Shown: piece after piece, positions 1-64,000 of the stretch
Layout: each line of letters opens with the position of its first letter
Position numbering within the stretch: the first letter of the stretch is position 1
Source: a virus
Lineage: Duplodnaviria > Caudoviricetes
Reading direction: 5' to 3' (one strand)
Virus record (IMG/VR): IMGVR_UViG_2757320919_000001
Span: 70,928-134,927 of that record
Length of the DNA stretch: 64,000 nucleotides
Notes under the pieces: generated by a model
Told to the model about the DNA's origin: nothing
Seen by the model: the letters and a program-made list of their open reading frames with translations, nothing else
Databases searched by the model: none
Program-made: the position numbers and the translations under genes

Positions 1-79
1 TCAGGTTTTAAAATTGAATATACTTTATCAAAATATATTTCATCATTAATAAGACTTTTTAAAATTAATCCACTAATCA

Positions 80-766
80 TTATAATCCTAACATTAATTT
101 TACTATCTGTTGTTTATTATCAATATCATTTAATATAATACAATTTTCTGTTTTAATAATATCAATTTTTAAATGAGATATTCTATCATAAATTATCTTA
201 AGATCACCTGAAAATATTATTAACTTACCTAAATCGTCATCTAGTATATATATCTTATACTGTGATGTTACCATTTTATACACAAAGGAATTGTAATTAC
301 CTTTCATTATGTAAGTGTCATTTATTATTTTTTCTTTAATAATATTTTGCTGTAAAGAGTATTCCAATGATATAAAATTATTCTTAACAATATTATAAAT
401 GTTATTTTCTTCTGTATTATTTTTAAGCAAATCAACTAATGCTGGCAGTTTATTTTTCTTAAAATATAAATCTAAATAATATCCAAATAAAAAATCCCTT
501 TGATTATTTTTATCCCATTTATAATATGATTTTAATGGGTTTTGTAAATATTTTGGTATGTTTTCAAAATTTATTTCAAGATTTACTATATTCTTTGGTA
601 AATTGATAGAATCAGTATTAAATCCTATTATTTCAAATTTATATGAATCATCTTTAATATATTCATTAAGCTGATTATAACCACATATTTTAACCTCTTG
701 CATATTAAAATCATTTCTATATAAGCTTATTATAACTGGTACTACATTATAATTACATACTATCAT
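80..766 (-). CDS. hypothetical protein (probable start MIVCNY at 766)
   Basis: ORF 80..802; AAAGGA RBS precedes the ATG at 766; promoter-like sequence at ~793-826. Confidence 0.6.
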   Translation of the reverse strand: MIVCNYNVVPVIISLYRNDFNMQEVKICGYNQLNEYIKDDSYKFEIIGFNTDSINLPKNIVNLEINFENIPKYLQNPLKSYYKWDKNNQRDFLFGYYLDLYFKKNKLPALVDLLKNNTEENNIYNIVKNNFISLEYSLQQNIIKEKIINDTYIMKGNYNSFVYKMVTSQYKIYILDDDLGKLIIFSGDLKIIYDRISHLKIDIIKTENCIILNDIDNKQQIVKLMLGL

Positions 767-937
767 AATATTTCCTTTATAATTTCTATGATAGTATATC
801 ATAGAAATTCTTAAGGTTTACTTATATAAATGATGTTCCAAATAGTAGCTCTTATTTCCATCTTTATTTAAAATATCTTTTCACCTTTAGTGTTATCTAT
901 ATTATTTTGGCTCTATCATTAATATAATCCTATGCAT

Positions 938-3900
938 TTAATTTATATTGAACGCATATATATAAGAACTATCGTTTGTTTCAGAGTCATTATTGCTTAT
1001 TTCCAAATCATTATCTATACTGCCTTCTATTTTGTCTCCATTATCATTTACATAATACCATATAGCTTTTACATCAGAAACAGATGTTTGACCATAATAT
1101 CCGTCTCCTACATACAATATTTTATTAGGAATCTTTTTAGATAATAAAGTTATTTTAAGTTGTTTAACACTAGCATCAGACCATAGCGAACATTGATCAG
1201 CATTTCCAAGATATTGTTTGAATATATTAGTAACGCAATGATATGAAGGGTCATTATATATACCAGTAGTATCCACATCAACTTTTATATCTTGACTGCT
1301 AGGAGTTAAAGAACTGACTTCAGAATATCCAGAAAGGTTACCCAACCCATCTAGAGATAGCAATATTTGACCACTATTTAACCCTTTAACTATTTGTTTT
1401 GTAGAAGCATATCCGTTATCAAATCCTATTTTAACACCGCTCATACAACCACCATATTGGCCACTTCTTAATCTTACATTACAAGTAATTTCTATTTTTC
1501 TAAGGTTTGGTTTAATTTCATCTCCTGTTACTATATTTACCCATTTATTAGCACCAGAAGTATTGTCTATACACATATATACAGCTTTATTAGTTGTATC
1601 AGAGTATAGAGAACCTACTTTATTAGGGTTTAATGAAAAATTAGGTTTGCCTGACCCTGTAAGTAATTCTGCATTTTTATTAATTCTATTATTTATGTAA
1701 TTTATAGAATCAAGAACAGATATTAAAAACATACCATCTTTATAATCTATATTAATATTCACAGGACTATTATTTCCAGAGCTGCCTTTAATATTGAAGG
1801 TTTTTACAATAGTATTTTCTATAAACAATTCAATTTTACAGTCTTTAGAATATAAAAAAGGATTTGTAGCACTAGTTCCAAATAATTGAAAAGATATATT
1901 ATCAACTTGTTTGGAGCTATTTATATCAACTTGGTAATAAGGATTTTTTAACCCATCATTACTTAAGAATAAAGAGTATTTTTTATTATATTCTCTAAAA
2001 GGATTTGGTATATCATAAACTCCACTATAATCATAAGCTCCATTAGTTTTAACAGTTACTAAGGCGTTACTTCCACTAGAAAGATCTACACTAGATGAAT
2101 TAAAATCAGAAGGTCTTGTAGATAATAAAGCATCATTATCATTATATACTGTATCATCTCCTATTAAATTTAAACCTATTTTATTATTTTCTCTATCAAT
2201 AACTTCAACCCCATAAGGTTTAAGGTACTCATCATCTCCTTTAAGTTTTATCTTGAAATTACTAACTACTACTGTATCACCAGATGAATAATTAGAGCTA
2301 TCAGTTGTCGCAGATATTTTTACACAAATATTTTTTGTATTTAAAGAACTAACATCATTGTAAGGTACTAATGGAGTATTACTAATATTATATGCTACAT
2401 TGTCTGCAATATTTTTATCTAGGTATTCTTTATGTATTAGTTGTTTGCTGTCTGTAATTTTTTCATTGTTTATATTCATATACACTTTATTATTAAAAGT
2501 AGTTATACCATTTATAGATTGATGTGCTTCAGATGTTAGAACTTTTAATGGTTTCAATGATTTTTCTACTAAATTATATACTGATCCACTTTCAGTCCCA
2601 TCTCTTCCTGTTACATTCATACCTGTAGATACAAGGAAATTAATAACATCGTTTGTATTTTTTCTTAGGTGCATAACTAATGATCCTGCAAAAGTAGGAG
2701 CACCTATTTGTATAGTATCAGCTTTAACAGAACTTCCTATTTTGAGTAATGTTATTTTAAATGGACAATCCATATCTAGGTTTGAACCCATATAATAATC
2801 ATAACATAAATCAGATACAGAACCCCAATATTCTAACATAGCTCCATACCCGTATTTAGCAGAATATTGCTTAGCAGCAGAAAATGATATTTCTAATAAT
2901 ATCTCATTTTCTGCTACTTCATAAGATTCTAATGTTGATACACTATCAGAATAAGTTACATTTGTTTTACTGTTATCAGAAGTTAGAACTGCAATAACTT
3001 TAGTTCCACTAGTTGTATCAAAAGCATTTGAAGATACTTTATAAGCTTTATATGTAATATTTCTTATAGTATCTTTTATATTAACATACCCACAATATCC
3101 TGTTCCATAGCTTGCACTACCACTAAATGAAACATCTATGTAATCTCCATTTTTTAGAGTTACAGGGCTCTCATCAAACATAGATTGCAACATATTATTT
3201 ATTGTTTGTTTAAATTCTTTAAGTCTTACAAGTTGTAATTCCATATCTGCAGGCTTTAAAGAGCATATATTATTTTCTAACACATGTATTGATTTAATTG
3301 CTTGAGATATATTACTATACAGAATATCTCCTGCAATTTTGCTGACAGGAGTATGAATATAAGTCATATCCGCAGATTCGTATGTATTTTCTACAGGATC
3401 TAGTGTATCTGTTTTTACTGTTAATTTTTCAGAACCATTTGTAGTCATAGATATACTTACAATATCTGGAGTATTAATACCAAGTTTATCTATTTTTATA
3501 GATACTTTTCTATTATTTGTTATATCATTTTGACTTCCAGAATAATAATCATATATTAAATCTCCGTCTTTTTTATTAGCGTTTCTAGCAAACATGGCTC
3601 CATAACCATATCCACTAGAATAAACAGATATAGTATCATAAGATAGTATAACTCTAACTTCTCCTTCTTTAAGCTCATATTGTTTAAGCTCATCAACTGT
3701 TTTAGTTATATCAAACTTAACATCTATATTTTTTGTATAATCAGTTCTAGAAAGTATAACAACCATTTCCTTTGAAGGATTTTCTGTAAATGATGTTTTA
3801 TCTGCCATTATAGCTTTATATTCATTGCCTACTATATCTTTTAGGAATACATTTTTTAATTGTTGTGCAGAGTACACTACTGGATTTGCATATCCAAAAG

Positions 3901-5033
3901 TTATTTCTGTAACAGAATTTTGTGTAAGTGCTGTATGATCAGGAAGCTTTATACCTCCAGGATTATCTAAAATGTATCCCAAATTAACTGCATGATTTCT
4001 TTCAGAAGGAACAGATTCTAGTAAAATATGATCTACATAAGTTTGATCACCTGTAAATGTATTTGATTTATTGGTTTTAGCTGTTGTTTTAAACTTATCA
4101 TCTACACTATTTATAGCATTAACTAAATTATCTTTAGAAACTTCATTATTTAGTGAATTTAAATCACCAATAACAGATTCAACTTTGTCATTTATTTGTT
4201 TTGTTGTCCAGCTCAAAATAGCCACATCATCAGAATCAACAGGTGTTAATGCTTTTAATTTTCCTGTGAATTTTTTAATACCATTTATTGCTACTTGGTC
4301 TGAAGTTATATCAACAAATTTACTAGCATCAAAAGATTTACCTAAATCATACCAAGTTTTACCATTCCATATATACATATATCCAGTATCTTCAGCATAC
4401 CATACATCACCTATCTTTTTATTAACAATGGCTTCTATTTCTGTATATGTAGGTTTTGATCCTTTATATGAAAATACATTAGATAGTAGATCTTTAACTT
4501 CTTTTATGTTATTGTCAAACTGTTTCTTTCTAATAACATGATTATCTAGTGTTGCATCTACTTCTACTGAAGGTGCTTCTGTAAAAGTATTAGCTTTTGT
4601 AAAAATATTAACTGCATCTTTCTTTGCATAATCAGTTAAATTAATTTCAGGTGGTACTATTTCGTCTATTTTATCATCTATCTCTTGTTTAGTATATGTT
4701 TCTTCTTTTGTAGCAAATTTATCCAAATTTAAATCTGTTATATCAGCTACAACATGTGTATGAATTTTATCTGCTTTCTTATCTAATAAACTATTTGTTT
4801 CTGGTTTTGTATAATAGTTAGATAAATCAGGACCATCTGGATCAATTGGGGGTTCAGGCTTAAATACAATATCATCCCCACCAAAAAAATCAGGATGCAT
4901 CATAGCTATTTCAGCAGGATAATTGACTCCTGGTATTAATAAAATAGGATATAAGATCAGTACTAATCCATCTAGGTTCTTTTAATAAACATACAAAAAA
5001 ATCTTGTGTAGGTTCTCTTTTTGGTTCTATCAT
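938..5033 (-). CDS. large FlaGrab/Gp047-like glycan-binding protein; 5' end out of frame (true start likely 5033)
   Basis: 1321-aa ORF with tail-fibre-like N-terminal repeats (YYTKPET, HTHVVADITDL, YKGSKPTY..GDVWY). RBS + ATG at 5033 and TATAAATA at 5064-5071 lie one frame off. Identity to Gp047 is recalled, not searched. Confidence 0.6.
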
Positions 5034-5063
5034 AACACAGTCCTATAATATCTAATTTATAGA

Positions 5064-5071
5064 TATTTATA
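5064..5071 (-). promoter_or_regulatory. T4-type late promoter TATAAATA
   Basis: exact TATAAATA on minus strand ~30 nt upstream of RBS/ATG 5033. Confidence 0.7.
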
Positions 5072-5084
5072 AGACTGCTAATAA

Positions 5085-6110
5085 TTACATCCAATCATCA
5101 AATAAAGAAATACCCATGTTACTGTTAAATGAAGCTATACTATCACTGTGTTTTTTACAATTATATTTTAAGAAAAATTTAAGAAGATTATTAAGATCTA
5201 TTGTTGGTTTTTCCAAATTATACTGTTCTATAATGCTTTCTTTAATATTATCAGGTATTTCTCTAAAATCAATTAATGTTTTATTTCTGATAAAATTATC
5301 ATAAACAAGTTTATTTTTTTCTAAATTTTCATTTAAGTTTTCTGAGAATTTCTTAGCCCCTACTTCACCAAAATAAGCTGGTTTAAAAGGTGATTTTTCA
5401 GACTGCTTAGAATATAAATCATATAATGTTTTTGATATTTCTAATTTATTGAAATTATTTACATCTGTTTCAAAAATACCATTAGTTTCAAGAAACTTTA
5501 TAAAGTCAGGTGTGAAAGTTGTGCCTTCCATTATTGATGGAATATTATCTGCTTTGTCACCAAGTAAAATATGCATAGTTAATGTTTTTGTTATTTCTGA
5601 TTCTTCTATATTTCTAAAGAACTCTTTCTTAATAGGTTTAAACAAAGTTATATGTTTGTTTATTAGCAACTGCATAAAATCTTTATCTTCAGAAACAACT
5701 AATACAGGTTTAGCAGTATGATTTGCTAATACAGCAATAATGTCATCACCTTCAGCACCTTTTACTCTTAAAACTTTATATGGTAGTGATTTTTTGATAA
5801 CATCAATAATTTCATTAACAGCTGGAAACACTTCGTTTTCCCAATCAAAAACATCCGATAACTTTCTGTTTGTTTTATATTCAGGATAATATGACTTTCT
5901 CCATGAATTAGATCCTTCCAAAGCAAGGATAATTTCATTCCCATAATCTCTTGCATATTCTGTTTGAATTAATTTTAGATAATTAAATATTAAATGAACA
6001 AACATACCATGGTATTTTTCAAAACTAAGTTTCTGTTTGCTATACATATCTTTTCCAACAGCTACATATAAACTTTTAAAAGCTAAATGCATAAAATCAA
6101 TTAAAACCAT
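5085..6110 (-). CDS. rnh: RNase H / 5'-3' flap exonuclease (T4 Rnh family)
   Basis: VLID, SWRKSYYPEYKTNR, EGDDIIA, SEDKDFMQL, GDKADNIP motifs. Confidence 0.9.
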   Translation of the reverse strand: MVLIDFMHLAFKSLYVAVGKDMYSKQKLSFEKYHGMFVHLIFNYLKLIQTEYARDYGNEIILALEGSNSWRKSYYPEYKTNRKLSDVFDWENEVFPAVNEIIDVIKKSLPYKVLRVKGAEGDDIIAVLANHTAKPVLVVSEDKDFMQLLINKHITLFKPIKKEFFRNIEESEITKTLTMHILLGDKADNIPSIMEGTTFTPDFIKFLETNGIFETDVNNFNKLEISKTLYDLYSKQSEKSPFKPAYFGEVGAKKFSENLNENLEKNKLVYDNFIRNKTLIDFREIPDNIKESIIEQYNLEKPTIDLNNLLKFFLKYNCKKHSDSIASFNSNMGISLFDDWM

Positions 6111-6228
6111 TTATAGCCCCTTTCTTATGTTTTTCTTTTCGTGTATATTTTGTTTTATTTTTAATAAATCTTGTCTGCAGATTTATCTCTCTCTTAAACG
6201 ACTTTATAATGGATCCATCTCGTTTCAT
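6097..6228 (-). CDS. 43-aa basic protein, ArfA-like motif (not in ORF track)
   Basis: MKRDGSIIKSFKREINLQTRFIKNKTKYTRKEKHKKGAINGFN; ATGA overlap with upstream stop; fills gap before rnh. Confidence 0.6.
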   Translation of the reverse strand: MKRDGSIIKSFKREINLQTRFIKNKTKYTRKEKHKKGAINGFN

Positions 6229-6611
6229 TTTATCCTACCTCCTTTAAACATATTTAAAACTTCTTCTTGTTTTTCTTTAGGTAGAATACTACAATACTGT
6301 TTAGCTACATCAAAAGATACATTATAATATTTACTAACAGCTTCTTCATATTCATTTAATTTATCTTCTTTTGGAGGTCTCCCCATATAAGTTACTTTAT
6401 TCATTATTGAGCGTGCAAACCAATACTGAACATTTATAGGTATATCGGTATGATTGTTAATAAAATTAGCAAACTCAACAGAATGAATATCATTACTCAT
6501 CCATCTACATAACATAAACGAATTTAATAAATTCATTTCATTTTTATTAGGTATAAAGTCTTTTTTATACGCAGAAACCATAACTTCATATTGTGAATGT
6601 GTTATATTCAT
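6225..6611 (-). CDS. clamp loader small subunit (gp62-like)
   Basis: FMLCRWMS..EFANFIN..QYWF..SKYYNVSFDVAKQY pattern; size; next to gp32. Confidence 0.7.
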   Translation of the reverse strand: MNITHSQYEVMVSAYKKDFIPNKNEMNLLNSFMLCRWMSNDIHSVEFANFINNHTDIPINVQYWFARSIMNKVTYMGRPPKEDKLNEYEEAVSKYYNVSFDVAKQYCSILPKEKQEEVLNMFKGGRIK

Positions 6612-6623
6612 TTATTTTTCCTT

Positions 6624-6656
6624 AAATGCTACAATTGTTTTATAATTGTAGCATTT
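6624..6656. terminator. hairpin after gp32
   Basis: 13-bp inverted repeat AAATGCTACAATT/AATTGTAGCATTT. Confidence 0.55.
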
Positions 6657-6662
6657 TAAACC

Positions 6663-7580
6663 TTAAAGATTATTTAACCAATCATCATCCTGACTGTTTT
6701 CTTGCTTAGGTTTTTGTTGTTGAACCACTTGTTGTTGAGGTTGTGGTTTTGATTCTTGTGTTTCAAATGGTGGATTATCATTTGTTTTTCCAACCACTGA
6801 TGGAACACTTGAAGTTTTAGTACCAAAAGGATTTTTAAACCTTTCTAGTTTTTCTTTTAATTCTTCATAAGAAGGAAAATACTCAGGCTTTGTAAACTCA
6901 CTTAAATCATAAGTTTTGTTAAGAATTATGTCTATAATATCTTCGTTTTTTTCTAACCCGCCTAACTTTGAAGGTGATGGTGCTAAACTTGTGTTATCAT
7001 AGTTAAAGAAACCTGATTGTGGATCTTTTTTAATAGTTAGCTCTATATTATAACCATTTATAGGGTTATATAGTTCTTTTTCTGTATGTCCTAGAGACCT
7101 TTGTGTTTCATCTGGATTAATCCAAGCTAGGAACTTTTCTTTTAACTTACTTCCAAATTCAAATAGAAACACTTTACCTTCATTTTCAGGATTAGCTGGA
7201 TCTTTTACAACTAAAATGTTAGTATAGTATTTTACCTTTCTACCATATAGTGATCTTGCCAATTTCTCATCACCACTATTTAATACTTCAAAATATTCTT
7301 CTTGAATAGGACAAGGTAATCCAATTGTACTTGGACTATTTGCTATTAACCAGCGATCTTTGCCACCTACATTCTTTTTAGAGTTATAGTGATACACACA
7401 AACAAAAGGTACTTTATTGCGATCTGTTATTAACCTGATCATAGCAGCACCATTGCCCTCTTTGTTTTTGGACAACTTCCAAAATCTGTTATCAACATAA
7501 CTTTTTTGACCAATATTTTGTGGCATTTTTTGCATTAAATCTGCACCTGAAAATCCTGTTAAAATGTCAAATTCATTCAT
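6663..7580 (-). CDS. gp32: single-stranded DNA-binding protein gp32
   Basis: DNRFWKL..GNGAAMIR, YYTNILVVKDPANPENEGKVFLFEFG, acidic C-terminal tail. Confidence 0.95.
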   Translation of the reverse strand: MNEFDILTGFSGADLMQKMPQNIGQKSYVDNRFWKLSKNKEGNGAAMIRLITDRNKVPFVCVYHYNSKKNVGGKDRWLIANSPSTIGLPCPIQEEYFEVLNSGDEKLARSLYGRKVKYYTNILVVKDPANPENEGKVFLFEFGSKLKEKFLAWINPDETQRSLGHTEKELYNPINGYNIELTIKKDPQSGFFNYDNTSLAPSPSKLGGLEKNEDIIDIILNKTYDLSEFTKPEYFPSYEELKEKLERFKNPFGTKTSSVPSVVGKTNDNPPFETQESKPQPQQQVVQQQKPKQENSQDDDWLNNL

Positions 7581-7667
7581 AATAAATTTCCTTTAAAAAT
7601 AGCTGAAAATAAGATTAATAAATTAATCAACAATAGCCAAATATCCCATATCTTTTAGATATACGAA

Positions 7668-7700
7668 ATTATATAATATTTATCCTTAAAATCAACTTAA
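7668..7700 (-). promoter_or_regulatory. host-sigma70-type promoter TTAAG-N6-TTAAG-N11-TATAAT (gp32)
   Basis: TTAAGttgattTTAAGgataaatattaTATAAT; same architecture recurs >12 times upstream of genes. Confidence 0.75.
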
Positions 7701-9317
7701 TTTAATCCAAACACCCTGACCACAATCCCACACTCTATAAAATCCATTCAATTTCATATTTTCTGATTCAGTCAAGTTTGGATCAAACTTCTCTAGTTTG
7801 TCTTTGAGTTTATGCTTCATAAATTGTTGCCTTGAATATGTCTTATTATTTTTAAAATAATAGTAACCAGGACTAGAATAGTGACTAAATGTAAATCCAA
7901 GCTTCAAATATATACTTCCATCAGAATAAAGTCTATCTGAGTAGCTTATTAGGCTTCCTTTGTTATGTTTATGAAAATAGCTAAGTAATTTGGAAGCACC
8001 ACCTATAACATTTGTGTTCTTCTTAGTACATAATCTAATTAACTCCCAATCATATTTGTCTGTAAACCTAGGTTTTCCAAAACTCATAAGACAAACTAGC
8101 TCATCTTGGTAACAGAGTCCATAACATACAGTTGATCCGGTAAATCCTTGGAGATGATTACTTTCTAAAAACTCTTTCTCTTCTTTTTTAGATACCTCTC
8201 TCAAAATGCATTTTCTAGCCATTATTTTCTTATACTTTCCTAGTTTATTGTTTATAATTGACTTCCATATTTCTTTTTTCTCTATCCAAGATGATTCAAA
8301 AATATGGAGTAATTGTATCCCTTTTTCCTTACATCTCTCTGTTTTATCTAAATGATAGTTCTTATCTTTTCCATTACTCTCAGAATGCCAGTAGTCTCCA
8401 TTACATTCAATAGCTAAGTTATGATCTGGTAAGTAGAAGTCTAGTTCTTTATCACCTAGAATCGAGTAGTCATTTTCTATATAATCATCTAGTAAGTTAG
8501 ATAATTCTTTTTCAAATGAACTAGTAGAAGGGTTGCATATAGGGCATAAAGTTATACCTTTTACAAAATTGCCAAATGTTCTCTTAAAAACATGACCTTT
8601 TGGACACATTAGTTCAAGATTATCTACTAAATCTTCTGAAACAACTTTATAACCAAAATTATTTAAATACTCTATTTTGTTGTTTATGTTACACTCAGGA
8701 CAAGTTGATATACCTTGTTTAAATACTCTAAATGCTCGTTTAAAAACATGCCCATTTTTACATTTTACTTCTAAATTATTTCCTAAATTGTTTGAGATGA
8801 CTTCATATCCTAAATTGTTTAAGTACTCTAGTTTCTCTTGCTTCTCACATATAGTACAAATAATAACACCACTTTCGAATACTTTATATGGTCTTTTAAA
8901 AATATGACCATTTTGGCATTCTACTGTTAAATCATTATTTAACTCTTTAGAAACAACTTTATAGCCAAGACTGTTTATAAAAAGTAGTTTTCTTTGTCTT
9001 TCACATTCATTACAAGTTAATTGACCTTTTTTAAAATTGTTTAAAGTTCGTTTAAAAGCATGCCCATTTTTGCATTTCACAGTCAAATCATTTGATAAGT
9101 TTTCTGAAATAACCTCATAACCTAATTTATTTAAATACTTAATATTTTCCTGCCGTTCACACTCAGGGCAAGCTGTTGAACCACTTTTAAACCTGCTAAA
9201 GGATCTTTTAAAAACATGCCCATTTTTACATTGTACTTCTAAGTCATGACCTAAACTATCCGATATAGTTTCATACCCAAGATTATTTAAAAATTCTATT
9301 TTATTATTAACTGTCAT
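7692..9317 (-). CDS. Hef-like endonuclease, 5 zinc-ribbon repeats + Vsr-like nuclease + GNAT-like domain
   Basis: CKNGH..CxxC repeats; ELDFYLP..AIECNGDYWH; WELIRLC..GGASKLL..ISYSDRLYSDG; WDCGQ. Confidence 0.85.
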   Translation of the reverse strand: MTVNNKIEFLNNLGYETISDSLGHDLEVQCKNGHVFKRSFSRFKSGSTACPECERQENIKYLNKLGYEVISENLSNDLTVKCKNGHAFKRTLNNFKKGQLTCNECERQRKLLFINSLGYKVVSKELNNDLTVECQNGHIFKRPYKVFESGVIICTICEKQEKLEYLNNLGYEVISNNLGNNLEVKCKNGHVFKRAFRVFKQGISTCPECNINNKIEYLNNFGYKVVSEDLVDNLELMCPKGHVFKRTFGNFVKGITLCPICNPSTSSFEKELSNLLDDYIENDYSILGDKELDFYLPDHNLAIECNGDYWHSESNGKDKNYHLDKTERCKEKGIQLLHIFESSWIEKKEIWKSIINNKLGKYKKIMARKCILREVSKKEEKEFLESNHLQGFTGSTVCYGLCYQDELVCLMSFGKPRFTDKYDWELIRLCTKKNTNVIGGASKLLSYFHKHNKGSLISYSDRLYSDGSIYLKLGFTFSHYSSPGYYYFKNNKTYSRQQFMKHKLKDKLEKFDPNLTESENMKLNGFYRVWDCGQGVWIKLS

Positions 9318-9323
9318 AATAAT

Positions 9324-9356
9324 ATTATATAATAATTATACTTAAAATCAACTTAA
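9324..9356 (-). promoter_or_regulatory. TTAAG-N6-TTAAG-N11-TATAAT promoter; ATG 6 nt downstream (leaderless)
   Basis: TATAAT attatt ATG with no Shine-Dalgarno. Confidence 0.65.
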
Positions 9357-10090
9357 AATATTTTTCGATTTTTACGAATATTCTTAGATTTTGATTTTTT
9401 ATAGTTTTGAATTGCTTTTGCATATAATTTATCAGCAGAATATCCACCACTAAATGATTCAGCTCTTAATCTAGAAGCCACCAACCATAAGTCTTGTGGA
9501 ATTATAATACCTCTTCTTGATATTCTTTTTTTAATATATAGTCTTATAACTGGTCCTAAATGCAGTGCAGATAAAAGTGGTTTAACCATTTTATATGTTA
9601 TTTTTAATTGTTTATTTTTTTGAATTGCAGCTTTATTCATTTTAAACAATATTTTTATTAAAGCTATACGAAGTGGTACTGGAGTCCAATGTAAGTTTAA
9701 ACCTAAAACATAACTTCTTGATGTGCTTAATACTAAAATTAAAGGAGTCTTATCATATACTTCATCTTTAAATTTTGCATCATATTGCATAAAAATCATA
9801 TTACTAAATCTAAAATCTTCTGCTTTAAAATTGCGAGTACCTTTTTTCATTAGTTGCTTAACTATATTAAGAGCAGCTTTTTCCTGCTCTTTTGTAGTTT
9901 TTTCTTTTAAAGCGTCATCAACTGTATCTTTTATTAGTTTTTTGCCAGTGTTTATATTCTTTGCTTCTTCACTTATAGATTGTGTTTCTTTTGTTTTTTT
10001 CTGATAAGATGACACAAAACCAGGTTTTGTGCTATCTACTATATTAGATTGATCAGAACCTGGCTTACTACTGGAAAAATAATTTGGCAT
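9353..10090 (-). CDS. DNA end protector protein (gp2-like)
   Basis: FMQYDAKFKD..YDKTPL..GLNLHW..R motifs. Confidence 0.8.
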   Translation of the reverse strand: MPNYFSSSKPGSDQSNIVDSTKPGFVSSYQKKTKETQSISEEAKNINTGKKLIKDTVDDALKEKTTKEQEKAALNIVKQLMKKGTRNFKAEDFRFSNMIFMQYDAKFKDEVYDKTPLILVLSTSRSYVLGLNLHWTPVPLRIALIKILFKMNKAAIQKNKQLKITYKMVKPLLSALHLGPVIRLYIKKRISRRGIIIPQDLWLVASRLRAESFSGGYSADKLYAKAIQNYKKSKSKNIRKNRKIF

Positions 10091-10092
10091 GC

Positions 10093-10809
10093 TTATCCTA
10101 TTCTGTTATATAACTCTTCCATTGTTATATCTTCAATAACACCTGTTTTTTTATTTCTAACTGTAATTTTTGTGTCACCAGCTACACATTCATCAATAAA
10201 AATTAAATTAATACTAAGACCCCTAAAAGCATCTGGTGTAGTTGCACTAATATATGCTTTACATCCTATTTCATTAACAAATGACTCTTTATTATAAACT
10301 TTTACGGATGGCTTTAACCATATCGGTAGATCAGCATACATGTCCATTAATCTTTGTAAGTTCTCAGCAGCCATAGTAAATTTATTAGCACAAATACCAA
10401 CAATGGTATCAGGGCAAAAACATAATTTCCATAATATATATAATAAAGTTGTAACAGATTTACCACTTTGTCTTCCTGCTAATACAACATTGAATCTATT
10501 TTCATAATATTGTTGTATTAATTCTTTTTGATAATCTCTTAAGTCAGGATAAACTAAACCTTCATCAAGACTTCTTATTTTAACATAATTTTCCACAAAA
10601 TAGATAATATCTACACTACATTTTTGAATCTCTATTATATGTTCTTCTTTTAAAGGTAATTTAGTATTAATATATGAAAGTTGAGGATTATTACCATAGC
10701 TAACTTTTTGATTACTAATATCTAAAAAATATCCGTTTTCATCCTGTGGCAACAGTTTATTTAAATAGCTTATTCTATCATCTTTTAACTGCTGAATATC
10801 TTCAAACAT
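10093..10809 (-). CDS. gp17: terminase large subunit N-terminal half + N-intein fragment
   Basis: LRDYQ, AGRQSGKS Walker A, FRG..LIFIDE then CVAGDTKITV intein block A; own TATAAATA at 10835-10842. Confidence 0.9.
   Translation of the reverse strand: MFEDIQQLKDDRISYLNKLLPQDENGYFLDISNQKVSYGNNPQLSYINTKLPLKEEHIIEIQKCSVDIIYFVENYVKIRSLDEGLVYPDLRDYQKELIQQYYENRFNVVLAGRQSGKSVTTLLYILWKLCFCPDTIVGICANKFTMAAENLQRLMDMYADLPIWLKPSVKVYNKESFVNEIGCKAYISATTPDAFRGLSINLIFIDECVAGDTKITVRNKKTGVIEDITMEELYNRIG
10096..10188 (-). other. split intein N-fragment (31 aa)
   Basis: CVAGDTKITVRNKKTGVIEDITMEELYNRIG* directly after Walker B DE. Confidence 0.85.
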
Positions 10810-10845
10810 AAAATATAATCCTTATATTTTATGGTATTTATAAAG

Positions 10846-11322
10846 TTATCCAAATATATATTTTAATAAAGCTAACAAAGTAAATATAGGAATACATAAC
10901 CAAACAGCACCCATAAAGGTTTTTGCGTGGGTTTCAGCTAATTTTTCTAACTTTCTTTCTTCTTGATAATGTTTTTGTATAAGGCTAACATTATTCCAAT
11001 AACCATTTTCATTATAGTACTCAAGTCTGTTAATTATAAACCTAACTTTTCCTTTAGATAAATTTAATTTAATTTCTTTTTCAGGTTTGTCTATTGAATT
11101 AGCTCCATAATTTCTAAAATCCCAATAAACATCTTCTGATATCTTAAAAGAATATGATTTAAAATTAGTCAATTCGTCTTCTAATAATTTTCTATAGAAT
11201 TTATCTTCATAGTCTATTGAAATTAAATTCATCAACACTTGTAACTCTAAATTACTCAGGTCTTTTTTAGAATGAAAAAGTATAAAATCAGCTAAATCTT
11301 TTGATTTTATTTTACTCATCAT
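10846..11322 (-). CDS. hypothetical membrane-anchored protein, degenerate Panacea/DUF4065-like N-terminus
   Basis: DLADFIL..LSNLELQVLM pattern; C-terminal hydrophobic helix. Confidence 0.45.
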   Translation of the reverse strand: MMSKIKSKDLADFILFHSKKDLSNLELQVLMNLISIDYEDKFYRKLLEDELTNFKSYSFKISEDVYWDFRNYGANSIDKPEKEIKLNLSKGKVRFIINRLEYYNENGYWNNVSLIQKHYQEERKLEKLAETHAKTFMGAVWLCIPIFTLLALLKYIFG

Positions 11323-11978
11323 TATTCCTTTATAATACTTTTAAACAAAGTCTGCTTATGTAATTCTGGCAAAGATTCATAAACTTTATTAGCTAATATT
11401 CTTATTTCATGTAAAGCATGATTAGACGACCTTAACTCTAAGAAGTTTCTTAAACTTCTAGCATTTATAGTCCAGTATAAATTTGTTCTAAATGCTTCTG
11501 GTAAAGCATATTTTACAACATCATTACTCTTATTTTGTTTTACTAGTCTTAATAAATTATCCAAATTAGATAATATTTGTAAATTAGATTCTAAGTCTTC
11601 AGTCAAAACTACATATTTAGAAGCTCTATCAAAGTCTTGTTCATATTTGAATTCTTCTTCATTTTTTAAATGTTTTTTCAAAGTATATCTAGTACTTTCT
11701 ACGCTAAGACTTGCATGTCTGTGTCTAGCTAACTCTTGGAGACACGCTCTACTAATACCTTTTATAAAAAAATTGTAATATACATGTTCTATTGTACTAA
11801 GGTGCTTATGATGATTAACAATTCTATCTAATAATGCTTTATCTTGGTTACCTAAAACTAATCTACCATTTTCATAGACACTGTCTTTTTTGCATCCACT
11901 ATCCCAACAAGTCCTTATAGCGTCTATTGTTATTTCTAATGGTGTATGATGTAATAATTTTACTTCTATGTTTTTCAT
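11322..11978 (-). CDS. thyX: flavin-dependent thymidylate synthase
   Basis: H.STIEH, SRACLQELARHRHASLSVESTRY, NARSLRNFLELR. Confidence 0.95.
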   Translation of the reverse strand: MKNIEVKLLHHTPLEITIDAIRTCWDSGCKKDSVYENGRLVLGNQDKALLDRIVNHHKHLSTIEHVYYNFFIKGISRACLQELARHRHASLSVESTRYTLKKHLKNEEEFKYEQDFDRASKYVVLTEDLESNLQILSNLDNLLRLVKQNKSNDVVKYALPEAFRTNLYWTINARSLRNFLELRSSNHALHEIRILANKVYESLPELHKQTLFKSIIKE

Positions 11979-12187
11979 GATTATAATCCTTTCTTACCTT
12001 TAAAATGTAAAAAACATTCCAAATACAATTATTCCAATATTATAAAGTGATAAGTGTAATTATTTATATATGTTACTTTTTAAATTTATGTTATTGTATA
12101 ATAAAACTGCTTAAAATTATCTTAAACTAACTAAGCATAATTTAAGTAAAAATTATATATAATATGGAAATTACTTGAAAGGACATT

Positions 12188-13957
12188 ATGAATGTAACTG
12201 AAAAGTTAAAGTTTTTAAATGATTTAGGATACGAAGTTATATCAGAAAACTTGGGCAAACAACTACAGGTAAAATGTAAAAATGGTCATGTTATAACCAG
12301 ACAATTCTATGAATATATTCGTGGTAATACTGGCTGTGGCGAATGTGATTATCAGGCAAAATTAAACCTGATAAAATCATATGGTTTTGAAGTTATATCT
12401 AGTAATGTTGGTAATGACATGAAGTTAAAATGTGTTAATGGTCATATATTTTCAAGGGCATATAAAGTATTTGTTAAGGGCGCTACAACTTGTCCAGAAT
12501 GTAATACAAATAACATACTAGATCAATATAAACAATTAGGTGTAACATTAATCAACAAATCATCAAAACAACTTACTTTACAATGCAGCAAAGGTCACAC
12601 TTACACTTGTACTACAATAACAGCACAACACAAATGCCCCATTTGTATTAGAAATGAATATTCATCTTTTATGGAAGCACTTGGTTATGAAATTATATCA
12701 GAAAAATTAGGTAATGATCTTAGAGTAAAATGTAAAAATGGTCACATATTTAGTAGAACCTTTGATAATTTTAAGAATGGCCATAATACTTGTCCAGAAT
12801 GTGAAAAAATATCAAGAATACAATTTATTGAAAGTAATGGGTTTAAATTAATATCAGAAAATGTCGGTGCTAATATGGTTGTTAAATGCAAGAACGGACA
12901 TACTATACATAAGAAATACACAGCGTTTAAAGCACATCCAACATGTAGTATATGTCAAAGAAATGAGAGAATGGAATTATTAAAACAATATAATTTACAA
13001 CCTATTACTGATAATCTTGGTAATGAATTAATTGTTGAGTGTGAAAACGGGCATACATTTAAAAGATATTTCAACAATATCAAAAAAGGATCTACAAAAT
13101 GCCCTATCTGTTATCCATATATTAGTTCATTCGAATCAGAGATTGAAAACTTGCTAAGTGACTATGTTAAAAATGATAGGAATGTATTGAATGGTAGGGA
13201 GTTAGATTTTTATATACCATCAGTAAATTTAGCAATAGAGTGTAATGGAGACTACTGGCACTCAGAAAGTAATGGTAGAGGCAAAAATTATCATTTGGCA
13301 AAAACCAATATGTGTAATTTAAAAGGTATAAATTTATTGCATATATTTGAAAGTTCATGGGAAGCTAATAAGCATATTTGGATGAGTATAATCAACAATA
13401 AGTTGGGCAAATCAGAAAAAATAATGGCTAGAAAGTGTGTTATAAAGAATGTATCTAAGTATGATGAAAGATTATTTTTAGAAAATAATCATTTACAAGG
13501 ATTTGCTGGGAGTTCAATTTGTTATGGATTATATTTTAATAATGAGTTAGTTTGTTTAATGAGTTTTGGTAAACCAAGATTTACTAACAAATATGATTGG
13601 GAGTTGATCAGGCTATGTACAAAAATGGGATTAAACATTATAGGTGGTGCTAGTAAGTTACTTAGTTGTTTTCATAAAAATCACCCAGGCTCATTAATAA
13701 GTTATTCAGATAGGCTATATTCTGATGGTTCTGTTTATAAACAATTGGGATTCGAATTTAGCCACTATTCAGCACCTGGATATTTTTATGTTAAAGGTGG
13801 TAGTACTTATACTAGGTATCAATTTATGAAACATAAACTCAAAGACAAGCTAGAGAAATTTGATCCAAACTTGACTGAATCAGAGAATATGAGATTAAAT
13901 GGGTATCATAAAGTATGGGATTGCGGTCAAGGTGTTTGGGTAAAGGATATTAAATGA
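12188..13957 (+). CDS. Hef-like endonuclease, 6 zinc-ribbon repeats
   Basis: same architecture as 7692 paralog. Confidence 0.85.
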   Translation: MNVTEKLKFLNDLGYEVISENLGKQLQVKCKNGHVITRQFYEYIRGNTGCGECDYQAKLNLIKSYGFEVISSNVGNDMKLKCVNGHIFSRAYKVFVKGATTCPECNTNNILDQYKQLGVTLINKSSKQLTLQCSKGHTYTCTTITAQHKCPICIRNEYSSFMEALGYEIISEKLGNDLRVKCKNGHIFSRTFDNFKNGHNTCPECEKISRIQFIESNGFKLISENVGANMVVKCKNGHTIHKKYTAFKAHPTCSICQRNERMELLKQYNLQPITDNLGNELIVECENGHTFKRYFNNIKKGSTKCPICYPYISSFESEIENLLSDYVKNDRNVLNGRELDFYIPSVNLAIECNGDYWHSESNGRGKNYHLAKTNMCNLKGINLLHIFESSWEANKHIWMSIINNKLGKSEKIMARKCVIKNVSKYDERLFLENNHLQGFAGSSICYGLYFNNELVCLMSFGKPRFTNKYDWELIRLCTKMGLNIIGGASKLLSCFHKNHPGSLISYSDRLYSDGSVYKQLGFEFSHYSAPGYFYVKGGSTYTRYQFMKHKLKDKLEKFDPNLTESENMRLNGYHKVWDCGQGVWVKDIK

Positions 13958-15399
13958 ATGATAAAATAAAGTTTTTAAATGATTTAGGATATGAAGTAGT
14001 GTCAGATGATTTGTCCAAAAATCTTATAGTTAGATGTAAAAACGGACACGAGTTTAAAAGAAGGTTTTATGATTTTCAGCGTGGCACTATAATATGTATA
14101 CAATGTGATCATAACTCTAAATTATTTTATTTAAACTCATTAGGATATTCAGTAAAATCTAAACTAATAAACAATGACCTAGAAGTTATATGTAAAAATG
14201 GACATTCTTTTAAGCGTGCATGGAGTGAGTTTAAAAATGGAAATATAAAATGTGCAATGTGTTATGAACAGCACAAAATAGACTTTTTAAACAAACTTGG
14301 ATACACAATACTTGATATTAATAAAATTAAAGTAAAATGTAAACATGGACATGTTTTTGATAGAGTATGGAGTCATTTTAACAGTGGAGTGGTAGAGTGT
14401 AAACAATGCAAGAATAGTATAAAAATAGAATATATGAAGCTTGCAGAGCTTGAACCAATTAGTGAAAATATAGCTGATGGTTTAGAATTAAAATGTAAAA
14501 ATGGGCATGTTTTTAAAAGAACATTTAGTAATCTAAAGAAATGTAATGTATGCCCTATATGTCACTCTAATATTAGCTCATTTGAAAAAGAATTAAAAGA
14601 AATACTCCCAAAATGTATAGAAAATGATTACTCAGTACTAGGTGATAAAGAACTAGATTTTTATTTGCCAGAATATAACTTAGCAATAGAATGTAATGGT
14701 GATTACTGGCATTCTGAGCAAATGGGTAAAAATAATAGTTATCATTTGGATAAAACAGAAAAGTGTAGGGAGAAAGGAATTCAGCTTTTACAAATATTCG
14801 AGTCATCTTGGATAGAGAAAAAAGATATATGGAAGTCAATTATAAACAACAAATTAGGAAAATCAAAAAAGATAATGGCTAGAAAATGCATTTTAAAAGA
14901 AGTACCTAAGACAGAAGAGAAAGAGTTTTTAGACACAAATCATCTCCAAGGATTTACTGGATCAACTGTGTGTTATGGACTTTATTACCAAGATGAATTA
15001 GTTTGCTTAATGTCATTCGGAAAACCTAGATTTACAGGTAGGTATGACTGGGAGTTAATTAGATTATGTACTAAGAAGAACACAAATGTTATAGGTGGTG
15101 CTTCTAAATTACTTAGTTATTTCCATAAAAATAATAAAGGTAGTATTATTAGTTACTCAGATAGACTTTACTCTGATGGATCAATTTATAAACAATTAGG
15201 GTTCGAATTTAGTCATTATTCAGCACCTGGATATTTTTATTGTAAAAACAAAATAAAGTATCCAAGACAACAATTTATGAAACATAAACTCAAAGACAAG
15301 CTAGAGAAATTTGATCCAAACTTGACTGAATCAGAGAATATGAGATTAAATGGGTATCATAAAGTATGGGATTGTGGGCAAGGGGTATGGGTTAAATAG
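13954..15399 (+). CDS. Hef-like endonuclease, 4 zinc-ribbon repeats
   Basis: same architecture; ATGA overlap with previous copy. Confidence 0.85.
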   Translation: MNDKIKFLNDLGYEVVSDDLSKNLIVRCKNGHEFKRRFYDFQRGTIICIQCDHNSKLFYLNSLGYSVKSKLINNDLEVICKNGHSFKRAWSEFKNGNIKCAMCYEQHKIDFLNKLGYTILDINKIKVKCKHGHVFDRVWSHFNSGVVECKQCKNSIKIEYMKLAELEPISENIADGLELKCKNGHVFKRTFSNLKKCNVCPICHSNISSFEKELKEILPKCIENDYSVLGDKELDFYLPEYNLAIECNGDYWHSEQMGKNNSYHLDKTEKCREKGIQLLQIFESSWIEKKDIWKSIINNKLGKSKKIMARKCILKEVPKTEEKEFLDTNHLQGFTGSTVCYGLYYQDELVCLMSFGKPRFTGRYDWELIRLCTKKNTNVIGGASKLLSYFHKNNKGSIISYSDRLYSDGSIYKQLGFEFSHYSAPGYFYCKNKIKYPRQQFMKHKLKDKLEKFDPNLTESENMRLNGYHKVWDCGQGVWVK

Positions 15400-15414
15400 A
15401 ATGAAGGATAAAAA

Positions 15415-17238
15415 ATGACATTAGATGAGAAAATAGAATTTATTAAAAGTGTTGGGTTTGATATTATTGCACATAAGTCTAATAGTATAACATTACAATG
15501 TAATTATGGGCATGTTTTTAACAAGAAAGTAAGCAATATCATACCAAACACAAATATAATTTGTGATAAATGTGTTGTTATGTCTAAAGAAAAAACACTA
15601 AGGGAACTTGGATTTACACCTTTGTTAATAAACGGTGATAAATGCACTGTAAAATGTGATAAATGTAATCACATTTTTAATAGAACTTGGTATGCTTTTA
15701 ATACTCGTAAAAACACAAAGTGCCCTGAATGTGTTGAAGCAGAAAGATGGAATAACATAAATTTCCATTTAAATAACATGAAAGTGTCATACATTTCTGA
15801 TATACAAGGTAATTATACATTACAATGTAAAAATGGTCATATTTTTAAACAAGGTATAGCAGAAATCATTAAAGAAGTTGGATGTTATCAGTGTGAAGTA
15901 GAATACAGAAAAGAGTATATAAGGAATCTTAATTTTACTATTATTGAATATAATAGTAAAATATTCAATGTGAAATGCAATAAATGTAATCATGTTTTTA
16001 TTAGAGACTGGAATGGCTTTTATAATAGAAAATATACAACATGTCCTAATTGTATAGAAATAGAAAAGAAAAACCTAGCTAAAAAGCATGGATTTACTCT
16101 CACTGACACAAAATGTGATAATGACACAAGAGAGTTTATATGTGATAAATGTAATACAACATTTAAAAGAGGGTGGTCAAGTTTTACATCAAGAGGGAAT
16201 AAGGAATGCTATAATTGCAAGCAACTCAGTAGAATAAATTTAGCAAAGTCATATGGGTTGGATATCATAAATGAAAATATTACTTCAAAATATACTTTTA
16301 AATGTGATAAGGGACATGTTTTTGAAAGACCTTTCACTGTTGTAGAAAATAAAAATCAAACAAAATGCCCTATTTGTTACCCTAGAACCTCAAACTTTGA
16401 AATAGAGGTTAAAAATTTCTTAACAGAATTATGTATAAAATATATCCAAAATGACAGAAATATATTAGATGGATTAGAATTAGATTTTTATTTACCAGAT
16501 TATAATCTAGCAATTGAATGTAATGGAGATTACTGGCATTCGGATAGTGTTATTAGTGATAAAAAATACCATTTAAATAAAACTCTGAAGTGTAATTCAC
16601 AAGAAATACAATTATTACACATATTTGAAAGTAACTGGATAAAGAATAGAAACATTTGGGAATCTATTATTAAAAATAAATTAGGGTTGAGCTTTAAAAT
16701 ATATGCTAGAAAATGTGAAATTAAAGAAGTTAATAAAATAGAGGAAAAAGAATTTCTTAATAAAAACCATTTGCAAGGATTTACTGGTTCTGCTGTTTGT
16801 TATGGGCTATATTACCAAAATGAACTTGTTGAACTTATGTCATTTGGTAGATCAAGATTTAATAAAAACATATCATGGGAATTGATAAGGTTATGCACTA
16901 AAATAAATGTTAATGTAATAGGTGGTGCATCTAGGTTATTGAAGATATTTGAAAACAATTATCCAAACCAGACCTTATTATCTTATTCTAATAACTTATA
17001 TTCTAATGGTAAAATATACAATACATTAGGGTTTGAGTTTAGTCACACATCTAGTCCAGGTTATTTTTACTATAAGAATGGTATGACTTATGACAGACAA
17101 CAATTTATGAAGCATAAACTTAATAGTAAATTAGAAAAGTTTGATCCAAACTTGACTGAATCAGAAAATATGAAATTGAATGGATTTTATAGAGTGTGGG
17201 ATTGTGGTCAGGGTGTTTGGGTTAAAGGTAGCATTTGA
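15415..17238 (+). CDS. Hef-like endonuclease, 6 zinc-ribbon repeats (mixed CxxxH/CxxC types)
   Basis: same architecture, more diverged. Confidence 0.85.
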   Translation: MTLDEKIEFIKSVGFDIIAHKSNSITLQCNYGHVFNKKVSNIIPNTNIICDKCVVMSKEKTLRELGFTPLLINGDKCTVKCDKCNHIFNRTWYAFNTRKNTKCPECVEAERWNNINFHLNNMKVSYISDIQGNYTLQCKNGHIFKQGIAEIIKEVGCYQCEVEYRKEYIRNLNFTIIEYNSKIFNVKCNKCNHVFIRDWNGFYNRKYTTCPNCIEIEKKNLAKKHGFTLTDTKCDNDTREFICDKCNTTFKRGWSSFTSRGNKECYNCKQLSRINLAKSYGLDIINENITSKYTFKCDKGHVFERPFTVVENKNQTKCPICYPRTSNFEIEVKNFLTELCIKYIQNDRNILDGLELDFYLPDYNLAIECNGDYWHSDSVISDKKYHLNKTLKCNSQEIQLLHIFESNWIKNRNIWESIIKNKLGLSFKIYARKCEIKEVNKIEEKEFLNKNHLQGFTGSAVCYGLYYQNELVELMSFGRSRFNKNISWELIRLCTKINVNVIGGASRLLKIFENNYPNQTLLSYSNNLYSNGKIYNTLGFEFSHTSSPGYFYYKNGMTYDRQQFMKHKLNSKLEKFDPNLTESENMKLNGFYRVWDCGQGVWVKGSI

Positions 17239-17249
17239 GCTACCTTTAA
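17222..17249. terminator. bidirectional hairpin between convergent hef and sheath genes
   Basis: TTAAAGGTAGC/GCTACCTTTAA 11-bp stem. Confidence 0.6.
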
Positions 17250-17252
17250 TAT

Positions 17253-19163
17253 TTAAATTGAGCCTATTGCTTCTTCAAAACTAATTGTAGCACCAACAGC
17301 GACGAAATTAAGTGTGATAAATTCTATTGCATAAGTCGGTTTGATTAAGAAAGATGCAATAAATTGATTATTGGATTTAACCAAAGGCGTGTTATTGCTA
17401 TCATCACATACTATTTTGAATGCATCTATACCGCGACCAGCTTGAACTTGAGTTAATAACGGAGAACACATACTTACAAACATATTTTGAGTATGAGTGT
17501 CATTTTGCTCAAACACAACATATCTGGCTGAGTTAGCTATATTTCTTTCAAGATAGTTAAACAACATTCTAACATTTACTCTATCAAATGCACTAGGTTT
17601 TTGAGTACAAGTTTTTTGTCCCCATAAACAAATTCCTAAACTTGGAAAACTAACAACAGGATTTATAGCACTTTTATATAAAAGATCTCTTTGTCCATTA
17701 TTAGGATTGAATGCCAGCTTGATAATATCTAAATATTGTCCTTGATTTAAACCAGCTGCAGCAAACCATGGCTGTCTTGCTTGATTTGTATAAGCTCTTA
17801 ATCCTGCTGTTGCACCAGCTAAGTTGATCCATCTATATTTGTCATTATACTTATCATATATATAACCATAATTTCCTATAAATGAAAAATACTTATTATC
17901 AATATTCATTTCACCAGTGCTTCTATACTCTAAAAGATTTTTAACACAATCCTCAGCTTTTAAACCAACAACTTCACCAAATGGAACACCACCATAACCT
18001 ATAACATCACCACGAGTTACACAAAAATCAGCACATTCTTTATTAGCCATTTCATTTGCAATAACAATATCAATGTCTATTTCTTCTTTTGAACTAAAAT
18101 TATCTGTATAACCACTAATAATATCAGCTTTTGTTGGAGCTCCATCTTCACCAAATTTAAGTGTTATTGTTTCAGAATCCAAAGCAGATTTTGGTAAATC
18201 AGTTATTGTAGTGTTATTTTTACAATAAACATAAGATGATTTTCTATTAATAACATCTTCAATATAATTAGATTTGTTATTATAATCTTTAGCACCTTCT
18301 TTAATTGAAACCATATATGTTTCTTTTATTTCGTTGTTTTCTAATATAATTACAGCAACTTGATCTGTATCTGGAACATATTCAAAATTATCATCTAATG
18401 GAATACCTTTGATAATATTTTTATTTGCTCCAAAATCAGCTTTTGTTGCAACTGCTACTTTAATGTTATTTCCCCAAGAACCAACTGATTTAGCAATAAA
18501 TTTTAATTTTGTTTCAGTGTCACTAAACTTAATAGAAGGTTCTAAAGTTTCATAAACATCATTATTAGGAATTATTTTAAGCGTTTCTTTTAGTTTAGCA
18601 TCTGTTATAGTATTACTTGAACCAGTTTTTAAAACTTCACCTGTTGCATTCATTGATGGATAACAAATATAAATCTTTGAAGAGTTACCAGTACCATCAC
18701 CTGTTTGTATTTCTGGAGTGAAAGTTATTTTAGTATTAGCTTGAATGCTAGCAATAGTATAAACATTAGCATCAGTTTTTTCACCAAACATAATTTGTTG
18801 TCCAACATATAAACCTGTTGTATCTGCCAAGGTTATTTCTGTTGCTTTTTCACTTAATACAGCATTTATGGTTAAACCTGAATCTTTTCTTGTAGATTTT
18901 CCAAGTTTATCAATAGCTCTTACAACATATAGACTACCTGCTCTTCTTAAAAAACAATACGCTTGAAAAAAATCATTATAATTTGAATTTGTAGGTTTTC
19001 CAAATACACTTTCAAGTGTTGGAATATCATTTATGAAAACTGCACCATCACATGGACCTTTTGGAAAAATACCACAAAACGCTCCAAAACTAGATGAAGC
19101 ACTTGAAACCGTAAGAGATAAGTCAATTTCTTTAACTTCTACACCTGGACTTAGTAAAGCCAT
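17253..19163 (-). CDS. gp18: tail sheath protein
   Basis: MALLSPGVEVKEIDL, PWFAAAG, WGQKT, FDRVNVRMLF, IKPTYAIEFITLNF. Confidence 0.97.
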   Translation of the reverse strand: MALLSPGVEVKEIDLSLTVSSASSSFGAFCGIFPKGPCDGAVFINDIPTLESVFGKPTNSNYNDFFQAYCFLRRAGSLYVVRAIDKLGKSTRKDSGLTINAVLSEKATEITLADTTGLYVGQQIMFGEKTDANVYTIASIQANTKITFTPEIQTGDGTGNSSKIYICYPSMNATGEVLKTGSSNTITDAKLKETLKIIPNNDVYETLEPSIKFSDTETKLKFIAKSVGSWGNNIKVAVATKADFGANKNIIKGIPLDDNFEYVPDTDQVAVIILENNEIKETYMVSIKEGAKDYNNKSNYIEDVINRKSSYVYCKNNTTITDLPKSALDSETITLKFGEDGAPTKADIISGYTDNFSSKEEIDIDIVIANEMANKECADFCVTRGDVIGYGGVPFGEVVGLKAEDCVKNLLEYRSTGEMNIDNKYFSFIGNYGYIYDKYNDKYRWINLAGATAGLRAYTNQARQPWFAAAGLNQGQYLDIIKLAFNPNNGQRDLLYKSAINPVVSFPSLGICLWGQKTCTQKPSAFDRVNVRMLFNYLERNIANSARYVVFEQNDTHTQNMFVSMCSPLLTQVQAGRGIDAFKIVCDDSNNTPLVKSNNQFIASFLIKPTYAIEFITLNFVAVGATISFEEAIGSI

Positions 19164-19330
19164 TTTCTTTCCTTTAAATAAATCTAAAAAACAGCATATT
19201 TAAAATTTTTAAGTCTATTAAAGGAAATAAAATTAAACCTATATATTACTTAGTATAACTATCATCTTCTGAAACAGTTAGCAATATATAGTTATTTTAA
19301 ATAGATACTGTTTTCTAGTATCTATTTATA
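19164..19330 (-). promoter_or_regulatory. late promoter plus ~155-nt structured 5' leader of sheath gene
   Basis: TATAAATA 19323-19330; nested inverted repeats; anti-SD segment at 19218-19227. Confidence 0.55.
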
Positions 19331-19673
19331 AAAAATTATCATAGGCAGATTCATTAATTATTTTGGGGTATGATATTGTTATGTTTAGCTTGGGTTCTTC
19401 TAAATTATATAATATATTTACTTGATATAGTCTATCAAGTTTCATCTTAATGTTTACAGAATTTTTACCCCAAGATGATATTTTTATATTTCTTGTAAAG
19501 CTAACAAGAAGTTCTGTTTTTATATCTTTTATAATTTTATCCCATGACTCTGGAGACTCTTTAGTCCATAATGATATTTCTACATTATGTTCATCTTCTA
19601 TTGGATTTTGTTTAAAATAAATCCCATATTTTTTACCTATATTTAAAAGTATATTTAATAGTTTAGTTTCCAT
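19326..19673 (-). CDS. hypothetical protein
   Basis: ORF in operon-like run. Confidence 0.6.
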   Translation of the reverse strand: METKLLNILLNIGKKYGIYFKQNPIEDEHNVEISLWTKESPESWDKIIKDIKTELLVSFTRNIKISSWGKNSVNIKMKLDRLYQVNILYNLEEPKLNITISYPKIINESAYDNFL

Positions 19674-20616
19674 TTACCATATCCATGTTATAAGTTCTTC
19701 TACTAATTTCACCATATGATTTATGAATTGTTATGGAACTAATTGTACCAATTCCTCTTCTAAAACCACTATTAGAAGCCCATTTATTTAATGGTGCTAA
19801 ATTTCTAAAACTCTCACATCTACATAATGGTGTATCTATTACTTTATCAACATGGTAATGCCCAAAATATGCATACACATGTTTAGAGTGTACAAAGTTC
19901 TCTTTATTGTCAAATGCAATAATTTGTCCTACATCTTTCATCTTTATGTTATCACCATGAGTAAAAGCCATTAATACATTTCCAAATGAGTGATATTTAA
20001 TATTCATCAAAGACTCATCACAAATAACCCTTTTATTACCAGCAAAATGTTCTTTTATAATATATTGAACAGCCATAGATGGTAATATATCGTGATTACC
20101 TGGAATATTGATATAGTACACATATTTATGTTTTCCAAGTGCCTTATAGATCATGTTTATAATTGAATTATAAGCAACTGATAATATTTGTGGGAATTTT
20201 TTATCAACATCAAGTACATTCCCACTTCTTGGTGTTTTATGTGTAAAGTCATTAATATCAATTAAATCACCTAAATTACATATAATACATTCTTCTGTAT
20301 TATCAGCACCACTTATTAACTCTGTTGATAATTTGTCTAATGTTTTTGATGCTATATCTAAATTCCAATCACTATCACTAGTTTCTTCTTTTAGAGCTAA
20401 CATACCGAAATGCATATCAGAAATATTGTAAAGCGTTAATGAATTAGTATTTAAAGATTTTAATTTAGATACATTTTTAAGTGAATATTTTTTAAATTTT
20501 TTAGAAGCAAGTTTTATACTTTCAATAACCTCTTCAGATGGTATTGATTTTGGTACATTTTTTACCCATTGTAAAACAACCTTACCTTTGTCATTATATA
20601 ATGTTGATGTATTCAT
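19663..20616 (-). CDS. calcineurin-like metallophosphoesterase
   Basis: SDMHFG, LGDLID, PGNHD, THGD, GHYH motifs. Confidence 0.85.
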   Translation of the reverse strand: MNTSTLYNDKGKVVLQWVKNVPKSIPSEEVIESIKLASKKFKKYSLKNVSKLKSLNTNSLTLYNISDMHFGMLALKEETSDSDWNLDIASKTLDKLSTELISGADNTEECIICNLGDLIDINDFTHKTPRSGNVLDVDKKFPQILSVAYNSIINMIYKALGKHKYVYYINIPGNHDILPSMAVQYIIKEHFAGNKRVICDESLMNIKYHSFGNVLMAFTHGDNIKMKDVGQIIAFDNKENFVHSKHVYAYFGHYHVDKVIDTPLCRCESFRNLAPLNKWASNSGFRRGIGTISSITIHKSYGEISRRTYNMDMVNGN

Positions 20617-20637
20617 ATAAATCCTTTCAAGTTTATT

Positions 20638-21960
20638 TTATTTATATTTTGCTGATTTTTCTTGCTCTAATATTTTTTCAATACTATCTGCTTCATCTTT
20701 ATCGTGTCTTAGCTCAATGAAAACAGGTAATATTAAAGAATATTTACCATTTTTTTCCATTGCTCTATGGGCTTCTACTGTAACAATTTTACCAATCATA
20801 TTATTATTCCAAAAGAAATCTCTATCACTTTCTTTAAAACCAGTTCCAACACATACTTCTAACGAACCTTCATCACTTTCACATACTAAAGCTCCTAATG
20901 TATTTTCACAAGATGTACCAGATTTACCACATTGATAACCCTTTATTCTTAAATCTACTTGAAACTTAATTTTTAATTTAAGCTGGTCATTTGATGTTTT
21001 GTCACCCCAAGTTGCAAATCTATTCTTAACAATAACACCTTCTTGGTCTTGTGAAACAAGATTTTTATAATGTTCCATTATTTCTTCCATATTATTTACT
21101 ATATTATATATAACTGGATATATAAACCCATTAGGTGTTTCAGTAATTTTACGAACATTGTTAAATCGTGTTTCATAAGGTATATTACATTTTCTTTCCA
21201 AATAATCACTATAAGGAATACAATCCCATGCTTTTAAAATAATTTTATTTGACTCTTCTTCTGTTATAGTTTGGTTTGTTTCGCTACTTTTGTTAATAAT
21301 ACCATTTCCAATTTCTCTTGGAAGTATATTACCATTTTCAGCACATAATAATTCACCCATTATTACACATTCACCAAGAGTATAATATATTAGTTGTTGT
21401 AGTTTTGAAAAATCTCTTTTAAATTTATATTCTGTTCCTGCTCTAGATACAAATTGAATACTGTTTTTAGTAACAATTACATTACAAAATTGACCATCTA
21501 GTTTTTCTTGAATGTATGCAGGATATTTTATTTTTGATGATGTTTTTTCATTTAATAACGCACATCTCATATAAGGTGGTTTTTTTACAAAATTAGGGAT
21601 AGCACTATTGATTGTTTTAATACCTAAATCAGCCTGAAGGTTTTTTCTAATTACTTTTTGTAGAAGCAATTGATTTTCGTAGTCTAATTGTTTTGCAAGT
21701 TTAATTATAAAAGTTTCAGCATCATTACCCCTGTATATACCATTTTGTAAATAATCAAGTGATGATATTATATTATCTAATATGTCATTACCTGTTTCAG
21801 ATGGCAATTCAAAATCTGTTATTCCTAATCTAGTTTTTGGATTATATACTATATCTAAAAGTTTAATGAAATTTTGATTATCTTTATTGTTTTTAATTAT
21901 TGCAATTTTACCTGCATCTGTATTTTCATTTTTTAAGTTGTTAATTATATTTACTAACAT
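20638..21960 (-). CDS. gp30: ATP-dependent DNA ligase
   Basis: EKLDG, MGEL, EGVIVK, KLK, VGTGF, LPVFIELRHDK. Confidence 0.95.
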   Translation of the reverse strand: MLVNIINNLKNENTDAGKIAIIKNNKDNQNFIKLLDIVYNPKTRLGITDFELPSETGNDILDNIISSLDYLQNGIYRGNDAETFIIKLAKQLDYENQLLLQKVIRKNLQADLGIKTINSAIPNFVKKPPYMRCALLNEKTSSKIKYPAYIQEKLDGQFCNVIVTKNSIQFVSRAGTEYKFKRDFSKLQQLIYYTLGECVIMGELLCAENGNILPREIGNGIINKSSETNQTITEEESNKIILKAWDCIPYSDYLERKCNIPYETRFNNVRKITETPNGFIYPVIYNIVNNMEEIMEHYKNLVSQDQEGVIVKNRFATWGDKTSNDQLKLKIKFQVDLRIKGYQCGKSGTSCENTLGALVCESDEGSLEVCVGTGFKESDRDFFWNNNMIGKIVTVEAHRAMEKNGKYSLILPVFIELRHDKDEADSIEKILEQEKSAKYK

Positions 21961-22020
21961 ACAATACCTTTCAATTTTATTGAAGGTATTGTATCATAAA
22001 ATTCCTTAATTTTTACTTAA
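21959..22020 (-). promoter_or_regulatory. promoter with hairpin pairing -10 region to ligase RBS
   Basis: TTAAG-N6-TTAAG-N11-TACAAT; TACAATACCTT...AAGGTATTGTA inverted repeat. Confidence 0.65.
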
Positions 22021-22134
22021 TTTTTTTAAAGTTAAAGTTTTGGTTTGTTTATATTTTATAACTTTTGGCTTAATTTTACCTCTCTTTAATGTAAGTCTAG
22101 AAGGTGTGGTAGCTATATCACCTGAAGTTGTCAT
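22006..22134 (-). CDS. 42-aa basic protein (not in ORF track)
   Basis: MTTSGDIATTPSRLTLKRGKIKPK...; ATGA overlap with upstream ORF and AAAGG RBS. Confidence 0.45.
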   Translation of the reverse strand: MTTSGDIATTPSRLTLKRGKIKPKVIKYKQTKTLTLKKLSKN

Positions 22135-22430
22135 AAATTACCTTTATTTTGATTTAAAGTATCAACAAAAATAATGAATTTGTCTATGTTTTCTATAGAA
22201 TTTGAATACACAACATATTTACCATTATCATTTAACTTCACTAGTATACCTATATCATCATATTTTGATTGAAACTTAAGTGATAATTTGATATTATATT
22301 TTAACTTCAATGTTTCAGACAAACTAACTGGCAGTTCTTTATTAAAATTCAAAAAAGACTCATCAAAATCTTGATCTGTTACTTCAAATTGAAGATCTAA
22401 ACTTGATTCATATAAATATTTAGTATACAT
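22131..22430 (-). CDS. hypothetical protein
   Basis: ORF with AGGAG RBS, overlapping neighbours. Confidence 0.6.
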   Translation of the reverse strand: MYTKYLYESSLDLQFEVTDQDFDESFLNFNKELPVSLSETLKLKYNIKLSLKFQSKYDDIGILVKLNDNGKYVVYSNSIENIDKFIIFVDTLNQNKGNL

Positions 22431-22920
22431 TATTAATTAGCTCCTTTTTATGTTTTTTTATAAATATCTCAAAATTATACGCATAATAATCTTTATATTT
22501 AAATATAAAACCTCCAAAATTATGTTTTATAAAAACAAATGGTTTTATATTATCATATTTTACAACTAGCATAGGTAATTTATTTGATATCTCACAATCA
22601 GCTTCAACTTGTAATATCCATTTATCCCATTGTGCACATTCCTGGATAATTAAAGAGTTAAAAGATGGTGCAGTTGCATAATGCTTACATTCAACAGTAT
22701 ATTTAAATTCGGATGGGCATATTATATCACCTGCGTAGAAAGTATGCTCATTTAAAACATTCATACCACGATAGCTGTTACTACCACCAAACACAGAACC
22801 ACTAGATATATTTCTTTGAAATGATTGAGCAACATTAAATACATCAGCATAATTATCTGATAACATTTTTGCAACTGTTCGTTCAAAGGTATTACCTTTA
22901 GACTTGCTTTTATTAGCCAT
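22420..22920 (-). CDS. PD-(D/E)xK nuclease, Holliday junction resolvase-like (start MANKSK)
   Basis: SKSKGNTFER, GDIICP, VECKHY, QW..Q. Confidence 0.75.
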   Translation of the reverse strand: MANKSKSKGNTFERTVAKMLSDNYADVFNVAQSFQRNISSGSVFGGSNSYRGMNVLNEHTFYAGDIICPSEFKYTVECKHYATAPSFNSLIIQECAQWDKWILQVEADCEISNKLPMLVVKYDNIKPFVFIKHNFGGFIFKYKDYYAYNFEIFIKKHKKELINNVY

Positions 22921-22936
22921 AAATAACCTTTTTAGA

Positions 22937-23329
22937 TTATTTATTTTTAAAATACTTTGCAAAACCAGTATATGTATAATTAAAAAATATAGTTTCGTCT
23001 TTTGATACTAATATAAGTTTTGCATATTTTCTTAAAAATTTTGAAATCCCATCATATATTTCAGAATTACTGCCATATACTTTCTTATTGACTACATAAT
23101 GTTTAATTTTAAATGATGAACATTCACCACATTTAAAAACAGCGTCCATCTCTACTCTAATAGTTGGTAATTCTTTAGAAGGTGAAGCTAAGTATATAGT
23201 ACCTGAAACATCAACAACACCAGGAACTAATATTTTGCGATTTAATTTGTGTAGGTTTTTCGTAGAAACAACATTTGCTGATAACTCTTTTGAATTTATA
23301 AATTGTACTTTCATTTTCTGTCCTTTCAT
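22937..23329 (-). CDS. hypothetical protein
   Basis: ORF downstream of promoter ~23364-23395. Confidence 0.6.
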   Translation of the reverse strand: MKGQKMKVQFINSKELSANVVSTKNLHKLNRKILVPGVVDVSGTIYLASPSKELPTIRVEMDAVFKCGECSSFKIKHYVVNKKVYGSNSEIYDGISKFLRKYAKLILVSKDETIFFNYTYTGFAKYFKNK

Positions 23330-23405
23330 CTGGGATTCTTTAATCCCTAATTTTTATACTGTAATGGTACCAAAATAGACTTAAGACAACCTTAAAAGTA
23401 CATGG

Positions 23406-23427
23406 AAAAGGTGCAAACGCACCTTTT
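23406..23427. terminator. intrinsic terminator
   Basis: AAAAGGTGC-AAAC-GCACCTTTT. Confidence 0.7.
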
Positions 23428-24219
23428 TTACCAATTTACTTTATTTCCAAAAATATCATACCAGTCATTAGCATTTATTTCGTTATTATCAACAAATAAT
23501 TTACCTTTTCGTTGGACAACATTAAACCCAAGACCATTTAGTCTAGCTCTAGTTGTTTGTGAATTATAACCTGCTAATGAATATTTTTCATCACCATTTT
23601 TATTTTTAACAGCTATTAAATTATCGTGTAATCTTACTTCTGTATTACCTTTATCATCTACACTTACTACAGTATTCCCATCTTTAATTGGTTTACTATT
23701 ATAAAAATATAATCCTATTTTCTTATCAATTTTTCTACTTTCATTTATTGAGTTATCATCCAAATCATCATCTTCTAGGTCATCGTCTGAATCGTCTAAA
23801 CCATCATCACCTTGATTGTCATCTACATTGTCCAAATCATCATCTATATCATCATCTAATTCAAGATTTAAAGTTTCAAAAACATCATCTATAAGAGTTT
23901 GTTCGTCTTCGGTAATATCTTCTCTTTCTATTAAGAAAGGTGTAGTACCATTTACTAATATGATGCATACTTTTTCAAAAATTGATATAACATAATCTTT
24001 TCCAACAACAGAACCCATTATATTTTCATCAGAGAATTCTTCCATATTTTCTAAAGCATCTTTTAAACCATTTACTTCTGACTCATTAATAGAAATTTTT
24101 CTCTTGATATATTTAAAATATCCTTTTTCTGCAGCTTCATTTAAAGTAATACTTTTACCTTTATTCATATTTTTAGCTTTTCTTTTAACTGCTTCATTTA
24201 ATGTAGTACTTTTTTTCAT
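23428..24219 (-). CDS. hypothetical protein with acidic low-complexity tract (possible internal head protein)
   Basis: repeated (L/I)NE motifs resembling prohead-protease sites; D-rich linker. Confidence 0.5.
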   Translation of the reverse strand: MKKSTTLNEAVKRKAKNMNKGKSITLNEAAEKGYFKYIKRKISINESEVNGLKDALENMEEFSDENIMGSVVGKDYVISIFEKVCIILVNGTTPFLIEREDITEDEQTLIDDVFETLNLELDDDIDDDLDNVDDNQGDDGLDDSDDDLEDDDLDDNSINESRKIDKKIGLYFYNSKPIKDGNTVVSVDDKGNTEVRLHDNLIAVKNKNGDEKYSLAGYNSQTTRARLNGLGFNVVQRKGKLFVDNNEINANDWYDIFGNKVNW

Positions 24220-24229
24220 TTAACATCCT

Positions 24230-24862
24230 TTATATTTTGATTACTTTGTCGCCTGTACCAACAAACATTATATTTGTGATAATTTGATCAATTTTATTTT
24301 TATCTTTAGTTGTTTTTATTATATCTATAATTTTTTCTAGAGATGGTGATTTATATTTTAATTCACTAATAAGTTTAAGTGTCTTTTCCCTTTTAGTTTC
24401 TAAATCATTCTCATTCCATATGTTTTTTAAATCATCTTTAGAAATTTGCTTTAATTTGGCTTCATCTAACTTATTAAAAGCATTTTCTAATATAGGGTTC
24501 TTTTCACCATCTTCTATATCTTTTGCAATTTGATCAGGTGTTCCACCGTTATATAATGCTTGTGAATTAACATCTTTCCATTCTTCAGGAGTAAGTTCTT
24601 TTTTATATTCTTTGATTACCCAAGTATCGCGATCAAATTGTTTCACATCGAAGTTGTCTTCAAGCTCTTCTAACTTGTTAAATTTAGCATCACCACCATA
24701 CATCACACAATAACCATGTCTTAATAATTTTGAATACGCACTAGCTGGTGCCTTAATACCAACATCTAAACAGTTTCTGATAAGCTGTTGGATTTCCTCA
24801 TATGTTACCATTATATTCCTTTTGATTAGATTTTCCAAATTATTTATAAAATTATACAACAT
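24230..24862 (-). CDS. hypothetical protein
   Basis: ORF; probable start MVTYEE after AAAGGA. Confidence 0.6.
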   Translation of the reverse strand: MLYNFINNLENLIKRNIMVTYEEIQQLIRNCLDVGIKAPASAYSKLLRHGYCVMYGGDAKFNKLEELEDNFDVKQFDRDTWVIKEYKKELTPEEWKDVNSQALYNGGTPDQIAKDIEDGEKNPILENAFNKLDEAKLKQISKDDLKNIWNENDLETKREKTLKLISELKYKSPSLEKIIDIIKTTKDKNKIDQIITNIMFVGTGDKVIKI

Positions 24863-24906
24863 TTTGGTTTAAATTTAACTTAACCAAAATATTTATAAAT
24901 AATTAT

Positions 24907-25989
24907 ATGGATAAATTAGAATATTTAAAATCATTAGGATATAACTTATTATCTGTTGAAGGTTCTTATGTAAAAGTCGAGTGTAAAAATAAACATATAT
25001 TTAGACGGGCTTTTGCATCATTTAAAATCAGAAATACACCATGTCCAGAATGTGAAATAGAAAATAGAAAACAATTTTTAGATAGCATAAATTATTCCCT
25101 TATTAGTATAAACGGTAGAAAAGTAGAAGTTAAATGCAAAACATGCAATACTATATTTTCAAAAGAATACTGCAACTTTAAGCAAGGTAAAATTACATGT
25201 AATTACTGTGAAACTAATAATAAAATAGAATATATACAATCACTAGGGTATAATGTTATTGATTTTGAGTCAAAAGGGTATATAAAGATACAATGTAAGC
25301 ATAATCATATTTTCAGTAGAGCATATAACTCACTAAAAAATGGATTTATATCTTGTCCATATTGTGAACATGAGCAAAGAGAAACATTTTTTAAACTCAT
25401 AAATTTAGAATTAATAACTTTTGATAAAGGTAAGATAACTGCTAAATGTAAGAAAAACCATATTTTTGATAGAACATATGGTTCATTCAAAAGAGGAAGT
25501 ACATTATGCCCTATATGTTATCCAAAAAGTAGCTCATTTGAAAAGGAAGTAAAGAATATTCTACCTAAAAATGTAATTGTAAATAACAGAACTGTATTAG
25601 ATGGTAAAGAACTTGATTTTTATCTGCCAGAATATAATCTAGCTATTGAGTGTAATGGAGACTATTGGCATTCTGAGCAAATGGGTAAAGACAAAAACTA
25701 TCATTTAGAAAAAAGTTTAAAGTGTATCAATAAAGGAATTTATTTAATTCATATATTTGAAAGTAAATGGTATTCTAACAAACAATTTTATATAAATTTA
25801 ATAAAAAATCACATTGATGGTATAATTAAAGACTATCCTAATAAAATTATATCTGATATCTCTTGTGAAAATCAACTAATGTTCCCAAAACTAGGTTACA
25901 AACTTGTTGATAATGTTGAACCTAATTTTGAAATATTTCAGAACACACTAAAAGTATACAATTGCGGATATAATATTTGGTTAAAATAG
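24907..25989 (+). CDS. short Hef-like endonuclease, 4 zinc ribbons, most of GNAT domain deleted
   Basis: zinc repeats + ELDFYLPEYNLAIECNGDYWH retained; C-terminus collapsed to ..YNCGYNIWLK. Confidence 0.8.
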   Translation: MDKLEYLKSLGYNLLSVEGSYVKVECKNKHIFRRAFASFKIRNTPCPECEIENRKQFLDSINYSLISINGRKVEVKCKTCNTIFSKEYCNFKQGKITCNYCETNNKIEYIQSLGYNVIDFESKGYIKIQCKHNHIFSRAYNSLKNGFISCPYCEHEQRETFFKLINLELITFDKGKITAKCKKNHIFDRTYGSFKRGSTLCPICYPKSSSFEKEVKNILPKNVIVNNRTVLDGKELDFYLPEYNLAIECNGDYWHSEQMGKDKNYHLEKSLKCINKGIYLIHIFESKWYSNKQFYINLIKNHIDGIIKDYPNKIISDISCENQLMFPKLGYKLVDNVEPNFEIFQNTLKVYNCGYNIWLK

Positions 25990-26009
25990 TGCTCAGTTTA
26001 TAAGCACTA

Positions 26010-27392
26010 TTATGAACATGACTCACATTCATGTTCTACACCATTATCTTTTTCAGACTTAAAATAGTATAGAGTCTTTAATCCTAACTGATGTGCATAC
26101 ATATGCAGCAGAGATAGTTTGTGAGAACTTTTTTGAATATAATTTAGTTCACCATTAAATGTATAAGAATACATATTTACACTTTGACTCTGATCCAAAA
26201 ATAATTGACGAACAGCTGCAGCTTTTATTAACATCATAGGATCACATTCCTGAGCTAACTTATAATATTGATTATATTCTTTAAACATAGGTGCTAATGT
26301 TTTAATGTTTATATTCCCATCTTCTTTATATAAAAGCTTTTGAATAGGTTCTATACTTTCTGATGCATTAATAGATCTTCCTGATGTGTTATGTGATATA
26401 CAACCATTTTCTAATAAATACTCATGAACATCAGGTACTTCAATATCCCATGTGTTACATAATACATCGGTATTATTTGATATAGATTTTATTTTAATGT
26501 TATTTGTTATAGAAACAATTTCCATACCTTTTTTTAAGTCTCTAGCTTCTATCCATTCCTCTATTCCACTGTCTAATTTAACTAGAAGTTTATGATTATA
26601 TGTTAATGTTAATATTGTGTTGTCTTCAAAAGTGATGGTTTTTGTAGGTTGTTTTCCATTAAACCAAATTCTATTCACTTCTTTCAGTCCATGCCTTGTT
26701 TGGACTTTAAATGGAACTTTAAAGTCTATCCATGAAGGTATTCCATAATTTTCTATTTCATTAAAATTAATACCTTGTTCTTTCATGATATCCTTATAAG
26801 ATTTAATACCATTTTCTGTTTTTATTTTTGTTTCTTTTGTTACACAAGCTGTTGGAGCAATAGCTGTTAAAGCACAATTTCGTAAACCATACTTCTTAAC
26901 ATCTTCCATCAGTTTATTCCATTTATTTTCATCAGGTTTAAACTGTATTAATTTTTTAGCTTTTTCATTTCCTATTAAATAAGGATATAAACCTTTGGCC
27001 CATTTTGTTTCATTAAAACCTTCTGCTCTTCCTTTTTCAATGGCTAACTGCATACTAGCTTTTACACAATTATATAATAACTCATCAAAAAGTTTTGCTT
27101 GAAACTCTAAACTTTCTTGTGAATCAATAATAATTTTATGTTTTGCTAATAAAACAGCTAAGTTAGATACACCTATTCCTAAATAACGATATTTTTTGTT
27201 AGCTGTTTGTGCATCTTTGACCATATAATAAGCCAGATCAATTGTATTATCCATTGTACTTACTATATCATATATTAGATCATATTTTTCTGTATCATTT
27301 AATAAGTCATACTCATGCAAGTTTATACTGGCAAGATTACATAATGCAATTTCACCATTTGTATAGGTTTTTACTACATTTATTTCATTCAT
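26010..27392 (-). CDS. nrdA: ribonucleotide reductase class I alpha subunit, C-terminal fragment, with intein
   Basis: GEIALCNLASIN, LGIGV, GLRN..AIAPTA, SIEP, DQSQS, GLKTLYY, C-terminal CESC. Confidence 0.9.
   Translation of the reverse strand: MNEINVVKTYTNGEIALCNLASINLHEYDLLNDTEKYDLIYDIVSTMDNTIDLAYYMVKDAQTANKKYRYLGIGVSNLAVLLAKHKIIIDSQESLEFQAKLFDELLYNCVKASMQLAIEKGRAEGFNETKWAKGLYPYLIGNEKAKKLIQFKPDENKWNKLMEDVKKYGLRNCALTAIAPTACVTKETKIKTENGIKSYKDIMKEQGINFNEIENYGIPSWIDFKVPFKVQTRHGLKEVNRIWFNGKQPTKTITFEDNTILTLTYNHKLLVKLDSGIEEWIEARDLKKGMEIVSITNNIKIKSISNNTDVLCNTWDIEVPDVHEYLLENGCISHNTSGRSINASESIEPIQKLLYKEDGNINIKTLAPMFKEYNQYYKLAQECDPMMLIKAAAVRQLFLDQSQSVNMYSYTFNGELNYIQKSSHKLSLLHMYAHQLGLKTLYYFKSEKDNGVEHECESCS
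26388..26846 (-). other. cis mini-intein (153 aa), +1 residue Thr
   Basis: CVTKETKI...LTYNHKL...TWDIEVPDVHEYLLENGCISHN|T; no LAGLIDADG. Confidence 0.85.
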
Positions 27393-27409
27393 CTCACTTC
27401 CTTTAATAT

Positions 27410-27449
27410 TATTTATATTATATAATATTTTTACTTAAACTTTCCTTAA
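27410..27449 (-). promoter_or_regulatory. stacked sigma70-type and late promoters for the nrdA fragment
   Basis: TTAAG-N6-TTAAG-N11-TATAAT (27417-27449) and TATAAATA (27410-27417). Confidence 0.65.
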
Positions 27450-29316
27450 CCCATACCCCTTGACCGCAGTCCCATATCTTACTATATCCATTAATATTCA
27501 TATTCTCTGATTCAGTTAGGTTTGGATCAAACTTCTCTAGTTTGTCTTTAAGTTTGTGTTTCATAAATTGTTGTCTTGAATATTTTATTCCATTCTTAAA
27601 ATAATAGTAACCTGGCTTAGAATAATGGCTAAATGTAAATCCAAGCTTTAAATATATACCTCCATCAGAGTAAAGTCTATCTGAATAACTTATTAATGAG
27701 CCTGGGTGATTTTTATGAAAATGTTTCAGTAATTTACTAGCACCACCTATTATATTATAATCCATTTTAGTACATAATCTAATTAACTCCCAATCATACT
27801 TATCTGTAAATCTAGGTTTTCCGAATGACATCAAGCATACTAATTCATCATTAAAATACAACCCATAGCATACAATTGATCCAGTAAATCCTTGGAGGTG
27901 ATTTATATCAAGGAATTCTTTTTCTTCTGTTTTAGGTACTTCTTTCAAAATACATTTTCTAGCCATTATTTTGTCTGATTTTCCTAGTTTATTATTAATA
28001 ATACTAGTCCAAATATTTTTCTTTTCATTCCATGATGATTCAAATATATGGAGTAATTGTATGCCTCTTTCTAGACATTTGTTAGTCTTATTGAGGTGAT
28101 AATTTTTATCTTTTCCATTACTCTCAGAATGCCAATAATCTCCATTGCATTCAATAGCCAGATTATATTCTGGCAGATAAAAATCAAGTTCTTTGCCATC
28201 TAGTATGTTTCTGTCATTTTTGTTATAGTTTATTAATAACTCTGATATTTCTTTTTCAAATGAGCTAGTAGAAGGATTGCATACTGGGCATAATGTGCAT
28301 TTCTTAAAATTACAATATTCACGCTCAAAAACATGCCCTTTACTACATTGTAATTGTAACCTATTACCGTCTTTTAATAATTTAATACCAAAGGACTCTA
28401 TAAAAAGTTTTCTTTTCTCTTTGTCACAAATAGGACATGTTGTATTAACTTTTAATGTATTGAAGGCCCTGGTAAAAATGTGATCACTTTGACATTTTAG
28501 TTTTATACTCTTACCTAATGATACCAGTTGTAAACCATTTGATTCTATAAAATTCAATATATTTTCCTTTTGGCATGTAGGACAGGCGATACTACCATTA
28601 ACAAAATCGGAATAACTTCTATTGAAAACATGACCTTTGGAACATTTTACAACATTTGTTTTAATCAGAGTAAATCCTATTGACTTTAAATATTCCTCTT
28701 TCATATTAATAATACACTCTGGACAATTTACACTACCTCTTTTGATATCACAATATCTTCTAACAAAAGTATGCCCTTTGGAGCACTGTAGTGTCATTTT
28801 ATCTCCATCTGATTTTATTTGTTTTAATCCCACACTGTTTAAGAATAGTGTTTTTTCATCATTTTTACACTCAGGGCAAAATATTATATTTTTTGACCTG
28901 AAGCTAGAATATACTCTATTAAAAACATGACCTTTTTGACATTCTACTGTAAAATTATCTCCTTTAATGTCTTTTATAATATATCCTAAACCTTTAATAA
29001 ACTCTTGTTTTTCGTTGTCTATACATATTGGACAAGTAGTAGCACCATTTTTAAACTCACTGAATCGTCTTTTAAAAATGTGTCCTTTTAGACATTTTAC
29101 ATTATATAAATCAACAGCTTCAAACCCAATACTTTTAAGATAGTTTAGTCTTTCTATATTTTGACAATTAGGACAATCTACTGAACCATTTTTAAATGTA
29201 TAAAATGATCTTTTAAAAGTATTGTTACATTTATGACATAATACTTCAAGATTGTTTGTTAAATTAGATGATACAGGTGTATATCCAAGTGATTTAAGAT
29301 ATTCTATTTTATCCAT
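27418..29316 (-). CDS. Hef-like endonuclease, 7 zinc-ribbon repeats (start MDKIEY)
   Basis: same architecture; N-terminus identical to next copy. Confidence 0.85.
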   Translation of the reverse strand: MDKIEYLKSLGYTPVSSNLTNNLEVLCHKCNNTFKRSFYTFKNGSVDCPNCQNIERLNYLKSIGFEAVDLYNVKCLKGHIFKRRFSEFKNGATTCPICIDNEKQEFIKGLGYIIKDIKGDNFTVECQKGHVFNRVYSSFRSKNIIFCPECKNDEKTLFLNSVGLKQIKSDGDKMTLQCSKGHTFVRRYCDIKRGSVNCPECIINMKEEYLKSIGFTLIKTNVVKCSKGHVFNRSYSDFVNGSIACPTCQKENILNFIESNGLQLVSLGKSIKLKCQSDHIFTRAFNTLKVNTTCPICDKEKRKLFIESFGIKLLKDGNRLQLQCSKGHVFEREYCNFKKCTLCPVCNPSTSSFEKEISELLINYNKNDRNILDGKELDFYLPEYNLAIECNGDYWHSESNGKDKNYHLNKTNKCLERGIQLLHIFESSWNEKKNIWTSIINNKLGKSDKIMARKCILKEVPKTEEKEFLDINHLQGFTGSIVCYGLYFNDELVCLMSFGKPRFTDKYDWELIRLCTKMDYNIIGGASKLLKHFHKNHPGSLISYSDRLYSDGGIYLKLGFTFSHYSKPGYYYFKNGIKYSRQQFMKHKLKDKLEKFDPNLTESENMNINGYSKIWDCGQGVWVKESLSKNII

Positions 29317-30678
29317 TAATAAAGTGATCTCCAAAATATTTTAGGAATGATACAAAAATATAGCTTAAGAAAGGCTTAATTTAACCCAAACACCTTGTCC
29401 ACAGTCCCATATTTTACTGTATCCGTTTATATTCATATTCTCTGATTCAGTTAAGTTTGGATCAAATTTCTCTAATTTATCTTTGAGTTTATGCTTCATA
29501 AATTGTTGTCTTGAATACACTTGATTATTTTTGAAGTAGGAATATCCTGGTTCTGAATAATGACTAAATGTGAATCCTAACTGCTTGTATATTCCACCAT
29601 CAGAATATAATCTATCTGAGTAACTTATTAGGCTTCCTTTGTTATGTTTATGAAAATAATTAAGTAGTTTAGAAGCACCACCTATAACATTTAGTCCCAT
29701 TTTAGTACATAGTCTTATCAATTCCCAATCATACTTACCTGTGAATCTAGGTTTTCCAAAACTCATAAGACAAACTAGCTCATCTTGATAGTAGAGTCCA
29801 TAGCAAATAGAACTGCCAGTGAAGCCTTGGAGATGATTTTTGTTTAGAAACTCTTTCTCTTCTACTTTAGGTACTTCTTTAATAGCACATTTTCTAGCCA
29901 TTATTTTTTCTGATTTACCTAGTTTATTGTTTATAATTGATTTCCAAATATCTTTTTTCTCTGCCCAAGAATGCTCAAAGATGTGAAGCAACTGTATGTC
30001 TTTCTTTTTACACTTTTCTGTTTTATTTAAGTGATAATTTTTATCTTTAAACTTATCTGAGTGCCAATAAACACCATTACATTCAATAGCTAGTTTATGA
30101 CTTGGAATATAAAAGTCAAGCTCTTTATCTCCCAAAACAGAGTAATCTTTTTCTATATAGTTATCTAGTAAGTCAGATATTTCTTTTTCAAATGAGCTAA
30201 TAGAAGGGCTACATATTGGGCATATTTTAGCACCTTTTTTGAAGTTATGATAAGACCGTTTTATAATATGACCTTTTTTGCATATAACTTCTAAATCATC
30301 AGCTGTATTATCTGAAATTATTGAAAATCCAATATTGTCCAAATAGTTTGATTTATTTTGCTCACTACACATAACACATATTGAAATACCATTTTTAAAA
30401 TGCTCATATCTTCTTTTAAAAGTATGTCCATTTTTACACATTACTTCCAAATTGTTACCTAAATTACTCGATATAGGTGTATAACCAAGACTATTTAAAA
30501 ATGATATTTTTTCTTGCTTTTCACATTCTGGACAGTGTATAGTACCTCGCTGAAAATTGCCAAGACTTCGTTTGAATTTGTGCCCATTTTTGCATTGTAC
30601 TTCTAAATTACCTGCTAAATTAGATGATACAGGTGTATATCCAAGTGATTTAAGATATTCTATTTTATCCATTAATAA
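29260..30678. repeat. 63-bp perfect direct repeat at 5' ends of tandem hef genes (29260-29322, 30616-30678)
   Basis: identical TAAATTAGATGATACAGG...ATCCATTAATAA. Confidence 0.85.
29365..30672 (-). CDS. Hef-like endonuclease, 3 zinc-ribbon repeats
   Basis: same architecture; flanked by 20/21-bp direct repeat 29361-29381 / 30712-30732. Confidence 0.85.
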   Translation of the reverse strand: MDKIEYLKSLGYTPVSSNLAGNLEVQCKNGHKFKRSLGNFQRGTIHCPECEKQEKISFLNSLGYTPISSNLGNNLEVMCKNGHTFKRRYEHFKNGISICVMCSEQNKSNYLDNIGFSIISDNTADDLEVICKKGHIIKRSYHNFKKGAKICPICSPSISSFEKEISDLLDNYIEKDYSVLGDKELDFYIPSHKLAIECNGVYWHSDKFKDKNYHLNKTEKCKKKDIQLLHIFEHSWAEKKDIWKSIINNKLGKSEKIMARKCAIKEVPKVEEKEFLNKNHLQGFTGSSICYGLYYQDELVCLMSFGKPRFTGKYDWELIRLCTKMGLNVIGGASKLLNYFHKHNKGSLISYSDRLYSDGGIYKQLGFTFSHYSEPGYSYFKNNQVYSRQQFMKHKLKDKLEKFDPNLTESENMNINGYSKIWDCGQGVWVKLSLS

Positions 30679-30738
30679 TCCATTATAATTTTTGGGGAGT
30701 ATATAATAATGTAGCTTAAGAGAGGCTTAATTAATGTG

Positions 30739-30761
30739 ACTCGGACTTACAAAGTCCGAGT
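30739..30761 (-). terminator. hairpin after major capsid gene
   Basis: ACTCGGACTT/AAGTCCGAGT 10-bp stem. Confidence 0.7.
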
Positions 30762-30767
30762 TATCTA

Positions 30768-32165
30768 CTAAGAGATTATGTAGTTATTTAAATTAACAGC
30801 AAATGTTCTGATGAATGCTTCTGGGTGTAATGGAGTAGCAACAACATCATATCTGTTATTTAAAATCATAGCAGGTTGCCCACTTACTGGATCTGTTAAA
30901 TTTTGTTGTAATGTAATGTTATATGGTGCAAAGAAAATACCAGCATCAAAGTTTGATGCTCCTTTGTAAGCAACAGTACAATAATCAAATTCAGCAAAGT
31001 TATCAACAATTACATCGTAACGATTATCGAATTTGCCAACATTTGGTTTAATACCACTGTTAATAGCATCAATTTTACTTCCTGCTGGAGATAAAACAAA
31101 TGATCCAATTTCATCAAGAATTGTAGCAACTTTTGGAGAAACGATTAATTTATTACCACCACCTTTTCTAGTTTGGCGACCGATTTCTCTAGCTTCATTG
31201 CTAATTCTCATACTTAAACCTCTTGCTTTTTCAATAAACCATCTACCATCTGCACTATTAACATCGAAATCAGTACATACAGTAGCAACTTCATTTGCTT
31301 TTTCAATAATAGTTCTGTCAATTTCAAGAGCAACTTCTGCACTTAAAATGTCAGCTAGTTCTTTTTCAGCATTTATTCCGTGTTGTGCTTTTAAGTCTTG
31401 TAACATTTCAATAGTATAAGTACCTTTTACTTTTCTGGTTTTAGCTTCAGCTAACACTCTTTGAACACTGATACCCATTTCTTTCATGTCTTTTCCAAGT
31501 TTTTCACCTGCAGCAGTTGCATAAGGACCAGTATAATTTTTAAGAACTTTTAACCATAAAGCTTCGTTTGTATATACAGCTTCAATAGTTGCTTTTTTAG
31601 TAGCAAATGAAGCTGCTTTATCAATTTCATCACCAATAGCAACAGAACCAGTTGAGTTAGATTCTAAGCGAAGTAATACATTTACCACATCATCTGTACC
31701 TGCTTGTTTCTCACTATATACTATTTTACCTTTAACAGTTGTAGCTGTTTTAAATGAAACTTCAATAGGAGTTCCAGTATAATTAAAGTCATCTTTATTT
31801 CCAGATTCTGTTTTAAGTTTTAAAACAATTGCATTTTTTGTTGGACTAACACTATTATTACCATCACCTACATAGTGTGGAACCATTGCATACAAATAAG
31901 CAGTTGGAGTTTTAAGTGCTTGAACACCAGCTATTTCAGTACCAATTAGACTAGGTAATGCTCTACGAATTACTGGAACTAAGATCGGTGTAAATTGTGC
32001 AATATCACCAGTTACAGTGCTTTCCATAAGCATTTTTACTTCTTTACCTTGATTTTCAAGCACAGTTCTCATTATATTTTTCTCAGATTCATTGAGATTA
32101 GGATATAAGTTGCTTGTAATAAATTTTTCTTTTGTTGATTCATCTAACAAATATTTGTCAGCCAT
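30768..32165 (-). CDS. gp23: major capsid protein
   Basis: LENQ, RRALPSLI..IAGVQ, EAKTRK..YTIEMLQDLKAQHGINAEKEL, FFAPY. Confidence 0.97.
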   Translation of the reverse strand: MADKYLLDESTKEKFITSNLYPNLNESEKNIMRTVLENQGKEVKMLMESTVTGDIAQFTPILVPVIRRALPSLIGTEIAGVQALKTPTAYLYAMVPHYVGDGNNSVSPTKNAIVLKLKTESGNKDDFNYTGTPIEVSFKTATTVKGKIVYSEKQAGTDDVVNVLLRLESNSTGSVAIGDEIDKAASFATKKATIEAVYTNEALWLKVLKNYTGPYATAAGEKLGKDMKEMGISVQRVLAEAKTRKVKGTYTIEMLQDLKAQHGINAEKELADILSAEVALEIDRTIIEKANEVATVCTDFDVNSADGRWFIEKARGLSMRISNEAREIGRQTRKGGGNKLIVSPKVATILDEIGSFVLSPAGSKIDAINSGIKPNVGKFDNRYDVIVDNFAEFDYCTVAYKGASNFDAGIFFAPYNITLQQNLTDPVSGQPAMILNNRYDVVATPLHPEAFIRTFAVNLNNYIIS

Positions 32166-32195
32166 AGTATTTCTCCTTTGGTTAATATGTATTAT

Positions 32196-32977
32196 TTATA
32201 AAAAATTACCATAAGTGGTATTATTTTGTGACTCAGAAAGCTGTTGCTTTCCACCTGTACTTTTTCTACTAATATTTTTTGATTTTAATTCTAGTTTATT
32301 AGCAATAGATCTGAGGTTTGATTCATAAGAAATGGCACCAGTATATGCTACACTTTCAGCAAGTGTATCAAACATGTCTCTATTCCCAATGCTTACTGTA
32401 TTTCTTATATTGTTATATATATTATTTTTTTGAGCCTCTTCTAGTTTCATCTGAAGTTTTTTATTTTTTTCTTCTAACTTTTTAACGTTTTTTCTTTTTT
32501 AACACTTTCATTAATTCTTTTCAATGCATTTATAGGACCACCTACTTTATCAGCGGTTTTAGCACATGCATCAACTACTTCTTTGTTACTACTTTCAACT
32601 AGTATTTCAAGGTTCATTGATCCTTTTTTAACAAATTCATCAACTTTATCCTTAATAATATTTTCAACTAGCTTATTGTAATGTTTTTTTACTCTATTAA
32701 TGGCATTATGCATAACTTTTTGGTTATTTTTATTAACCTGTTGTTTATACATTTCAGCACTCTCTTTTAACATTTTAACTTGTTTTTCATAATGTTTATC
32801 AACTTCAATTGCGTGAATATCAGCAATTTTTAAAGCAGCTTCAACTTTATTATCAACAGCTGCTTCAAATAATTCTTTTATTTCACCAACAACTTCAGGT
32901 GTAAAAACATTTTTATCAAGTTTACTTAAAAGTTCTTCCATGATAATTCCTTTATAATTGTGAAAATAAATCGACAA
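32196..32977 (-). CDS. prohead core/scaffold protein (gp22-like), interrupted by a 1-nt frameshift at ~32488-32500
   Basis: position between gp21 and gp23; helical E/K-rich; ORFs 32474..32977 and 32196..32450 join with one extra A. Confidence 0.7.
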
Positions 32978-33581
32978 ACTGAGAAGTTATACTCTTGTTA
33001 TTTATATTACTTTCATCTGCCTCTACAAGTATACCATTTTTATCTTTAATATAATTTTTATCTTTTAATATACCATTATCAAAAGATTCATTTAGACCTT
33101 TAGTATGTGCATTTCTATCAGACGGATTTGGCACTATATCAAATGTAATTAATTCATATTCTGTAACTGTTCCATTCATTAGTTCGCCACAACCCCTGCT
33201 AGAAACACCTATTGATATACCTTCATCAATTAGGTTCTTTAGTTGATTTGCTTTTGGGTTATCAAGCAATTTTGCTTTCCCCATAACATAATCACCTTCA
33301 ATTCTAAGATCTACTATTTTTGCTACAGCTTCAAGTGGATCAACATATTGTCTATTTGGATGTTGATATTCCATTAAAGAACTTGTAGTAGGGGTAGTTA
33401 TATGATGCTGGTATGAATTAACAGCACTTTCCCAAATAGGTCTTGGATATACTCTACCATTTATATTTTGCTGATTTATAGTTGCAAATATACCTTGTAT
33501 ATAATAATTTTTTTCACCTCTAGACTCGTTTAGTTCTACTGAACCTTTTATTTTTACCGGTTCTTCTATAATTAGTTTCAT
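32952..33581 (-). CDS. gp21: prohead core protease
   Basis: MKLIIE, NINGRVYP, EYQHP, GVSSRGCG, DIVPNPS. Confidence 0.95.
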   Translation of the reverse strand: MKLIIEEPVKIKGSVELNESRGEKNYYIQGIFATINQQNINGRVYPRPIWESAVNSYQHHITTPTTSSLMEYQHPNRQYVDPLEAVAKIVDLRIEGDYVMGKAKLLDNPKANQLKNLIDEGISIGVSSRGCGELMNGTVTEYELITFDIVPNPSDRNAHTKGLNESFDNGILKDKNYIKDKNGILVEADESNINNKSITSQFVDLFSQL

Positions 33582-33745
33582 TTATACTCCTTTAATACTT
33601 TAATTAAAGCTTCATTTTTCTTAATAGTTTCAATGTGATTTACAACTTTTGGATGATTATTATATTCTTGTTGAAGCTTTTTTTGAATTACATTAGAAAG
33701 TCCATCCATGTCTTTTCTTTCAACATATTTTACATAATTATACAT
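33578..33745 (-). CDS. 55-aa head assembly protein (gp67/68 position; not in ORF track)
   Basis: MYNYVKYVERKDMDGLSNV...KEYK; AGGAG RBS; coupled to gp20 and gp21. Confidence 0.6.
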   Translation of the reverse strand: MYNYVKYVERKDMDGLSNVIQKKLQQEYNNHPKVVNHIETIKKNEALIKVLKEYK

Positions 33746-35455
33746 TTATTCTCCTTTTGATAATTTTGTTGCTTTTTTAATTTTTTGATTTATAATATTT
33801 TTAGGTATACCTAATTTGGTAGCTTTTTTAACTATATTTCTTTTATTATCAGATATATCATCTTTAATTTTTAAGTCTTTATTTTCTATATTATCTAGAG
33901 AGTTATCTTCAGATTCATCTTCAATATCATTGTTAAAATTATCTTCATCGTCTGTAATGTCTTCATCGTCTGTGATTTCATTACCAAATTCATCTTCACC
34001 TGGAGTTGTTTGACTACCTTCTTGGAGAATTTCCTCTCTCATTTGGTCTATTTCCTCATCAGTCATTTTTAAAACATTTTTTAGTAAATATGATCTACTA
34101 AATATATCACCTTCATATTCTTTAAATTCAGTATAAAGATCTAGTCTCTGTTTTAATATATCTAAGTTTTGTCTTTCTAGGAAATTAGATTCTTTTTCCC
34201 AACCTATAAAAATATATTTTGAATAGTTATCAAATTCATCTTCTGTAAGAATATTATTTGTTATGGCATATCGTTTCATAATTTCAATTAATAAAACATT
34301 AAATCTTTGTCTTAATCTATTAATAAAAGCAAAAAACTTAATCTCGGTTGATTCTATTGATGTTGAGCTAAAGTCAAATACAGTTTTATTTTCACCCATT
34401 AATCGTGATGTTGGAACTTTTAAAGCATTATATAGTTTATTTTTAAAATAATCTAAATCTCCAGTTTCACCTAAATTTCCAGTTTCATCTAAAACATCTA
34501 CTTGTGTTCCTTTTGTACCACCTCTATTTGGAAAATAATAATCCTCTACCATAGACTGGATTGATGCACCATTTGATATACTACCGGTTTCTGTATTATA
34601 ATATTTTTTATATTTAAATTTATTTTTAATATCTTCAACGGCTGCAATTGCTTTTTCGTACCCAAGATTACCGACATCAATATTAAATACTCTACGAGAC
34701 ACAGATCTTGAATATCTTAACGGTATCATAAGGTCTTCTAATGTTTGTAGTTGATTTACGATTTTTATAACACTATGCAAATGAGATAATATTAAATTAT
34801 CAGAGTATAATCCTGAATCAATTCTTATAATTTCTTCTGGGTCATATACTTCAGAAGTGTCATCTGTTACTCCATAATTATTGCTATTATTAAAATACTG
34901 CCATTTGTTTGTTGATTTGTTAAAATATAACCCTGATGGGTTCATTATAACTGCATCAAGTATATTATTGTTATCATCGTAAGATAAACCTATTATTAGT
35001 TGCCCATCTATATAGAATCTTCTACACAAAACATCTATGTTTTCATTTAACTGCAATATTTCACATGACATATCAAATAACGATTGGAATGCTTCTTTCA
35101 AATTATCAGATAATATATTATCTTTGAACCCTAAATAGCAACAATCAATATTATTAGGTACAAATGACATTTCATTCGTTATTTCATCAATAGCATCTGC
35201 AACTTCAGGATATGCTGCTATTCTTCTGTATTCTTTTATTAAGCTTGCTTGTTTTGATACATCACTAATTATATCCGTCTCAAAATTATTATATCTATAA
35301 TTCCCTTCATCAAAATAACCTAATACAATATCATCTCTTGTAAGGTTGGCTTCTTTATGTGGGTCATCTGATTTAATAGAACCTTCCTGATTTTCTATTT
35401 TTAGAAAGGTTTTTTTGACAGATTCAACTAGACCATTAAACATATTTGCCATCAA
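33746..35455 (-). CDS. gp20: portal vertex protein
   Basis: YR..AAYPEVADAIDEI, RRVFNIDVGNL, EDYYFPNRGGTKGT, LYNALKVPTSR. Confidence 0.97.
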   Translation of the reverse strand: MMANMFNGLVESVKKTFLKIENQEGSIKSDDPHKEANLTRDDIVLGYFDEGNYRYNNFETDIISDVSKQASLIKEYRRIAAYPEVADAIDEITNEMSFVPNNIDCCYLGFKDNILSDNLKEAFQSLFDMSCEILQLNENIDVLCRRFYIDGQLIIGLSYDDNNNILDAVIMNPSGLYFNKSTNKWQYFNNSNNYGVTDDTSEVYDPEEIIRIDSGLYSDNLILSHLHSVIKIVNQLQTLEDLMIPLRYSRSVSRRVFNIDVGNLGYEKAIAAVEDIKNKFKYKKYYNTETGSISNGASIQSMVEDYYFPNRGGTKGTQVDVLDETGNLGETGDLDYFKNKLYNALKVPTSRLMGENKTVFDFSSTSIESTEIKFFAFINRLRQRFNVLLIEIMKRYAITNNILTEDEFDNYSKYIFIGWEKESNFLERQNLDILKQRLDLYTEFKEYEGDIFSRSYLLKNVLKMTDEEIDQMREEILQEGSQTTPGEDEFGNEITDDEDITDDEDNFNNDIEDESEDNSLDNIENKDLKIKDDISDNKRNIVKKATKLGIPKNIINQKIKKATKLSKGE

Positions 35456-35462
35456 TTTCCTT

Positions 35463-35486
35463 TATAAATAATATCAAATATTTATA
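35463..35486. promoter_or_regulatory. overlapping divergent late promoters
   Basis: TATAAATA on + (35463-35470) and on - (35479-35486). Confidence 0.7.
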
Positions 35487-35496
35487 AAGGATACTC

Positions 35497-36198
35497 ATGA
35501 CTAATATACCAAAACAAAATAAATTCGCTTATACAGAAGATAAACCTAAATATATGGATATTAATGGTACAACTAACTATATTTTACCTGGATTTGAATA
35601 TCCATCAGATGTAGCAGTTAAATTTCCACAGTTTTTTGGTGGTAAAGATAATGTTTTTTACCCAGACTTACAAGTAACTTTAACACCTGATAGTTTAACT
35701 TTTGAAAATAGTAAAAAGTCACAAGCAATAACTTATACAGCTACCGATGGGTCATCAATTACATCAGCTGTTGTAACAATAGAACCAAGTGATTTAGCTA
35801 CATGGAATGAAGGTGATAAAACATTTACAGGAAATGAAGAAGGTTCAGGTAAAGCTATATTTGAACTTACAGATGATAAAGGTAGAACAGCTATGAAAGA
35901 ATTACCTTTAACTGTTACAAAAGCAACAGTAGTAACAACTTTAACTCTTTCACCTAATAATTTAACTTTTGCTAATGCAAGTGCTCCAATGCAAGAAGTA
36001 ACAGTTACAACTAATGCTTCAGATTTTACATTAGAATTTAATAATCAAAATATACAAGCTGTTAAATCAGGTAATAAAATTCAAGTAACTCCAAAAACAG
36101 GTAAAACTGGATCATTTACAATCACAGTTAAAGCACAAGCTAGTGGTGGAAATCAAGTATCAAAAACTCTTAATATAACTGTTAATACAGGTGGTTGA
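35497..36198 (+). CDS. Ig-like domain virion protein
   Basis: two Thr/Val-rich beta-sandwich repeats (VTLTPDSLTF / LTLSPNNLTF ...ITV). Confidence 0.65.
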   Translation: MTNIPKQNKFAYTEDKPKYMDINGTTNYILPGFEYPSDVAVKFPQFFGGKDNVFYPDLQVTLTPDSLTFENSKKSQAITYTATDGSSITSAVVTIEPSDLATWNEGDKTFTGNEEGSGKAIFELTDDKGRTAMKELPLTVTKATVVTTLTLSPNNLTFANASAPMQEVTVTTNASDFTLEFNNQNIQAVKSGNKIQVTPKTGKTGSFTITVKAQASGGNQVSKTLNITVNTGG

Positions 36199-36932
36199 TA
36201 ATGGCTACTAGACAAAGCCTCAAAGATTATATTTTTGGAATGTTAGGTTCCCCAGTTATTACTGTGGAACTTACTGATTTCCAAATAGATGAGAATATTA
36301 ATTTTACTATACAAAAGTTTTCTGAGTTTGCTATGTATGGTAAATTAAAAGGCACACTATTAATTGACCTACCTAAAGGTGTGAGAAAAATTAAATTAGA
36401 CCCTAAAATTTCTGAGGTTATAACATTACGAATATATCCAAGTGGCGGAGGTTTTTTAGGGTTAAGTATTCCAGGTGGTTTAGTAATAACACCAACTGAA
36501 ATGCAAGCAATGCTATTTGGTGGAACAGTACAAGGTAACTTCAGCATGCAAAATGTATATTCTGTATTAGCAAATATGTCTATACTTGATACATATTTTA
36601 CAATAATACCAAATTATGCTTTTAATCCATTTACAAATATGTTAGAGTTTTTTGAAGATATAACTTCTGAAAAAGTTTTATTAGAAGTTAGATATAAGTA
36701 TATACCAGAAGAAGAAGATGGGATATACGAGCAACCATGGGTTAAAGAATACGCTTTAAACTTATGTAAAAGAACTTGGGGATCAAATATAGGAAAATAT
36801 GATGCACCATTAATAGGTGGTATTAAAGCTAATTATGAAAGAATTATACAAGAAGCAAATACTGAATTAGAAAGATTAGAAACAGTATTACTAGAAAACT
36901 ATTGTGAACCACTTCCATTATTAAGAGGTTAA
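36195..36932 (+). CDS. gp13: neck protein
   Basis: LKDYI..LGSPVITVELTDFQI, WVKEYA..KRTWGSNIGKY..L.GG. Confidence 0.9.
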   Translation: MIMATRQSLKDYIFGMLGSPVITVELTDFQIDENINFTIQKFSEFAMYGKLKGTLLIDLPKGVRKIKLDPKISEVITLRIYPSGGGFLGLSIPGGLVITPTEMQAMLFGGTVQGNFSMQNVYSVLANMSILDTYFTIIPNYAFNPFTNMLEFFEDITSEKVLLEVRYKYIPEEEDGIYEQPWVKEYALNLCKRTWGSNIGKYDAPLIGGIKANYERIIQEANTELERLETVLLENYCEPLPLLRG

Positions 36933-36958
36933 TCCTCTTAATATGATAAAGGAGAAAC

Positions 36959-37258
36959 ATGTATGAAGTACTAACACCAAATGGATTTAGTGATTTTGAT
37001 GATATATCAAGAGAAAAAAAAGATGTATATAAAGTAATAACAGAAGATGATTTTATAAAAGTAACAAAAGGTCATAAATTTGAAACACCTAATGGTTTTA
37101 AACAATTAAAACATCTTAAAATTAATGATTTAATAAAATATAAAAATAAGTTTTCAAAAATTGTTTCAATAGATTATATTGGGGTAGAATATGTATATGA
37201 TTTAATTAATGTACATAAAAATAACGAGTATTATACAAATAATTTTGTTTCACACAAT
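36959..37258 (+). other. split intein C-fragment (100 aa)
   Basis: VLTPNGF, VTKGHKF (block B), VYDL (F), SHN (G), Cys+1. Confidence 0.88.
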
Positions 37259-38287
37259 TGTGCGTTTATAGATAAATGGTCAGAATTTAGTAACTCTGTA
37301 ATACCTACAATATCCGCATCTAAAAAATCACAAATAATAGCAGCTTCTACACCAGTGGGGTTAAATCATTGGTATAAAATGTGGTCAGATGCTGTTGAAG
37401 GCAAGAGCTCATATAAACCTTTTAAAGTTGAATGGTGGAAAGTACCAGGTAGAGATGAAAATTATAAAGAGCTTATGATAAAAACTCTCGAGGGAGGTAT
37501 TAGAACCTGGAACCAAGAGTATGCATGTGAATTTATAGGAAGTTCTGATACTCTTGTTGATATGACTGTTTTATCTAATATTAAATTTGGAAATACTTTA
37601 AGAGAACCAAATTTTGGTGAAACAATAAGAGTATATGAAGCCCCACAAGAGAATCACAAATATATGGTTCTAGCTGATGCTGCAAAAGGTGCGATAGATG
37701 GTTTTGTATTTCATGTGATAGATGTAACAAATATTCCTTTTAAACAAGTAGCGTCAGGAAAAATACCAGAATCTTATTTGATGGCACCACCTATTTTTTA
37801 TAATATTTTAAGAACATACAATGAGGCTATGTTTGTATGTGAAAATAATGAGGGTGCTGGTACAAGCGTGGTTGATTTACTATTCCAAATGTATGAATAT
37901 GAAAACATATACCAAGAGCCAGATAAAAAATGGTTAGGAGTCAGGACAACTAAAAGCAATAGAAGTAAAAATCTTAGTAACATGAAACTTTTTATTGAAA
38001 ATAACAAATTGATATTACAAGATGAACCAACTGTTAAAGAACTGCTGACATTTTGTAATGTTAATGGAAAATACCAAGCACAAAATTCAAAAGCCCATGA
38101 TGATTATGTTATGGCATTAAGTCTTTTGTTTGTACCTTTATTAGATTTAAATAATATAGTTGATTACGATGTATTTTTAAATAAAATAAACGGTGATTCT
38201 GAAACAACTGATGGTGATGTAAAATATTTACAAATGGGATTTTTTGATGATGGTACTTCATCATTTTATGGTATTTTTGATGATTAA
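36959..38287 (+). CDS. gp17: C-intein fragment + terminase large subunit C-terminal half
   Basis: VYDL..YYTNNFVSHN|CAFI; ASTPVGLNHWY, QEYACEF, ENN..G, HDDYVMAL. Confidence 0.92.
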   Translation: MYEVLTPNGFSDFDDISREKKDVYKVITEDDFIKVTKGHKFETPNGFKQLKHLKINDLIKYKNKFSKIVSIDYIGVEYVYDLINVHKNNEYYTNNFVSHNCAFIDKWSEFSNSVIPTISASKKSQIIAASTPVGLNHWYKMWSDAVEGKSSYKPFKVEWWKVPGRDENYKELMIKTLEGGIRTWNQEYACEFIGSSDTLVDMTVLSNIKFGNTLREPNFGETIRVYEAPQENHKYMVLADAAKGAIDGFVFHVIDVTNIPFKQVASGKIPESYLMAPPIFYNILRTYNEAMFVCENNEGAGTSVVDLLFQMYEYENIYQEPDKKWLGVRTTKSNRSKNLSNMKLFIENNKLILQDEPTVKELLTFCNVNGKYQAQNSKAHDDYVMALSLLFVPLLDLNNIVDYDVFLNKINGDSETTDGDVKYLQMGFFDDGTSSFYGIFDD

Positions 38288-38316
38288 TATAAATATCTTA
38301 AAAAAGGATTATTAAG

Positions 38317-38538
38317 ATGCCACCTATTAAACATATGAATGTAGCTGATAGAATAGCACAAAAAAGATATAGAAAACAACCAAAAGTTAGAAGAAAACTA
38401 AAAATAAGAGCTAAAAAAAATGCAAAAGCTCCTTCCGAAAATATGTCATGGTCTTCTAAAAAGAGAGGATATGTTAGAAAAGATCCAAAATTAAGAAGAA
38501 CCATGAAATTAGTAGCTAAATTAAGAAGAAAGTCATAA
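38317..38538 (+). CDS. small very basic protein
   Basis: K/R-rich 73 aa; TATAAATA and AAGGA upstream. Confidence 0.65.
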   Translation: MPPIKHMNVADRIAQKRYRKQPKVRRKLKIRAKKNAKAPSENMSWSSKKRGYVRKDPKLRRTMKLVAKLRRKS

Positions 38539-38540
38539 TA

Positions 38541-39272
38541 ATGGGCTTAAACAAGTTTGATTCTGTTGATTATATTTTAAGTTCTGGACAAAGACCTTTT
38601 AGATATAAAGTATCATTAACTTTACCTACTAAAATAGCAAAAATATCAGGTGCTTTATATGATAATGCAGTTAATATATTGTGCAAAGGTACTACCTTAC
38701 CAGCACCTTCTATATTAACTACACCTGTTGGTTTAGATGGTAGAACTATAAACATACCAACATTAATGAAACTTGATAATACTACAAATATGATATTTTT
38801 TATAGATGAAAAATCAAGTGTAAGGCGTATATTAGAATATTGGCATTTTTGTATAGATTCAGGTATAACCGCAAATGAAGAAACACCATCAGTTCCTGGT
38901 GCTGGTGTTGCTAATATTGTAGGATCAGTTGCTAATATTGGAGCAGGTTTTATATCTGATATTACAAGTGATATACCAATTGTTGGTAATGCTGTTAATA
39001 GTTTCCTAGGTATAAATAAAGGTATAAGTGGTAATACTGATATTAATATGACTGGTGAATTGAAATTAACATTATTAAATTATAGTGGCAATGCTGTTGG
39101 AAGTTATACATATAAAAATATATTTCCTATTGATGTGACCGGAAGTGATATGCAAGATGATCAAACAGAAACAATTAATGAATTTAGCGTAACATTTGGA
39201 TATACACATTATGTATACAAAAAAGAAACAGAATCTATTATAGATGCTGTTACAGGAATAGTGGGGTTATGA
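38541..39272 (+). CDS. tail tube-family protein (gp19/gp54-like)
   Basis: RPFRY, LCKGTTLP, NIFPIDV, EFSVTFGY. Confidence 0.8.
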   Translation: MGLNKFDSVDYILSSGQRPFRYKVSLTLPTKIAKISGALYDNAVNILCKGTTLPAPSILTTPVGLDGRTINIPTLMKLDNTTNMIFFIDEKSSVRRILEYWHFCIDSGITANEETPSVPGAGVANIVGSVANIGAGFISDITSDIPIVGNAVNSFLGINKGISGNTDINMTGELKLTLLNYSGNAVGSYTYKNIFPIDVTGSDMQDDQTETINEFSVTFGYTHYVYKKETESIIDAVTGIVGL

Positions 39273-40715
39273 TTTAACCCATACCCCTTGTCCACAATCC
39301 CATACTTTATGATACCCATTTAGTCTCATATTCTCTGATTCAGTTAAATTTGGATCAAATTTCTCTAACTTATCTTTGAGTTTGTGTTTCATAAATTGTT
39401 GTCTATTGAGCGTTCTACCATTTTTTGTATACATGTAGCCAGGTTTAGAAAAATGACTAAATGTAAATCCTAACTGCTTATATATTTCACCATTAGAATA
39501 TAATCTATCTGAGTAGCTTATTAATGACCCTGGGTTATGTTTATGAAAATAACTAAGTAACTTACTAGCACCACCTATAACATTTGTGTTCTTCTTAGTA
39601 CATAGCCTAATTAACTCCCAGTCATATTTATTAGTAAATCTAGGTTTTCCAAAACTCATTAAACAAACTAGCTCATCTTGGTAATAGAGTCCATAACAAA
39701 TTGAGCTACCAGTGAAGCCTTGAAGATGATTTTTGTTTAGAAACTCTTTCTCTTCTACTTTAGGTACTTCTTTAATAACACATTTTCTAGCCATTATCTT
39801 GTCTGATTTACCTAGTTTATTGTTTATAATTGATTTCCAAATATCTTTATTTTCAATCCAAGATGACTCTAATATTTGTAAAAGTTGAATTCCTTTCTCC
39901 TTACACTTTTCTGTTTTATTTAAGTGATAATTTTTATCTTTAAATTTATCTGAGTGCCAATAAACACCATTACATTCTATTGCTAAATTATGTTCTGGTA
40001 AATAGAAATCTAGTTCTTTATCACCTAGTATTGAGTAGTCATTTTCTATACATTTTGGTAGTATTTCTTTTAATTCTTTTTCAAACATTGTATTATTTGG
40101 ATAACACTCAGGACATAAATTGTTTGATTTTATCAAATTATCGTAAGTTCTATAAAATATATGTCCTTTGTTACATTTAAAGATATTTTTATCAACTATC
40201 TCTAAATTTATATTATTCAATAACGATTTCTTATTATTTTCATCACAAAACTTACAAAATGTTATCCCACTTTTTAGAGTCGGGTAACTCTTTTTAACTA
40301 TATTATTGCATTTGTTACATCTCATATGATTTACATCAATTTTTGTAAAACCACATGATTTGATAAATTCTAGTTTTTCTAATTCATCACATTCTGGGCA
40401 TGATATTACACCCCTTTTAAAGTCTGCTTTATTTCTATTAAATATATGGTTATTTCTACATTGTATCTCTAATTTAGATAATCGTATATCAGTTACAGTA
40501 TAACCTAAATTATTTAATTCTAATAGTAATTTATTATCATCACATGATAAACATTTATTATATTTAAGCATTTGGTTCCAACTTCTTTTTATATTAGAAC
40601 CACATTTATCACATTTTACTTCTAACCCATAATTTAAATTAGAAGAAATGGGGGTAAATCCCCATTCTTTTAACATATTAATTTTATTTTGGTTCAACTC
40701 TAACAAGTTCATCAA
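39267..40715 (-). CDS. Hef-like endonuclease, 4 zinc-ribbon repeats
   Basis: same architecture. Confidence 0.85.
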   Translation of the reverse strand: MMNLLELNQNKINMLKEWGFTPISSNLNYGLEVKCDKCGSNIKRSWNQMLKYNKCLSCDDNKLLLELNNLGYTVTDIRLSKLEIQCRNNHIFNRNKADFKRGVISCPECDELEKLEFIKSCGFTKIDVNHMRCNKCNNIVKKSYPTLKSGITFCKFCDENNKKSLLNNINLEIVDKNIFKCNKGHIFYRTYDNLIKSNNLCPECYPNNTMFEKELKEILPKCIENDYSILGDKELDFYLPEHNLAIECNGVYWHSDKFKDKNYHLNKTEKCKEKGIQLLQILESSWIENKDIWKSIINNKLGKSDKIMARKCVIKEVPKVEEKEFLNKNHLQGFTGSSICYGLYYQDELVCLMSFGKPRFTNKYDWELIRLCTKKNTNVIGGASKLLSYFHKHNPGSLISYSDRLYSNGEIYKQLGFTFSHFSKPGYMYTKNGRTLNRQQFMKHKLKDKLEKFDPNLTESENMRLNGYHKVWDCGQGVWVKS

Positions 40716-41451
40716 TACCAGCCTCTACATGGAAACTAGGTTCTAAAATAGGGATATAATTCCACTTTTTACTAAATGGTATTACTATTGTGCATTGACT
40801 ACCTTTTCTAATATTCCCAAAAATATCCCCTTGTTGATATAAATGGGTATTTGGTTCCCCTCTTGCTGGAACCCATGCTGTTTGGATACAATTGATTTGC
40901 TCGTCAGCTATTTGGACTACAGCATATTTTTCTTGCAATATGGGTGAATATATAATATTTAATAATCTTTCATTACAAAACATATAACCTAACTCTGTTA
41001 GTGCTTTTTTAAAGTTATTTGCAAATAAACCTTCTTCAACAGCTAACATACTTTCATTATTATAACTTTCTGTTGGTAATAATTTTTCGTATGTTAAAAA
41101 ACCATCTGTTGGAATACGATTATAATGAACATCATAATAAGTCATAAACACATCAATAACTAACGCACCACCACGCTCTTTTATTAAATCAAGCATTTCT
41201 TCGTTATTTCCTAACGCATTTCGTAAGGTATATTTTTTCCCTTTTATTTTAAGAACTTCATCATCAATATCATTTACTTGGGTTTGATTAATTATAACAC
41301 CATCAGCTGGGCTTTTAAAGGTACTTGAATCCTTTATAATTGCTCTATGTGGATTCCTATAAAACTGAGTTCTAAAAATTTCAAAATCTTCAAAACTATC
41401 AGCCATGTTTTTTACATGTGTTCTGCACCATTCTCTTAATGATTTAGCCAT
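40684..41451 (-). CDS. psd: phosphatidylserine decarboxylase family (pyruvoyl) enzyme
   Basis: SPADG, FMTYYDVHYNRIP, NER, GNIRKGSQ self-cleavage G-S. Confidence 0.8.
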   Translation of the reverse strand: MAKSLREWCRTHVKNMADSFEDFEIFRTQFYRNPHRAIIKDSSTFKSPADGVIINQTQVNDIDDEVLKIKGKKYTLRNALGNNEEMLDLIKERGGALVIDVFMTYYDVHYNRIPTDGFLTYEKLLPTESYNNESMLAVEEGLFANNFKKALTELGYMFCNERLLNIIYSPILQEKYAVVQIADEQINCIQTAWVPARGEPNTHLYQQGDIFGNIRKGSQCTIVIPFSKKWNYIPILEPSFHVEAGIDELVRVEPK

Positions 41452-41461
41452 TATTACTCCT

Positions 41462-41758
41462 TTACCTTAATATTCCCATTAAAGACTCATCACGAATAAG
41501 CATATATTTTACTTTATCGTTTTTGTGTAAGTCAATACCATGTTGTTTTCCAAAAATAACTGTATCACCTATTTCAATGTCTTTAACTTCTGATCCTATT
41601 TGCAATACTTTTCCTTGTGTTTGTCTATCATCAATAAGTGATGGATGGACAGTTACAATAATGCCACTTTCTGATTTTATCTCAGATGGATATGCAACTT
41701 CTAACAAAACATCATGTGGATGAACAATTTTAAATGAATTTACATCAAAGTTATCCAT
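41462..41758 (-). CDS. groES: co-chaperonin GroES (start MDNFDV)
   Basis: SESGII, GKVLQIG..V..GDTVIF, ESLMGIL. Confidence 0.85.
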   Translation of the reverse strand: MDNFDVNSFKIVHPHDVLLEVAYPSEIKSESGIIVTVHPSLIDDRQTQGKVLQIGSEVKDIEIGDTVIFGKQHGIDLHKNDKVKYMLIRDESLMGILR

Positions 41759-41813
41759 AATCTTCCTTTCATTAATTTTGCGTAAGTGTATAACACTTAC
41801 GCTTAAGAACACC

Positions 41814-42323
41814 TTAATCTATTTCTTTTATTTCAAAAACTATATTTTCAATACCTAATTCTTTTATTTTTGTAAATAACTCATTTGTTATATCTACACT
41901 ACTACCAATTGTACCATTATTTAAATCAGAACCTGGTAATATACAACCTTCAGTATGTTGTGGTGCATTTCCTGTATGGATACGAATAAGTCTATCATTA
42001 AATCCTTCTACCTCATCAGAAACAACCCATATTGCAATATTTGATCCATTATCTGCTTTCCATTCTGGATATTTTTTAGCTAATAATCCATTTTTACTTG
42101 AATTGCACCATTTTAATTTATACTCTCTAGCTACTATTCTCTTATCAGTTCCAGATTCATCAGTACTAGGACCTATATTTTCACAACTAGCACACTTAAA
42201 AATAACATTACCGTTATCATCTAGTAATAATAATTCACCAATTGTAGAATCTTCTATTTTATCACTATTTTGCCATTTTATATCTTTATATTCTTTATTT
42301 CTTTGTAATATTAATTTTGCCAT
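41814..42323 (-). CDS. DUF5675 / L,D-transpeptidase-like protein
   Basis: STIGEL, IRIHTGN..HTEGCILPG. Confidence 0.65.
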   Translation of the reverse strand: MAKLILQRNKEYKDIKWQNSDKIEDSTIGELLLLDDNGNVIFKCASCENIGPSTDESGTDKRIVAREYKLKWCNSSKNGLLAKKYPEWKADNGSNIAIWVVSDEVEGFNDRLIRIHTGNAPQHTEGCILPGSDLNNGTIGSSVDITNELFTKIKELGIENIVFEIKEID

Positions 42324-42325
42324 GT

Positions 42326-42823
42326 TTAATCCTTATTATTTGTTATTTCACTATCAAAATCATCTTTTATATCTTCTAATTTATCCATAAATCCATTTAA
42401 TTGAATTATATTCATGGTATCATCAGAAGTATTTTCTAATATATCAACATCATTATCTTCGTTTATAAATTTAATAGGAATTACTCCTAAATTAACACTA
42501 GTATCACCTAGTGAACAATTTAACTTTATGAAATTACCACTATATTCTGCGTTGATTCCGCTTATTTTTGGACACCAAAATTGAATATAAAATTTATCCT
42601 GCTGTGGAAAATTATTTGAAAACTTTGGGTCTGTTTTTACTTCATGATAATCTTTAATAGTCGAAATTGTTATGATGCTATTATTATAAACTATTTCAAG
42701 ATCATCTATTGAATAACCATAAGCAACAAATCTAATATAGACATTTGATTTAGACTTTTTTACATTATATGTAAAACCAGGAATAACTTCATTTAGTGGA
42801 AATACAACATTACCATAATACAT
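42326..42823 (-). CDS. small heat-shock (Hsp20)-like protein
   Basis: YNV..Y.I....GYSIDDLEI....I.I, F...F, AEY pattern. Confidence 0.55.
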   Translation of the reverse strand: MYYGNVVFPLNEVIPGFTYNVKKSKSNVYIRFVAYGYSIDDLEIVYNNSIITISTIKDYHEVKTDPKFSNNFPQQDKFYIQFWCPKISGINAEYSGNFIKLNCSLGDTSVNLGVIPIKFINEDNDVDILENTSDDTMNIIQLNGFMDKLEDIKDDFDSEITNNKD

Positions 42824-42856
42824 TAATATCCTTGTAAGCTAGGATATTATTCCTAG

Positions 42857-43000
42857 CTATTTTTTAATTATTTCATCTTTTACTGATTCTATTTTATCAC
42901 CAATTTCAGAAGCTTTTTCCTTATTGTTATGATAAACAAAATATCCAGCAACAAAACCTATTAATCCGCCTGCAAAAAATGAAATCATAATTTCTACCAT
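42857..43000 (-). CDS. 47-aa single-pass membrane protein (not in ORF track)
   Basis: MVEIMISFFAGGLIGFVAGYFVY...; AGGAG RBS. Confidence 0.7.
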   Translation of the reverse strand: MVEIMISFFAGGLIGFVAGYFVYHNNKEKASEIGDKIESVKDEIIKK

Positions 43001-43030
43001 ATTTTCTCCTTAATGTTTTATACGAAATAT

Positions 43031-45394
43031 TTATATCTTACTTAAATGTTTAATATATTGTAATGGCAGATAATAATTACCATTCATTTTTTTATATCCT
43101 AGTTCTTTTAGAAAATTTGTAAATGAAAAGTAATCTGTTGTATATTTTATATTTTGTATGTCATTATATGTAAAAATATCTTTTAATCTAATATCTGGAT
43201 ATGTTACACAATATTTTAGAAACTTAGCTCTATGAGATAATTCAAGCAAATTAGATGGATTATTCAGCAAATAGTTTTCCAGAAATTCATTTTTATTTTT
43301 ATTTAGCGTATAAAACTTAAAATTGCGAATATAATTTAAATAATTTTTATCCTTTTTGATAGCACAAATCAATTCATCTTTAATTTTACTGTTTTCAAAT
43401 TCATTTAACTCTATTTCCTTAGATATATCAGCTTGAACTATATTATAATTTACAATACTATCAACTATGTTTATATTACTAAACTGATCTTGTAATAATA
43501 AACAAAATGACATCTTATGGTTTAATTCAATAGTTTCATAATAATAACATAATTTGTTATAAAACTCACTTAAATATTCTAAGTCATCGATTTCAAAAGA
43601 ATCAATAATATTTTTTTCAACTTCAAGTGGAGTAATCATATTTGTAGAACCTTCAACAAAAATATGAATATTCGATGCTAATCTTGATCTTTTTACCATT
43701 TGAATAGATGTGATAGCATCTATACTAGCACTATTATCAAAGTGAAAATGATGACTTATGTTATTCATAATAGAAACACCTACTGTAATGCTAGGCGAAA
43801 ATAAAATACAATCATAATTAACATATTTCTTTTTAAAATATTCTGTAAATATATTATCTCTAATAAATCTGTTTGTATTACTGTTTATAGATATTACTTT
43901 TAAATTACTTTTAATTAAAAGACTCTCAACCGTTTTAAACTCAGATAATGTAGAAAATGACATTGTAACAACTTCATTTCTATTTTTGTTTTTACAAACA
44001 TATTCTAATACTGAAAAGAATGTATTCTTTTTTGTATAAAGGCTAACATTTGTTTGGTCTTTATAGTGGTTTTTTATTCTGCATACATTACTTAAAATAT
44101 TAGAATGATCACTTAAAAATGCATCTAATATTAAAAGGTATTTTGAGTTTAATATATTGTAGAATTTTCTAAGTATATTTAACGCATATGGTGAATCCTC
44201 TATACTAGTTACAATATACATTAATAATGTTTCAAACTCATCTAATATTACATAATCAAAGTAGTCTAGATTTATTTTATGTAACGAGTTTATTTGGCAT
44301 ACATAATTTTCACCATATAATATTTTTTTATCTTCTAGATAATATTTACATCCATATTTTAATGATATATCTTTTGCAAGAGTTTGCCTAACACTAATGA
44401 ATAATATTTTTGATTTATCTTTAATATATTGATTTATTATATTTGATTTACCACTACCCATAGGTGATTTAACACAAACTACTCTAGTATCAGGAATATC
44501 AATATTTTTTATAAATTTTTGGTTTATGTGTATATCAGGTGTGTATTTAAGTGATGATAATATTATTTTACTTTGTTTTTCTTGTAGAAATGCTTTACCA
44601 TCTTTTGTTTTCAAATACTCTTGTAATATGTTTATATTTTTTGATGGGTTTGGATGAAATATAACAAAAGGGTTTGTTTCATACAAACAATATGAATATT
44701 TTGACTTTTTTTCTGAAGGCAAATTTATTGAATAATAACCAACATACTCTTTTATATTTCCTTTTAACTTAGTTTTTATATAATTTAAACACCATTCTAC
44801 TTGTTTATTGGAACAGTTTATTGATGTTGTTTTAGATTGTGATTTTGGTAGAATTGAAAATGGGATACCTATATCGTTTTCATTCTTGTAAAATACTGAT
44901 ACTTTTAAAGATGGTGCTTGATAACTAGAATGTCTTGTGGCTGATTCATCTATTGAACATAATCCTTTTAACTGTTCTTTAAAAAATAATAAAGTGTTTC
45001 TGATGTTTTCATCAGTAGATTTGTAGTCTATCTTGCATATAACTTTTAAATTAAAATTATCAACAAAATTATATGACCTTGAATTACAAATTAAACACTC
45101 CCATTTTGTATTCTTAAAATAATCAATTATTTTTTGAAAATTACCTTTAGTAACTCTATCAAGATCGAGTATAATATACCCACAGTCGTGCAAGTAATCC
45201 ATGTTTTCTCGTTTTCTTTCAAACAATCCATTTGAATGAATAGGGCGACTTAGAATAAAATTTGACTCAATAAGTTGTGCAAATGAGTTTATAGAAGGGC
45301 ATATAACATTTCTAAAATTAACTTTATTATCAATATCAGTTTTTAACACTTTAGTTTTTGATGTATTGTCAATTACTGTAAATATATACTTCAT
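43031..45394 (-). CDS. origin-binding-protein-like SF2 helicase with primase-like N-terminus
   Basis: KSPMGSGKS, ILDEFE, SPSITVGVS, QMVKRSR; N-terminal ILDLD. Confidence 0.7.
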   Translation of the reverse strand: MKYIFTVIDNTSKTKVLKTDIDNKVNFRNVICPSINSFAQLIESNFILSRPIHSNGLFERKRENMDYLHDCGYIILDLDRVTKGNFQKIIDYFKNTKWECLICNSRSYNFVDNFNLKVICKIDYKSTDENIRNTLLFFKEQLKGLCSIDESATRHSSYQAPSLKVSVFYKNENDIGIPFSILPKSQSKTTSINCSNKQVEWCLNYIKTKLKGNIKEYVGYYSINLPSEKKSKYSYCLYETNPFVIFHPNPSKNINILQEYLKTKDGKAFLQEKQSKIILSSLKYTPDIHINQKFIKNIDIPDTRVVCVKSPMGSGKSNIINQYIKDKSKILFISVRQTLAKDISLKYGCKYYLEDKKILYGENYVCQINSLHKINLDYFDYVILDEFETLLMYIVTSIEDSPYALNILRKFYNILNSKYLLILDAFLSDHSNILSNVCRIKNHYKDQTNVSLYTKKNTFFSVLEYVCKNKNRNEVVTMSFSTLSEFKTVESLLIKSNLKVISINSNTNRFIRDNIFTEYFKKKYVNYDCILFSPSITVGVSIMNNISHHFHFDNSASIDAITSIQMVKRSRLASNIHIFVEGSTNMITPLEVEKNIIDSFEIDDLEYLSEFYNKLCYYYETIELNHKMSFCLLLQDQFSNINIVDSIVNYNIVQADISKEIELNEFENSKIKDELICAIKKDKNYLNYIRNFKFYTLNKNKNEFLENYLLNNPSNLLELSHRAKFLKYCVTYPDIRLKDIFTYNDIQNIKYTTDYFSFTNFLKELGYKKMNGNYYLPLQYIKHLSKI

Positions 45395-45449
45395 AAATGT
45401 CCCTTTTATAATTGTTATTATACAATATTGTAGCTTAGATGTAACTTAA

Positions 45450-46985
45450 TTATATATTAACAATTACCTCGTCTATAACATATTGATTTTCATTGTAATA
45501 TTTTAATCTCTCTTCATAATGTTTAAACATATAGTTTTTCTTTGCATATCTTCCTCTAGCGTCATCAACTATATCATACAAATATACAATATTATTTTTT
45601 GTTTCATGTTTTCGTAGCATTCTCCCTATACTTTGATTAATTTTAATATAACTTTTACCAGGCATTGTGGATACAAGATTTTTTAATTTTCTAATATTAA
45701 CCCCAGTACTCATAATAGAAGTAGTGCCAAAAATGATAGCATCATCACAACTTTCCATAATCTGTCTTATAGCCTCTCTATCACTAGCTTTTGTTTCACC
45801 ACTTACAAAAAATATATTATATTTGTTTAATTTTCGTAATTCACTAATTTCAACATCAACACCATGTTTTAATTTACACACTTTTCTAGCTAAGTTTTCA
45901 CCATTAGAAACTCTTGTAAATAACACTATACTATTTCCTTTTTGTGAAACTTTGCATATCAGTTTGGCTATAATGTCATCTCTTTCAGGTATTCCAAGAA
46001 AAAATGATACTTCTTGCTGGTAATTTTTAACGGTTCTAACTATAGAGCTTGTAGCATCATTATATTTTAGTATTATAGGTTTAATCTCCATTTCAGTAGC
46101 TAATCCCATATCAATTAACTCTCTTGGTGTAACATATGTTTTAGCAGTACCTAAAACAGCCATTAAAGATAATTTATCACAATAATTTTGAGGTAATGTC
46201 CCCGTAAATCCAAATCTGTATTTTGCGTTTGTAGCGGATGGAAATATTATACTTTCATGAACATCACTGGCAGCTGTATGACATTCATCTTCAATTATAA
46301 CAGTTATATCTTTAAACAATGAAACATTTCTATACAAACTTTGCCATGTTGATATGTTTAACTTTTTTACAAAGGATACTACTTTGAAATCACCACCCAG
46401 TCTATCAACATATTTGTCTATATCTGTAAAACCATATTCTTTGAAATCAGAATACATTTGATTTAATAACACTACTGATGGAACTATTATAAGAATTTTA
46501 TCATCTGTATTTTTATATTTTTCAATGAACCATCTACATAAAATGTAAATAGTTAATGATTTGCCACTACCAGTTGCCATTACACATATATTGTTTCCAG
46601 TATTAATACTATCAAAAGCAGCTTTTAATTGAAAATCATAAGGTTCAAAAGGTAGTTTAAGTGATTTTACAAACTTATTAAACTCTTCTTCAGTAATTTT
46701 TTCTATTTCATCATCAAAAGATAATTCAAGTTTATATTTTTCATTTAATCGTTTTATAATACCCTTTATGAAACCTTTAGGGACAATTAGATAATCTCCA
46801 CAATCTTTATAAAAATATTTAACACCATCAGAATATCCCATCCTTACAGCTGGTAAGAATTGGGCATTTGGTATTTTAGCTGAGCATAGTTGTTTTATTT
46901 CATCTAAATATAATTGTGTTTCAGAAATTATTTTGTAAGCTGATTCGTTTAGTTTTTCTATTTTTATCAATTCAAATCCTTTCAA
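45450..46985 (-). CDS. uvsW: DNA helicase UvsW
   Basis: PYDFQ, ATGSGKS, DECH, GFTGT, QSIGRMLR. Confidence 0.93.
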   Translation of the reverse strand: MKGFELIKIEKLNESAYKIISETQLYLDEIKQLCSAKIPNAQFLPAVRMGYSDGVKYFYKDCGDYLIVPKGFIKGIIKRLNEKYKLELSFDDEIEKITEEEFNKFVKSLKLPFEPYDFQLKAAFDSINTGNNICVMATGSGKSLTIYILCRWFIEKYKNTDDKILIIVPSVVLLNQMYSDFKEYGFTDIDKYVDRLGGDFKVVSFVKKLNISTWQSLYRNVSLFKDITVIIEDECHTAASDVHESIIFPSATNAKYRFGFTGTLPQNYCDKLSLMAVLGTAKTYVTPRELIDMGLATEMEIKPIILKYNDATSSIVRTVKNYQQEVSFFLGIPERDDIIAKLICKVSQKGNSIVLFTRVSNGENLARKVCKLKHGVDVEISELRKLNKYNIFFVSGETKASDREAIRQIMESCDDAIIFGTTSIMSTGVNIRKLKNLVSTMPGKSYIKINQSIGRMLRKHETKNNIVYLYDIVDDARGRYAKKNYMFKHYEERLKYYNENQYVIDEVIVNI

Positions 46986-47009
46986 TTTTAAATAATTATA
47001 TTCTTTAAT

Positions 47010-47429
47010 TTACCCTTTACCATTTAAAAATTTTTCTATTTCAATATAATTTGATAAATCATATCTTGTTTTGTTTAAATTATCTACACATTTTTCAATA
47101 TACTCCATTATTAATATAGCTGTTGATTTTTTTACACGAATATTACATAATTCATTGTCTTTAGAAATTAAATCTTTAATTTCTGTAACTGTGTAATTAA
47201 TATTGGAGTTTTCTCTATAATGTGAATAAAGCATCATATATTTTTCATTATATTCTTCATCTATTTGTATTACAATATGTTTTAATCTACTCCAATAATT
47301 TAAATATTTAGCAATTGTACCTGATAATGTTGTTAAATGATGCTTTATAGTTGATGGATTCCAGTTTGAATCCATGTCATATTCTTCTATTATTTTTTTA
47401 TGAAAACTTTTCAAATCATCTATTGTCAT
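47010..47429 (-). CDS. uvsY: recombination mediator UvsY-like
   Basis: helical 139 aa adjacent to uvsW; ..KYL..; IE.EKFLNG C-terminus. Confidence 0.7.
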   Translation of the reverse strand: MTIDDLKSFHKKIIEEYDMDSNWNPSTIKHHLTTLSGTIAKYLNYWSRLKHIVIQIDEEYNEKYMMLYSHYRENSNINYTVTEIKDLISKDNELCNIRVKKSTAILIMEYIEKCVDNLNKTRYDLSNYIEIEKFLNGKG

Positions 47430-47430
47430 A

Positions 47431-48156
47431 TCATTTACCTATTAGTTCAACTTTACAGCTTGTGTTAAAATACGGTGTTAAATCACCCCATATTTTTCCT
47501 TTAACTATTAAAGGTCTTTTATAATCTTTTATTTCAAAATTATATATAAATTCATTATCAGAATTTGTTACTTCACATATTATATTAATATAATAGTTTT
47601 CTTTTGTTTGTGCATACAAATATTTTGGTACTTCCACAAATGTTTCGTGACTATTTTTAATTTGTTCAGGTTTTATAATAATATTTTCTTTTATTTCGTT
47701 TTCAAGATTTTGTCTAATTTCATTTTCAACTTCATTTTTTGTAGATGTGTTTTTAGTTATAAAACCATTAAAATATGATTCATATTTATTATTTACAGAT
47801 GTTTTAATATCATCATGTTTTATTTTATACAAAGCTGTTGCTATATAGCATCCATTAGTAGAAGTTGGCACAAATGTAACAATTGGTTTGTTATATTTTA
47901 CATTTTTACCTTTATTGAAAACATATTGTTTTCCTCTGTATTGATAAACTTCAGATTTAACTTGTTGCTGTTCTAGACCATCAATTTGATTATTAAAATG
48001 ATCGATAATATATTCTTTTTCTGAATCAAGATCCTTAGTACAGAATGATAGTTCTATAACAATATTACCTTTATCTTCAATTACAGTTGAATCCATATAA
48101 TTATATGCAAATAAACTTGAAGCTAGAGTTACTATAAAACATAATTTTTTTAACAT
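47431..48156 (-). CDS. exported hypothetical protein
   Basis: signal peptide MLKKLCFIVTLASSLFA. Confidence 0.65.
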   Translation of the reverse strand: MLKKLCFIVTLASSLFAYNYMDSTVIEDKGNIVIELSFCTKDLDSEKEYIIDHFNNQIDGLEQQQVKSEVYQYRGKQYVFNKGKNVKYNKPIVTFVPTSTNGCYIATALYKIKHDDIKTSVNNKYESYFNGFITKNTSTKNEVENEIRQNLENEIKENIIIKPEQIKNSHETFVEVPKYLYAQTKENYYINIICEVTNSDNEFIYNFEIKDYKRPLIVKGKIWGDLTPYFNTSCKVELIGK

Positions 48157-48219
48157 TTTAATCCTTTAATTTATTAGAGGAATTATATCATAATGTATCT
48201 TAAGATAAACTTAACTATA

Positions 48220-48320
48220 ACCCATCTTTGAGGTTTGAGCTACGAGGAAGCTCTTAGGTCTATAACCATTCTAGATTACATTTACCGTTGTCTTAACTAT
48301 CAATCCCCTCAAAAATAGGC
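48220..48320 (-). ncRNA. candidate structured RNA (Y-RNA-like) downstream of TROVE-like gene
   Basis: 14-bp closing stem with 3 G-U pairs valid only on minus strand; internal GAGCT-7nt-AGCTC hairpin. Confidence 0.5.
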
Positions 48321-48327
48321 AATATTA

Positions 48328-49710
48328 TTAAAAGTCATATCGTTCTTTATTTATAGTTTCAAACATTATTTTTTCAGGGTTTAAATCATTAGTTAATAAA
48401 CCTTTTACTATTGAAGGACTAAACCCTGATATTAAACAAGTTCCATTTTCATCTTTTTTCACAGGTACATTTCCACTTCTACCATTAATATTCCAAAAAA
48501 TTAATTCAGGCATTTTATAACCACTATTTTTAAAAGAATCTCTTATGTATTCAAAATTTGTTTTACCTTGTTGAGCTTCGTCAAATTCCATATCACTTAA
48601 AACAACTAGAGCATCAGGTAAATCTTCTTGTGACAAATTATCAGCTTTTGCTTTATTTAGAATTAAATCAAAAGTTTCACAAAAATTAGTATTCATACCC
48701 CAATTAGATTTTTTTATGGATTTATATTTTTCTTTTAAATCATTTCCTTCTATCTTTACCATTTCAGGATTTGCGGAAAAAGTTATAAAATAATCTTTAA
48801 AATCTTTACCATTTCTTTCACTTAAATACATACCTAAAGAAATTGCTATATTTAAAACAGTTGTACTTCCTTGAACTTCTGTATACATGCTTGCAGAAAC
48901 ATCAATTATAGGGAATAGAGTTTTCTTAGAATCTTCCATCCAATCCTTTTGATTTTTCCACATTTCATTTGCTAAAATATCATTTTTAAACATTAATTTA
49001 ATTATTTCATAAGGATATATTGCGGAAGTATTTACTTTTGATTCACCTTTTATCAATGATTCTTGATAATTTTCAAATCTTTCCCTATCATTTCTTTCAA
49101 AAGCATCATTATACTTAGCCATTGCTTTTGAAGGAATTTTTTCATATTCTATTAAGTTCCATTCTTTAGAACACATTTTATTTTCAACAACACAAGTATT
49201 AGAAGACAATAACTTTCTATAATCTTTAGCATTTAATTTTAATAATTTCATCAATTTTTTGGCTAATTTAGATTTACTTGATTTTTCTCTAGGCATCCAC
49301 TTAGCACATAATTGATTATTAAAATCTAGTATTTTAATTAATTCATTTCCTACTAAATCTAATTGTTTATAAGTTATTAAATCATCAAATCTACCTAATT
49401 CAGGAACTTTTCTAATTATTCTTTTATAAATTTCCTTATCATTTTCTGCAATGAAATCTAAAAATCTTTTAAATATTTCTCTTCTTCCTGCACCTTCTCT
49501 TGCATCTCTTGTCCATAACAATATTCTAGAAGTTAATTCCTTATCAATATTAAATGATTCTTTTACTTTTTCAAAAACATTGTCAATATTATTTTCATTA
49601 GTTGTTCCTATAATAAAAAATAAATCTAGAGCTACATTTAATGAAGAGCTTAATGTTAAAGCACCATTTTCTGTATAAGATAAGTTTGATAGAGAATTAA
49701 CAAATTTCAT
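48328..49710 (-). CDS. DUF2828 / TROVE(Ro60)-like vWA protein
   Basis: TENGA..S..LDLFF, RDAREGAG, GRFDDL, AKWMPRE, DVSASM (MIDAS), SDMEFD, FWN. Confidence 0.8.
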   Translation of the reverse strand: MKFVNSLSNLSYTENGALTLSSSLNVALDLFFIIGTTNENNIDNVFEKVKESFNIDKELTSRILLWTRDAREGAGRREIFKRFLDFIAENDKEIYKRIIRKVPELGRFDDLITYKQLDLVGNELIKILDFNNQLCAKWMPREKSSKSKLAKKLMKLLKLNAKDYRKLLSSNTCVVENKMCSKEWNLIEYEKIPSKAMAKYNDAFERNDRERFENYQESLIKGESKVNTSAIYPYEIIKLMFKNDILANEMWKNQKDWMEDSKKTLFPIIDVSASMYTEVQGSTTVLNIAISLGMYLSERNGKDFKDYFITFSANPEMVKIEGNDLKEKYKSIKKSNWGMNTNFCETFDLILNKAKADNLSQEDLPDALVVLSDMEFDEAQQGKTNFEYIRDSFKNSGYKMPELIFWNINGRSGNVPVKKDENGTCLISGFSPSIVKGLLTNDLNPEKIMFETINKERYDF

Positions 49711-49727
49711 TTTCTTTCCTTTATAAA

Positions 49728-49880
49728 AATCAGGGTATTTAAAAATTCAGATATACTGAAATCACTAGGCACATAAAATCATAAAATATTAATTTGCTGT
49801 AAATACCCTTTTTAATCATGGTACTTTTAGAGAATTCATCATTATCAGTAATGTCCTTAAAACTTTGCTGTTAGTACCAT
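49728..49880 (-). ncRNA. two tandem stem-ACAGCAAA-loop-stem-GATT RNA motifs
   Basis: stems 49732-41/49800-09 and 49818-25/49873-80, shared flanking motifs. Confidence 0.6.
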
Positions 49881-49940
49881 TTAAATGTGTTTATTTTAAA
49901 CACATTTAAGTCTTCATTGAAAACTTAAATGTGTTTAAGA

Positions 49941-50025
49941 TGGTGTAGAAGGATGGACTTGAACCATCAATGCCAAAAGACGCCAGATTTACAGTCTGGT
50001 GGATTACCAATTATCCTACTTCTAC
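49941..50025 (-). tRNA. tRNA-Tyr(GTA)
   Basis: cloverleaf, CTGTAAA loop, long variable arm, GGTTCAAGTCC, encoded CCA. Confidence 0.93.
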
Positions 50026-50043
50026 ATTTATTATAATTATAAA

Positions 50044-50118
50044 TGGCTGCAGATAGAGGATTCGAACCTCTGACTCATCGATTAACAGTCGATTGCACTA
50101 CCGCTGTGCTAATCTGCA
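50044..50118 (-). tRNA. tRNA-Asn(GTT)
   Basis: cloverleaf, CTGTTAA loop, GGTTCGAATCC, CCA. Confidence 0.95.
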
Positions 50119-50132
50119 ATAATTATGTTTAT

Positions 50133-50207
50133 CAACCACAACTTCAATATATTAGAGTTATTGAACAGGATTTGTAATCCTGTACTCTACCAATTAAGCT
50201 ATAGTCA
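50133..50207 (-). pseudogene. degenerate tRNA (ACA anticodon), T-arm replaced
   Basis: intact D arm TAGCTTAATTGGTAGAGTA and CAGGA-TTACAAA-TCCTG; no TTCG loop or CCA. Confidence 0.6.
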
Positions 50208-50211
50208 TATA

Positions 50212-50286
50212 TGGTGGGCGAAACAGGAATCGAACCTATAACCAACCGGTTATGAGCCGGTTGCTCTACCATTGAGCTACTCGCCC
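50212..50286 (-). tRNA. tRNA-Met/Ile2(CAT)
   Basis: cloverleaf, CTCATAA loop, GGTTCGATTCC, CCA. Confidence 0.93.
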
Positions 50287-50350
50287 TTACTTAATTTTTA
50301 TATTCGTAATCGTATCATAATAACCTTAAATTAACCTTAAAACTATTATT

Positions 50351-50421
50351 GATACATAAGAGATAAGACAAGCTCTCTCTGTTAGGTTTGACTACCTAAA
50401 CCGTCTTATCTCTTATATACC
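50351..50421 (-). ncRNA. candidate small hairpin RNA with own promoter
   Basis: 14-bp perfect stem 50356-69/50403-16; lies between two near-identical promoters. Confidence 0.5.
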
Positions 50422-50470
50422 CAATTTTTATACCGTAATCGTATCACAATAACCTTAAGATTTTCTTAAA

Positions 50471-51118
50471 TTATTGTTTTATTTGAAATTTAAGAGGATA
50501 ATATGTACCATCTTCACTAAATGGTAAATCCCTTGTTTTAAATTTCATTTTATCTGTAACAAATACCTTATTATTTAAGTATAATTCTATTTCACCAACT
50601 TTGTTAAATTGTGTTTTTTTAGTCTTTTCAAGTAAAATATAATGTCCAAATACAAAGTTTCTTATCATTTTGTTAAAAGTGAAAGCTATATTCCATTCTC
50701 TTACTTTTTTTGGTAAAATATAAACTTTTATACCTAATGTTTCCGTGATCTTATTTATCTCAGAGATACTTTTATACCTAAATACACAAAAATATTCAGC
50801 ATCTTTTGCTTTTTTAAATATATTTGGACTTACATATCTTTCAAAATCACTAGGTGTTTTTGGTATTCTTCTTAAATAATTTTCATCGCTCGGAGTTAAT
50901 TCTTTAATTTTTGGAAGCATAAATCTCAAATCTGTTGAGTTAGCTTCATTAAACTTTAAAAAAACCGGTTTATATTTATCTGCAACTTCATAGAACCAAT
51001 AATAAGGTGATCTTGCTAAAATATATGTGTTAAAGTTTATTTTATTTTCTTTTAAATTTTTTATAAACTCATTACTTTCTTTTATATCATAGTAAGGATC
51101 AAATGTTAGTATCATCAT
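50471..51118 (-). CDS. hypothetical protein
   Basis: ORF overlapping MTase end. Confidence 0.6.
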
Positions 51119-52277
51119 GTTCCTTATTTAGGTATTCAAAATCTCCACCACCTTGCCATTGTACTTCTTTACTAATACCACCTTGCTCACCTTCTATAAC
51201 TTTTTTAAGTCTTTCTTTTGTGATAGTTTCTATATAATCCATTTGTTCTATACCTATCCATTTGCGTTTCATTTTATGTGCTACTGCTAAAGTAGTGCCA
51301 CTTCCTGCAAAAAAGTCCATTACAAGATCATTTTCATTTGTAGAAAGATCCAATATTATTTTTAATAAGTATTCAGGTTTTTGCCCATTTTTAAAAGTTG
51401 TTTTCAGTCCTTCTTTACATATGCCAATTGTAGATATGTTTGTCCATAAATCACCTAAAGAATAATCAAGATTTTCATGTAAAAACAAAACTTTCATAAT
51501 TACACTATTATTCATATAATAATAGTTTGTTTTACCTTTTGAATTTATTATTTTTTCAAAAGTCCCTTCTTCCATATTAATATTAATGTTATTATCAGGT
51601 TTTACTAAATATATCAAGTTTTTAAAATAATCTTGTTTATTTAATTTTGGATCAAAATATTTTATTTCCCATTCTTTATAATCGTTTTCAATGTTTGTAA
51701 TATATTTGTTATAATATTTAATATATGATGATAATTCATTTTGTGTTTTTTTTAATCTAATTTGTTTTAATATAGATTTATTATCTTGTTTTTTATAAAG
51801 TAGAATGTATTCTTTATTTTTCGGTAATTTTTTATGACAATTAGCATTTTTTAATCCTTTAGATTCGTTCATCTTGACTACAATACAATTAACAAAATTC
51901 TCTCTACCAAATATCTCATCCATAAGTACTTTTAAATATGCTTGCTCGTTATCGTCACATTGAACGAATATAACACCATCATCTTTTAAAAATTCTCTAG
52001 CTACTTCTAATCTTTCTTTCATAAATTTTAACCAAACTTTAGAACCTATGAATTTATCTTGTGATTTTATTTTTTTAGCTTCTTCTTCATCTACATTAAA
52101 ATATTTTATAATCAAATCTATAGATTCAAAACTATCATTATAGTGGAAATTTTTATTTCCAGTATTATAAGGAGGATCAATATAAATTAATTTCACTTTA
52201 CCTTTATAAAAAGGTAAAATACTATTCATTACTTCTAAGTTGTCACCTTTAATTAAATAGTTTTTATCAATATTCAT
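51099..52277 (-). CDS. DNA N6-adenine methyltransferase, beta class (Mod-like)
   Basis: [26 protein letters not shown]. Confidence 0.92.
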
Positions 52278-52282
52278 ATAAT

Positions 52283-53014
52283 TTACTCCCTATTATAACT
52301 ACTATTTTTAAAACTATCACACATTGATTTAAATTCACACCAGTTACATAATATACCTGGATTAGCTATAAATGCTTTTTCATTTTCAATACTCATTATA
52401 TCTTGAGCAAATTGCTTTTTTAAAGGCACTAAATCATCACTTGTATAAGTGTAAGTATGAAAATCATTAGTTTCAACATATACAAACTGACATATTATTT
52501 TATCTACATTTAAGACTTTTTCAGCCCATATTGCATATAATGCTAGTTGATTTGCATCTGGTATATATTTTTTGTCTTTTGTTTTACCTGTTTTCCAATC
52601 TATTATTATTGCACATCTATTTTTTATAGCAATATAATCAATAGTTCCTCTTATAACATAATCATTACCATAATAATTAGTTGGATTTAGCTTACTATCT
52701 AAAGCCCAATTTACTTCATTTCCTAAAGCTGGTAAATCTTTTATATTTTTATATTTTTCTGTTTCTTTAAACTTTTCAAATATTTCATTATATTCTTTAT
52801 ATTGATCTGCATTTATTAAAGGATTATGATATGATTTACTTACTTCGATAGGTTCTTCTTTAAAACTTTGCTCTATTAACCAATGTATATAACTTCCTTT
52901 AATAAGTGCAGTTTGATCTTTAGGTATAGATATTTTATCAATATAAGAATATTTAAACTTTAATTTACATTGTCTAAAACACTCTAATCTTGAATAAGAA
53001 TATCTATACTTCAC
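52283..53014 (-). CDS. Cas4-like / RecB-family PD-(D/E)xK exonuclease
   Basis: [31 protein letters not shown] Fe-S motif. Confidence 0.85.
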
Positions 53015-53023
53015 AATTTACCC

Positions 53024-53368
53024 TTAATCGTTAATTTGATCTTTTAAGTTTTGTAATAGTTCTTTATCGGATACTATCGAGTTATACATGCTTATATTAG
53101 CACTTAAACTATCGATACTCATTTTAAGTTCATTTTTTAATGTAGATAGAACCCTGTTAAATTCTGTTATATTTATACCATCTTTGGATAATTTTGTTTT
53201 AATATCCCTTATTTCAACATCAATTTCTCTTTTTTGTTTCTCTAAATCAAAAATTTGTTTCATAGCATTTTTGACTAGCTCATCTTCATTAATACTATTT
53301 TTTTCAATAAAATCAGTAACATTTAGTTTCTGACTTTTTAATTCTATAAATTCATCAATATTTTCCAT
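53024..53368 (-). CDS. small coiled-coil DNA-binding protein (T4 DsbA/GapR-like)
   Basis: LEKQKREID.EIRDIK..L.KDGI pattern; start MENID after AAAGGA. Confidence 0.5.
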   Translation of the reverse strand: MENIDEFIELKSQKLNVTDFIEKNSINEDELVKNAMKQIFDLEKQKREIDVEIRDIKTKLSKDGINITEFNRVLSTLKNELKMSIDSLSANISMYNSIVSDKELLQNLKDQIND

Positions 53369-53382
53369 TTTCAGTCCTTTCA

Positions 53383-53428
53383 ATTTTGATACCGTAACGG
53401 TATCAAAATCTACTTAATTTAAACTTAA
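53383..53428 (-). promoter_or_regulatory. promoter with palindromic -10 region
   Basis: ATTTTGATACCGT-A-ACGGTATCAAAAT 13-bp palindrome next to TTAAG-N6-TTAAG. Confidence 0.65.
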
Positions 53429-54039
53429 TCTATAATTTTATAGTCAAATTCTTTGAAATTAAGATTTTCATCTCTTAAAAGCTTCCATCGATTTTTTGTA
53501 TTTAACTGTCTGAACATAATCTTTTTACCTAATTTATATGCTTTAGTAATATACCTTTCATTACTTATATCATTCCTTATGGATTTTGAATAATCAGCTT
53601 TATACCATTTCTTTACTCTTATTTGTTTACCATTAACCAAAAAATACCAGAACTCTCTATGATCTCCATCAAGAGTAACATCTTCTTTTCTACAATTGTA
53701 ATTTTTTACTACTTCATCTAGTGCTTCTTCATAAGTATAAGCACCCATATGTTTTTTAAACTTTCTTTCACTTTCTGAATACTCACCTGTTCTTTCTTCA
53801 ATTTCTTTTAAACACTCATCCATACATATTTTTGGATTATATCCATCTTGATATAAACTGTTAATTAAGAATACAATACAATCACATCTCCAATCTATAC
53901 TTTCATGTTCACTATCCCTTTTTTTGATACCTTCATCTATCTCTTCATGTAGATAACCTAACAAAGTTAAATGATCATATTCTTTTTTATCTAAATGTCT
54001 TTCTTTCAACCATTTTTCTAATTTCTCAAATAGTTTCAT
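53425..54039 (-). CDS. MazG-like nucleotide pyrophosphohydrolase
   Basis: W..ER.L, L.EEIDE, ID...D..V, C.....EI..R.G....F.K. Confidence 0.6.
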   Translation of the reverse strand: MKLFEKLEKWLKERHLDKKEYDHLTLLGYLHEEIDEGIKKRDSEHESIDWRCDCIVFLINSLYQDGYNPKICMDECLKEIEERTGEYSESERKFKKHMGAYTYEEALDEVVKNYNCRKEDVTLDGDHREFWYFLVNGKQIRVKKWYKADYSKSIRNDISNERYITKAYKLGKKIMFRQLNTKNRWKLLRDENLNFKEFDYKIID

Positions 54040-54411
54040 AATTTTAACCTTTCATTTATAGTTTTAATGTCGTTTTCATAGTCTTTACAATTTAAATAAC
54101 CATTTAATGTTTCATAATTTCGTGCCTCCTAATTATTTTTAATAGAAATATTACTACAGTTTTTCTTCAAATCATAATGATTATATTTTTAAGCCAATAA
54201 CTTCAATTAAGCCGTTCTTAAGAAATTACTTTTTAAGCTGATCTTTTATTTCATTTAGTTTTTGTTTCTTAGTTAAATCATCATTTTTTCCTTTTACTAT
54301 ATAAAAATGATGTAACATTAACTGATACTATAACTAATACTGCCACAATTGCTATAAATGTTCCCACAACAGATGTATTTGTCTCCATTTTATTTCCTTT
54401 CTGTAATTAAA

Positions 54412-57075
54412 TTATAACCATTCATCTAAGGTATTTGCAAAAATATTTTTATAATCAAATCCTATATGTTTACTCATAATATCTAATTTTTGTATAAAAT
54501 ATTTTTCAAACATAGTTTCATAATCAACAAATTCACTAATACTTGGTATTTCTCTTACAATTTCATCATCAGGAATACATATGACATTATCACCAGTGAT
54601 GGTATTTGGTGTTTTCAGATAGACAATATATACTTTTTCACCTTCCATTATTTTTTTAAGTTTATACTTGTTTGTAAGATTATTATAATGGATTGAACCT
54701 CTAGATTGAATAGGACAAGGATTACCATTTATAGATGAAACCCATTTATCATTTGATACAACATATGATAAGCTACTTACACTTTTATTCATACAAATAT
54801 CGCTTAGAAGCTGTTGTTTAAATTCATCCTTTATGTGATTAATAAATTGCCTTAACCCATGTAGATCACTATCAAGTATTAAATCTAAGCATTCATTTAA
54901 TTTTAGTTTTGTCCATTTTGGAGTTGTTTTATCAATCATAGGAAGACCAGTTATTTTAAATCCTCTATTTGATTTCTTTTTATTAAAATATCTCCCAACA
55001 TATCTTTTACGAGCACAACTAATTAATCTATCACATATTGTTTCCTGTTCCATTCCAAGATTGCTATTTTTGTCTAAACCATTGATAGCTGTTACAGCTT
55101 CACTTATAGCATCATCTATAACAGGTGATATTGTAGTTTCACAATAACTTTTCAAAAATTTGGCATTTTCTTGTAAATCTTTAGGTGTTTCTAGAAATTT
55201 AAACTCAAAATAGTTAGAATCTGTATCACATTGAATACTTAAAGGCCTACTATTAACATCAATATTTAAATTATATGTTTCATTACAAAACTTATTAACT
55301 CTATATGAAACCCACATGTTTAAAAATCTGCCAGTTGTTGTAATTGACTCACTCATTTTTTTACCAAAACTAAAAGGATTTATTGCTAGTGATGTTGAAC
55401 CATAAGCAGAATTCATAAGAATTTTAAACATATATTGCATAAGATCATGGTAATCTATTTCAGAAGCGGTTAAATTATCATTCTTTAAAAAATCCTTATG
55501 CTTTAATCTATCTTTGAAAAAGTTTTCTATTAATTCAGAAAATAATGAAGTACCATCTGAAAAATATAAACATCCATTTGGAGTAACATTAACACCATAT
55601 TTTTTACATATATATCTTATGTGGTCTTTATTATCAATAATATTTTTAAAGTAATAAAATTCCTCCATACTATCATTGTTAGTTTTATCATAGGTTTCTG
55701 AATAGAAATAAAAATATTTGTTTAACATATCTTTAAGGTCTTCTGGTAATGATGTAGAAATAACTTCATTTGGTGCCTCATTCATAAACCTTGCTCTATT
55801 TTCTTCAAGCATTTTAGCTTTCTCATATGGGATGCTACTAACTGGAATATAATTATCCAAACCTATTTTAAATTCGATAATAATGTTTGGATATAGAGAT
55901 GTAAAGTCATATGAACATACATTTTTGTGCAACCCTTCAATAACTCTAACCCATCCTCCAGGGTATGGTGGATCATAGTTTATTATTTTTAATTGTCTTA
56001 AAGGTAATATAACATTTTGTGATAAAGCATAATTATACATTAATGACGCCCATTGCATAAGGGTACCTGAAACTTCATCAGCATTTACACCACACTTATA
56101 TGCTACTAATTGGCATACTTTTAACAGTTTTAATTTTCGCTCTAATTTTATAAGTAACTCAACATCCTTTAAACCATAAGAAACAAACTTATTAAAATCT
56201 TTATACAAGTCTTCTATTGAACCATCATAATTTACTTTAGTATCACCTAATTCAAGTTTGGATATTTCATCTAATGAAAATCTACTTGGTTTTTGAGTTG
56301 TGTATTTGATATATAAATCTCTCAAATCTAATTGAATTATACCTTCTATCTTAACACCATCATACTCTATATCATCATTAGTTTTCATTCTTTTATGTGT
56401 TATAGCTTTTATAGGTGATAATTCAACATAATCATCTATTCCAAGATGGATCATTCTATTTACAATATAAGGGATATCAAATAAATTAGAGTTGAAACCA
56501 GCTATAATAGTAGGATTTGTTTTAACTACAAATGTTAAATATTTTTTTAACATTTGTATTTCATTATCGCATTTTTTGTAAATCACTTCCCCTATATCTG
56601 ATTGTAAATCAATATTTAAGTCTTTAGTACCAAAAATTATGAACTTATTTAAATAGTTATCATAAACTTGTATTAAAGATATTTCTTCTGTTGGGTTTGA
56701 TGGTTTTGCATAACCATTTATTGCTCTAGTTTCTATATCTAGATATTGTGTTCTGAATTCATGATTACAATCTATATCTTTGAAGTTTTCACGAATATAT
56801 TTTTGAGGTCTGTTTATGTTACCATACAATGGTGTAGAAGGTGATACATTTTTTAAATACTGATATATCTCATATGTTGCTTTAAATGTTTTCTTTTTTA
56901 AATACCCATGTGTATAGAAATCCTTATATTCTGTTTTCTCATTAGTTCTAATAAATAATTCTGGGACATATTCAGTTGATTTATATTCTTTTATAATTGA
57001 GTTTTTTGTAACTTCATCATATAGTCTGGCATATAACTTAAAATTATGTTCAAAAACATATTCGTATTTAAACAT
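54412..57075 (-). CDS. gp43: family B DNA polymerase
   Basis: DIET, FNS..FDIPY, DFTSLYPNII, KILMNSAYG, DTDS, RKRY. Confidence 0.96.
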   Translation of the reverse strand: MFKYEYVFEHNFKLYARLYDEVTKNSIIKEYKSTEYVPELFIRTNEKTEYKDFYTHGYLKKKTFKATYEIYQYLKNVSPSTPLYGNINRPQKYIRENFKDIDCNHEFRTQYLDIETRAINGYAKPSNPTEEISLIQVYDNYLNKFIIFGTKDLNIDLQSDIGEVIYKKCDNEIQMLKKYLTFVVKTNPTIIAGFNSNLFDIPYIVNRMIHLGIDDYVELSPIKAITHKRMKTNDDIEYDGVKIEGIIQLDLRDLYIKYTTQKPSRFSLDEISKLELGDTKVNYDGSIEDLYKDFNKFVSYGLKDVELLIKLERKLKLLKVCQLVAYKCGVNADEVSGTLMQWASLMYNYALSQNVILPLRQLKIINYDPPYPGGWVRVIEGLHKNVCSYDFTSLYPNIIIEFKIGLDNYIPVSSIPYEKAKMLEENRARFMNEAPNEVISTSLPEDLKDMLNKYFYFYSETYDKTNNDSMEEFYYFKNIIDNKDHIRYICKKYGVNVTPNGCLYFSDGTSLFSELIENFFKDRLKHKDFLKNDNLTASEIDYHDLMQYMFKILMNSAYGSTSLAINPFSFGKKMSESITTTGRFLNMWVSYRVNKFCNETYNLNIDVNSRPLSIQCDTDSNYFEFKFLETPKDLQENAKFLKSYCETTISPVIDDAISEAVTAINGLDKNSNLGMEQETICDRLISCARKRYVGRYFNKKKSNRGFKITGLPMIDKTTPKWTKLKLNECLDLILDSDLHGLRQFINHIKDEFKQQLLSDICMNKSVSSLSYVVSNDKWVSSINGNPCPIQSRGSIHYNNLTNKYKLKKIMEGEKVYIVYLKTPNTITGDNVICIPDDEIVREIPSISEFVDYETMFEKYFIQKLDIMSKHIGFDYKNIFANTLDEWL

Positions 57076-57113
57076 TAATACCCCTTATATCTTTTTGGGT
57101 ATTATATCAAAAA

Positions 57114-58151
57114 TTATCTTAAAGGTGGCTTAAAATATAGTACCTCTTTAGCATATTCTTCACCATTAAAATGAGGTACTCTTTTGGTGTATGTTTCTTT
57201 AAGTCCTTCTACATTTGAAGAATATTCACTTAGAAATATTGGAAATTGCTTAAATTTGTCAAATAGTAATGGCAGGCTGTTAGAATCAAACTTAGAATAA
57301 CTTTTAGAAGTTCCCCTACCATTATATGGTGGATCAAAATATAATACAGTAGTCTCAGGATCATACTTGGATAAATCAAGATCAAACGCATCTTTATTGC
57401 TTATTTCCATTTTTGAAAAATCAATATATTTGTGGTTCCTTAAGCATGTTATCCTTTCAATAGGGAATGCTCTAAATACTTTATCCACAAGTGCAAATTG
57501 GTCTTTTGTGAGTTTATTTTGTATTTGTTTAAATGGAATTTTTTGTAATTCGTTTAATGATAGGTTAAAAAACTCATCTATATTATATTTTGATGTTGTT
57601 AATATTTTTTTAAGAACAGGCATCACATAGCTATATCTGTCTATAATAAATCCATCTACATTAAATAATCTATCTAAAACTGTATGGAAGCCCTTATCCA
57701 CATACGGATATAAAATAGATGCATCACAATCTTCTTTTAATAAAAACTTCATAATTGATTTTTTTACTTGCTCAAACTCATCATTTGGTATTACATATGA
57801 ACTACCACTACCAACAAAACCATACATAAATACTGTTTTAAAACAATCAGCGTCAGACTCTATTTGTCCTTTCATATTTTTATAATAGTCTTCACGAAGC
57901 ATAAACTTTTCCAAATCAGTAAAATCACCATTAACTAAATATCTCACTGCTCTGGCAACTCTTTCTGTTTTTTCATTATATAGTGCATTCAATCCCATCT
58001 GAATAGCAGTGATAGATATTGCCCCTGATCCTCCAAATGCATCTACTATGGTTTTAGTATTTGAATACATTTCTTTTATTTTACTTATAATATCAACAGC
58101 TAGGGATCTTTTACACCCAAGATAAGTTGGATAACAATTATATACTTTCAT
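57114..58151 (-). CDS. DNA adenine methyltransferase, alpha/D12 class
   Basis: YLGCK, DAFGGSG, LYFDPPY. Confidence 0.85.
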   Translation of the reverse strand: MKVYNCYPTYLGCKRSLAVDIISKIKEMYSNTKTIVDAFGGSGAISITAIQMGLNALYNEKTERVARAVRYLVNGDFTDLEKFMLREDYYKNMKGQIESDADCFKTVFMYGFVGSGSSYVIPNDEFEQVKKSIMKFLLKEDCDASILYPYVDKGFHTVLDRLFNVDGFIIDRYSYVMPVLKKILTTSKYNIDEFFNLSLNELQKIPFKQIQNKLTKDQFALVDKVFRAFPIERITCLRNHKYIDFSKMEISNKDAFDLDLSKYDPETTVLYFDPPYNGRGTSKSYSKFDSNSLPLLFDKFKQFPIFLSEYSSNVEGLKETYTKRVPHFNGEEYAKEVLYFKPPLR

Positions 58152-58552
58152 ATAACTCTTTTATATTTTAATGGTTCTGGTTGGAACCATTTATTTTTAC
58201 AATAGTTAGTATAATATTTATCAGACTCTAAAATGCTTATTTCATTAGTTAGCATATTCCTGAAAGTTGTGTATTGAACATGATTATAAAAAGAGTTATC
58301 TTCAACCTTTGTTACAATATCAGAATCATTTATCCACATTGATCCTAGTATCAACTCAAATAACTTATTATTTAATTCCCAATTTTCATTATTAATATGT
58401 TCTGAACTAAGTAAAACATCATTATCTTTTGAATCAACAATTTTTAACTTGTCATTATCTTTATATATTTTAATATAATCATTTTCTAAAGATAAAGAAC
58501 CTATTGAATTATTTTTTCCTAATAATATTTGCATACATTCAATAAATTTCAT
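58148..58552 (-). CDS. hypothetical protein
   Basis: ORF with ATGA overlaps. Confidence 0.6.
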   Translation of the reverse strand: MKFIECMQILLGKNNSIGSLSLENDYIKIYKDNDKLKIVDSKDNDVLLSSEHINNENWELNNKLFELILGSMWINDSDIVTKVEDNSFYNHVQYTTFRNMLTNEISILESDKYYTNYCKNKWFQPEPLKYKRVI

Positions 58553-58989
58553 AGTTTATTCCATATGTCTTTAAAGAACTTTGCAAGTGGTTTATAAACT
58601 ATACCATAAACTCTAACCCAAGCCCATACAACATATCTTTTTACAACATTTACACCAAGTAATTTCATAGCATCCAAAAATAGTTCATCAGCAAGAGCTC
58701 TAGGAATATCACCTTTATTTGATTTTCCACATAAAAAATCATGTAATACATAAGCTTTAGTAGGTTTGCCAACTGGTGATATTATTGATTGAAACAATTG
58801 TGGAACACTACCAAAATCAGTCCTAAATCCTTTTGGTATTCTTATAATATTATTTCCAACTAAATATTTTTCTAATTTAAATCCTTTAGAAGTTACATCA
58901 AAGTCAAAAATAAAATAAAAATCATTGTATAATTCAAAGTTATTACCATATCTGTAAATTGTTATAAGGTCTTTACTTATATTTTCCAT
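58549..58989 (-). CDS. DUF1353 family protein
   Basis: IPKGFRTDFGSVP, LHDFL, AD..F..AM. Confidence 0.85.
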   Translation of the reverse strand: MENISKDLITIYRYGNNFELYNDFYFIFDFDVTSKGFKLEKYLVGNNIIRIPKGFRTDFGSVPQLFQSIISPVGKPTKAYVLHDFLCGKSNKGDIPRALADELFLDAMKLLGVNVVKRYVVWAWVRVYGIVYKPLAKFFKDIWNKL

Positions 58990-58990
58990 A

Positions 58991-59494
58991 CTAACCCTTT
59001 AATTGTAATTTACAAGTAGAACATAGTATTGTATAATCATCTCCAATACATATCTCACCTGTATTCGAAATATTATGATTACCATATTCAGATCCGCATT
59101 TTTCACAAATTGAGCTTAATTTATAAATTCTATCTGCATATGGTAAAATATTTATAATGTTTTCAAATAGTTTTGATTCATAATTTATACTTAATCCACA
59201 TAATATCCAGTTTTTACTAATATTATCAATTATAATATTAGTAATTGAGTTATCAAAAAATTGGAATTCATCCAGTAATATATAATCATACTCATTTACA
59301 ATTGCATTTATATTATTTGTTTTTATTACATTTAAATTATGCAATGTTTTATAACTTCTTGATATAAATTCTCTATCATCAATTTCTGGTCTAATTAAAA
59401 TGTATTGTTTTCTACCAAAATGAAGTTTTTCAGCTTCTCTTAATAACTCCAAACTTTTCCCTGATCTCATAGGACCAATTATAAGTTTTATCAT
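58991..59494 (-). CDS. tk: thymidine kinase
   Basis: GPMRSGKS, DEFQF, CxxC...CxxC. Confidence 0.9.
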   Translation of the reverse strand: MIKLIIGPMRSGKSLELLREAEKLHFGRKQYILIRPEIDDREFISRSYKTLHNLNVIKTNNINAIVNEYDYILLDEFQFFDNSITNIIIDNISKNWILCGLSINYESKLFENIINILPYADRIYKLSSICEKCGSEYGNHNISNTGEICIGDDYTILCSTCKLQLKG

Positions 59495-59679
59495 GATATA
59501 AACTTTTCAAATTTATTTGCTAAATACATGCTTATAAACATTAATGTAGCTGTTACTGGTATACCTATTGTTAAATCATAATATAAAACACCTAATGATA
59601 TTATTAAAAGCAATATAACATAAATTTTTAACATTATTGCTGATATCAGCAATATTAATATACTTTTAAATGTATCCAT
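59491..59679 (-). CDS. small membrane protein
   Basis: two hydrophobic segments. Confidence 0.6.
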   Translation of the reverse strand: MDTFKSILILLISAIMLKIYVILLLIISLGVLYYDLTIGIPVTATLMFISMYLANKFEKFIS

Positions 59680-60630
59680 TTACCACATCCTCAATTTACA
59701 TTCGGCTATTAATCCATCAAAAGTATGCTCTTTTATAAAGTTTTCAATATTAACACCACTTTGATAAATTTCGTTTATATCTTTATATTTTTTAAATTTT
59801 TCATCATCACACCATACAACAAATTTATGATTTGGATTATTTGTATGTTTTAACATTTCCTTTCTACCAGTTTCATCATTATCGCAACACCATATTATAT
59901 ATGGTATAACTTTCATTCCTTTTGGCAAAGTTGCACCCAGCATAGCTATTTTATTTTTAAATGGGGTACATAACATATCAAATAAACCTTCAAATACATA
60001 TACCTCTTTTAGTGGGTCAATATTGAAATAGTTCATAACTTTAAAACCATCATCTGAGTTAAATATATAGAATATTTTATCATTTATACTACGACTATAA
60101 AAACTAAAAGCATTATCATTTACAGTATTTAGATATATTATAAAATTTGGTAGTTTAAATGTTTTATTATTTATTACAAATGATTCTTTACAATAATAAA
60201 AGTCATCAGGGTTTCCACCTCTTTTCAAAATGTATTCTTTTGCCTCTTTTATTTCACTAGCTTTTGGTAGATTTAAACTAAAAAATTCTTTAGGTTTTTG
60301 TGGTTCTTTTTTAGTTAGTGTTATGTTTTGAATATTTAAATCATCTATGTATTTTTCACCTATTTCATTTAAGTAGTTATTAAGGTATATTGGATGAAAA
60401 GTTTTAATGTAAGAATACATGGTAGCTGTATAACCACAATTAAAACATTTTATAGAATCATCTGTATAGGAATCTTTTCTATACAGATGTAATCTTTTCT
60501 TATTTTTATATTTTGAATCACCACAAACATCACATTTGCAGTTATAATCATCAGATTTTTTTATTCCTAAATCTTCTTTATTATGAATAATTTCCCAATA
60601 TTTTACATTAATTGGATTTAACATTACCAA
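59680..60630 (-). CDS. gp61: DNA primase
   Basis: CDVCGDS, CFNCG, VFEGLFD, DND, KDINE. Confidence 0.92.
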   Translation of the reverse strand: MVMLNPINVKYWEIIHNKEDLGIKKSDDYNCKCDVCGDSKYKNKKRLHLYRKDSYTDDSIKCFNCGYTATMYSYIKTFHPIYLNNYLNEIGEKYIDDLNIQNITLTKKEPQKPKEFFSLNLPKASEIKEAKEYILKRGGNPDDFYYCKESFVINNKTFKLPNFIIYLNTVNDNAFSFYSRSINDKIFYIFNSDDGFKVMNYFNIDPLKEVYVFEGLFDMLCTPFKNKIAMLGATLPKGMKVIPYIIWCCDNDETGRKEMLKHTNNPNHKFVVWCDDEKFKKYKDINEIYQSGVNIENFIKEHTFDGLIAECKLRMW

Positions 60631-61132
60631 CTCTTCTATCTAGTTCATCAAATAATGACTCACTATCATCATTTTTTATAATTTCTAATAAATTAGTACT
60701 ATATGCTTCAATTTTTACAAATAGCTCACCATCATCTGCAACATAAGTATCAACTACTTTTACATTTTTTACTAATGACGAACTAACTTGTACTGAAACT
60801 TGGCTATTATTAGTCTTAACAATCCCTTTATTTTGGTAATATTGTTTAATCATACTATCAACTTTTGAAGATAGTTTTTGGGTTAAGTTCATTTTAGCTA
60901 CTGCAATAGCTTCTGTTTGTTGTTGAATATAATTTTGACCTATATACATTGCTGAACCAACAGCTGTATTAATATCTCCATATTCTTTAACCCAACTAGG
61001 TAAATCATCATATTTTTCTAACATAGGTTTAGCAAATTGTTGTTGTGGAGTAGTTGTTGAACAACCTACAAACATTAAACCTGCAACCATAACCGCACTA
61101 CATAAAACTTTTTTCATTTTCTTTCCTTTCAT
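60608..61132 (-). CDS. LPP20-like lipoprotein
   Basis: lipobox MFVG|C, PSWV, AVGSA, A...AK. Confidence 0.7.
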   Translation of the reverse strand: MKGKKMKKVLCSAVMVAGLMFVGCSTTTPQQQFAKPMLEKYDDLPSWVKEYGDINTAVGSAMYIGQNYIQQQTEAIAVAKMNLTQKLSSKVDSMIKQYYQNKGIVKTNNSQVSVQVSSSLVKNVKVVDTYVADDGELFVKIEAYSTNLLEIIKNDDSESLFDELDRRVGNVKSN

Positions 61133-61205
61133 TTTGTGGTTTTATATAAAACCCTTAATTTTCTGATACCGTAATGGTACCAGAAAAACCTTAAATCAAA
61201 CTTAA

Positions 61206-61532
61206 TTATAATCTATATTTTTTTATTGCATTACCTAATTCATCAAAATTACTAATGTTTAGTTTTGCAAGATTAACCTTCATAATACAAGTTGAGAATC
61301 TATCAGGTATTCCGTCTTCACTATCTGTATCTGTTACATTGCCTTGTAAATCTATATCTGATTTACCAGTAGGATTACTCAATATAATATATATGTCTTT
61401 CTCATCACTATTGTCTGAAAAATATGAGCAAAACACAGTTGTATCAGCTTCTGAAATATCATCATATTCCCAAACACCATTTTTTGAATTAGTTGATAGA
61501 AACTCTAATGTTTCTTTAAGACTAAAATACAT
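61206..61532 (-). CDS. hypothetical protein
   Basis: AAAGGA RBS and promoter 61561-61593. Confidence 0.6.
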   Translation of the reverse strand: MYFSLKETLEFLSTNSKNGVWEYDDISEADTTVFCSYFSDNSDEKDIYIILSNPTGKSDIDLQGNVTDTDSEDGIPDRFSTCIMKVNLAKLNISNFDELGNAIKKYRL

Positions 61533-61617
61533 AATTTTCCTTTAAAAGTTTAATTTGAAATATTATACCATATTTATCTTAATTAATACTTAAATAAATA
61601 ATGTAAAAAGGTATAAT

Positions 61618-62073
61618 ATGAACTTTAGAAATATTGCTTTAAACTCAAATATAGTTTTTAGGACATTATTATTTTCTGATGATACTCAATATTATTGTCA
61701 AAAAGTTAAATTGCCTAGAATATCTTTAGAAGGACAAAAAGTAGGGCATTCAACTGGTACTTTAACATTAGGTGGTGAAGTAGCAAAATTTGATTCAATA
61801 ACATTGACGCTGTTAGTAGATGAGAATTTAGAAGTGTGGAAAAACTTTGTCAATTTAATTAATAAATATAATAAAGTTTCTACAAATACTGGATGTGGCA
61901 TTGAAGCTACATCGTGGTTAGAAATACATGATTCTAAAAATAAGTATTTGTTTAGAGTTGAATTTTACAAAAGCAAGTTAGATGAGGTAGGTGAATTGGA
62001 ATATTCTACAACTGATAATAATATCATAACCTTAGACATAACACTTAATTTTGATTATATGAAAATCATATAA
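61618..62073 (+). CDS. tail completion / tube terminator (gp3-like)
   Basis: YCQKVKLP, FD..T....DENL..W, TLNFDY. Confidence 0.75.
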   Translation: MNFRNIALNSNIVFRTLLFSDDTQYYCQKVKLPRISLEGQKVGHSTGTLTLGGEVAKFDSITLTLLVDENLEVWKNFVNLINKYNKVSTNTGCGIEATSWLEIHDSKNKYLFRVEFYKSKLDEVGELEYSTTDNNIITLDITLNFDYMKII

Positions 62074-62355
62074 TCATTTTTTTAAATGTATAAATTCTTT
62101 AATAAGTGACATTGCTTTATCTATACCTAAGTATGTAATGGCACTTGCTATACCTATTTTTGTAAGATATGGCAATTCTAATGAAGTTAAAATACAATAA
62201 ATTATAGTACATAAAACAGCACTGTTAAAAATGTATTTTAGAATACATTTTATATGTTTTCCAGCACAAGTATCTTCTTCATCAGACAAATAATTTGATA
62301 AGCCACAAATTAATCCAACAATAAAAATAGGACTTAACTCTAGGAGGTAATTCAT
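62074..62355 (-). CDS. putative holin
   Basis: 93 aa, three hydrophobic helices, basic C-terminus. Confidence 0.55.
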   Translation of the reverse strand: MNYLLELSPIFIVGLICGLSNYLSDEEDTCAGKHIKCILKYIFNSAVLCTIIYCILTSLELPYLTKIGIASAITYLGIDKAMSLIKEFIHLKK

Positions 62356-62537
62356 TTAAGTCCTATCAGCTCACACCATGTATAAATCACACAGAATAGA
62401 ATGTTTAACCATAATATTCTGTGTGATATTTTATAATACTTTTTGTATCTCTGTGGAATATCACAGTGATATTTGCCAATTAAAAACCATCTAAATATGA
62501 AAAAATAGTATTTTATTTTATCTGAAAAACTTTTCAT
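62352..62537 (-). CDS. small membrane protein
   Basis: ORF with ATGA overlap. Confidence 0.5.
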   Translation of the reverse strand: MKSFSDKIKYYFFIFRWFLIGKYHCDIPQRYKKYYKISHRILWLNILFCVIYTWCELIGLK

Positions 62538-62540
62538 GTA

Positions 62541-63203
62541 TTATCTTTTCTTTTGTGTTGTTTTAACTGAATCATCCCATTGTATTTTTTCAAGTTCCTC
62601 AATTGTTTTAGCTGCTTCTATTTTTGCTTTTAAAACATTGGCTTTAAAAGTAATCTCTTGTGTGTTATATGCAACCATTGAGGCAAAGTTTAAAAATTCC
62701 TGTGGGTTAAAAGTTACTTTTTCATCATTTATGTCAATCCAAATGATTTCAGAAACTGAATTAGTTCCACTTTGTATATCAAGCATTAAATTAGTTACAG
62801 CTACATTGATATTTAGTTTATCTTTTTCCCTTGTTTGGAAAGTATGACCATTATATACAATTCCATTTTCTAGAGCTTTATCTCTATTTGATTGGATCTC
62901 ATACCTTTTCTTCTCTTTTAAGATATCTAATTTATTACTTTCCTGAGTAGTTGCTATTAAAAAATCATAATATATATCCATAATATTATTTGATATACAA
63001 TATTCTTTAATTGCTTGTTTTCCAGCCTCAATTTCTTCAGGTGTAATGTCATCAACATATTCAACCATCATATTCTCTGAATTTTGCCTAACTGTCATAG
63101 GTCTATTTAGTAATGCTAACTCTGATCCTATATCAATTGCCCATAATATAACATTTTTGTTCAATTGACCTTGATCAGCTAGAGTTTTTTTAGATATTAT
63201 CAT
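62541..63203 (-). CDS. DUF4376 tail-fibre assembly-type protein
   Basis: RD..L..G..Y.G..FQT, W..., LK.KI.AA.T.EEL..I.W. Confidence 0.75.
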   Translation of the reverse strand: MIISKKTLADQGQLNKNVILWAIDIGSELALLNRPMTVRQNSENMMVEYVDDITPEEIEAGKQAIKEYCISNNIMDIYYDFLIATTQESNKLDILKEKKRYEIQSNRDKALENGIVYNGHTFQTREKDKLNINVAVTNLMLDIQSGTNSVSEIIWIDINDEKVTFNPQEFLNFASMVAYNTQEITFKANVLKAKIEAAKTIEELEKIQWDDSVKTTQKKR

Positions 63204-63249
63204 ATTTTATAGTTCTCCTTATTTTTATATTATTTATAATTATTTATAA

Positions 63250-63954
63250 TTATTTCCAAATAGTTCCATTTGTAGTTGGTGTATTATAACTTATATTACA
63301 ATCTGTAGTATTGCCAGCAAAAGTAACACCTTGTGCTACAACTTCTGAACCATTATAAACAGCTATGCCAGTTCCACAATTTTTAATATTTACATGGGAA
63401 TCTAAACAAGTATCTGATTTCCTAAATGCATATAATCCATATTCACAATTATCTAAAGTTAATCCTGGGGTAAATAAATATGAACATGCATGTCTAATAC
63501 CATTATAAAAATTCTTTATAGTTAAGTTATTTTCTACAATTGTATGTGAAGCAAATATGGATCCATGATAATTAGTAAATGCTATACCAAAACTCCTGTT
63601 ATTTGTATTTTCAACAGTTAGATTTTTAATTACAGGGTAAATAGACATATCACCATTAAATACAGTATCATATTGTGAATTACAATTTTTTGATATTGTA
63701 AATCCATTCCCATCAAGTATTAAATTTCTAAAATCTGTCTGTGCAATGTTAATAGTATAATTAATAGTAAGATTATTTAATAATTTTAAAGTTATTGCAT
63801 AATTAGGATAATTAATATATCTTTTACAGTAATTAAGTGCGTCTTGTATATTTGTAAAATTTCCACCATTACCTATAGTTAACTCCAAGTTATAAGCAAA
63901 TTCAGGAGTATTATCTATAATATCTTTAAATTTTGTTTGTCCATATGTTTTCAT
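63250..63954 (-). CDS. putative receptor-binding (beta-helix) protein (start MKTYGQ)
   Basis: TIG.GG.F..IQDAL; right-handed beta-helix repeats; late promoter 63986-63993; next to fibre chaperone. Confidence 0.65.
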   Translation of the reverse strand: MKTYGQTKFKDIIDNTPEFAYNLELTIGNGGNFTNIQDALNYCKRYINYPNYAITLKLLNNLTINYTINIAQTDFRNLILDGNGFTISKNCNSQYDTVFNGDMSIYPVIKNLTVENTNNRSFGIAFTNYHGSIFASHTIVENNLTIKNFYNGIRHACSYLFTPGLTLDNCEYGLYAFRKSDTCLDSHVNIKNCGTGIAVYNGSEVVAQGVTFAGNTTDCNISYNTPTTNGTIWK

Positions 63955-64000
63955 TAATAATTCCTTTAAATACAAAATATAAATGTATTTATATTTTGTA

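Follow-up and report, generated by a model that had tools for sequence, protein, structure and literature searches.

The 64,000-nucleotide window analysed here (the whole stretch under study) carries eight related genes, each of which encodes a string of small zinc-binding units in front of a nuclease domain. This raises the question of what these strings do, and whether they could direct otherwise similar nucleases to different DNA targets. A first-pass annotation had listed eight paralogs with 5, 6, 4, 6, 4, 7, 3 and 4 units, and these figures were confirmed by ORF calls and by a pattern scan of the eight window proteins for a knuckle followed by CxxC.

A family of array-bearing nucleases

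The whole 134.9-kb phage genome encodes 12 paralogs with 59 zinc units, of which eight paralogs and 39 units lie in the window. The paralogs consist of an N-terminal zinc array of the CapR/DUF4379 type, an EDxHD/Vsr-like nuclease domain and a Mom-like GNAT domain of approximately 185 aa. The last of these, located C-terminal to the nuclease, was absent from the first-pass annotation and is present in seven of the eight window copies, while H5 keeps a remnant. The copies are arranged as follows:

7692..9317, minus strand: H1, 541 aa, five zinc units (array 8535-9317), nuclease and Mom-like domain
12188..13957, plus strand: H2, 589 aa, six zinc units (array 12188-13111)
13954..15399, plus strand: H3, 481 aa, four zinc units (array 13954-14562)
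15415..17238, plus strand: H4, 607 aa, six zinc units (array 15415-16377)
24907..25989, plus strand: H5, 360 aa, four zinc units (array 24907-25518), nuclease
27418..29334, minus strand: H6, 638 aa, seven zinc units (array 28279-29334)
29365..30672, minus strand: H7, 435 aa, three zinc units; the copy chosen for modelling
30211..30672, minus strand: zinc array of H7, aa 1-154
29923..30210, minus strand: EDxHD/Vsr-like nuclease domain of H7, aa 155-250
29368..29922, minus strand: Mom-like GNAT domain of H7, aa 251-435
39267..40715, minus strand: H8, 482 aa, four zinc units (array 40104-40715)

The stop codon of H2 is overlapped by the start of H3, and H4 is the most divergent copy. Near-identical genes in GenBank phages are annotated as 'Hef-like homing endonuclease', and the 90%-identity cluster of H1 includes the gene of this name from CP81 and others. 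The earlier statement that such genes are annotated as Hef homing endonucleases was thus borne out. Hef itself, from the T-even phage U5, shares this annotation with the relatives of the window genes and is said to cut close to its own locus (PMC3322345). Taylor et al. assigned Hef-type enzymes to the EDxHD family (PMC3239194), and approximately 12 putative homing endonucleases have been reported for Fletchervirus phages (PMC10877375). The neighbours of the Hef-like genes are core genes (SSB, terminase, thyX, sheath, NrdA, major head and tail tube). Taken together with the target reading by the arrays and the homing mechanism proposed below, it is probable that a Campylobacter phage of the Fletchervirus type carries them as free-standing homing endonuclease genes of the Hef type.

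The nuclease domain of H7 was related to I-Bth0305I (PDB 3R3P), the EDxHD prototype, in a single-sequence phmmer comparison (E 0.0064) and, over 91 positions of the catalytic domain, by a profile of 123 homologs (E 3.4e-8). Residues E170, D196, N208 and H213 of I-Bth0305I, whose roles were taken from section 17 of PMC3239194, correspond to E162, D186, N199 and H204. Each of these is found in all 12 genome copies, and so is E197. D222 of I-Bth0305I aligns beside a two-residue gap to H214. This His is found in all 12 copies and in at least 90% of the 123 homologs. For the eight window proteins, the best scores for MTES_1575 (33.0 bits) and Vsr (18.5 bits) remained under the Pfam cut-offs of 38.2 and 27, respectively, and no Pfam match to DUF559 was obtained. 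Of the 'Vsr/DUF559-like' nuclease proposed earlier, the relationship to Vsr stands, within the EDxHD branch of I-Bth0305I and Hef; the DUF559 part was not supported. I-Bth0305I has a homologous nuclease and, like the predicted organization here, an N-terminal DNA-binding part. It differs in that it is intron-encoded, has two NUMOD/HTH-like motifs in place of zinc units and is devoid of a Mom-like domain.

Homing endonucleases with arrays of repeated zinc modules are already known, as is the reshuffling of such arrays by recombination. The CapR/DUF723/DUF4379 domains of the T5orf172 homing endonucleases of ICP1, of PLE CapR and of the CasPR repressors belong to the same zinc-module superfamily. 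For CapR-type proteins, tandem repeats and inter-repeat recombination have been described, and their modularity was proposed to diversify targets (bioRxiv 10.1101/2023.03.23.533998). These proteins carry a GIY-YIG-like T5orf172 nuclease or none, and their motif is CxxC...CxC compared with C-x3-H...CxxC here. Closer in architecture are phage group II intron enzymes, in which three to five CapR/DUF4379/DUF723-like domains of approximately 60 aa precede an EDxHD/Vsr-like domain, as here; they are described as 'a large unrecognized outgroup' with thousands of members (PMC12350094). They differ in being intron-borne, and the account given of them in that source does not mention a Mom-like domain. 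Engineered zinc-finger nucleases and TALENs follow a similar logic, with tandem small modules (putative readers in our case) tethered to a nuclease. They are not homologous to the Hef-like copies and have a different zinc fold, and the Hef-like nuclease, unlike theirs, probably prefers certain sequences itself.

Composition and conservation of the zinc units

The 39 window units are 47-58 aa long. In their alignment three Cys ligands are invariant (39/39), and the fourth ligand is His in 34 units and a second knuckle Cys in the remaining five, such that every unit has a complete zinc ligand set (C, H or C, C, C). The AlphaFold2 model of H7 (mean pLDDT 94.2, pTM 0.71) gave the secondary structure of a unit as a long helix, a strand, the C-x3-H knuckle, a second strand, a short helix and CxxC. 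The CxxC begins the long helix of the next unit. The short helix begins with the four residues (tetrad) that follow a position occupied by R in 33 and by K in four of the 39 units. This predicted secondary structure agrees with the earlier placement of the residues after the Arg in a helix.

All 15 tetrads named in the first-pass annotation were found in window units, and its statement that the tetrad varies on a conserved scaffold is correct in so far as tetrads differ between units (column entropies 3.31, 2.24, 3.43 and 3.09 bits). However, five to six non-tetrad columns are equally variable, with five such columns in the 39-unit alignment (3.59, 3.40, 3.28, 3.22 and 3.19 bits), so that a variation confined to the tetrad was overstated. 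Of the 39 window units, 33 have F, Y or W at position 2, the aromatic reported before. The base-contacting character assumed for the other residues was overstated, since small or polar residues (T/A/S/P, S/G/N, N/S/D) prevail in the tetrad over the classic readers R/K/H/E. The interpretation as a whole was partly supported, among other points for modular zinc arrays on a Vsr-related nuclease and not for a hypervariability unique to the tetrad.

A different picture emerged when orthologs were compared. Changes were counted by greedy parsimony in 46 units of ten ortholog groups from four genomes, with two to four related genomes per group. Tetrad codons showed three nonsynonymous versus 20 synonymous changes (pN/pS 0.03), compared with 57.5 versus 39.5 in the other high-entropy columns (pN/pS 0.28; Fisher p = 6e-5). 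At the protein level, 7 of 112 tetrad cells varied within 90% clusters versus 26 of 159 cells in other variable columns (p = 0.014). Zinc ligands aside, purifying selection in the array is strongest at the tetrad, and the dN/dS check suggested with the first-pass annotation gave no sign of diversifying selection there. Because it differs between units and yet is conserved in orthologs, the tetrad behaves like a specificity determinant. Its residues are also typical of helix caps, and hence a structural cause of this conservation is possible as well.

A search with the unit profile at E ≤ 1e-3 retrieved 3033 representative proteins, in which as many as 13 units occurred per protein. In ten sampled proteins the units matched Pfam DUF4379 and/or CapR, in nine of them above at least one cut-off. 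Nuclease-type tails in this sample were DUF2726 (one above and two below the cut-off), HNH (one) and MUG113/T5orf172 (one). Among the eight window proteins the DUF4379 cut-off was exceeded by H6 (30.2 versus 24.5 bits), with H2 slightly under it (23.3 bits); matches to DUF723 were weak, and the CapR model gave no match at E ≤ 0.1. Among CapR/DUF4379/DUF723-type modules, sequence-specific DNA binding has been demonstrated for PLE CapR only; mutation of Cys residues in its CapR domain abolishes the binding (PMC8096241).

For the array, Foldseek found no solved structural relative at E ≤ 1e-3 (best 0.063), and the best match by VIA reached a Z of only 3.8. The DNA-facing side is therefore predicted from charge and conservation only. 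Arrays have a net charge of +8 to +21 (H7, +8), which is focused on columns 28-36 (+2.2 per unit) and 41-47 (+1.3 per unit) on either side of the tetrad. Overall, the zinc modules look like target readers.

Remodelling of the arrays and their proposed role in target reading

Arrays are remodelled between close phages. The H1 locus encodes five units here and nine in CP30A; identity is approximately 97% over the first 3.7 units, with the break located between LEVK and CKNGH. At the H4 locus, CP30A has a different array. To this extent the earlier idea of repeat shuffling was supported. It did not hold for recent exchange of units between paralogs, as the units of one genome are only 30-67% identical. 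In 8 of the 10 ortholog groups synonymous divergence was higher in the nuclease and Mom-like halves than in the arrays. Occupancy is polymorphic among 36 related Fletchervirus-type records: the H2 array is present in 10, the H6 array in 22 (with any match to the H6 query in 35 only) and the H7 array in 34. Such variable occupancy is an indirect indication, and the only one, of double-strand cutting close to the own locus and of homing in mixed infections. The junction between presence and absence of H2 lies inside a first-helix coding repeat common to H3. Since the two junctions examined sit within sequence shared by paralogs, recombinational deletion or duplication explains them equally well as homing.

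We propose that the string of three to seven zinc modules lies along the DNA, so that every paralog would have a long target of its own. Within a unit, the basic knuckle, second strand and short helix would be turned toward the DNA, with unit-specific contacts made by tetrad positions 1, 3 and 4. The EDxHD/Vsr-like domain would cut nearby, probably as a dimer like I-Bth0305I, and in mixed infections repair from the gene-bearing genome would spread or keep the gene. Arrays would remain bound to their locus while nuclease and Mom-like halves are swapped between paralogs by recombination, and units would occasionally be gained, lost or replaced through recombination at conserved scaffold codons.

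Alternatively, the arrays might serve as low-specificity DNA clamps or rulers, with the nuclease dimer reading the cut site and the tetrad being conserved for folding. Such a division of labour is known from I-Bth0305I, whose specificity is attributed mostly to the nuclease dimer and whose N-terminal modules are described as binding largely non-specifically (PMC3239194). It would also suit tetrads rich in N-cap residues (T/S/A/P/G/N/D) with a buried-type aromatic at position 2 in 350 of 420 distinct units, and no DNA-bound structural analogue of the array was found by Foldseek or VIA. However, interchangeable caps should drift in orthologs, whereas nonsynonymous changes are rare at the tetrad and it is the neighbouring variable columns that drift, and the 420 distinct units contain as many as 212 distinct tetrads. 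Moreover, arrays are locus-specific and catalytic halves are exchanged, whereas the reverse would be expected of a nuclease that carried the specificity. We regard arrays of low specificity as unlikely. A full unit-by-unit recognition code, comparable to C2H2 zinc-finger or TALE-type arrays in which each module reads a set number of bases with a few residues, is a more far-reaching form of target reading by the arrays. Here, positions 1, 3 and 4 of each unit, perhaps aided by the loop residues at HMM columns 19 and 22, would read a short subsite in DNA with deoxyinosine in place of G, and recombination at scaffold codons would rewrite targets. The selection pattern of the tetrad is the one feature that points toward such a code, which appears doubtful at present.

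The Mom-like domain

A constant element of the family is the Mom-like GNAT domain, which 11 of the 12 genome copies retain. In H7 it matched phrog_1384, 'Mom-like DNA modification protein', with an E of 4.3e-8. The top Foldseek match was Mom of phage Mu (8BV8; E 1.8e-6), to which VIA aligned 155 residues with a Z of 13.4, while GNATs gave Z values of 13-14. The hhalign match to Mom was weak (E 0.075), and residue equivalences are therefore tentative. On this alignment, Mom R111 and Y159 correspond to R320 and Y362, each present in 11/11 copies, and D149 to D353 in 10/11, with N in H4. Mom R151 is replaced by Leu in 11/11 copies, with an Arg one residue before in 10/11; H4 reads N-N in place of the D-R found in the ten other full copies. 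S124 corresponds to Gly, and a Ser follows three residues downstream. A strongly conserved insertion is located at the site of the essential insertion of Mom. In H5 the domain is internally deleted, leaving a C-terminal remnant. This form has a conserved length of 360-366 aa in at least 15 listed members of its cluster and is under purifying selection despite the loss of the domain core.

A GNAT domain closest to Mom is also joined to a nuclease of the restriction endonuclease fold in REase-Mom fusions of jumbo phages, as it is here. Mu Mom, in contrast, is a stand-alone, Gly-tRNA-dependent modifier of adenine (PMC13219725) and has R151 in place of the Leu. For the jumbo-phage fusions Iyer et al. 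(2021; PMC7824862) proposed a single-chain weapon resembling restriction-modification. Applied to the present family, the array would select the sites at which the Mom-like domain modifies adenines of the phage's own DNA, and host or competing-phage DNA lacking this modification would be cut by the nuclease. The presence of the domain in nearly all copies, the conserved insertion and the near-invariant residues tentatively matched to Mom E108/R111, D149 and Y159 speak in favour of this idea. On the other hand, the essential R151 is tentatively Leu throughout, H4 is also without the D149 equivalent, H5 is conserved without the core of the domain, and the equivalences themselves depend on the weak alignment. 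In addition, Fletchervirus DNA reportedly contains deoxyinosine for G, in an account that mentions no adenine modification (PMC8713573). A restriction-modification-like weapon is thus improbable, and homing endonucleases with target-reading arrays are our preferred explanation.

Finally, CapR and the CasPRs reuse the zinc module for transcriptional repression (PMC8096241; bioRxiv 10.64898/2026.02.23.707548), but it is highly improbable that some copies are domesticated, non-cutting DNA-binding regulators of this kind, as E162, D186, E197, N199 and H204 are kept in all 12 copies and purifying selection acts on the nuclease domain (pN/pS 0.15).

The Hef-like genes and their catalytic halves

The window is A+T-rich (24-31% G+C) and showed DNA identities of 86-97% to Campylobacter Fletchervirus-type phages. 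The first-pass annotation had described eight paralogs with arrays of zinc units, and all eight open reading frames (H1 to H8) were found.

7692..9317 (-), H1, 5 units
12188..13957 (+), H2, 6 units
13954..15399 (+), H3, 4 units
15415..17238 (+), H4, 6 units
24907..25989 (+), H5, 4 units
27418..29334 (-), H6, 7 units
29365..30672 (-), H7, 3 units, the modelled copy
39267..40715 (-), H8, 4 units

A unit-pattern scan of these eight ORFs gave 39 units of 47-58 aa, and all 15 quoted tetrads, the four variable residues after a near-invariant Arg, were present. The virus record of 134,927 bp as a whole contains 12 Hef-like copies with 59 units. The observation is thus confirmed, as is the Hef annotation, since near-identical proteins of GenBank phages are labelled 'Hef-like homing endonuclease'. 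The interpretation, that modular units set the target of each nuclease, was partly supported. The gene kind is already known and annotated, and Fletchervirus genomes are described as having about 12 homing endonuclease genes each (PMC10877375). Most probably, the eight genes encode Hef-type homing endonucleases that cut at specific sites, with the arrays selecting the target.

Each protein is built of a zinc-unit array, a nuclease and a Mom-like GNAT domain, the last reduced to a remnant in H5. Equivalents of E170, D196, N208 and H213 of I-Bth0305I were present in all 12 genome copies, and D222 aligns to an invariant His in the Hef-like copies. In a Pfam search of the window copies, Vsr and MTES_1575 stayed under their cut-offs and DUF559 gave no match. 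The label 'Vsr/DUF559-like' was therefore roughly right for the nuclease; the exact home is the EDxHD family, to which Taylor et al. already assigned Hef-type enzymes (PMC3239194).

Not mentioned in the first-pass annotation was a C-terminal Mom-like GNAT domain of approximately 185 aa, which occurs in 11 of the 12 copies. It matched phrog_1384, 'Mom-like DNA modification protein' (E 4.3e-8). The top Foldseek match of the full H7 model was phage Mu Mom (8bv8, E 1.8e-6), and VIA gave Z scores of 13-14 to GNATs and of 13.4 over 155 residues to Mom. In an hhalign alignment with Mu Mom that is weak (E 0.075), R111, D149 and Y159 correspond to conserved R320, D353 and Y362, the Asp matching D149 is missing from H4, and the essential R151 of Mom is Leu in 11 of 11 copies. 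A restriction-modification-like use of the domain appears quite improbable. REase-Mom fusions have been noted in jumbo phages (PMC7824862). H5 has lost the Mom-like core and kept a remnant of about 55 aa; it is 360-366 aa long in the 15 relatives listed, is under purifying selection and offers a natural test case for the contribution of this domain.

A whole-protein search returned 4497 relatives, in which the nuclease and Mom core is joined to DUF4379, DUF723, DUF7487, HTH or NUMOD N-termini. With the unit profile, 3033 representative proteins were matched at E<=1e-3 and 741 at 1e-10, the longest arrays having 13 units. Of the best 150 of these 3033, 49 were recognised by a narrow HMM for the Hef nuclease and 19 by one for the Mom-like domain. 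In 10 other sampled proteins the units scored as DUF4379 and/or CapR (9/10 above one cut-off), and the tails were DUF2726, HNH, MUG113/T5orf172-type or none recognised. What is seen, mixed nuclease tails on the same units, is the pattern of nuclease-associated DNA-binding modules. A reading of the proteins as domesticated repressors is very unlikely.

CapR is reported to bind DNA specifically, its Cys mutants not (PMC8096241). In T5orf172 homing endonucleases, CapR/DUF723/DUF4397 zinc domains occur as repeats whose number is altered by recombination, a modularity suggested to diversify targets (bioRxiv 10.1101/2023.03.23.533998). Nucleases of the EDxHD/Vsr type with 3-5 CapR/DUF4379/DUF723-like domains were described as forming a large group that had gone unrecognised (PMC12350094). 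How the sequence of a CapR-type domain relates to its target is still open according to the authors of bioRxiv 10.64898/2026.02.23.707548. The suggestion that the arrays may act on modified DNA has a reasonable background; Fletchervirus DNA was reported to contain deoxyinosine in place of G (PMC8713573).

Structure and selection of the zinc units

Three Cys are invariant in the 39-unit alignment. As fourth zinc ligand, 34 units have His and 5 have a second knuckle Cys, and the tetrad follows R in 33 units and K in 4. DUF4379, a 'probable treble clef' in Pfam, scored over the cut-off in H6 and just under it in H2, and weak Zn-ribbon and DUF723 matches turned up elsewhere. An AlphaFold2 model of H7 reached a mean pLDDT of 94.2 and a pTM of 0.71 (pLDDT 86.3 for the array modelled alone). 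In the full model, each unit proceeds from a long helix started by CxxC through a strand, a C-x3-H knuckle, a second strand ending F-K-R, a short helix of five residues and a loop to the next CxxC. The tetrad forms the cap and first turn of the short helix (residues 36-39 and 37-41, respectively, in unit 1). The proposed 'recognition helix' is therefore anatomically fair, although the helix which the tetrad opens is very short. A solved relative of the array was found neither by Foldseek against the PDB at E<=1e-3 (best 0.063) nor by VIA-align against 48,161 chains (best Z 3.8); hence no DNA-bound analogue could serve to orient the units.

Net charges of the arrays range from +8 to +21. Per unit, the knuckle and second strand contribute +2.2 and the residues just after the tetrad +1.3, which indirectly backs the tetrad/short-helix face as the one that would contact DNA. 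The long helix after CxxC was considered as a recognition helix in the style of GATA and nuclear-receptor treble clefs and was rejected: it is near-neutral (+0.22 per unit) with Glu at three consensus residues, and its variable columns drift in orthologs (11, 12 and 12 nonsynonymous changes at columns 4, 6 and 7).

Between units, tetrad columns 1-4 showed 3.3, 2.2, 3.4 and 3.1 bits in the 39-unit alignment and five non-tetrad columns 3.2-3.6 bits. The 59-unit genome-wide alignment gave the same picture, columns 45 and 47 reaching 3.5 bits. An aromatic residue at tetrad position 2, as claimed, was present in 33 of 39 units. Among 420 distinct units of 160 proteins we counted 212 tetrads, with preferences for T/A/S/P, F/Y/L/W, S/G/N and N/S/D at positions 1 to 4.

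The ortholog test comprised 10 ortholog groups with 46 units from this genome and three relatives. It omits H2 and H6, for lack of orthologs in these relatives, as well as three CP30A genes with non-orthologous arrays and three cut or shortened CPX ORFs.

Table. Codon changes among orthologs by class (nonsynonymous; synonymous; pN/pS)
Tetrad codons: 3; 20; 0.03
Zn-ligand codons: 1; 21; 0.01
Scaffold codons: 10; 53; 0.05
Other high-entropy columns: 57.5; 39.5; 0.28
Middle class codons: 88; 64; 0.32

The tetrad differed from the other high-entropy columns with p = 6e-5 (Fisher). For six paralogs, clusters at 90% identity showed variation in 7 of 112 tetrad cells, compared with 26 of 159 for the remaining variable columns (p = 0.014). 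The pN/pS of 0.03 led us to reject diversifying selection on the tetrad. The term 'hypervariable' thus fails in the diversifying-selection sense, given the few nonsynonymous changes among orthologs, and other columns are equally variable between units. The tetrad is specific to each unit and frozen among orthologs, a behaviour expected where residues set the role of a unit. This selection pattern is the whole basis for a unit-by-unit recognition code, which we regard as possible but doubtful. Unlikely as well is that the arrays are non-specific clamps and a nuclease dimer reads the site; dimerisation of the nuclease/Mom half is suggested purely by analogy with I-Bth0305I and Mom.

Unit HMM columns 19 and 22, in the loop before the knuckle strand, showed 3.3 and 3.1 bits between units. 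Among orthologs they changed little (2 nonsynonymous versus 5 synonymous and 0 versus 2 changes); small as these counts are, the two columns may belong with the tetrad on one functional surface.

Remodelling of arrays and probable exchange of catalytic halves

Across the paralogs of one genome, a unit and its best match shared 33-67% identity, which excludes a recent swap, and terminal units paired slightly above expectation (last-to-last 6/12, first-to-first 5/12). Recent shuffling of units within a genome was therefore rejected; between phages, arrays do differ. The H1 locus encodes 5 units here and 9 in CP30A (744 aa). Both alleles are approximately 97% identical through unit 3 and on to LEVK of unit 4, where identity ends, so that the break falls at conserved knuckle codons. 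CP30A also differs at the H4 locus, where conserved 5′ and 3′ gene ends enclose an unrelated array. These H1- and H4-locus differences lie around 46451-48685 and 53542-55362 of the CP30A record (L038). A different 7-unit Hef adjoins H5 in CP30A, and here the 7-unit Hef adjoins H7.

Among 36 related GenBank phage records (related IMG/VR genomes number three only), the arrays of H2, H6 and H7 were present in 10, 22 and 34, respectively. The H2 junction lies within a first-helix coding repeat of about 30 nt that H3 also has, and that of H6 falls in the nuclease/Mom part, which is likewise shared. Because both fall within sequence common to a neighbouring Hef, empty-site analysis of H2 and H6 yielded no clean target, and recombination between tandem paralogs fits as well as homing.

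Overall pS was 0.46 for the nuclease and 0.54 for the Mom-like domain versus 0.07-0.30 for the arrays. Both domains were far above the arrays in synonymous divergence in all but two of the 10 ortholog groups, H4 (most divergent) and H5. This higher divergence indicates that catalytic halves have been exchanged among paralogs while each array stays at its locus.

As it stands, the finding correctly describes a gene type that is already known. Searches of main-text literature on Campylobacter phage Hef arrays gave annotation-level mentions only and no analysis of tetrad positions or array alleles. This analysis adds four points: the unit-specific tetrad is frozen among orthologs, alleles of 5 and 9 units occur naturally, arrays stay with their locus while catalytic halves are exchangeable, and a Mom-like domain had been overlooked. 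By the numbers of 3033 and 4497 proteins, the unit-array family is among the largest unstudied phage nuclease groups. Twelve paralogs in each genome, 36 relatives with known sequences, frozen tetrads and two alleles having their first three units in common make the Fletchervirus phages well suited for tests. Mapped targets would make the existence of a code directly addressable and would bear on phage genome evolution and possibly on new programmable nucleases.

Neighbouring genes

Further features of the window are listed below.

10093-10809 (-), terminase large subunit, first piece
36959-38287 (+), terminase large subunit, second piece, 26 kb apart and on the opposite strand
26010-27392 (-), C-terminal part of NrdA (PHROG 84 positions 502-795 of 975)
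13954-13957, overlap (ATGA) of H2 stop and H3 start
15399-15415, 16 nt from H3 stop to H4 start

The first terminase piece stops just past a Walker-B-like IFIDE and has a tail of about 31 aa beginning with Cys, like an intein N-part; the second opens with about 101 aa ending in SHN, followed by Cys, like an intein C-part. The split terminase looks like a natural split intein whose N-part is short and whose C-part is long, presumably resembling metagenomic TerL split inteins. The NrdA ORF contains an intein-like insert in its middle, and its N-terminal part is not adjacent, as H5 and H6/H7 flank the ORF. H2, H3 and H4 lie in tandem; they probably share a transcript and may be translationally coupled.

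Follow-up and report, generated by a model that had tools for sequence, protein, structure and literature searches.

A Fletchervirus large terminase encoded by two unlinked genes and probably joined by an atypically split intein

The window, i.e. the whole stretch of 64,000 nucleotides analysed here, belongs to the genome of a Fletchervirus (Campylobacter group III myovirus) of 134,927 bp that is rated 100% complete by CheckV. It carries the two halves of a large terminase gene, terL, on opposite strands. A gap of 26,150 nt with 26 other ORFs separates the two 5' ends, which face each other. According to the ORF list and its translations, the N-half (10093-10809, minus strand) encodes 238 aa, namely TerL residues 1-207 and a 31-aa IntN; the protein ends in LIFIDE followed by CVAGDT...NRIG (31 aa) and the stop codon. 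The C-half (36959-38287, plus strand) encodes 442 aa: a 100-aa IntC ending in FVSHN, then, starting from a Cys (CAFIDKW), TerL residues 208-549. The predicted spliced TerL is therefore 207 + 342 = 549 aa long. The parts are as follows.

10189..10809, minus strand: TerL N-extein, aa 1-207, with Walker A GRQSGKS and Walker B ending in LIFIDE
10096..10188, minus strand: IntN, 31 aa, starting with Cys1 (CVAGDT...); its stop codon is at 10093-10095
36959..37258, plus strand: IntC, 100 aa, with block B TKGH, block F YDL...YYTN and terminal SHN
37259..38284 (to 38287 with the stop codon), plus strand: TerL C-extein, 342 aa, with the +1 Cys (CAFIDKW), the rest of the ATPase and the nuclease domain

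Joined, the halves have the Walker A, Walker B and C-terminal nuclease of a T4-type large terminase, as judged by alignment to gp17 and PF03237. Residues 77-258 of T4 gp17 (3ezk) align with residues 28-209 of the N-half (E 7.7e-29), and residues 255-562 with residues 99-403 of the C-half (E 2.1e-35), which indicates that the pieces abut at the Walker B motif, IDE|CAFI, with no loss or overlap. The Walker A, Walker B and nuclease Asp motifs all align to gp17. Similarly, PF03237 positions 2-106 match the N-half (E 3.8e-8) and positions 121-207 the C-half, and the two proteins match phrog_5989 (E 8.7e-115) and phrog_2 (E 8.5e-22), respectively. All sequence statements of the initial annotation turned out to be correct: it had described the junction, intein pieces of 31 and 100 aa, a product of 549 aa and a ribosome-binding site for each half.

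The two intein pieces resemble Cat, a crystallised consensus atypical split intein (PDB 6DSL). IntC matches CatC (6dsl_B) over residues 3-102 with E 3e-10; the match of IntN to CatN (6dsl_A), made with a 36-aa query, is modest (E 0.0064 over 31 residues). All residues of a class-1 intein are present: Cys1, TKGH (T-x-x-H), the block F Asp, the penultimate His, the terminal Asn and the +1 Cys. N100 and C101 do not vary across 43 aligned IntC sequences, in which H39 and D81 are at least 90% conserved; the window IntC shares 34-50% identity with the 42 IMG/VR IntC sequences. The AlphaFold model of IntC alone, the first HINT strands coming from IntN, has a pLDDT of 81.0 and a pTM of 0.66. A Foldseek search with this model gave 44 PDB matches at E <= 0.001, and those listed are inteins or other HINT domains. 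The best among the matches listed are 6qaz (TMq 0.80), 6frh (0.81), 6vgv VidaL (0.74) and 6dsl Cat (0.73), so that the model resembles the gp41-1, DnaB, VidaL and Cat inteins with TMq of 0.73-0.81. IntC is accordingly predicted to have a HINT/intein fold.

The break lies after block A, leaving 31 aa in IntN and 100 aa, with blocks B, F and G, in IntC. Atypically split inteins (GOS/AceL-TerL/Cat type) are taken to combine roughly 15-36 aa of IntN with about 100-122 aa of IntC, and the sequences place the pieces in this class. Desulfovibrio phage 7757 has a contiguous mini-intein of 136 aa at the identical insertion site, and Shigella phage JK32 has a split one there with adjacent halves. In the alignment to the phage 7757 intein, IntN corresponds to residues 1-31 and IntC begins at residue 42, which puts the split point at residues 32-41. 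The window IntN is 54% identical to the IntN of JK32 and 47% identical to the split IntN of Firehammervirus CP21.

The N-half and the C-half belong to different transcription units, whose signals and neighbouring genes are listed below.

9353..10090, minus strand: DNA end protector (gp2-like) gene, codirectional with the N-half and 2 nt past its stop codon (phrog_429, E 2.7e-48)
10819..10823, minus strand: ribosome-binding site AAGGA of the N-half
10835..10842, minus strand: TATAAATA, resembling a T4 late promoter, 25 nt upstream of the N-half ATG
10846..11322, minus strand: 158-aa gene directly upstream of the N-half (phrog_12393, unknown function), in the position of the T4 small terminase and a candidate only for that role
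35463..35470, plus strand: TATAAATA nearest to the C-half on its strand, heading a three-gene unit (35497-36198, 36195-36932 and the C-half)
36949..36954, plus strand: ribosome-binding site AAGGAG of the C-half

The 158-aa gene at 10846..11322 (minus strand) has no Pfam match. Upstream of the C-half lies a neck/adaptor-like gene (PHROG head-tail adaptor Ad2), and the C-half unit also contains the tail tube gene. Both halves had initially been assigned to late-promoter units. The motif does stand ahead of both units, and its positions in front of genes are suggestive of a late-promoter signal; however, it is not enriched in the window, where 26 copies were found versus 32.9 expected by shuffling. 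For this reason the late-promoter status is plausible but tentative.

An intact terminase elsewhere in the genome would have spoken against a dependence of packaging on the two halves. Such a gene was looked for throughout the complete genome and is absent: PF03237 matches the two halves only, and each half used as a query finds only itself. PF17289 (Terminase_6C) has no match over the genome, even to the C-half, and this profile therefore says nothing on paralogs. Apart from a cis intein in NrdA, a single IntC-like partner is present in the genome. NrdA itself is encoded here as two unlinked parts, and the break between them lacks an intein.

Both halves are found in 35 GenBank records with 90-99% identity, about 22-24 kb apart, and those listed are all labelled Campylobacter phage. 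The unlinked layout is common to all 35 Fletchervirus records in GenBank; in isolate F356 the N-half module has the other orientation and the halves are 37 kb apart. Compared residue by residue, the IntC of four Fletchervirus relatives differs from that of the window only at positions 70, 74 and 95, and in the one relative whose N-half was compared IntN is unchanged. The halves of such inteins had been said to be usually adjacent, and this is borne out by 71 of 75 informative related loci, in which the N-extein lies <=2 kb upstream on the same strand. The only exceptions are three Fletcherviruses and one fragment.

RNA libraries (four runs, one study, one sample) yielded contigs that hold 92-93% of the sampled words of 9300-12000, the presence of the N-half being judged from word shares only, and that cover 30/30 bins of 30000-41000. 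One contig is collinear over the start of the C-half (36811-37326), with no joint reported at 36959. Contig depth in 30000-41000 amounts to 3x10^4 to 3x10^5 in the major capsid bins, 28-272 in the endonuclease gene bins and 260-970 in the C-half. This spread over orders of magnitude looks like RNA rather than DNA, although DNA carry-over in the libraries is possible; the contigs speak for presence only, since contig depth cannot rank genes.

Eight Hef-like homing endonuclease genes are present in the window, among them the following.

7692..9317, minus strand: Hef-like homing endonuclease gene (phrog_559, E 4.6e-214)
12188..17238, plus strand: three Hef-like endonuclease genes in tandem, with the N-half module on one side and the tail sheath gene on the other
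39267..40715, minus strand: Hef-like endonuclease gene closing the C-half unit

The gene at 7692-9317 and the copies at 12188-17238 bracket the N-half module as inverted repeats (I1, 849 nt, 82%; I3, 753 nt, 73%), and the gene at 39267-40715 is the inverted repeat partner of the copies at 13276-15248 (I5, 669 nt, 77%; I6, 522 nt, 82%). By analogy with related phages, the terL halves were probably once adjacent, and recombination among the many Hef-like gene copies is the most likely way in which they came apart. The gene order here is neck/adaptor-like gene, 17C, a small gene and 19, with 18 and 17N elsewhere and 20-23 inverted, vs. the reference order 15-16-17-18-19-20 in T4 and JK32. Several rearrangements are therefore needed, and one simple inversion as the sole cause of the layout was rejected.

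The products of the two unlinked genes are, very probably, joined by split-intein trans-splicing into a 549-aa TerL on which packaging depends; this reading is drawn from the sequence, and the dependence from the lack of another terL in the genome. TerL(1-207)-IntN would be made from the minus-strand unit shared with the gp2-like end protector, and IntC-TerL(208-549) from the plus-strand unit with the neck/adaptor-like protein (Ad2) and the tail tube. Docking of IntN (31 aa) with IntC (100 aa) would complete one HINT domain, split after block A rather than in the usual endonuclease loop. Class-1 splicing may then start with a thioester at Cys1, which passes to the +1 Cys by trans-thioesterification; Asn100 cyclises next, and an S-to-N shift follows. 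The expected outcome is a peptide bond Glu207-Cys that restores the strand ...IDE|CAF..., which bears the Walker B motif and the catalytic Glu of the packaging ATPase. We infer docking, splicing and their timing.

It is unlikely that the intein pieces merely dock and hold the TerL fragments non-covalently as a two-chain motor. Split-intein halves bind tightly before they react, and the division of NrdA into two unlinked pieces in the same genome implies that this phage lineage tolerates two-chain enzymes. However, Cys1, TKGH, Asp81, His99, Asn100 and the +1 Cys are all intact and conserved in the family. Furthermore, the broken strand is that of Walker B, next to the catalytic Glu, and a 131-aa HINT domain retained there would probably obstruct the ATPase centre. 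The long inverted repeats of Hef-like genes bracketing the region and the reoriented N-half module of F356 could mean that the halves are joined as nucleic acids, whether through DNA inversion or recombination in a subpopulation or through trans-splicing of RNA, and that the intein-like ends are relics. Such joining would leave the stop codon and both intein pieces between the exteins, the F356 halves are still far apart, and the RNA-library contig runs collinearly through the start of the C-half; we consider this very improbable. That one or both halves are decaying remnants while another enzyme packages is hardly credible. Some GenBank records do name one piece a hypothetical protein, but neither ORF is disrupted, their identity is at least 90% in all 35 records, which come from plaque-forming isolates, their catalytic motifs align to gp17, and a search of the genome, which is rated complete, gave no further terminase-like gene.

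Trans-splicing being the preferred reading, both the mechanism and the intein type are known, and only the scattered layout is unusual. Atypical TerL inteins with a short IntN had been said to exist already, and indeed Dassa et al. 2009 (PMC2677866) describe the split intein of the Lake Gatun gp17 terminase, with the same break, a fractured-gene layout and an IntC of 122 aa, so that the class has been known since then. The window intein resembles it in its T4-type TerL host, the break after block A and the combination of a short IntN with a long IntC (100 aa here). Whereas that locus contains both halves, 26 kb and 26 genes separate them here, and they lie on opposite strands. The window shares with the fractured genes of Dassa et al. 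a break of a phage gene at an intein and an abundance of endonuclease genes in the vicinity. Fractured genes, though, occupy one locus with a free-standing endonuclease gene between the halves; in the window the break is flanked not by an endonuclease gene but by the gp2-like gene after IntN and the neck/adaptor-like gene before IntC. The fractured-gene layout does occur in relatives: CP21 has a T5orf172 gene between the halves, and in JK32 a TnsA/EndoI-like nuclease is fused to IntN.

Unlinked intein halves are likewise known. In cyanobacterial DnaE, dnaE-n and dnaE-c are >700 kb apart (PMC2874743). Like DnaE, the window TerL would be an essential enzyme restored from two unlinked genes by obligatory trans-splicing. 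Unlike it, DnaE belongs to a cellular host, is another host protein and has a canonical split (long IntN, short IntC). The split intein closest to the window's in IntC, at 39% identity, and also close in IntN, is that in the terL of Firehammervirus CP21 (sister genus, same subfamily); IBB_35 (Carvalho et al. 2012, PMC3322345) is another phage to be named here. Its halves are adjacent on one strand, unlike those of the window, and its split intein lies 8 residues upstream (RGFS|C) of the window's site. In CP21 the Walker B site is taken up by a separate intein, a contiguous mini-intein of 133 aa, and Walker A contains a third one, in cis. The literature search gave no report of terL being split or trans-spliced in group III Campylobacter phages, although papers on these phages may mention one, and one GenBank record annotates an 'Intein C-terminal splicing region' on the C-half. 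As to novelty, then, the scattered layout stands as unusual, but a known intein class, the DnaE precedent, 35 records with the layout and the depositor's annotation narrow the claim.

If the proposed trans-splicing takes place, an essential late function rests on post-translational ligation across two transcription units, in phages amenable to culture and assay, and trans-splicing as a limit or timer of packaging becomes directly testable. Unlinking may let the phage gate packaging, as the N-half would be made with the end protector and the C-half with the neck and tail-tube genes. AceL-TerL is reportedly an atypically split terminase intein described by Thiel et al. in 2014. It comes from a cold lake and needed directed evolution. 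AceL-TerL and Cat are metagenomic or engineered, whereas the window intein sits in cultured phages, and their Campylobacter host is grown at 37-42 °C, for which reason the intein may be naturally warm-adapted. It is a tentative and rather doubtful proposal that Fletchervirus is the first cultured, tractable genus whose packaging strictly needs trans-splicing of unlinked products and which carries a warm-adapted atypical split intein. Atypically split inteins with a peptide-sized IntN are wanted for protein labelling; if the proposal is true, the 31-aa IntN, coming from such a warm-grown host, would be useful for semisynthesis without the directed evolution that AceL-TerL required.

In general, terL is a standard marker for phage phylogeny and for the prediction of packaging type, and both uses fail if a half-gene with its intein piece is taken as the protein. 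This affects the annotation of terL in Fletchervirus phages, which are biocontrol phages. Their halves bear varying labels in GenBank: 'putative large terminase', 'terminase subunit', 'DNA packaging protein' and 'hypothetical protein'.

The large terminase (TerL) of this Fletchervirus genome is encoded by two separate genes on opposite strands, and ORF translation places both of them, together with their intein pieces, where the initial annotation had put them.

10093-10809, minus strand: N-half, 238 aa; residues 1-207 form the N-terminal portion of a large terminase of the T4 type
last 31 aa of the N-half, up to its stop, minus strand: IntN, beginning with Cys (CVAGDT...)
36959-38287, plus strand: C-half, 442 aa, of which the first 100 (IntC) end in ...FVSHN and the remainder begins with CAFIDKW

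Compared with structures of the T4 large terminase gp17, residues 28-209 of the N-half align to gp17 77-258 (E 7.7e-29) and residues 99-403 of the C-half to gp17 255-562 (E 2.1e-35). The two alignments meet precisely at ...IDE|CAFI, which is the Walker B junction that had been proposed. Positions 2-106 of the Pfam Terminase_6N profile fall on the N-half and positions 121-207 on the C-half. The joined protein is predicted to have 207 + 342 = 549 aa, in agreement with the earlier estimate.

The flanking pieces resemble Cat (PDB 6DSL, entitled 'Consensus engineered intein (Cat) with atypical split site'). Its chain A, CatN, is matched by the last 36 aa of the N-half at E 0.0064, and its chain B, CatC, by the start of the C-half at E 3e-10. 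Cys1, block B (TKGH) and block F (YDL...YYTN) can be recognised in the alignments, as can the terminal SHN with the Cys after it. An IntC alignment was made of the window and 42 relatives taken from 80 IMG/VR loci, near-duplicates being omitted and one locus (L045) dropped for a stop in the stretch. Throughout it N100 and C101 are invariant, and at least 90% of the sequences share H39 and D81. The AlphaFold2 model of IntC built on this alignment has a mean pLDDT of 81.0, with values below 50 only in the extein tail 102-113. A Foldseek search of the PDB with the model returned 44 matches at E ≤ 0.001, those listed being either inteins or HINT domains of other kinds. gp41-1 (6qaz, TMq 0.80) and the Ssp DnaB mini-intein (6frh, TMq 0.81) matched best; the atypically split VidaL (6vgv) and Cat (6dsl) gave TMq 0.74 and 0.73, respectively, the latter at 32% identity. 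Desulfovibrio phage 7757 carries a contiguous 136-aa mini-intein at the identical insertion site, IDE|C...HN|CAFI. IntN of the window corresponds to residues 1-31 of this mini-intein and IntC begins to align at its residue 42, which puts the break at the atypical position, in the loop that follows the first block. AceL-TerL belongs to this atypically split class as well.

The whole virus record (134,927 bp, CheckV completeness 100%; the window is its bases 70928-134927) was searched for an intact terL, and PF03237 matches only the two halves. Each half used as a protein query against the record likewise matches only itself. In the whole record an IntC-sequence profile picks out the IntC of terL and a cis mini-intein within NrdA (E 1.8e-9); beyond these there is only a 20-residue match beside the NrdA intein (E 0.37), to which no weight is given. 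IntN therefore has a single possible partner.

On these grounds obligatory protein trans-splicing is the best-supported reading, and we regard it as very probable: the intein pieces would dock and splice, uniting both terL halves. The two-gene split-intein terminase described in the initial annotation is thus real and was correctly read, while the splicing itself is a step that we infer. It is unlikely that the pieces dock without splicing; docking, too, is a prediction, and N100 and C101 are the invariant residues of the alignment. That the pieces are decayed remnants is hardly credible; the two reading frames are intact in the window, and each half recurs at 90-99% amino-acid identity in 35 GenBank phage records.

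Joining at the DNA or RNA level appears very improbable. RNA data were available as contigs from four RNA-seq runs of one study and one sample. They contain 92-93% of sampled words of the N-half region (9300-12000) and cover 30 of 30 bins of the C-half region (30000-41000). One contig (36811-37326) is collinear across the start of the C-half, and another (37244-37905) crosses the boundary between IntC and extein. No RNA joint was found at 36959; the only two joints reported in 30000-41000 lie in or between endonuclease repeats. These contigs show presence in RNA libraries only, not amounts, strand or timing, and they give no sign of RNA-level joining.

The 35 matching records, at least four of which are RefSeq copies of GenBank entries, are all Campylobacter phages among those listed and include CP8, CPX, CP81, CP30A, Los1 and the F-series; the taxonomy line of one of them, F356, reads genus Fletchervirus, subfamily Eucampyvirinae. 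In eight genomes, from CPX to CP30A, the two halves are encoded on opposite strands and their 5' ends face each other.

Distance between the terL halves, by hand subtraction of match coordinates
CPX: 21,953 nt
CP8: 21,954 nt
CP81: 21,954 nt
CJLB-10: 22,953 nt
CJLB-7: 23,580 nt
CP39: 23,839 nt
Los1: 24,265 nt
CP30A: 24,388 nt
window: 26,150 nt

Most F-series records place the C-half at ~1.5 kb and, on the opposite strand, the N-half at about 106-110 kb; with the record ends joined, the distance is ~24 kb. In F356 (MT863719.1) both halves are on one strand, 37,112 nt apart, and, compared with the other records listed, the N-half module is reversed relative to the C-half. This module is unchanged locally (thymidylate synthase, unknown gene, N-half, end protector, endonuclease, ssDNA-binding protein) and has different neighbours, a vertex/capsid-like gene and a neck gene, which suggests a large rearrangement with a breakpoint in an endonuclease gene cluster. 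Residue by residue, the F356 IntN is identical to that of the window, and IntC changes between the window and four relatives are confined to positions 70, 74 and 95. Both F356 genes are named putative large terminase in GenBank, and the C-half bears the note 'Intein C-terminal splicing region InterPro:IPR030934'.

An IMG/VR scan with the IntC alignment gave 443 pattern matches and 190 confirmed relatives. The best 80 loci were kept, a sample biased toward sequences resembling the window IntC, and each was searched for the TerL N-extein; five (L051, L056, L059, L064, L071) were uninformative, having less than 700 nt upstream of the match. The N-extein lies upstream on the same strand in 71 of the 75 informative loci, so the expectation that the halves are usually adjacent holds. 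N-extein and IntC share one open frame, as a contiguous intein, in 13 of the 71; stops separate them in the other 58, where the N-extein match ends 186-1965 nt (median 1115) before the IntC match. In four of the 75 no N-extein occurs within 10 kb in either direction, and the unlinked layout is rare among these relatives. Three of the four are Fletchervirus genomes (L011-L013). The fourth, L085, is a 34.9-kb uncultured-phage fragment rated 9% complete, in which a lone IntC precedes CEFVGKSN and a C-terminal part resembling a terminase nuclease (9995-11101); no N-half was found on it, and the whole contig lacks a PF03237 match. It is a second candidate for an unlinked layout, apparently at another insertion site.

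Shigella phage JK32 (Krischvirus) carries the split form at the same insertion site as the window (IntN 54% and IntC 34% identity). Its halves are in adjacent genes, with ORFs overlapping by 20 nt, and its IntN is continued in the same frame by a nuclease domain similar to TnsA and endonuclease I, within a 583-aa N-half ORF (1745-3496 of the retrieved stretch L004), so the homing nuclease is fused to the short intein piece rather than free-standing. In Firehammervirus CP21, of the sister genus, the terL pieces are likewise adjacent, on one strand, and more complex, with three inteins (4532-8818 of the retrieved stretch L003):

intein 1, at Walker A: 145 aa, cis
intein 2, at RGFS|C, 8 residues upstream of the Walker B site: 36 + 104 aa, atypically split, with a T5orf172-type endonuclease gene between the halves
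intein 3, at VVDE|C, Walker B: 133 aa, contiguous mini-intein

The window intein is nearer in sequence to the CP21 split intein (IntN 47%, IntC 39% identity) than to the Walker B mini-intein (28% and 33%), whereas in position it is allelic to the latter. The first 353 of the 614 codons of the CP21 C-terminal terL ORF are without annotation in GenBank.

A passage of Dassa et al. 2009 (PMC2677866) describes, for a terminase resembling gp17, a split intein 'fractured at an unusual point' whose C part has 122 residues. Cat is of the same class. Unlinked halves are the classic situation of cyanobacterial DnaE, according to a passage of PMC2874743. Neither the intein class nor the host protein is new, and the same holds for the principle of unlinked trans-splicing. 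What deserves notice is that an entire genus of cultured biocontrol phages would rely on trans-splicing for packaging. No description of a split or trans-spliced terL in group III Campylobacter phages was found in the literature searched, a search outside which the main genome papers lay.

PHROG annotation covered 45 ORFs of the window. The minus-strand run with the N-half comprises ThyX, a 158-aa unknown gene, the N-half and a gp2-like DNA end protector, whose gene begins 2 nt past the N-half stop. The plus-strand run comprises an Ig-like protein, a neck/adaptor-like protein (PHROG head-tail adaptor Ad2), the C-half as third gene, a 73-aa protein and the tail tube. Portal, protease, scaffold-like and major capsid genes lie inverted just upstream of it, and the sheath gene is 18 kb away. 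The T4-like order in JK32 is neck, 15, 16, 17, 18, 19, 20; relative to it the window needs several rearrangements, and a single inversion was rejected as the sole origin of the layout. Among the 45 ORFs there are eight Hef-like homing endonuclease genes (phrog_559) with zinc-ribbon repeats and a nuclease-like core:

7692-9317
12188-13957
13954-15399
15415-17238
24907-25989
27418-29334
29365-30672
39267-40715

The copies give rise to repeats, both direct and inverted, that are 150-849 nt long and 71-85% identical. Because these repeats bracket both terL modules and the F356 variant exists, recombination among them is the likely route by which the halves became separated.

Two consecutive minus-strand ORFs between the protease and major capsid genes, 32196-32450 and 32474-32977, match positions 165-248 and 1-154 of phrog_12134; this head gene is broken or frameshifted in this record. 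RNA-library contigs have single-T insertions here at 32478, 32487 and 32505; these could reflect homopolymer errors of Ion Torrent sequencing, or they could be relevant to the reading frame.

NrdA, the large subunit of ribonucleotide reductase (RNR), is likewise divided, into two unlinked pieces that share a strand and are separated by ~67.5 kb:

window 26010-27392, minus strand: C piece, PF02867 positions 220-523
own genome about 28037-29425 (1462-2850 of the retrieved stretch L008), minus strand: N piece, 462-aa ORF, PF02867 positions 1-221

The break is without an intein, the N piece ending soon after SNLCCEI and the C piece beginning 13 residues before EIALCNL; the C piece holds a contiguous 153-aa cis mini-intein (CVTKET...ISHN|T) at window 26388-26846. 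NrdA looks like an intein-less gene in pieces, as the nrdA of Aeromonas phage Aeh1 reportedly is. Directly upstream of the N piece, a 181-aa ORF (2822-3367 of L008, minus strand) appears by eye to be only the C-terminal part of an NrdB-like protein, and the small RNR subunit may also be in pieces.

What the first reader, a model, noticed from the sequence alone, without database searches (positions are those of the whole stretch)
49728..49880. Tandem stem-ACAGCAAA-variable loop-stem-GATT motif upstream of the TROVE-like gene
Seen (minus): unit A is ATGGTACT-A-ACAGCAAA-~38 nt-AGTACCAT-GATT; unit B is AGGGTATTT-ACAGCAAA-~51 nt-TAAATACCCT-GATT. The stems differ in sequence yet both pair perfectly (compensatory change), while the unpaired ACAGCAAA and GATT are identical and the interiors are unrelated. 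This is the signature of a protein-bound RNA motif carrying variable cargo. Inference: binding sites for the adjacent protein (autoregulation), or processed small RNAs with guide or decoy loops.
Basis: partly seen in the sequence, partly recalled or inferred. Interest (0 to 1): 0.75.

Follow-up and report, generated by a model that had tools for sequence, protein, structure and literature searches.

The report
Phage small RNAs partnering Ro60-like protein
Two tandem small RNA genes beside a Ro60-like gene of a Campylobacter phage belong to a widespread, apparently undescribed family of Y-RNA-like hairpin RNAs whose constant motif matches that of the orphan "Class I" RNAs of social amoebae.

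Summary
Window 49727-49883 (minus strand) holds two hairpin units: a 7-10 bp closing stem, then unpaired (U)UA-CAGCAA(A), a variable interior, the 3' stem half, then G-A-U-U. They lie between a tRNA cluster and a DUF2828/DUF7788 gene. The predicted structure of that protein is a Ro60 (TROVE ring + vWA) fold.

The same module flanks DUF2828 genes, on the gene's strand, in distant phages of Proteobacteria, Firmicutes and Actinobacteria. It was found at 48 of 79 IMG/VR loci and 43 of 80 bacterial-genome loci. Strict matches numbered 75 and 77 on the sense strand against 1 and 6 antisense, with about 1-2 expected by chance. All seven stem pairs covary.

A covariance model built without Campylobacter sequences ranks the two units first and second in the 64-kb window. 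RNA-seq contigs from one study pile up on exactly this stretch, at 100-1000 times the flanking depth.

Some relatives carry a tRNA-like insert, as bacterial YrlA Y RNAs do, but the motif differs from YrlA's GNCGAA. The architecture and motif match the Rfam consensus for Dictyostelium Class I RNA, although every score is below its threshold.

Best reading: stable Y-RNA-like partner RNAs of the Ro60-like protein. Binding itself is inferred, not shown.

The parts
49814..49883 (-). Unit A small RNA (about 67-70 nt). Closing stem 49880-49873 with 49825-49818. Unpaired AA-CAGCAA-A at 49872-49864. The interior hairpin has the 7-nt loop CUGAUAA. 3' tail G49817-AUU.
   Evidence: Sequence and fold. Model R1 scores it 38.3 bits. 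The leave-Campylobacter-out model R2 scores it 23.2 bits, E 0.026, second best in the window. Stem and motif are invariant in 7 of 7 Fletchervirus sequences aligned; Los1 has A in place of the tail G.
49727..49812 (-). Unit B small RNA (about 82-86 nt). Closing stem 49809-49801 with 49740-49732. Motif (UUU)A-CAGCAA-A at 49800-49793. Variable interior with hairpin UUCAG-UAUAU-CUGAA. 3' tail G49731-AUUU(UU).
   Evidence: R1 scores it 42.2 bits. R2 scores it 32.4 bits, E 2.6e-4, the best hit in the window and in the whole genome. Weak Rfam RF01414 hit of 15 bits. Its interior is replaced in phage CP39 while stem and motif stay unchanged.
49727..49909 (-). Stretch covered by very deep RNA-seq contigs, taken as the abundant transcript(s) holding both units.
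   Evidence: four runs of one sample and study. Summed contig word depth is 25,000-600,000 in 49710-49914. It is 204-522 over the gene (49300-49709), 0-164 in 49915-49955 and 520-1860 over the tRNAs. Contig and loose ends cluster at 49725-49727 and at 49880-49909.
48328..49710 (-). Gene for a 460-aa DUF2828/DUF7788 protein with a Ro60-like fold (HEAT-repeat ring plus vWA). It is the presumed protein partner.
   Evidence: Pfam PF25043 at 8.7e-52 and PF11443 at 6.9e-25. AlphaFold2 model with pLDDT 87.2 and pTM 0.86. The top 10 Foldseek matches are all Ro60/TROVE chains, e.g. 1yvp_B with E 8e-9 and TM 0.63/0.56.
49941..50286 (-). Upstream tRNA cluster on the same strand: Met, a degenerate tRNA-like element, Asn and Tyr.
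   Evidence: ARAGORN. Rfam tRNA scores of 72.1, 69.3 and 65.1 bits, plus a 28.9-bit near-threshold hit at 50124-50208.
49896..49938 (-). 15-bp hairpin between tRNA-Tyr and unit A. 13 nt of its 5' arm (TAAACACATTTAA) are repeated directly in front of unit A at 49893-49881. It may be a processing or boundary element.
   Evidence: Sequence. RNA-seq depth drops to 0-164 just upstream, in 49915-49955. The repeat next to unit A is conserved in Fletchervirus relatives. Function was not tested.

Best explanation
The two units are genes for stable small non-coding RNAs of about 70 and 85 nt. They are the Y-RNA-like partners of the adjacent Ro60-fold DUF2828 protein.

Each RNA has a constant 'handle' and a variable interior. 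The handle is a 7-10 bp helix joining the 5' and 3' ends, a single-stranded (U)UA-CAGCAA(A) element directly 3' of the 5' stem half, and a G(A/U)U tail after the 3' half.

By analogy with Ro60 and Y RNA, the handle docks on the Ro60-like ring. The interior is the working end. In many other phages it is a tRNA-like T-arm/D-arm module as in YrlA. In this phage it is short hairpins, one of them with an anticodon-loop-like CUGAUAA loop.

The RNP probably acts on RNA quality control or repair, or on host RNases, during infection.

Shown here:
- The motif, its structure and its covariation.
- Its tight, strand-specific linkage to DUF2828 genes across phyla.
- The Ro60 fold of the predicted protein model.
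- Very deep RNA-seq contig cover.

Inferred:
- Physical binding to the protein.
- The docking mode.
- The biological role.
For: 1. Distant phage loci. A descriptor (stem of 7 bp or more, 0-3 nt, CAGCAA, 12-150 nt, 3' stem half, G) gave 27 hits on the gene's strand against 1 on the other in 16 DUF2828 loci (89.5 kb). 50 shuffles gave a mean of 0.86 and a maximum of 4.

2. Larger samples, strict register:
- 48 of 79 IMG/VR loci: 75 sense hits against 1 antisense, shuffles 1.8.
- 43 of 80 GTDB genome loci: 77 against 6, shuffles 0.9.

3. Position. In 100 loci with full flanks, 62 hits lie upstream of the gene, 35 downstream and 1 inside it. The median distance to the gene is 165 nt.

4. Covariation, 35 matches. 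89.4% of cells are paired against 57.1% in shuffles (0 of 500 reach it) and 34-45% when the partner is slid. 7 of 7 pairs show changes on both sides, with 85 such cells against 22.6. My own register count gives the same picture.

5. Specificity. In five whole phage genomes (430 kb), all 17 model hits of 32 bits or more lie within 4.5 kb of the DUF2828 gene on its strand.

6. Independent model. Model R2, built without Campylobacter sequences, ranks unit B (32.4 bits, E 2.6e-4) and unit A (23.2 bits, E 0.026) first and second in the window. The next hit scores 19.2 bits.

7. Protein. The model matches the Ro60 fold.

8. tRNA-like inserts. 30 of 63 long family members contain a GTTCRA T-loop. In Klebsiella phage KP2025 the Rfam YrlA model aligns two of them at 40.1 and 34.3 bits and places CAGCAAA on YrlA positions 2-8, where the GNCGAA Rsr motif lies (motif as described in PMC4201824 section 6).

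9. Precedent. A phage Ro60 binds phage-encoded Y-like RNAs found upstream of its gene, and it also binds host PNPase (PMC12135203: abstract and sections 8, 17, 21).

10. RNA-seq. Contig depth over the units is 100-1000 times that of the flanks.
Against: - No binding data exist.
- 66 of 159 sampled DUF2828 loci show no member within 3 kb, even with model R1. Only 2 of the 68 loci that lacked a strict hit gave a model hit, and both carry a CCGCAA core. Four of the first 16 loci also had no descriptor hit with a 7-bp stem: L013, L014 and L025, plus Vibrio nt-1 (L016), which has only a 6-bp candidate. Model R1 matched none of these four.
- The units fail the defining YrlA motif GNCGAA and get no Rfam YrlA hit.
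- Thermodynamic stability of the region is unremarkable (z = -0.62).
- RNA-seq evidence comes from assembled contigs of one sample and study. By the tool's own caveat, summed contig depth is a poor measure of level, and contigs show neither strand nor true ends.
- Alignment A4, used for covariation, was fitted to the model.
Confidence: 0.7

Rival explanations
1. The units are cis-acting operator sites in the 5' leader of the DUF2828 mRNA. The protein binds them to repress its own translation, so there is no trans-acting RNA.
For: Unit B ends 21 nt before the ATG and just before the Shine-Dalgarno-like AAGGAAAG. 62 of 98 strict matches in relatives lie upstream of the gene. The contig over the gene runs into unit B, to 49745-49750.
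Against: 35 of 98 matches lie downstream of the gene. In Sf13, SEP9 and UPIE all copies are downstream, and in Sf13 they are interleaved with tRNA genes. Copy number is 2-7 per locus. Contig depth over the units is 100-1000 times that over the mRNA. This reading is not exclusive of the main one.
Confidence: 0.12
2. The units are protein-independent RNA elements of the tRNA operon: processing signals, terminators or degenerate tRNA remnants. Their linkage to DUF2828 would only reflect shared residence in tRNA regions.
For: The units directly follow three tRNA genes. Unit B's stem is followed by GAUUUUU. tRNA genes lie within 3 kb at 25 of 79 and 16 of 80 relatives' loci. Some relatives contain tRNA-like arms.
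Against: 60 of 91 loci with the motif have no tRNA gene within 3 kb. In whole phage genomes, strong hits cluster at the DUF2828 gene and not at other tRNA regions. The invariant unpaired CAGCAA and the fixed 10-nt register are not features of terminators. The units get no tRNA model hit.
Confidence: 0.08
3. The RNAs are decoys or guides whose variable loops base-pair with, or mimic, host or phage RNAs. They would act without the Ro60-like protein.
For: The interiors vary between phages while the handle stays constant. Unit A's hairpin loop CUGAUAA (CUGCUAA in other Fletcherviruses) has the form of an anticodon loop.
Against: The interiors have no match longer than 13 nt in the phage genome, and the best non-self E-value is 0.047. 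The strict linkage to DUF2828 genes would be left unexplained.
Confidence: 0.07

Closest known systems
Bacterial and phage Y RNAs of the YrlA type (Rfam RF02553; Chen et al. 2014, PMC4201824), and the shorter YrlB
   Same: - Encoded next to, and on the strand of, a Ro60-fold gene.
- The 5' and 3' ends pair into a stem.
- A short conserved single-stranded motif lies near the 5' end.
- Several copies occur per locus.
- Many family members carry a T-arm/D-arm tRNA-like module, and short forms without it exist, as YrlB does.
   Different: - The motif is (U)UACAGCAA, not GNCGAAN0-1G.
- The partner protein is DUF2828/DUF7788, which has no significant sequence match to solved Ro60 chains. The best Ro60 hit to the profile is E 0.35.
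- No unit reaches the Rfam YrlA score. Relatives score 40.1 and 34.3 bits against a threshold of 69.
- The 22 phages in that paper's Table S2 were chosen by TROVE annotation. A term search of its supplements found no Campylobacter, Listeria, Staphylococcus or Felix entries (one supplementary file could not be searched).
Thermus phage phiLo Ro60 with Yrl1/Yrl2 (Hu et al. 2025, PMC12135203; PDB 9l5y)
   Same: A phage-encoded 460-residue Ro60-fold protein with small hairpin RNAs encoded just upstream of its gene. Binding was shown by EMSA, and complexes form with host PNPase. 9l5y is among the fold matches of our model.
   Different: Those RNAs were picked by the canonical CGAA motif. Our protein has no sequence-level match to that chain at E up to 10. 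The CAGCAA family is not mentioned in the parts I read (abstract and sections 8, 17, 21).
Dictyostelid Class I RNAs (Rfam RF01414; Kjellin et al. 2021, PMC7919456)
   Same: - A short stem joins the 5' and 3' ends.
- An unpaired conserved motif lies directly after the 5' stem half. The Rfam consensus is GaUcuC-CUUACAGCAAU...GagAuC-UG. The phage consensus is AGAnnAC-UUACAGCAA...GUnnUCU-GUUU.
- The interior is variable, the size is about 60 nt, and there is a CUGU-type 3' end (passages).
- RF01414 is the Rfam family that recurs on these hairpins in four separate phage lineages.
- The five positions that paper calls nearly invariant (U3, C6, C9, A10, A11) fit the phage consensus. The phage variant CCGCAA changes position 7, which is not one of the five.
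   Different: - All phage scores (15-30.7 bits) are below the 41.5-bit gathering score. In a 66-kb search only 2 of 9 loci gave an RF01414 hit at E up to 1.
- Class I RNAs are eukaryotic, are dispersed in tens of copies behind their own DUSE promoter, and are reported as unique to Dictyostelia.
- Their one proven direct binder is the RRM protein Rnp1A/CIBP.
- I could not establish whether Dictyostelia encode a DUF2828 protein.
Stable RNAs C and D of the phage T4 tRNA gene cluster (recalled, no call)
   Same: Small stable RNAs of unknown function encoded with the tRNA genes of a T4-like phage.
   Different: Not compared here, because I had no sequence from a tool. T4 is not among the organism names shown for DUF2828 matches.

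Membership tests
Y RNA / YrlA (RF02553) | Encoded within a few kb of a Ro60 orthologue, on the same strand | tested here: met
   Unit B ends 21 nt before the ATG of a gene on the same strand whose predicted product has the Ro60 fold. That gene is Pfam DUF2828/DUF7788; no TROVE family was listed at E up to 0.01.
Y RNA / YrlA (RF02553) | 5' and 3' ends pair into a stem that flanks a large internal region | tested here: met
   7 of 7 pairs covary, and 89.4% of cells are paired against 57.1% in shuffles.
Y RNA / YrlA (RF02553) | GNCGAAN0-1G (CGAA) motif near the 5' end | tested here: not met
   The units carry CAGCAAA at that place. In KP2025 the YrlA model aligns CAGCAAA onto positions 2-8.
Y RNA / YrlA (RF02553) | tRNA-like domain (T and D arms) | tested here: not met
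   The two Campylobacter units have none. It is present in 30 of 63 long relatives, judged by a GTTCRA T-loop.
Y RNA / YrlA (RF02553) | Reaches the Rfam gathering score (69 bits) | tested here: not met
   No YrlA hit on the units at E up to 10. Relatives score 40.1 and 34.3 bits.
Y RNA / YrlA (RF02553) | Bound by the Ro60-type protein | not testable with these tools
   Needs EMSA, RIP or a protein-RNA structure.
Dictyostelid Class I RNA (RF01414) | Short stem joining the 5' and 3' ends | tested here: met
Dictyostelid Class I RNA (RF01414) | Conserved 11-nt motif (CCUUACAGCAA in the Rfam consensus) directly after the 5' stem half | tested here: met
   Unit B reads UAUUUACAGCAA and unit A reads UACUAACAGCAA. 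The family linker consensus is U (20 of 35), U (22 of 35), A (28 of 35) before CAGCAA. CAGCAA itself was required by the descriptor, so only the linker and the register are independent evidence.
Dictyostelid Class I RNA (RF01414) | Conserved termini: 5' G paired to the C of a 3' CUGU | tested here: inconclusive
   Unit B has AG...CU-GAUU and unit A has AUG...CAU-GAUU. In the family, pair 1 is A-U in 25 of 35 and pair 2 is G-C in 24 of 35; the base after G is U in 20 of 35. True RNA ends are not known.
Dictyostelid Class I RNA (RF01414) | Reaches the Rfam gathering score (41.5 bits) | tested here: not met
   Unit B scores 15 bits and unit A has no hit. Relatives score 22.1-30.7 bits.
Dictyostelid Class I RNA (RF01414) | DUSE promoter about 60 nt upstream, in a dictyostelid genome | tested here: not met
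   The host is a Campylobacter phage, so the feature does not apply.
Ro60/TROVE protein family (for the neighbouring gene) | HEAT-repeat ring plus C-terminal vWA domain | tested here: met
   The model has pLDDT 87.2. Full-length Foldseek matches to 1yvp, 2i91, 1yvr, 9kop, 9l5y and 2nvo, with E 8e-9 to 1e-5.
Ro60/TROVE protein family (for the neighbouring gene) | Sequence-level membership (TROVE profile, or similarity to solved Ro60) | tested here: not met
   Pfam lists only DUF7788 and DUF2828. phmmer against PDB gave 0 hits at E up to 10. The profile's best Ro60 hit is E 0.35.

The most novel reading that the evidence does not exclude
The CAGCAA hairpin RNAs of phages and the Class I RNAs of dictyostelid social amoebae may be one RNA family. 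In that reading they are the cognate ligands of DUF2828-type Ro60-like proteins.

Class I RNAs, reported as unique to Dictyostelia and of unknown mechanism, would then be Y-RNA-like components of a DUF2828 RNP. That RNP could have been acquired from, or shared with, viruses.

One candidate for the protein is DDB_G0281243. It is the uncharacterised protein pulled down with Class I RNA DdR-21 (bioRxiv 10.1101/2020.04.05.026054, passage).
Probability: 0.3. Interest if true: 0.92.

Novelty: new variant of a known kind. Interest (0 to 1): 0.82.

Why it matters
Ro60/Y-RNA particles are a classic RNA-surveillance system. So far Y RNAs have been tied to canonical TROVE proteins and a GNCGAA/CGAA motif.

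This finding gives a second, very large Ro60-fold family a candidate RNA partner with its own recognition motif. The family's size:
- 707 phage records have a tblastn match.
- About 5,000 clusters at 50% identity match a homologue.
- It has eukaryotic members.

The RNA partner could give a function to 'DUF2828' and to unannotated gaps in many well-used phages. These include relatives of FelixO1, Listeria Pecentumvirus, Staphylococcus SEP9, Enterococcus Schiekvirus, a mycobacteriophage (UPIE, genus Bronvirus) and Campylobacter Fletchervirus.

It also offers a direct hypothesis for the 20-year-old question of what Dictyostelium Class I RNAs bind and do. That hypothesis can be tested in an afternoon.

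For phage biology, the linkage to tRNA clusters and RNA ligase genes points to a role in defending or repairing RNA during infection. The apparent great abundance of the RNAs points the same way.

Tried and rejected
Nothing significant in single measures:
- The octamer alone is not enriched.
- Folding energy is not unusual.
- The promoter/terminator consensus scan found nothing at the units.

Other leads that ended:
- No Rfam family reaches its threshold on the units.
- The third ACAGCAA hairpin in the genome (G000 61239, + strand) was rejected as a member. It has an all-A/T stem and a wrong tail, and scores 17.1 bits.
- A weak partial paralogue of the protein's N-terminal half lies at G000 41550-42077 (33% identity over 182 residues). 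It has no convincing RNA hit nearby (16.8 bits).
- A loosened descriptor (one mismatch, core C[AC]GCAA, register 9-11) raised sense hits to 63 of 79 and 66 of 80 loci. Antisense rose to 22 and 42 loci, so it is too noisy and I do not rely on it.
- A search for another enriched 6-mer core in the loci without hits found none.
- MAFFT could not keep the 3' stems in register for all rows. A3 was discarded. In A2 and A6, 18 rows each were in register (of 25 and 23), and I gave the structure by hand.

Attempts to learn whether Dictyostelium has a DUF2828 protein, and whether DDB_G0281243 is one, all failed:
- Text searches.
- Supplements of three papers (one file of PMC7919456 was not searchable).
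- Homologue searches from the phage protein and from a giant-virus-like homologue, which returned only unnamed metagenome proteins.
- A 'longer' search, which found nothing.
- The Atlas showed only that eukaryotic (Mucoromycota) members exist.

Papers and tools not available:
- Avesson 2011 has no PMC id and Aspegren 2004 is not held. I know them only through Kjellin 2021 and recall.

Searches for prior description of the motif or of DUF2828-linked RNAs found nothing relevant.

Back-joints in RNA contigs that link unit B's 3' end to unit A's 5' end were not interpreted. At about 0.1% of the depth they may be library chimeras.
Full report
**What is there**

- Unit A: stem ATGGTACT (49880-49873) pairs with AGTACCAT (49825-49818). 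It is followed by A-ACAGCAAA, a 38-nt interior, and GATT after the 3' stem half.
- Unit B: stem AGGGTATTT (49809-49801) pairs with AAATACCCT (49740-49732). It is followed by ACAGCAAA, a 52-nt interior, and GATT after the stem.

The MFE and centroid folds keep both closing stems.

Taken singly the signals are weak. The octamer occurs 5 times in the window against 2.8 expected, and 19 of 100 shuffles reach that. The folding energy is ordinary (z = -0.62). In the whole 134,927-bp genome only these two sites combine the motif, a stem of 8 bp or more and the GATT tail. One further ACAGCAA sits in a 10-bp all-A/T stem elsewhere, and a family model later scored it only 17.1 bits.

**Context**

The window comes from a Campylobacter phage of the genus Fletchervirus; the region is 93-97% identical to CP8, CPX, CP30A, Los1 and the F3xx phages.

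The units lie directly downstream of a tRNA cluster on the same strand (Met, a degenerate tRNA-like element, Asn, Tyr). They end 21 nt before the start codon of a 460-aa gene (48328-49710, minus strand) that matches Pfam DUF7788 (8.7e-52) and DUF2828 (6.9e-25). Further downstream are UvsY- and UvsW-like genes.

Within Fletchervirus, stems and motifs are invariant in 7 of 7 aligned sequences. Changes fall in the interiors: CP39 has a different, shorter interior in unit B, and Los1 has A for the G after unit A.

**The protein**

An AlphaFold2 model built on 30 aligned homologues has pLDDT 87.2 and pTM 0.86. Its best ten PDB matches are all Ro60/TROVE chains over the full length:

- Xenopus Ro60 with RNAs, 1yvp_B (E 8e-9, TM 0.63/0.56).
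- 2i91 and 1yvr.
- A 'Trove domain' entry, 9kop.
- Ro60 of Thermus phage phiLo, 9l5y.

D. radiodurans Rsr (2nvo) follows at rank 13.

Sequence methods do not see this relationship. phmmer against PDB gave 0 hits at E up to 10, and the family profile's best Ro60 hit is E 0.35. DUF2828/DUF7788 is therefore a separate family with the Ro60 architecture. It is large: 707 phage records have a tblastn match, 703 of them covering 80% or more of the query, and about 5,000 clusters at 50% identity match a giant-virus-like homologue. It has eukaryotic members.

**The motif beside homologues**

I fetched DUF2828 loci from unrelated phages and found the same module next to the gene, on its strand. The phages were Cronobacter S13, Klebsiella KP2025, Shigella Sf13, Aeromonas 4_4572, Listeria LP-039, Staphylococcus SEP9, Mycobacterium UPIE, Enterococcus Porthos, Bacillus PJN02, Vibrio BUCT194 and two IMG/VR contigs. 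The module usually occurs in 2-7 copies per locus.

A descriptor (stem of 7 bp or more, 0-3 nt, CAGCAA, 12-150 nt, 3' stem half, G) gave 27 sense hits against 1 antisense in 16 loci. Shuffles gave a mean of 0.86 and a maximum of 4. Four of the 16 loci had no convincing member: L013, L014 and Xanthomonas XbC2, while Vibrio nt-1 has only a 6-bp candidate.

The geometry is fixed. The first stem base lies 10 nt before the C of CAGCAA. The canonical form is a 7-bp stem, a 3-nt linker (consensus UUA), CAGCAA, an A-rich run before the 3' stem half, then G-U-U.

On larger samples fetched with a protein profile, using the strict register:

| Sample | Loci with a sense hit | Loci with an antisense hit | Sense hits | Antisense hits | Shuffle mean |
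|---|---|---|---|---|---|
| IMG/VR | 48 of 79 | 1 | 75 | 1 | 1.8 |
| GTDB genome contigs | 43 of 80 | 6 | 77 | 6 | 0.9 |

In the 100 loci with full flanks, 62 hits are upstream of the gene, 35 downstream and 1 inside it. The median distance is 165 nt.

**Models and covariation**

Covariance model R1 (25 sequences, stem given by hand) finds only the two units in the 64-kb window (42.2 and 38.3 bits; next best 19.2). All its matches in the loci are on the gene's strand.

On the 35 matches:
- 89.4% of stem cells pair, against 57.1% in shuffles (0 of 500 reach it) and 34-45% with the partner slid.
- All 7 pairs show changes on both sides, in 85 cells against 22.6.
- That alignment is fitted to the model. 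My independent register count gives 32-34 of 35 paired at every position, with all four Watson-Crick types at positions 4-7; three rows were mis-registered by my script.

In five complete phage genomes (430 kb), all 17 hits of 32 bits or more lie within 4.5 kb of the DUF2828 gene on its strand. Of the four weaker hits, two are far away.

Model R2 was built from 23 sequences with no Campylobacter sequence. It ranks unit B (32.4 bits, E 2.6e-4) and unit A (23.2 bits, E 0.026) first and second in the window, and unit B first in the whole genome.

**Limits of the association**

66 of the 159 sampled loci show nothing within 3 kb. R1 rescued only 2 of the 68 loci that lacked a strict hit, and both have a CCGCAA core. 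No alternative core is enriched in those loci.

**Expression**

Four RNA-seq runs hold the stretch as assembled contigs. They come from one sample and one study, so they count as one.

Between 146 and 699 mostly short contigs per run pile onto 49727-49909. Summed word depth by region:

| Region | Summed word depth |
|---|---|
| Units, 49710-49914 | 25,000-600,000 |
| Gene, 49300-49709 | 204-522 |
| Gap, 49915-49955 | 0-164 |
| tRNA region, 49956-50283 | 520-1860 |

Ends of contigs and loose ends cluster at 49725-49727 (RNA ...CCCUGAUUU) and at 49880-49909.

The tool warns that such depth is a poor measure of level, and that contigs show neither strand nor true ends. Still, a thousand-fold step between adjacent stretches of one DNA molecule cannot be DNA carry-over. 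I read it as a strong hint of very abundant, separately accumulating RNA.

Low-depth contigs join unit B's 3' end back to unit A's 5' end. I left that unexplained.

**Comparison with Y RNAs**

Chen et al. 2014 define YrlA RNAs by three features: they are encoded near Ro60 on the same strand, they carry a GNCGAAN0-1G motif near the 5' end, and they have a tRNA-like T/D-arm domain. YrlB is a shorter form with the motif (PMC4201824; I read sections 5 and 6 and passages). Their phage set was chosen by TROVE annotation. A term search of its supplements found no Campylobacter, Listeria, Staphylococcus or Felix entries.

The present family shares the architecture. 30 of 63 long members carry a GTTCRA T-loop. 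In KP2025 the Rfam YrlA model aligns two of them at 40.1 and 34.3 bits (threshold 69), placing CAGCAAA on the positions of the GNCGAA motif.

But the motif differs, the Campylobacter units have no tRNA-like part, and no unit gets a YrlA hit. So the units work like Y RNAs but are not YrlA members.

Hu et al. 2025 showed that a phage Ro60 (phiLo) binds two CGAA-type RNAs encoded upstream of its gene, and also binds host PNPase (PMC12135203; abstract and sections 8, 17, 21). This is the closest experimental precedent.

**Comparison with Class I RNAs**

The only Rfam family that recurs on these hairpins is RF01414, Dictyostelium Class I RNA:

| Phage or locus | Score (bits) |
|---|---|
| KP2025 | 25 and 22.6 |
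| SEP9 | 22.9 and 22.1 |
| IMG/VR loci L032 and L034 | 30.7 and 26.9 |
| Window unit B | 15 |

All scores are below the 41.5-bit threshold. Only 2 of 9 loci were hit in the 66-kb search, and unit A and the third SEP9 copy were not hit.

The printed consensus GaUcuC-CUUACAGCAAU...GagAuC-UG has the same plan and the same nine-letter motif as the phage consensus AGAnnAC-UUACAGCAA...GUnnUCU-GUUU.

Kjellin et al. 2021 describe Class I RNAs as about 60 nt long, with a short terminal stem, an unpaired 11-nt motif after the 5' stem half (positions 3, 6, 9, 10 and 11 nearly invariant), a variable remainder and a CUGU 3' end. They report them as absent outside Dictyostelia (PMC7919456, passages).

The preprint version names the proteins pulled down with DdR-21: GuaB, NdkC, CIBP/Rnp1A and the uncharacterised DDB_G0281243. 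I could not determine whether any dictyostelid protein is DUF2828. The link therefore remains a hypothesis.

**Mechanism**

Most likely (0.7), the units are stable RNAs whose constant handle (terminal helix, single-stranded UUACAGCAA, 3' G-tail) is recognised by the Ro60-like protein, while the variable interior recruits or mimics something else.

Three observations point to RNA repair, RNA quality control or counter-defence during infection:
- The frequent neighbourhood of tRNA genes: 25 of 79 and 16 of 80 loci.
- RtcB and RNA ligase genes in Listeria LP-039 and Xanthomonas XbC2.
- The phiLo precedent with PNPase.

Rival readings are autoregulatory operators, protein-independent elements of the tRNA operon, and free decoys or guides. 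They are listed with their evidence in the Rival explanations section. The first is not exclusive of the main reading.

**Novelty**

I found no description of this motif or of DUF2828-linked RNAs, and no Rfam family covers it. Supplementary files I could not search, and papers not held, may bear on this.

I file it as a new variant of a known kind (Ro60-type RNP with Y-like RNA), with an unexpected bridge to an orphan eukaryotic RNA class.

Noticed in passing
window 50124-50208 (-): A fourth, degenerate tRNA-like element lies between tRNA-Met and tRNA-Asn. It scores 28.9 bits against the tRNA gathering score of 29, and ARAGORN does not call it. Related phages (F336, CP8) carry extra tRNAs (Leu, Met, Arg) in this cluster.
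   Followed up: partly
window 49896-49938 (-) and 49881-49893 (-): A perfect 15-bp hairpin sits right after tRNA-Tyr. 13 nt of its 5' arm (TAAACACATTTAA) are repeated directly in front of unit A. RNA-seq contig cover starts inside the hairpin's 3' arm (49904-49909).
   Followed up: partly
window 49727 joined to 49877-49886 (RNA contigs): Low-depth RNA-seq contigs join the 3' end of unit B back to the 5' end of unit A. Examples are 49882->49727 with depth 122 in X1 and 47 in X4. This could be library chimeras of very abundant RNAs, a circular or ligated form, or a tandem variant.
   Followed up: no
window 49841-49847 (-): Unit A's interior hairpin (5-bp stem) has the 7-nt loop CUGAUAA, which has the form of an anticodon loop (U at position 2, A at 6-7). 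Other Fletcherviruses have CUGCUAA. So the middle 'anticodon' letter varies while the loop form is kept.
   Followed up: partly
G000:C1:41550-42077 (-), outside the window: A second, partial relative of the N-terminal half of the DUF2828 protein (33% identity over residues 25-206, E 4.6e-15). This explains the 'two places per record' seen in Campylobacter phage genomes.
   Followed up: partly
L020 463-1014 (+), Listeria phage LP-039: A ROOL RNA match (90 bits, just under the gathering score of 99.1) lies about 1 kb upstream of the DUF2828 gene and its three CAGCAA hairpins. An RtcB-type RNA ligase gene lies 1.3 kb downstream.
   Followed up: no
L015 3881-4001 and 4011-4123 (+), Cronobacter phage S13: Two tRNA genes of 121 and 113 nt carry a similar insert of about 40 nt (...ACGCAAACTGA(C/T)AAGTTTGTATTCAGCA...) in the anticodon region. 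They may be intron-bearing tRNAs. They lie just before a CAGCAA RNA that has a tRNA-like insert.
   Followed up: no
L051 4427-4494 and L098 2782-2849 (+): A variant subfamily has UUCCGCAAA in place of UUACAGCAAA, in the same register and with the same CUGUU/CCGUU end.
   Followed up: partly
L032 4963-5017 and L034 4967-5021 (+): Near-threshold matches to the cyanobacterial sRNA family NsiR1 (37.7 and 38.6 bits; gathering score 39) lie about 200 nt downstream of a CAGCAA hairpin in two IMG/VR contigs.
   Followed up: no
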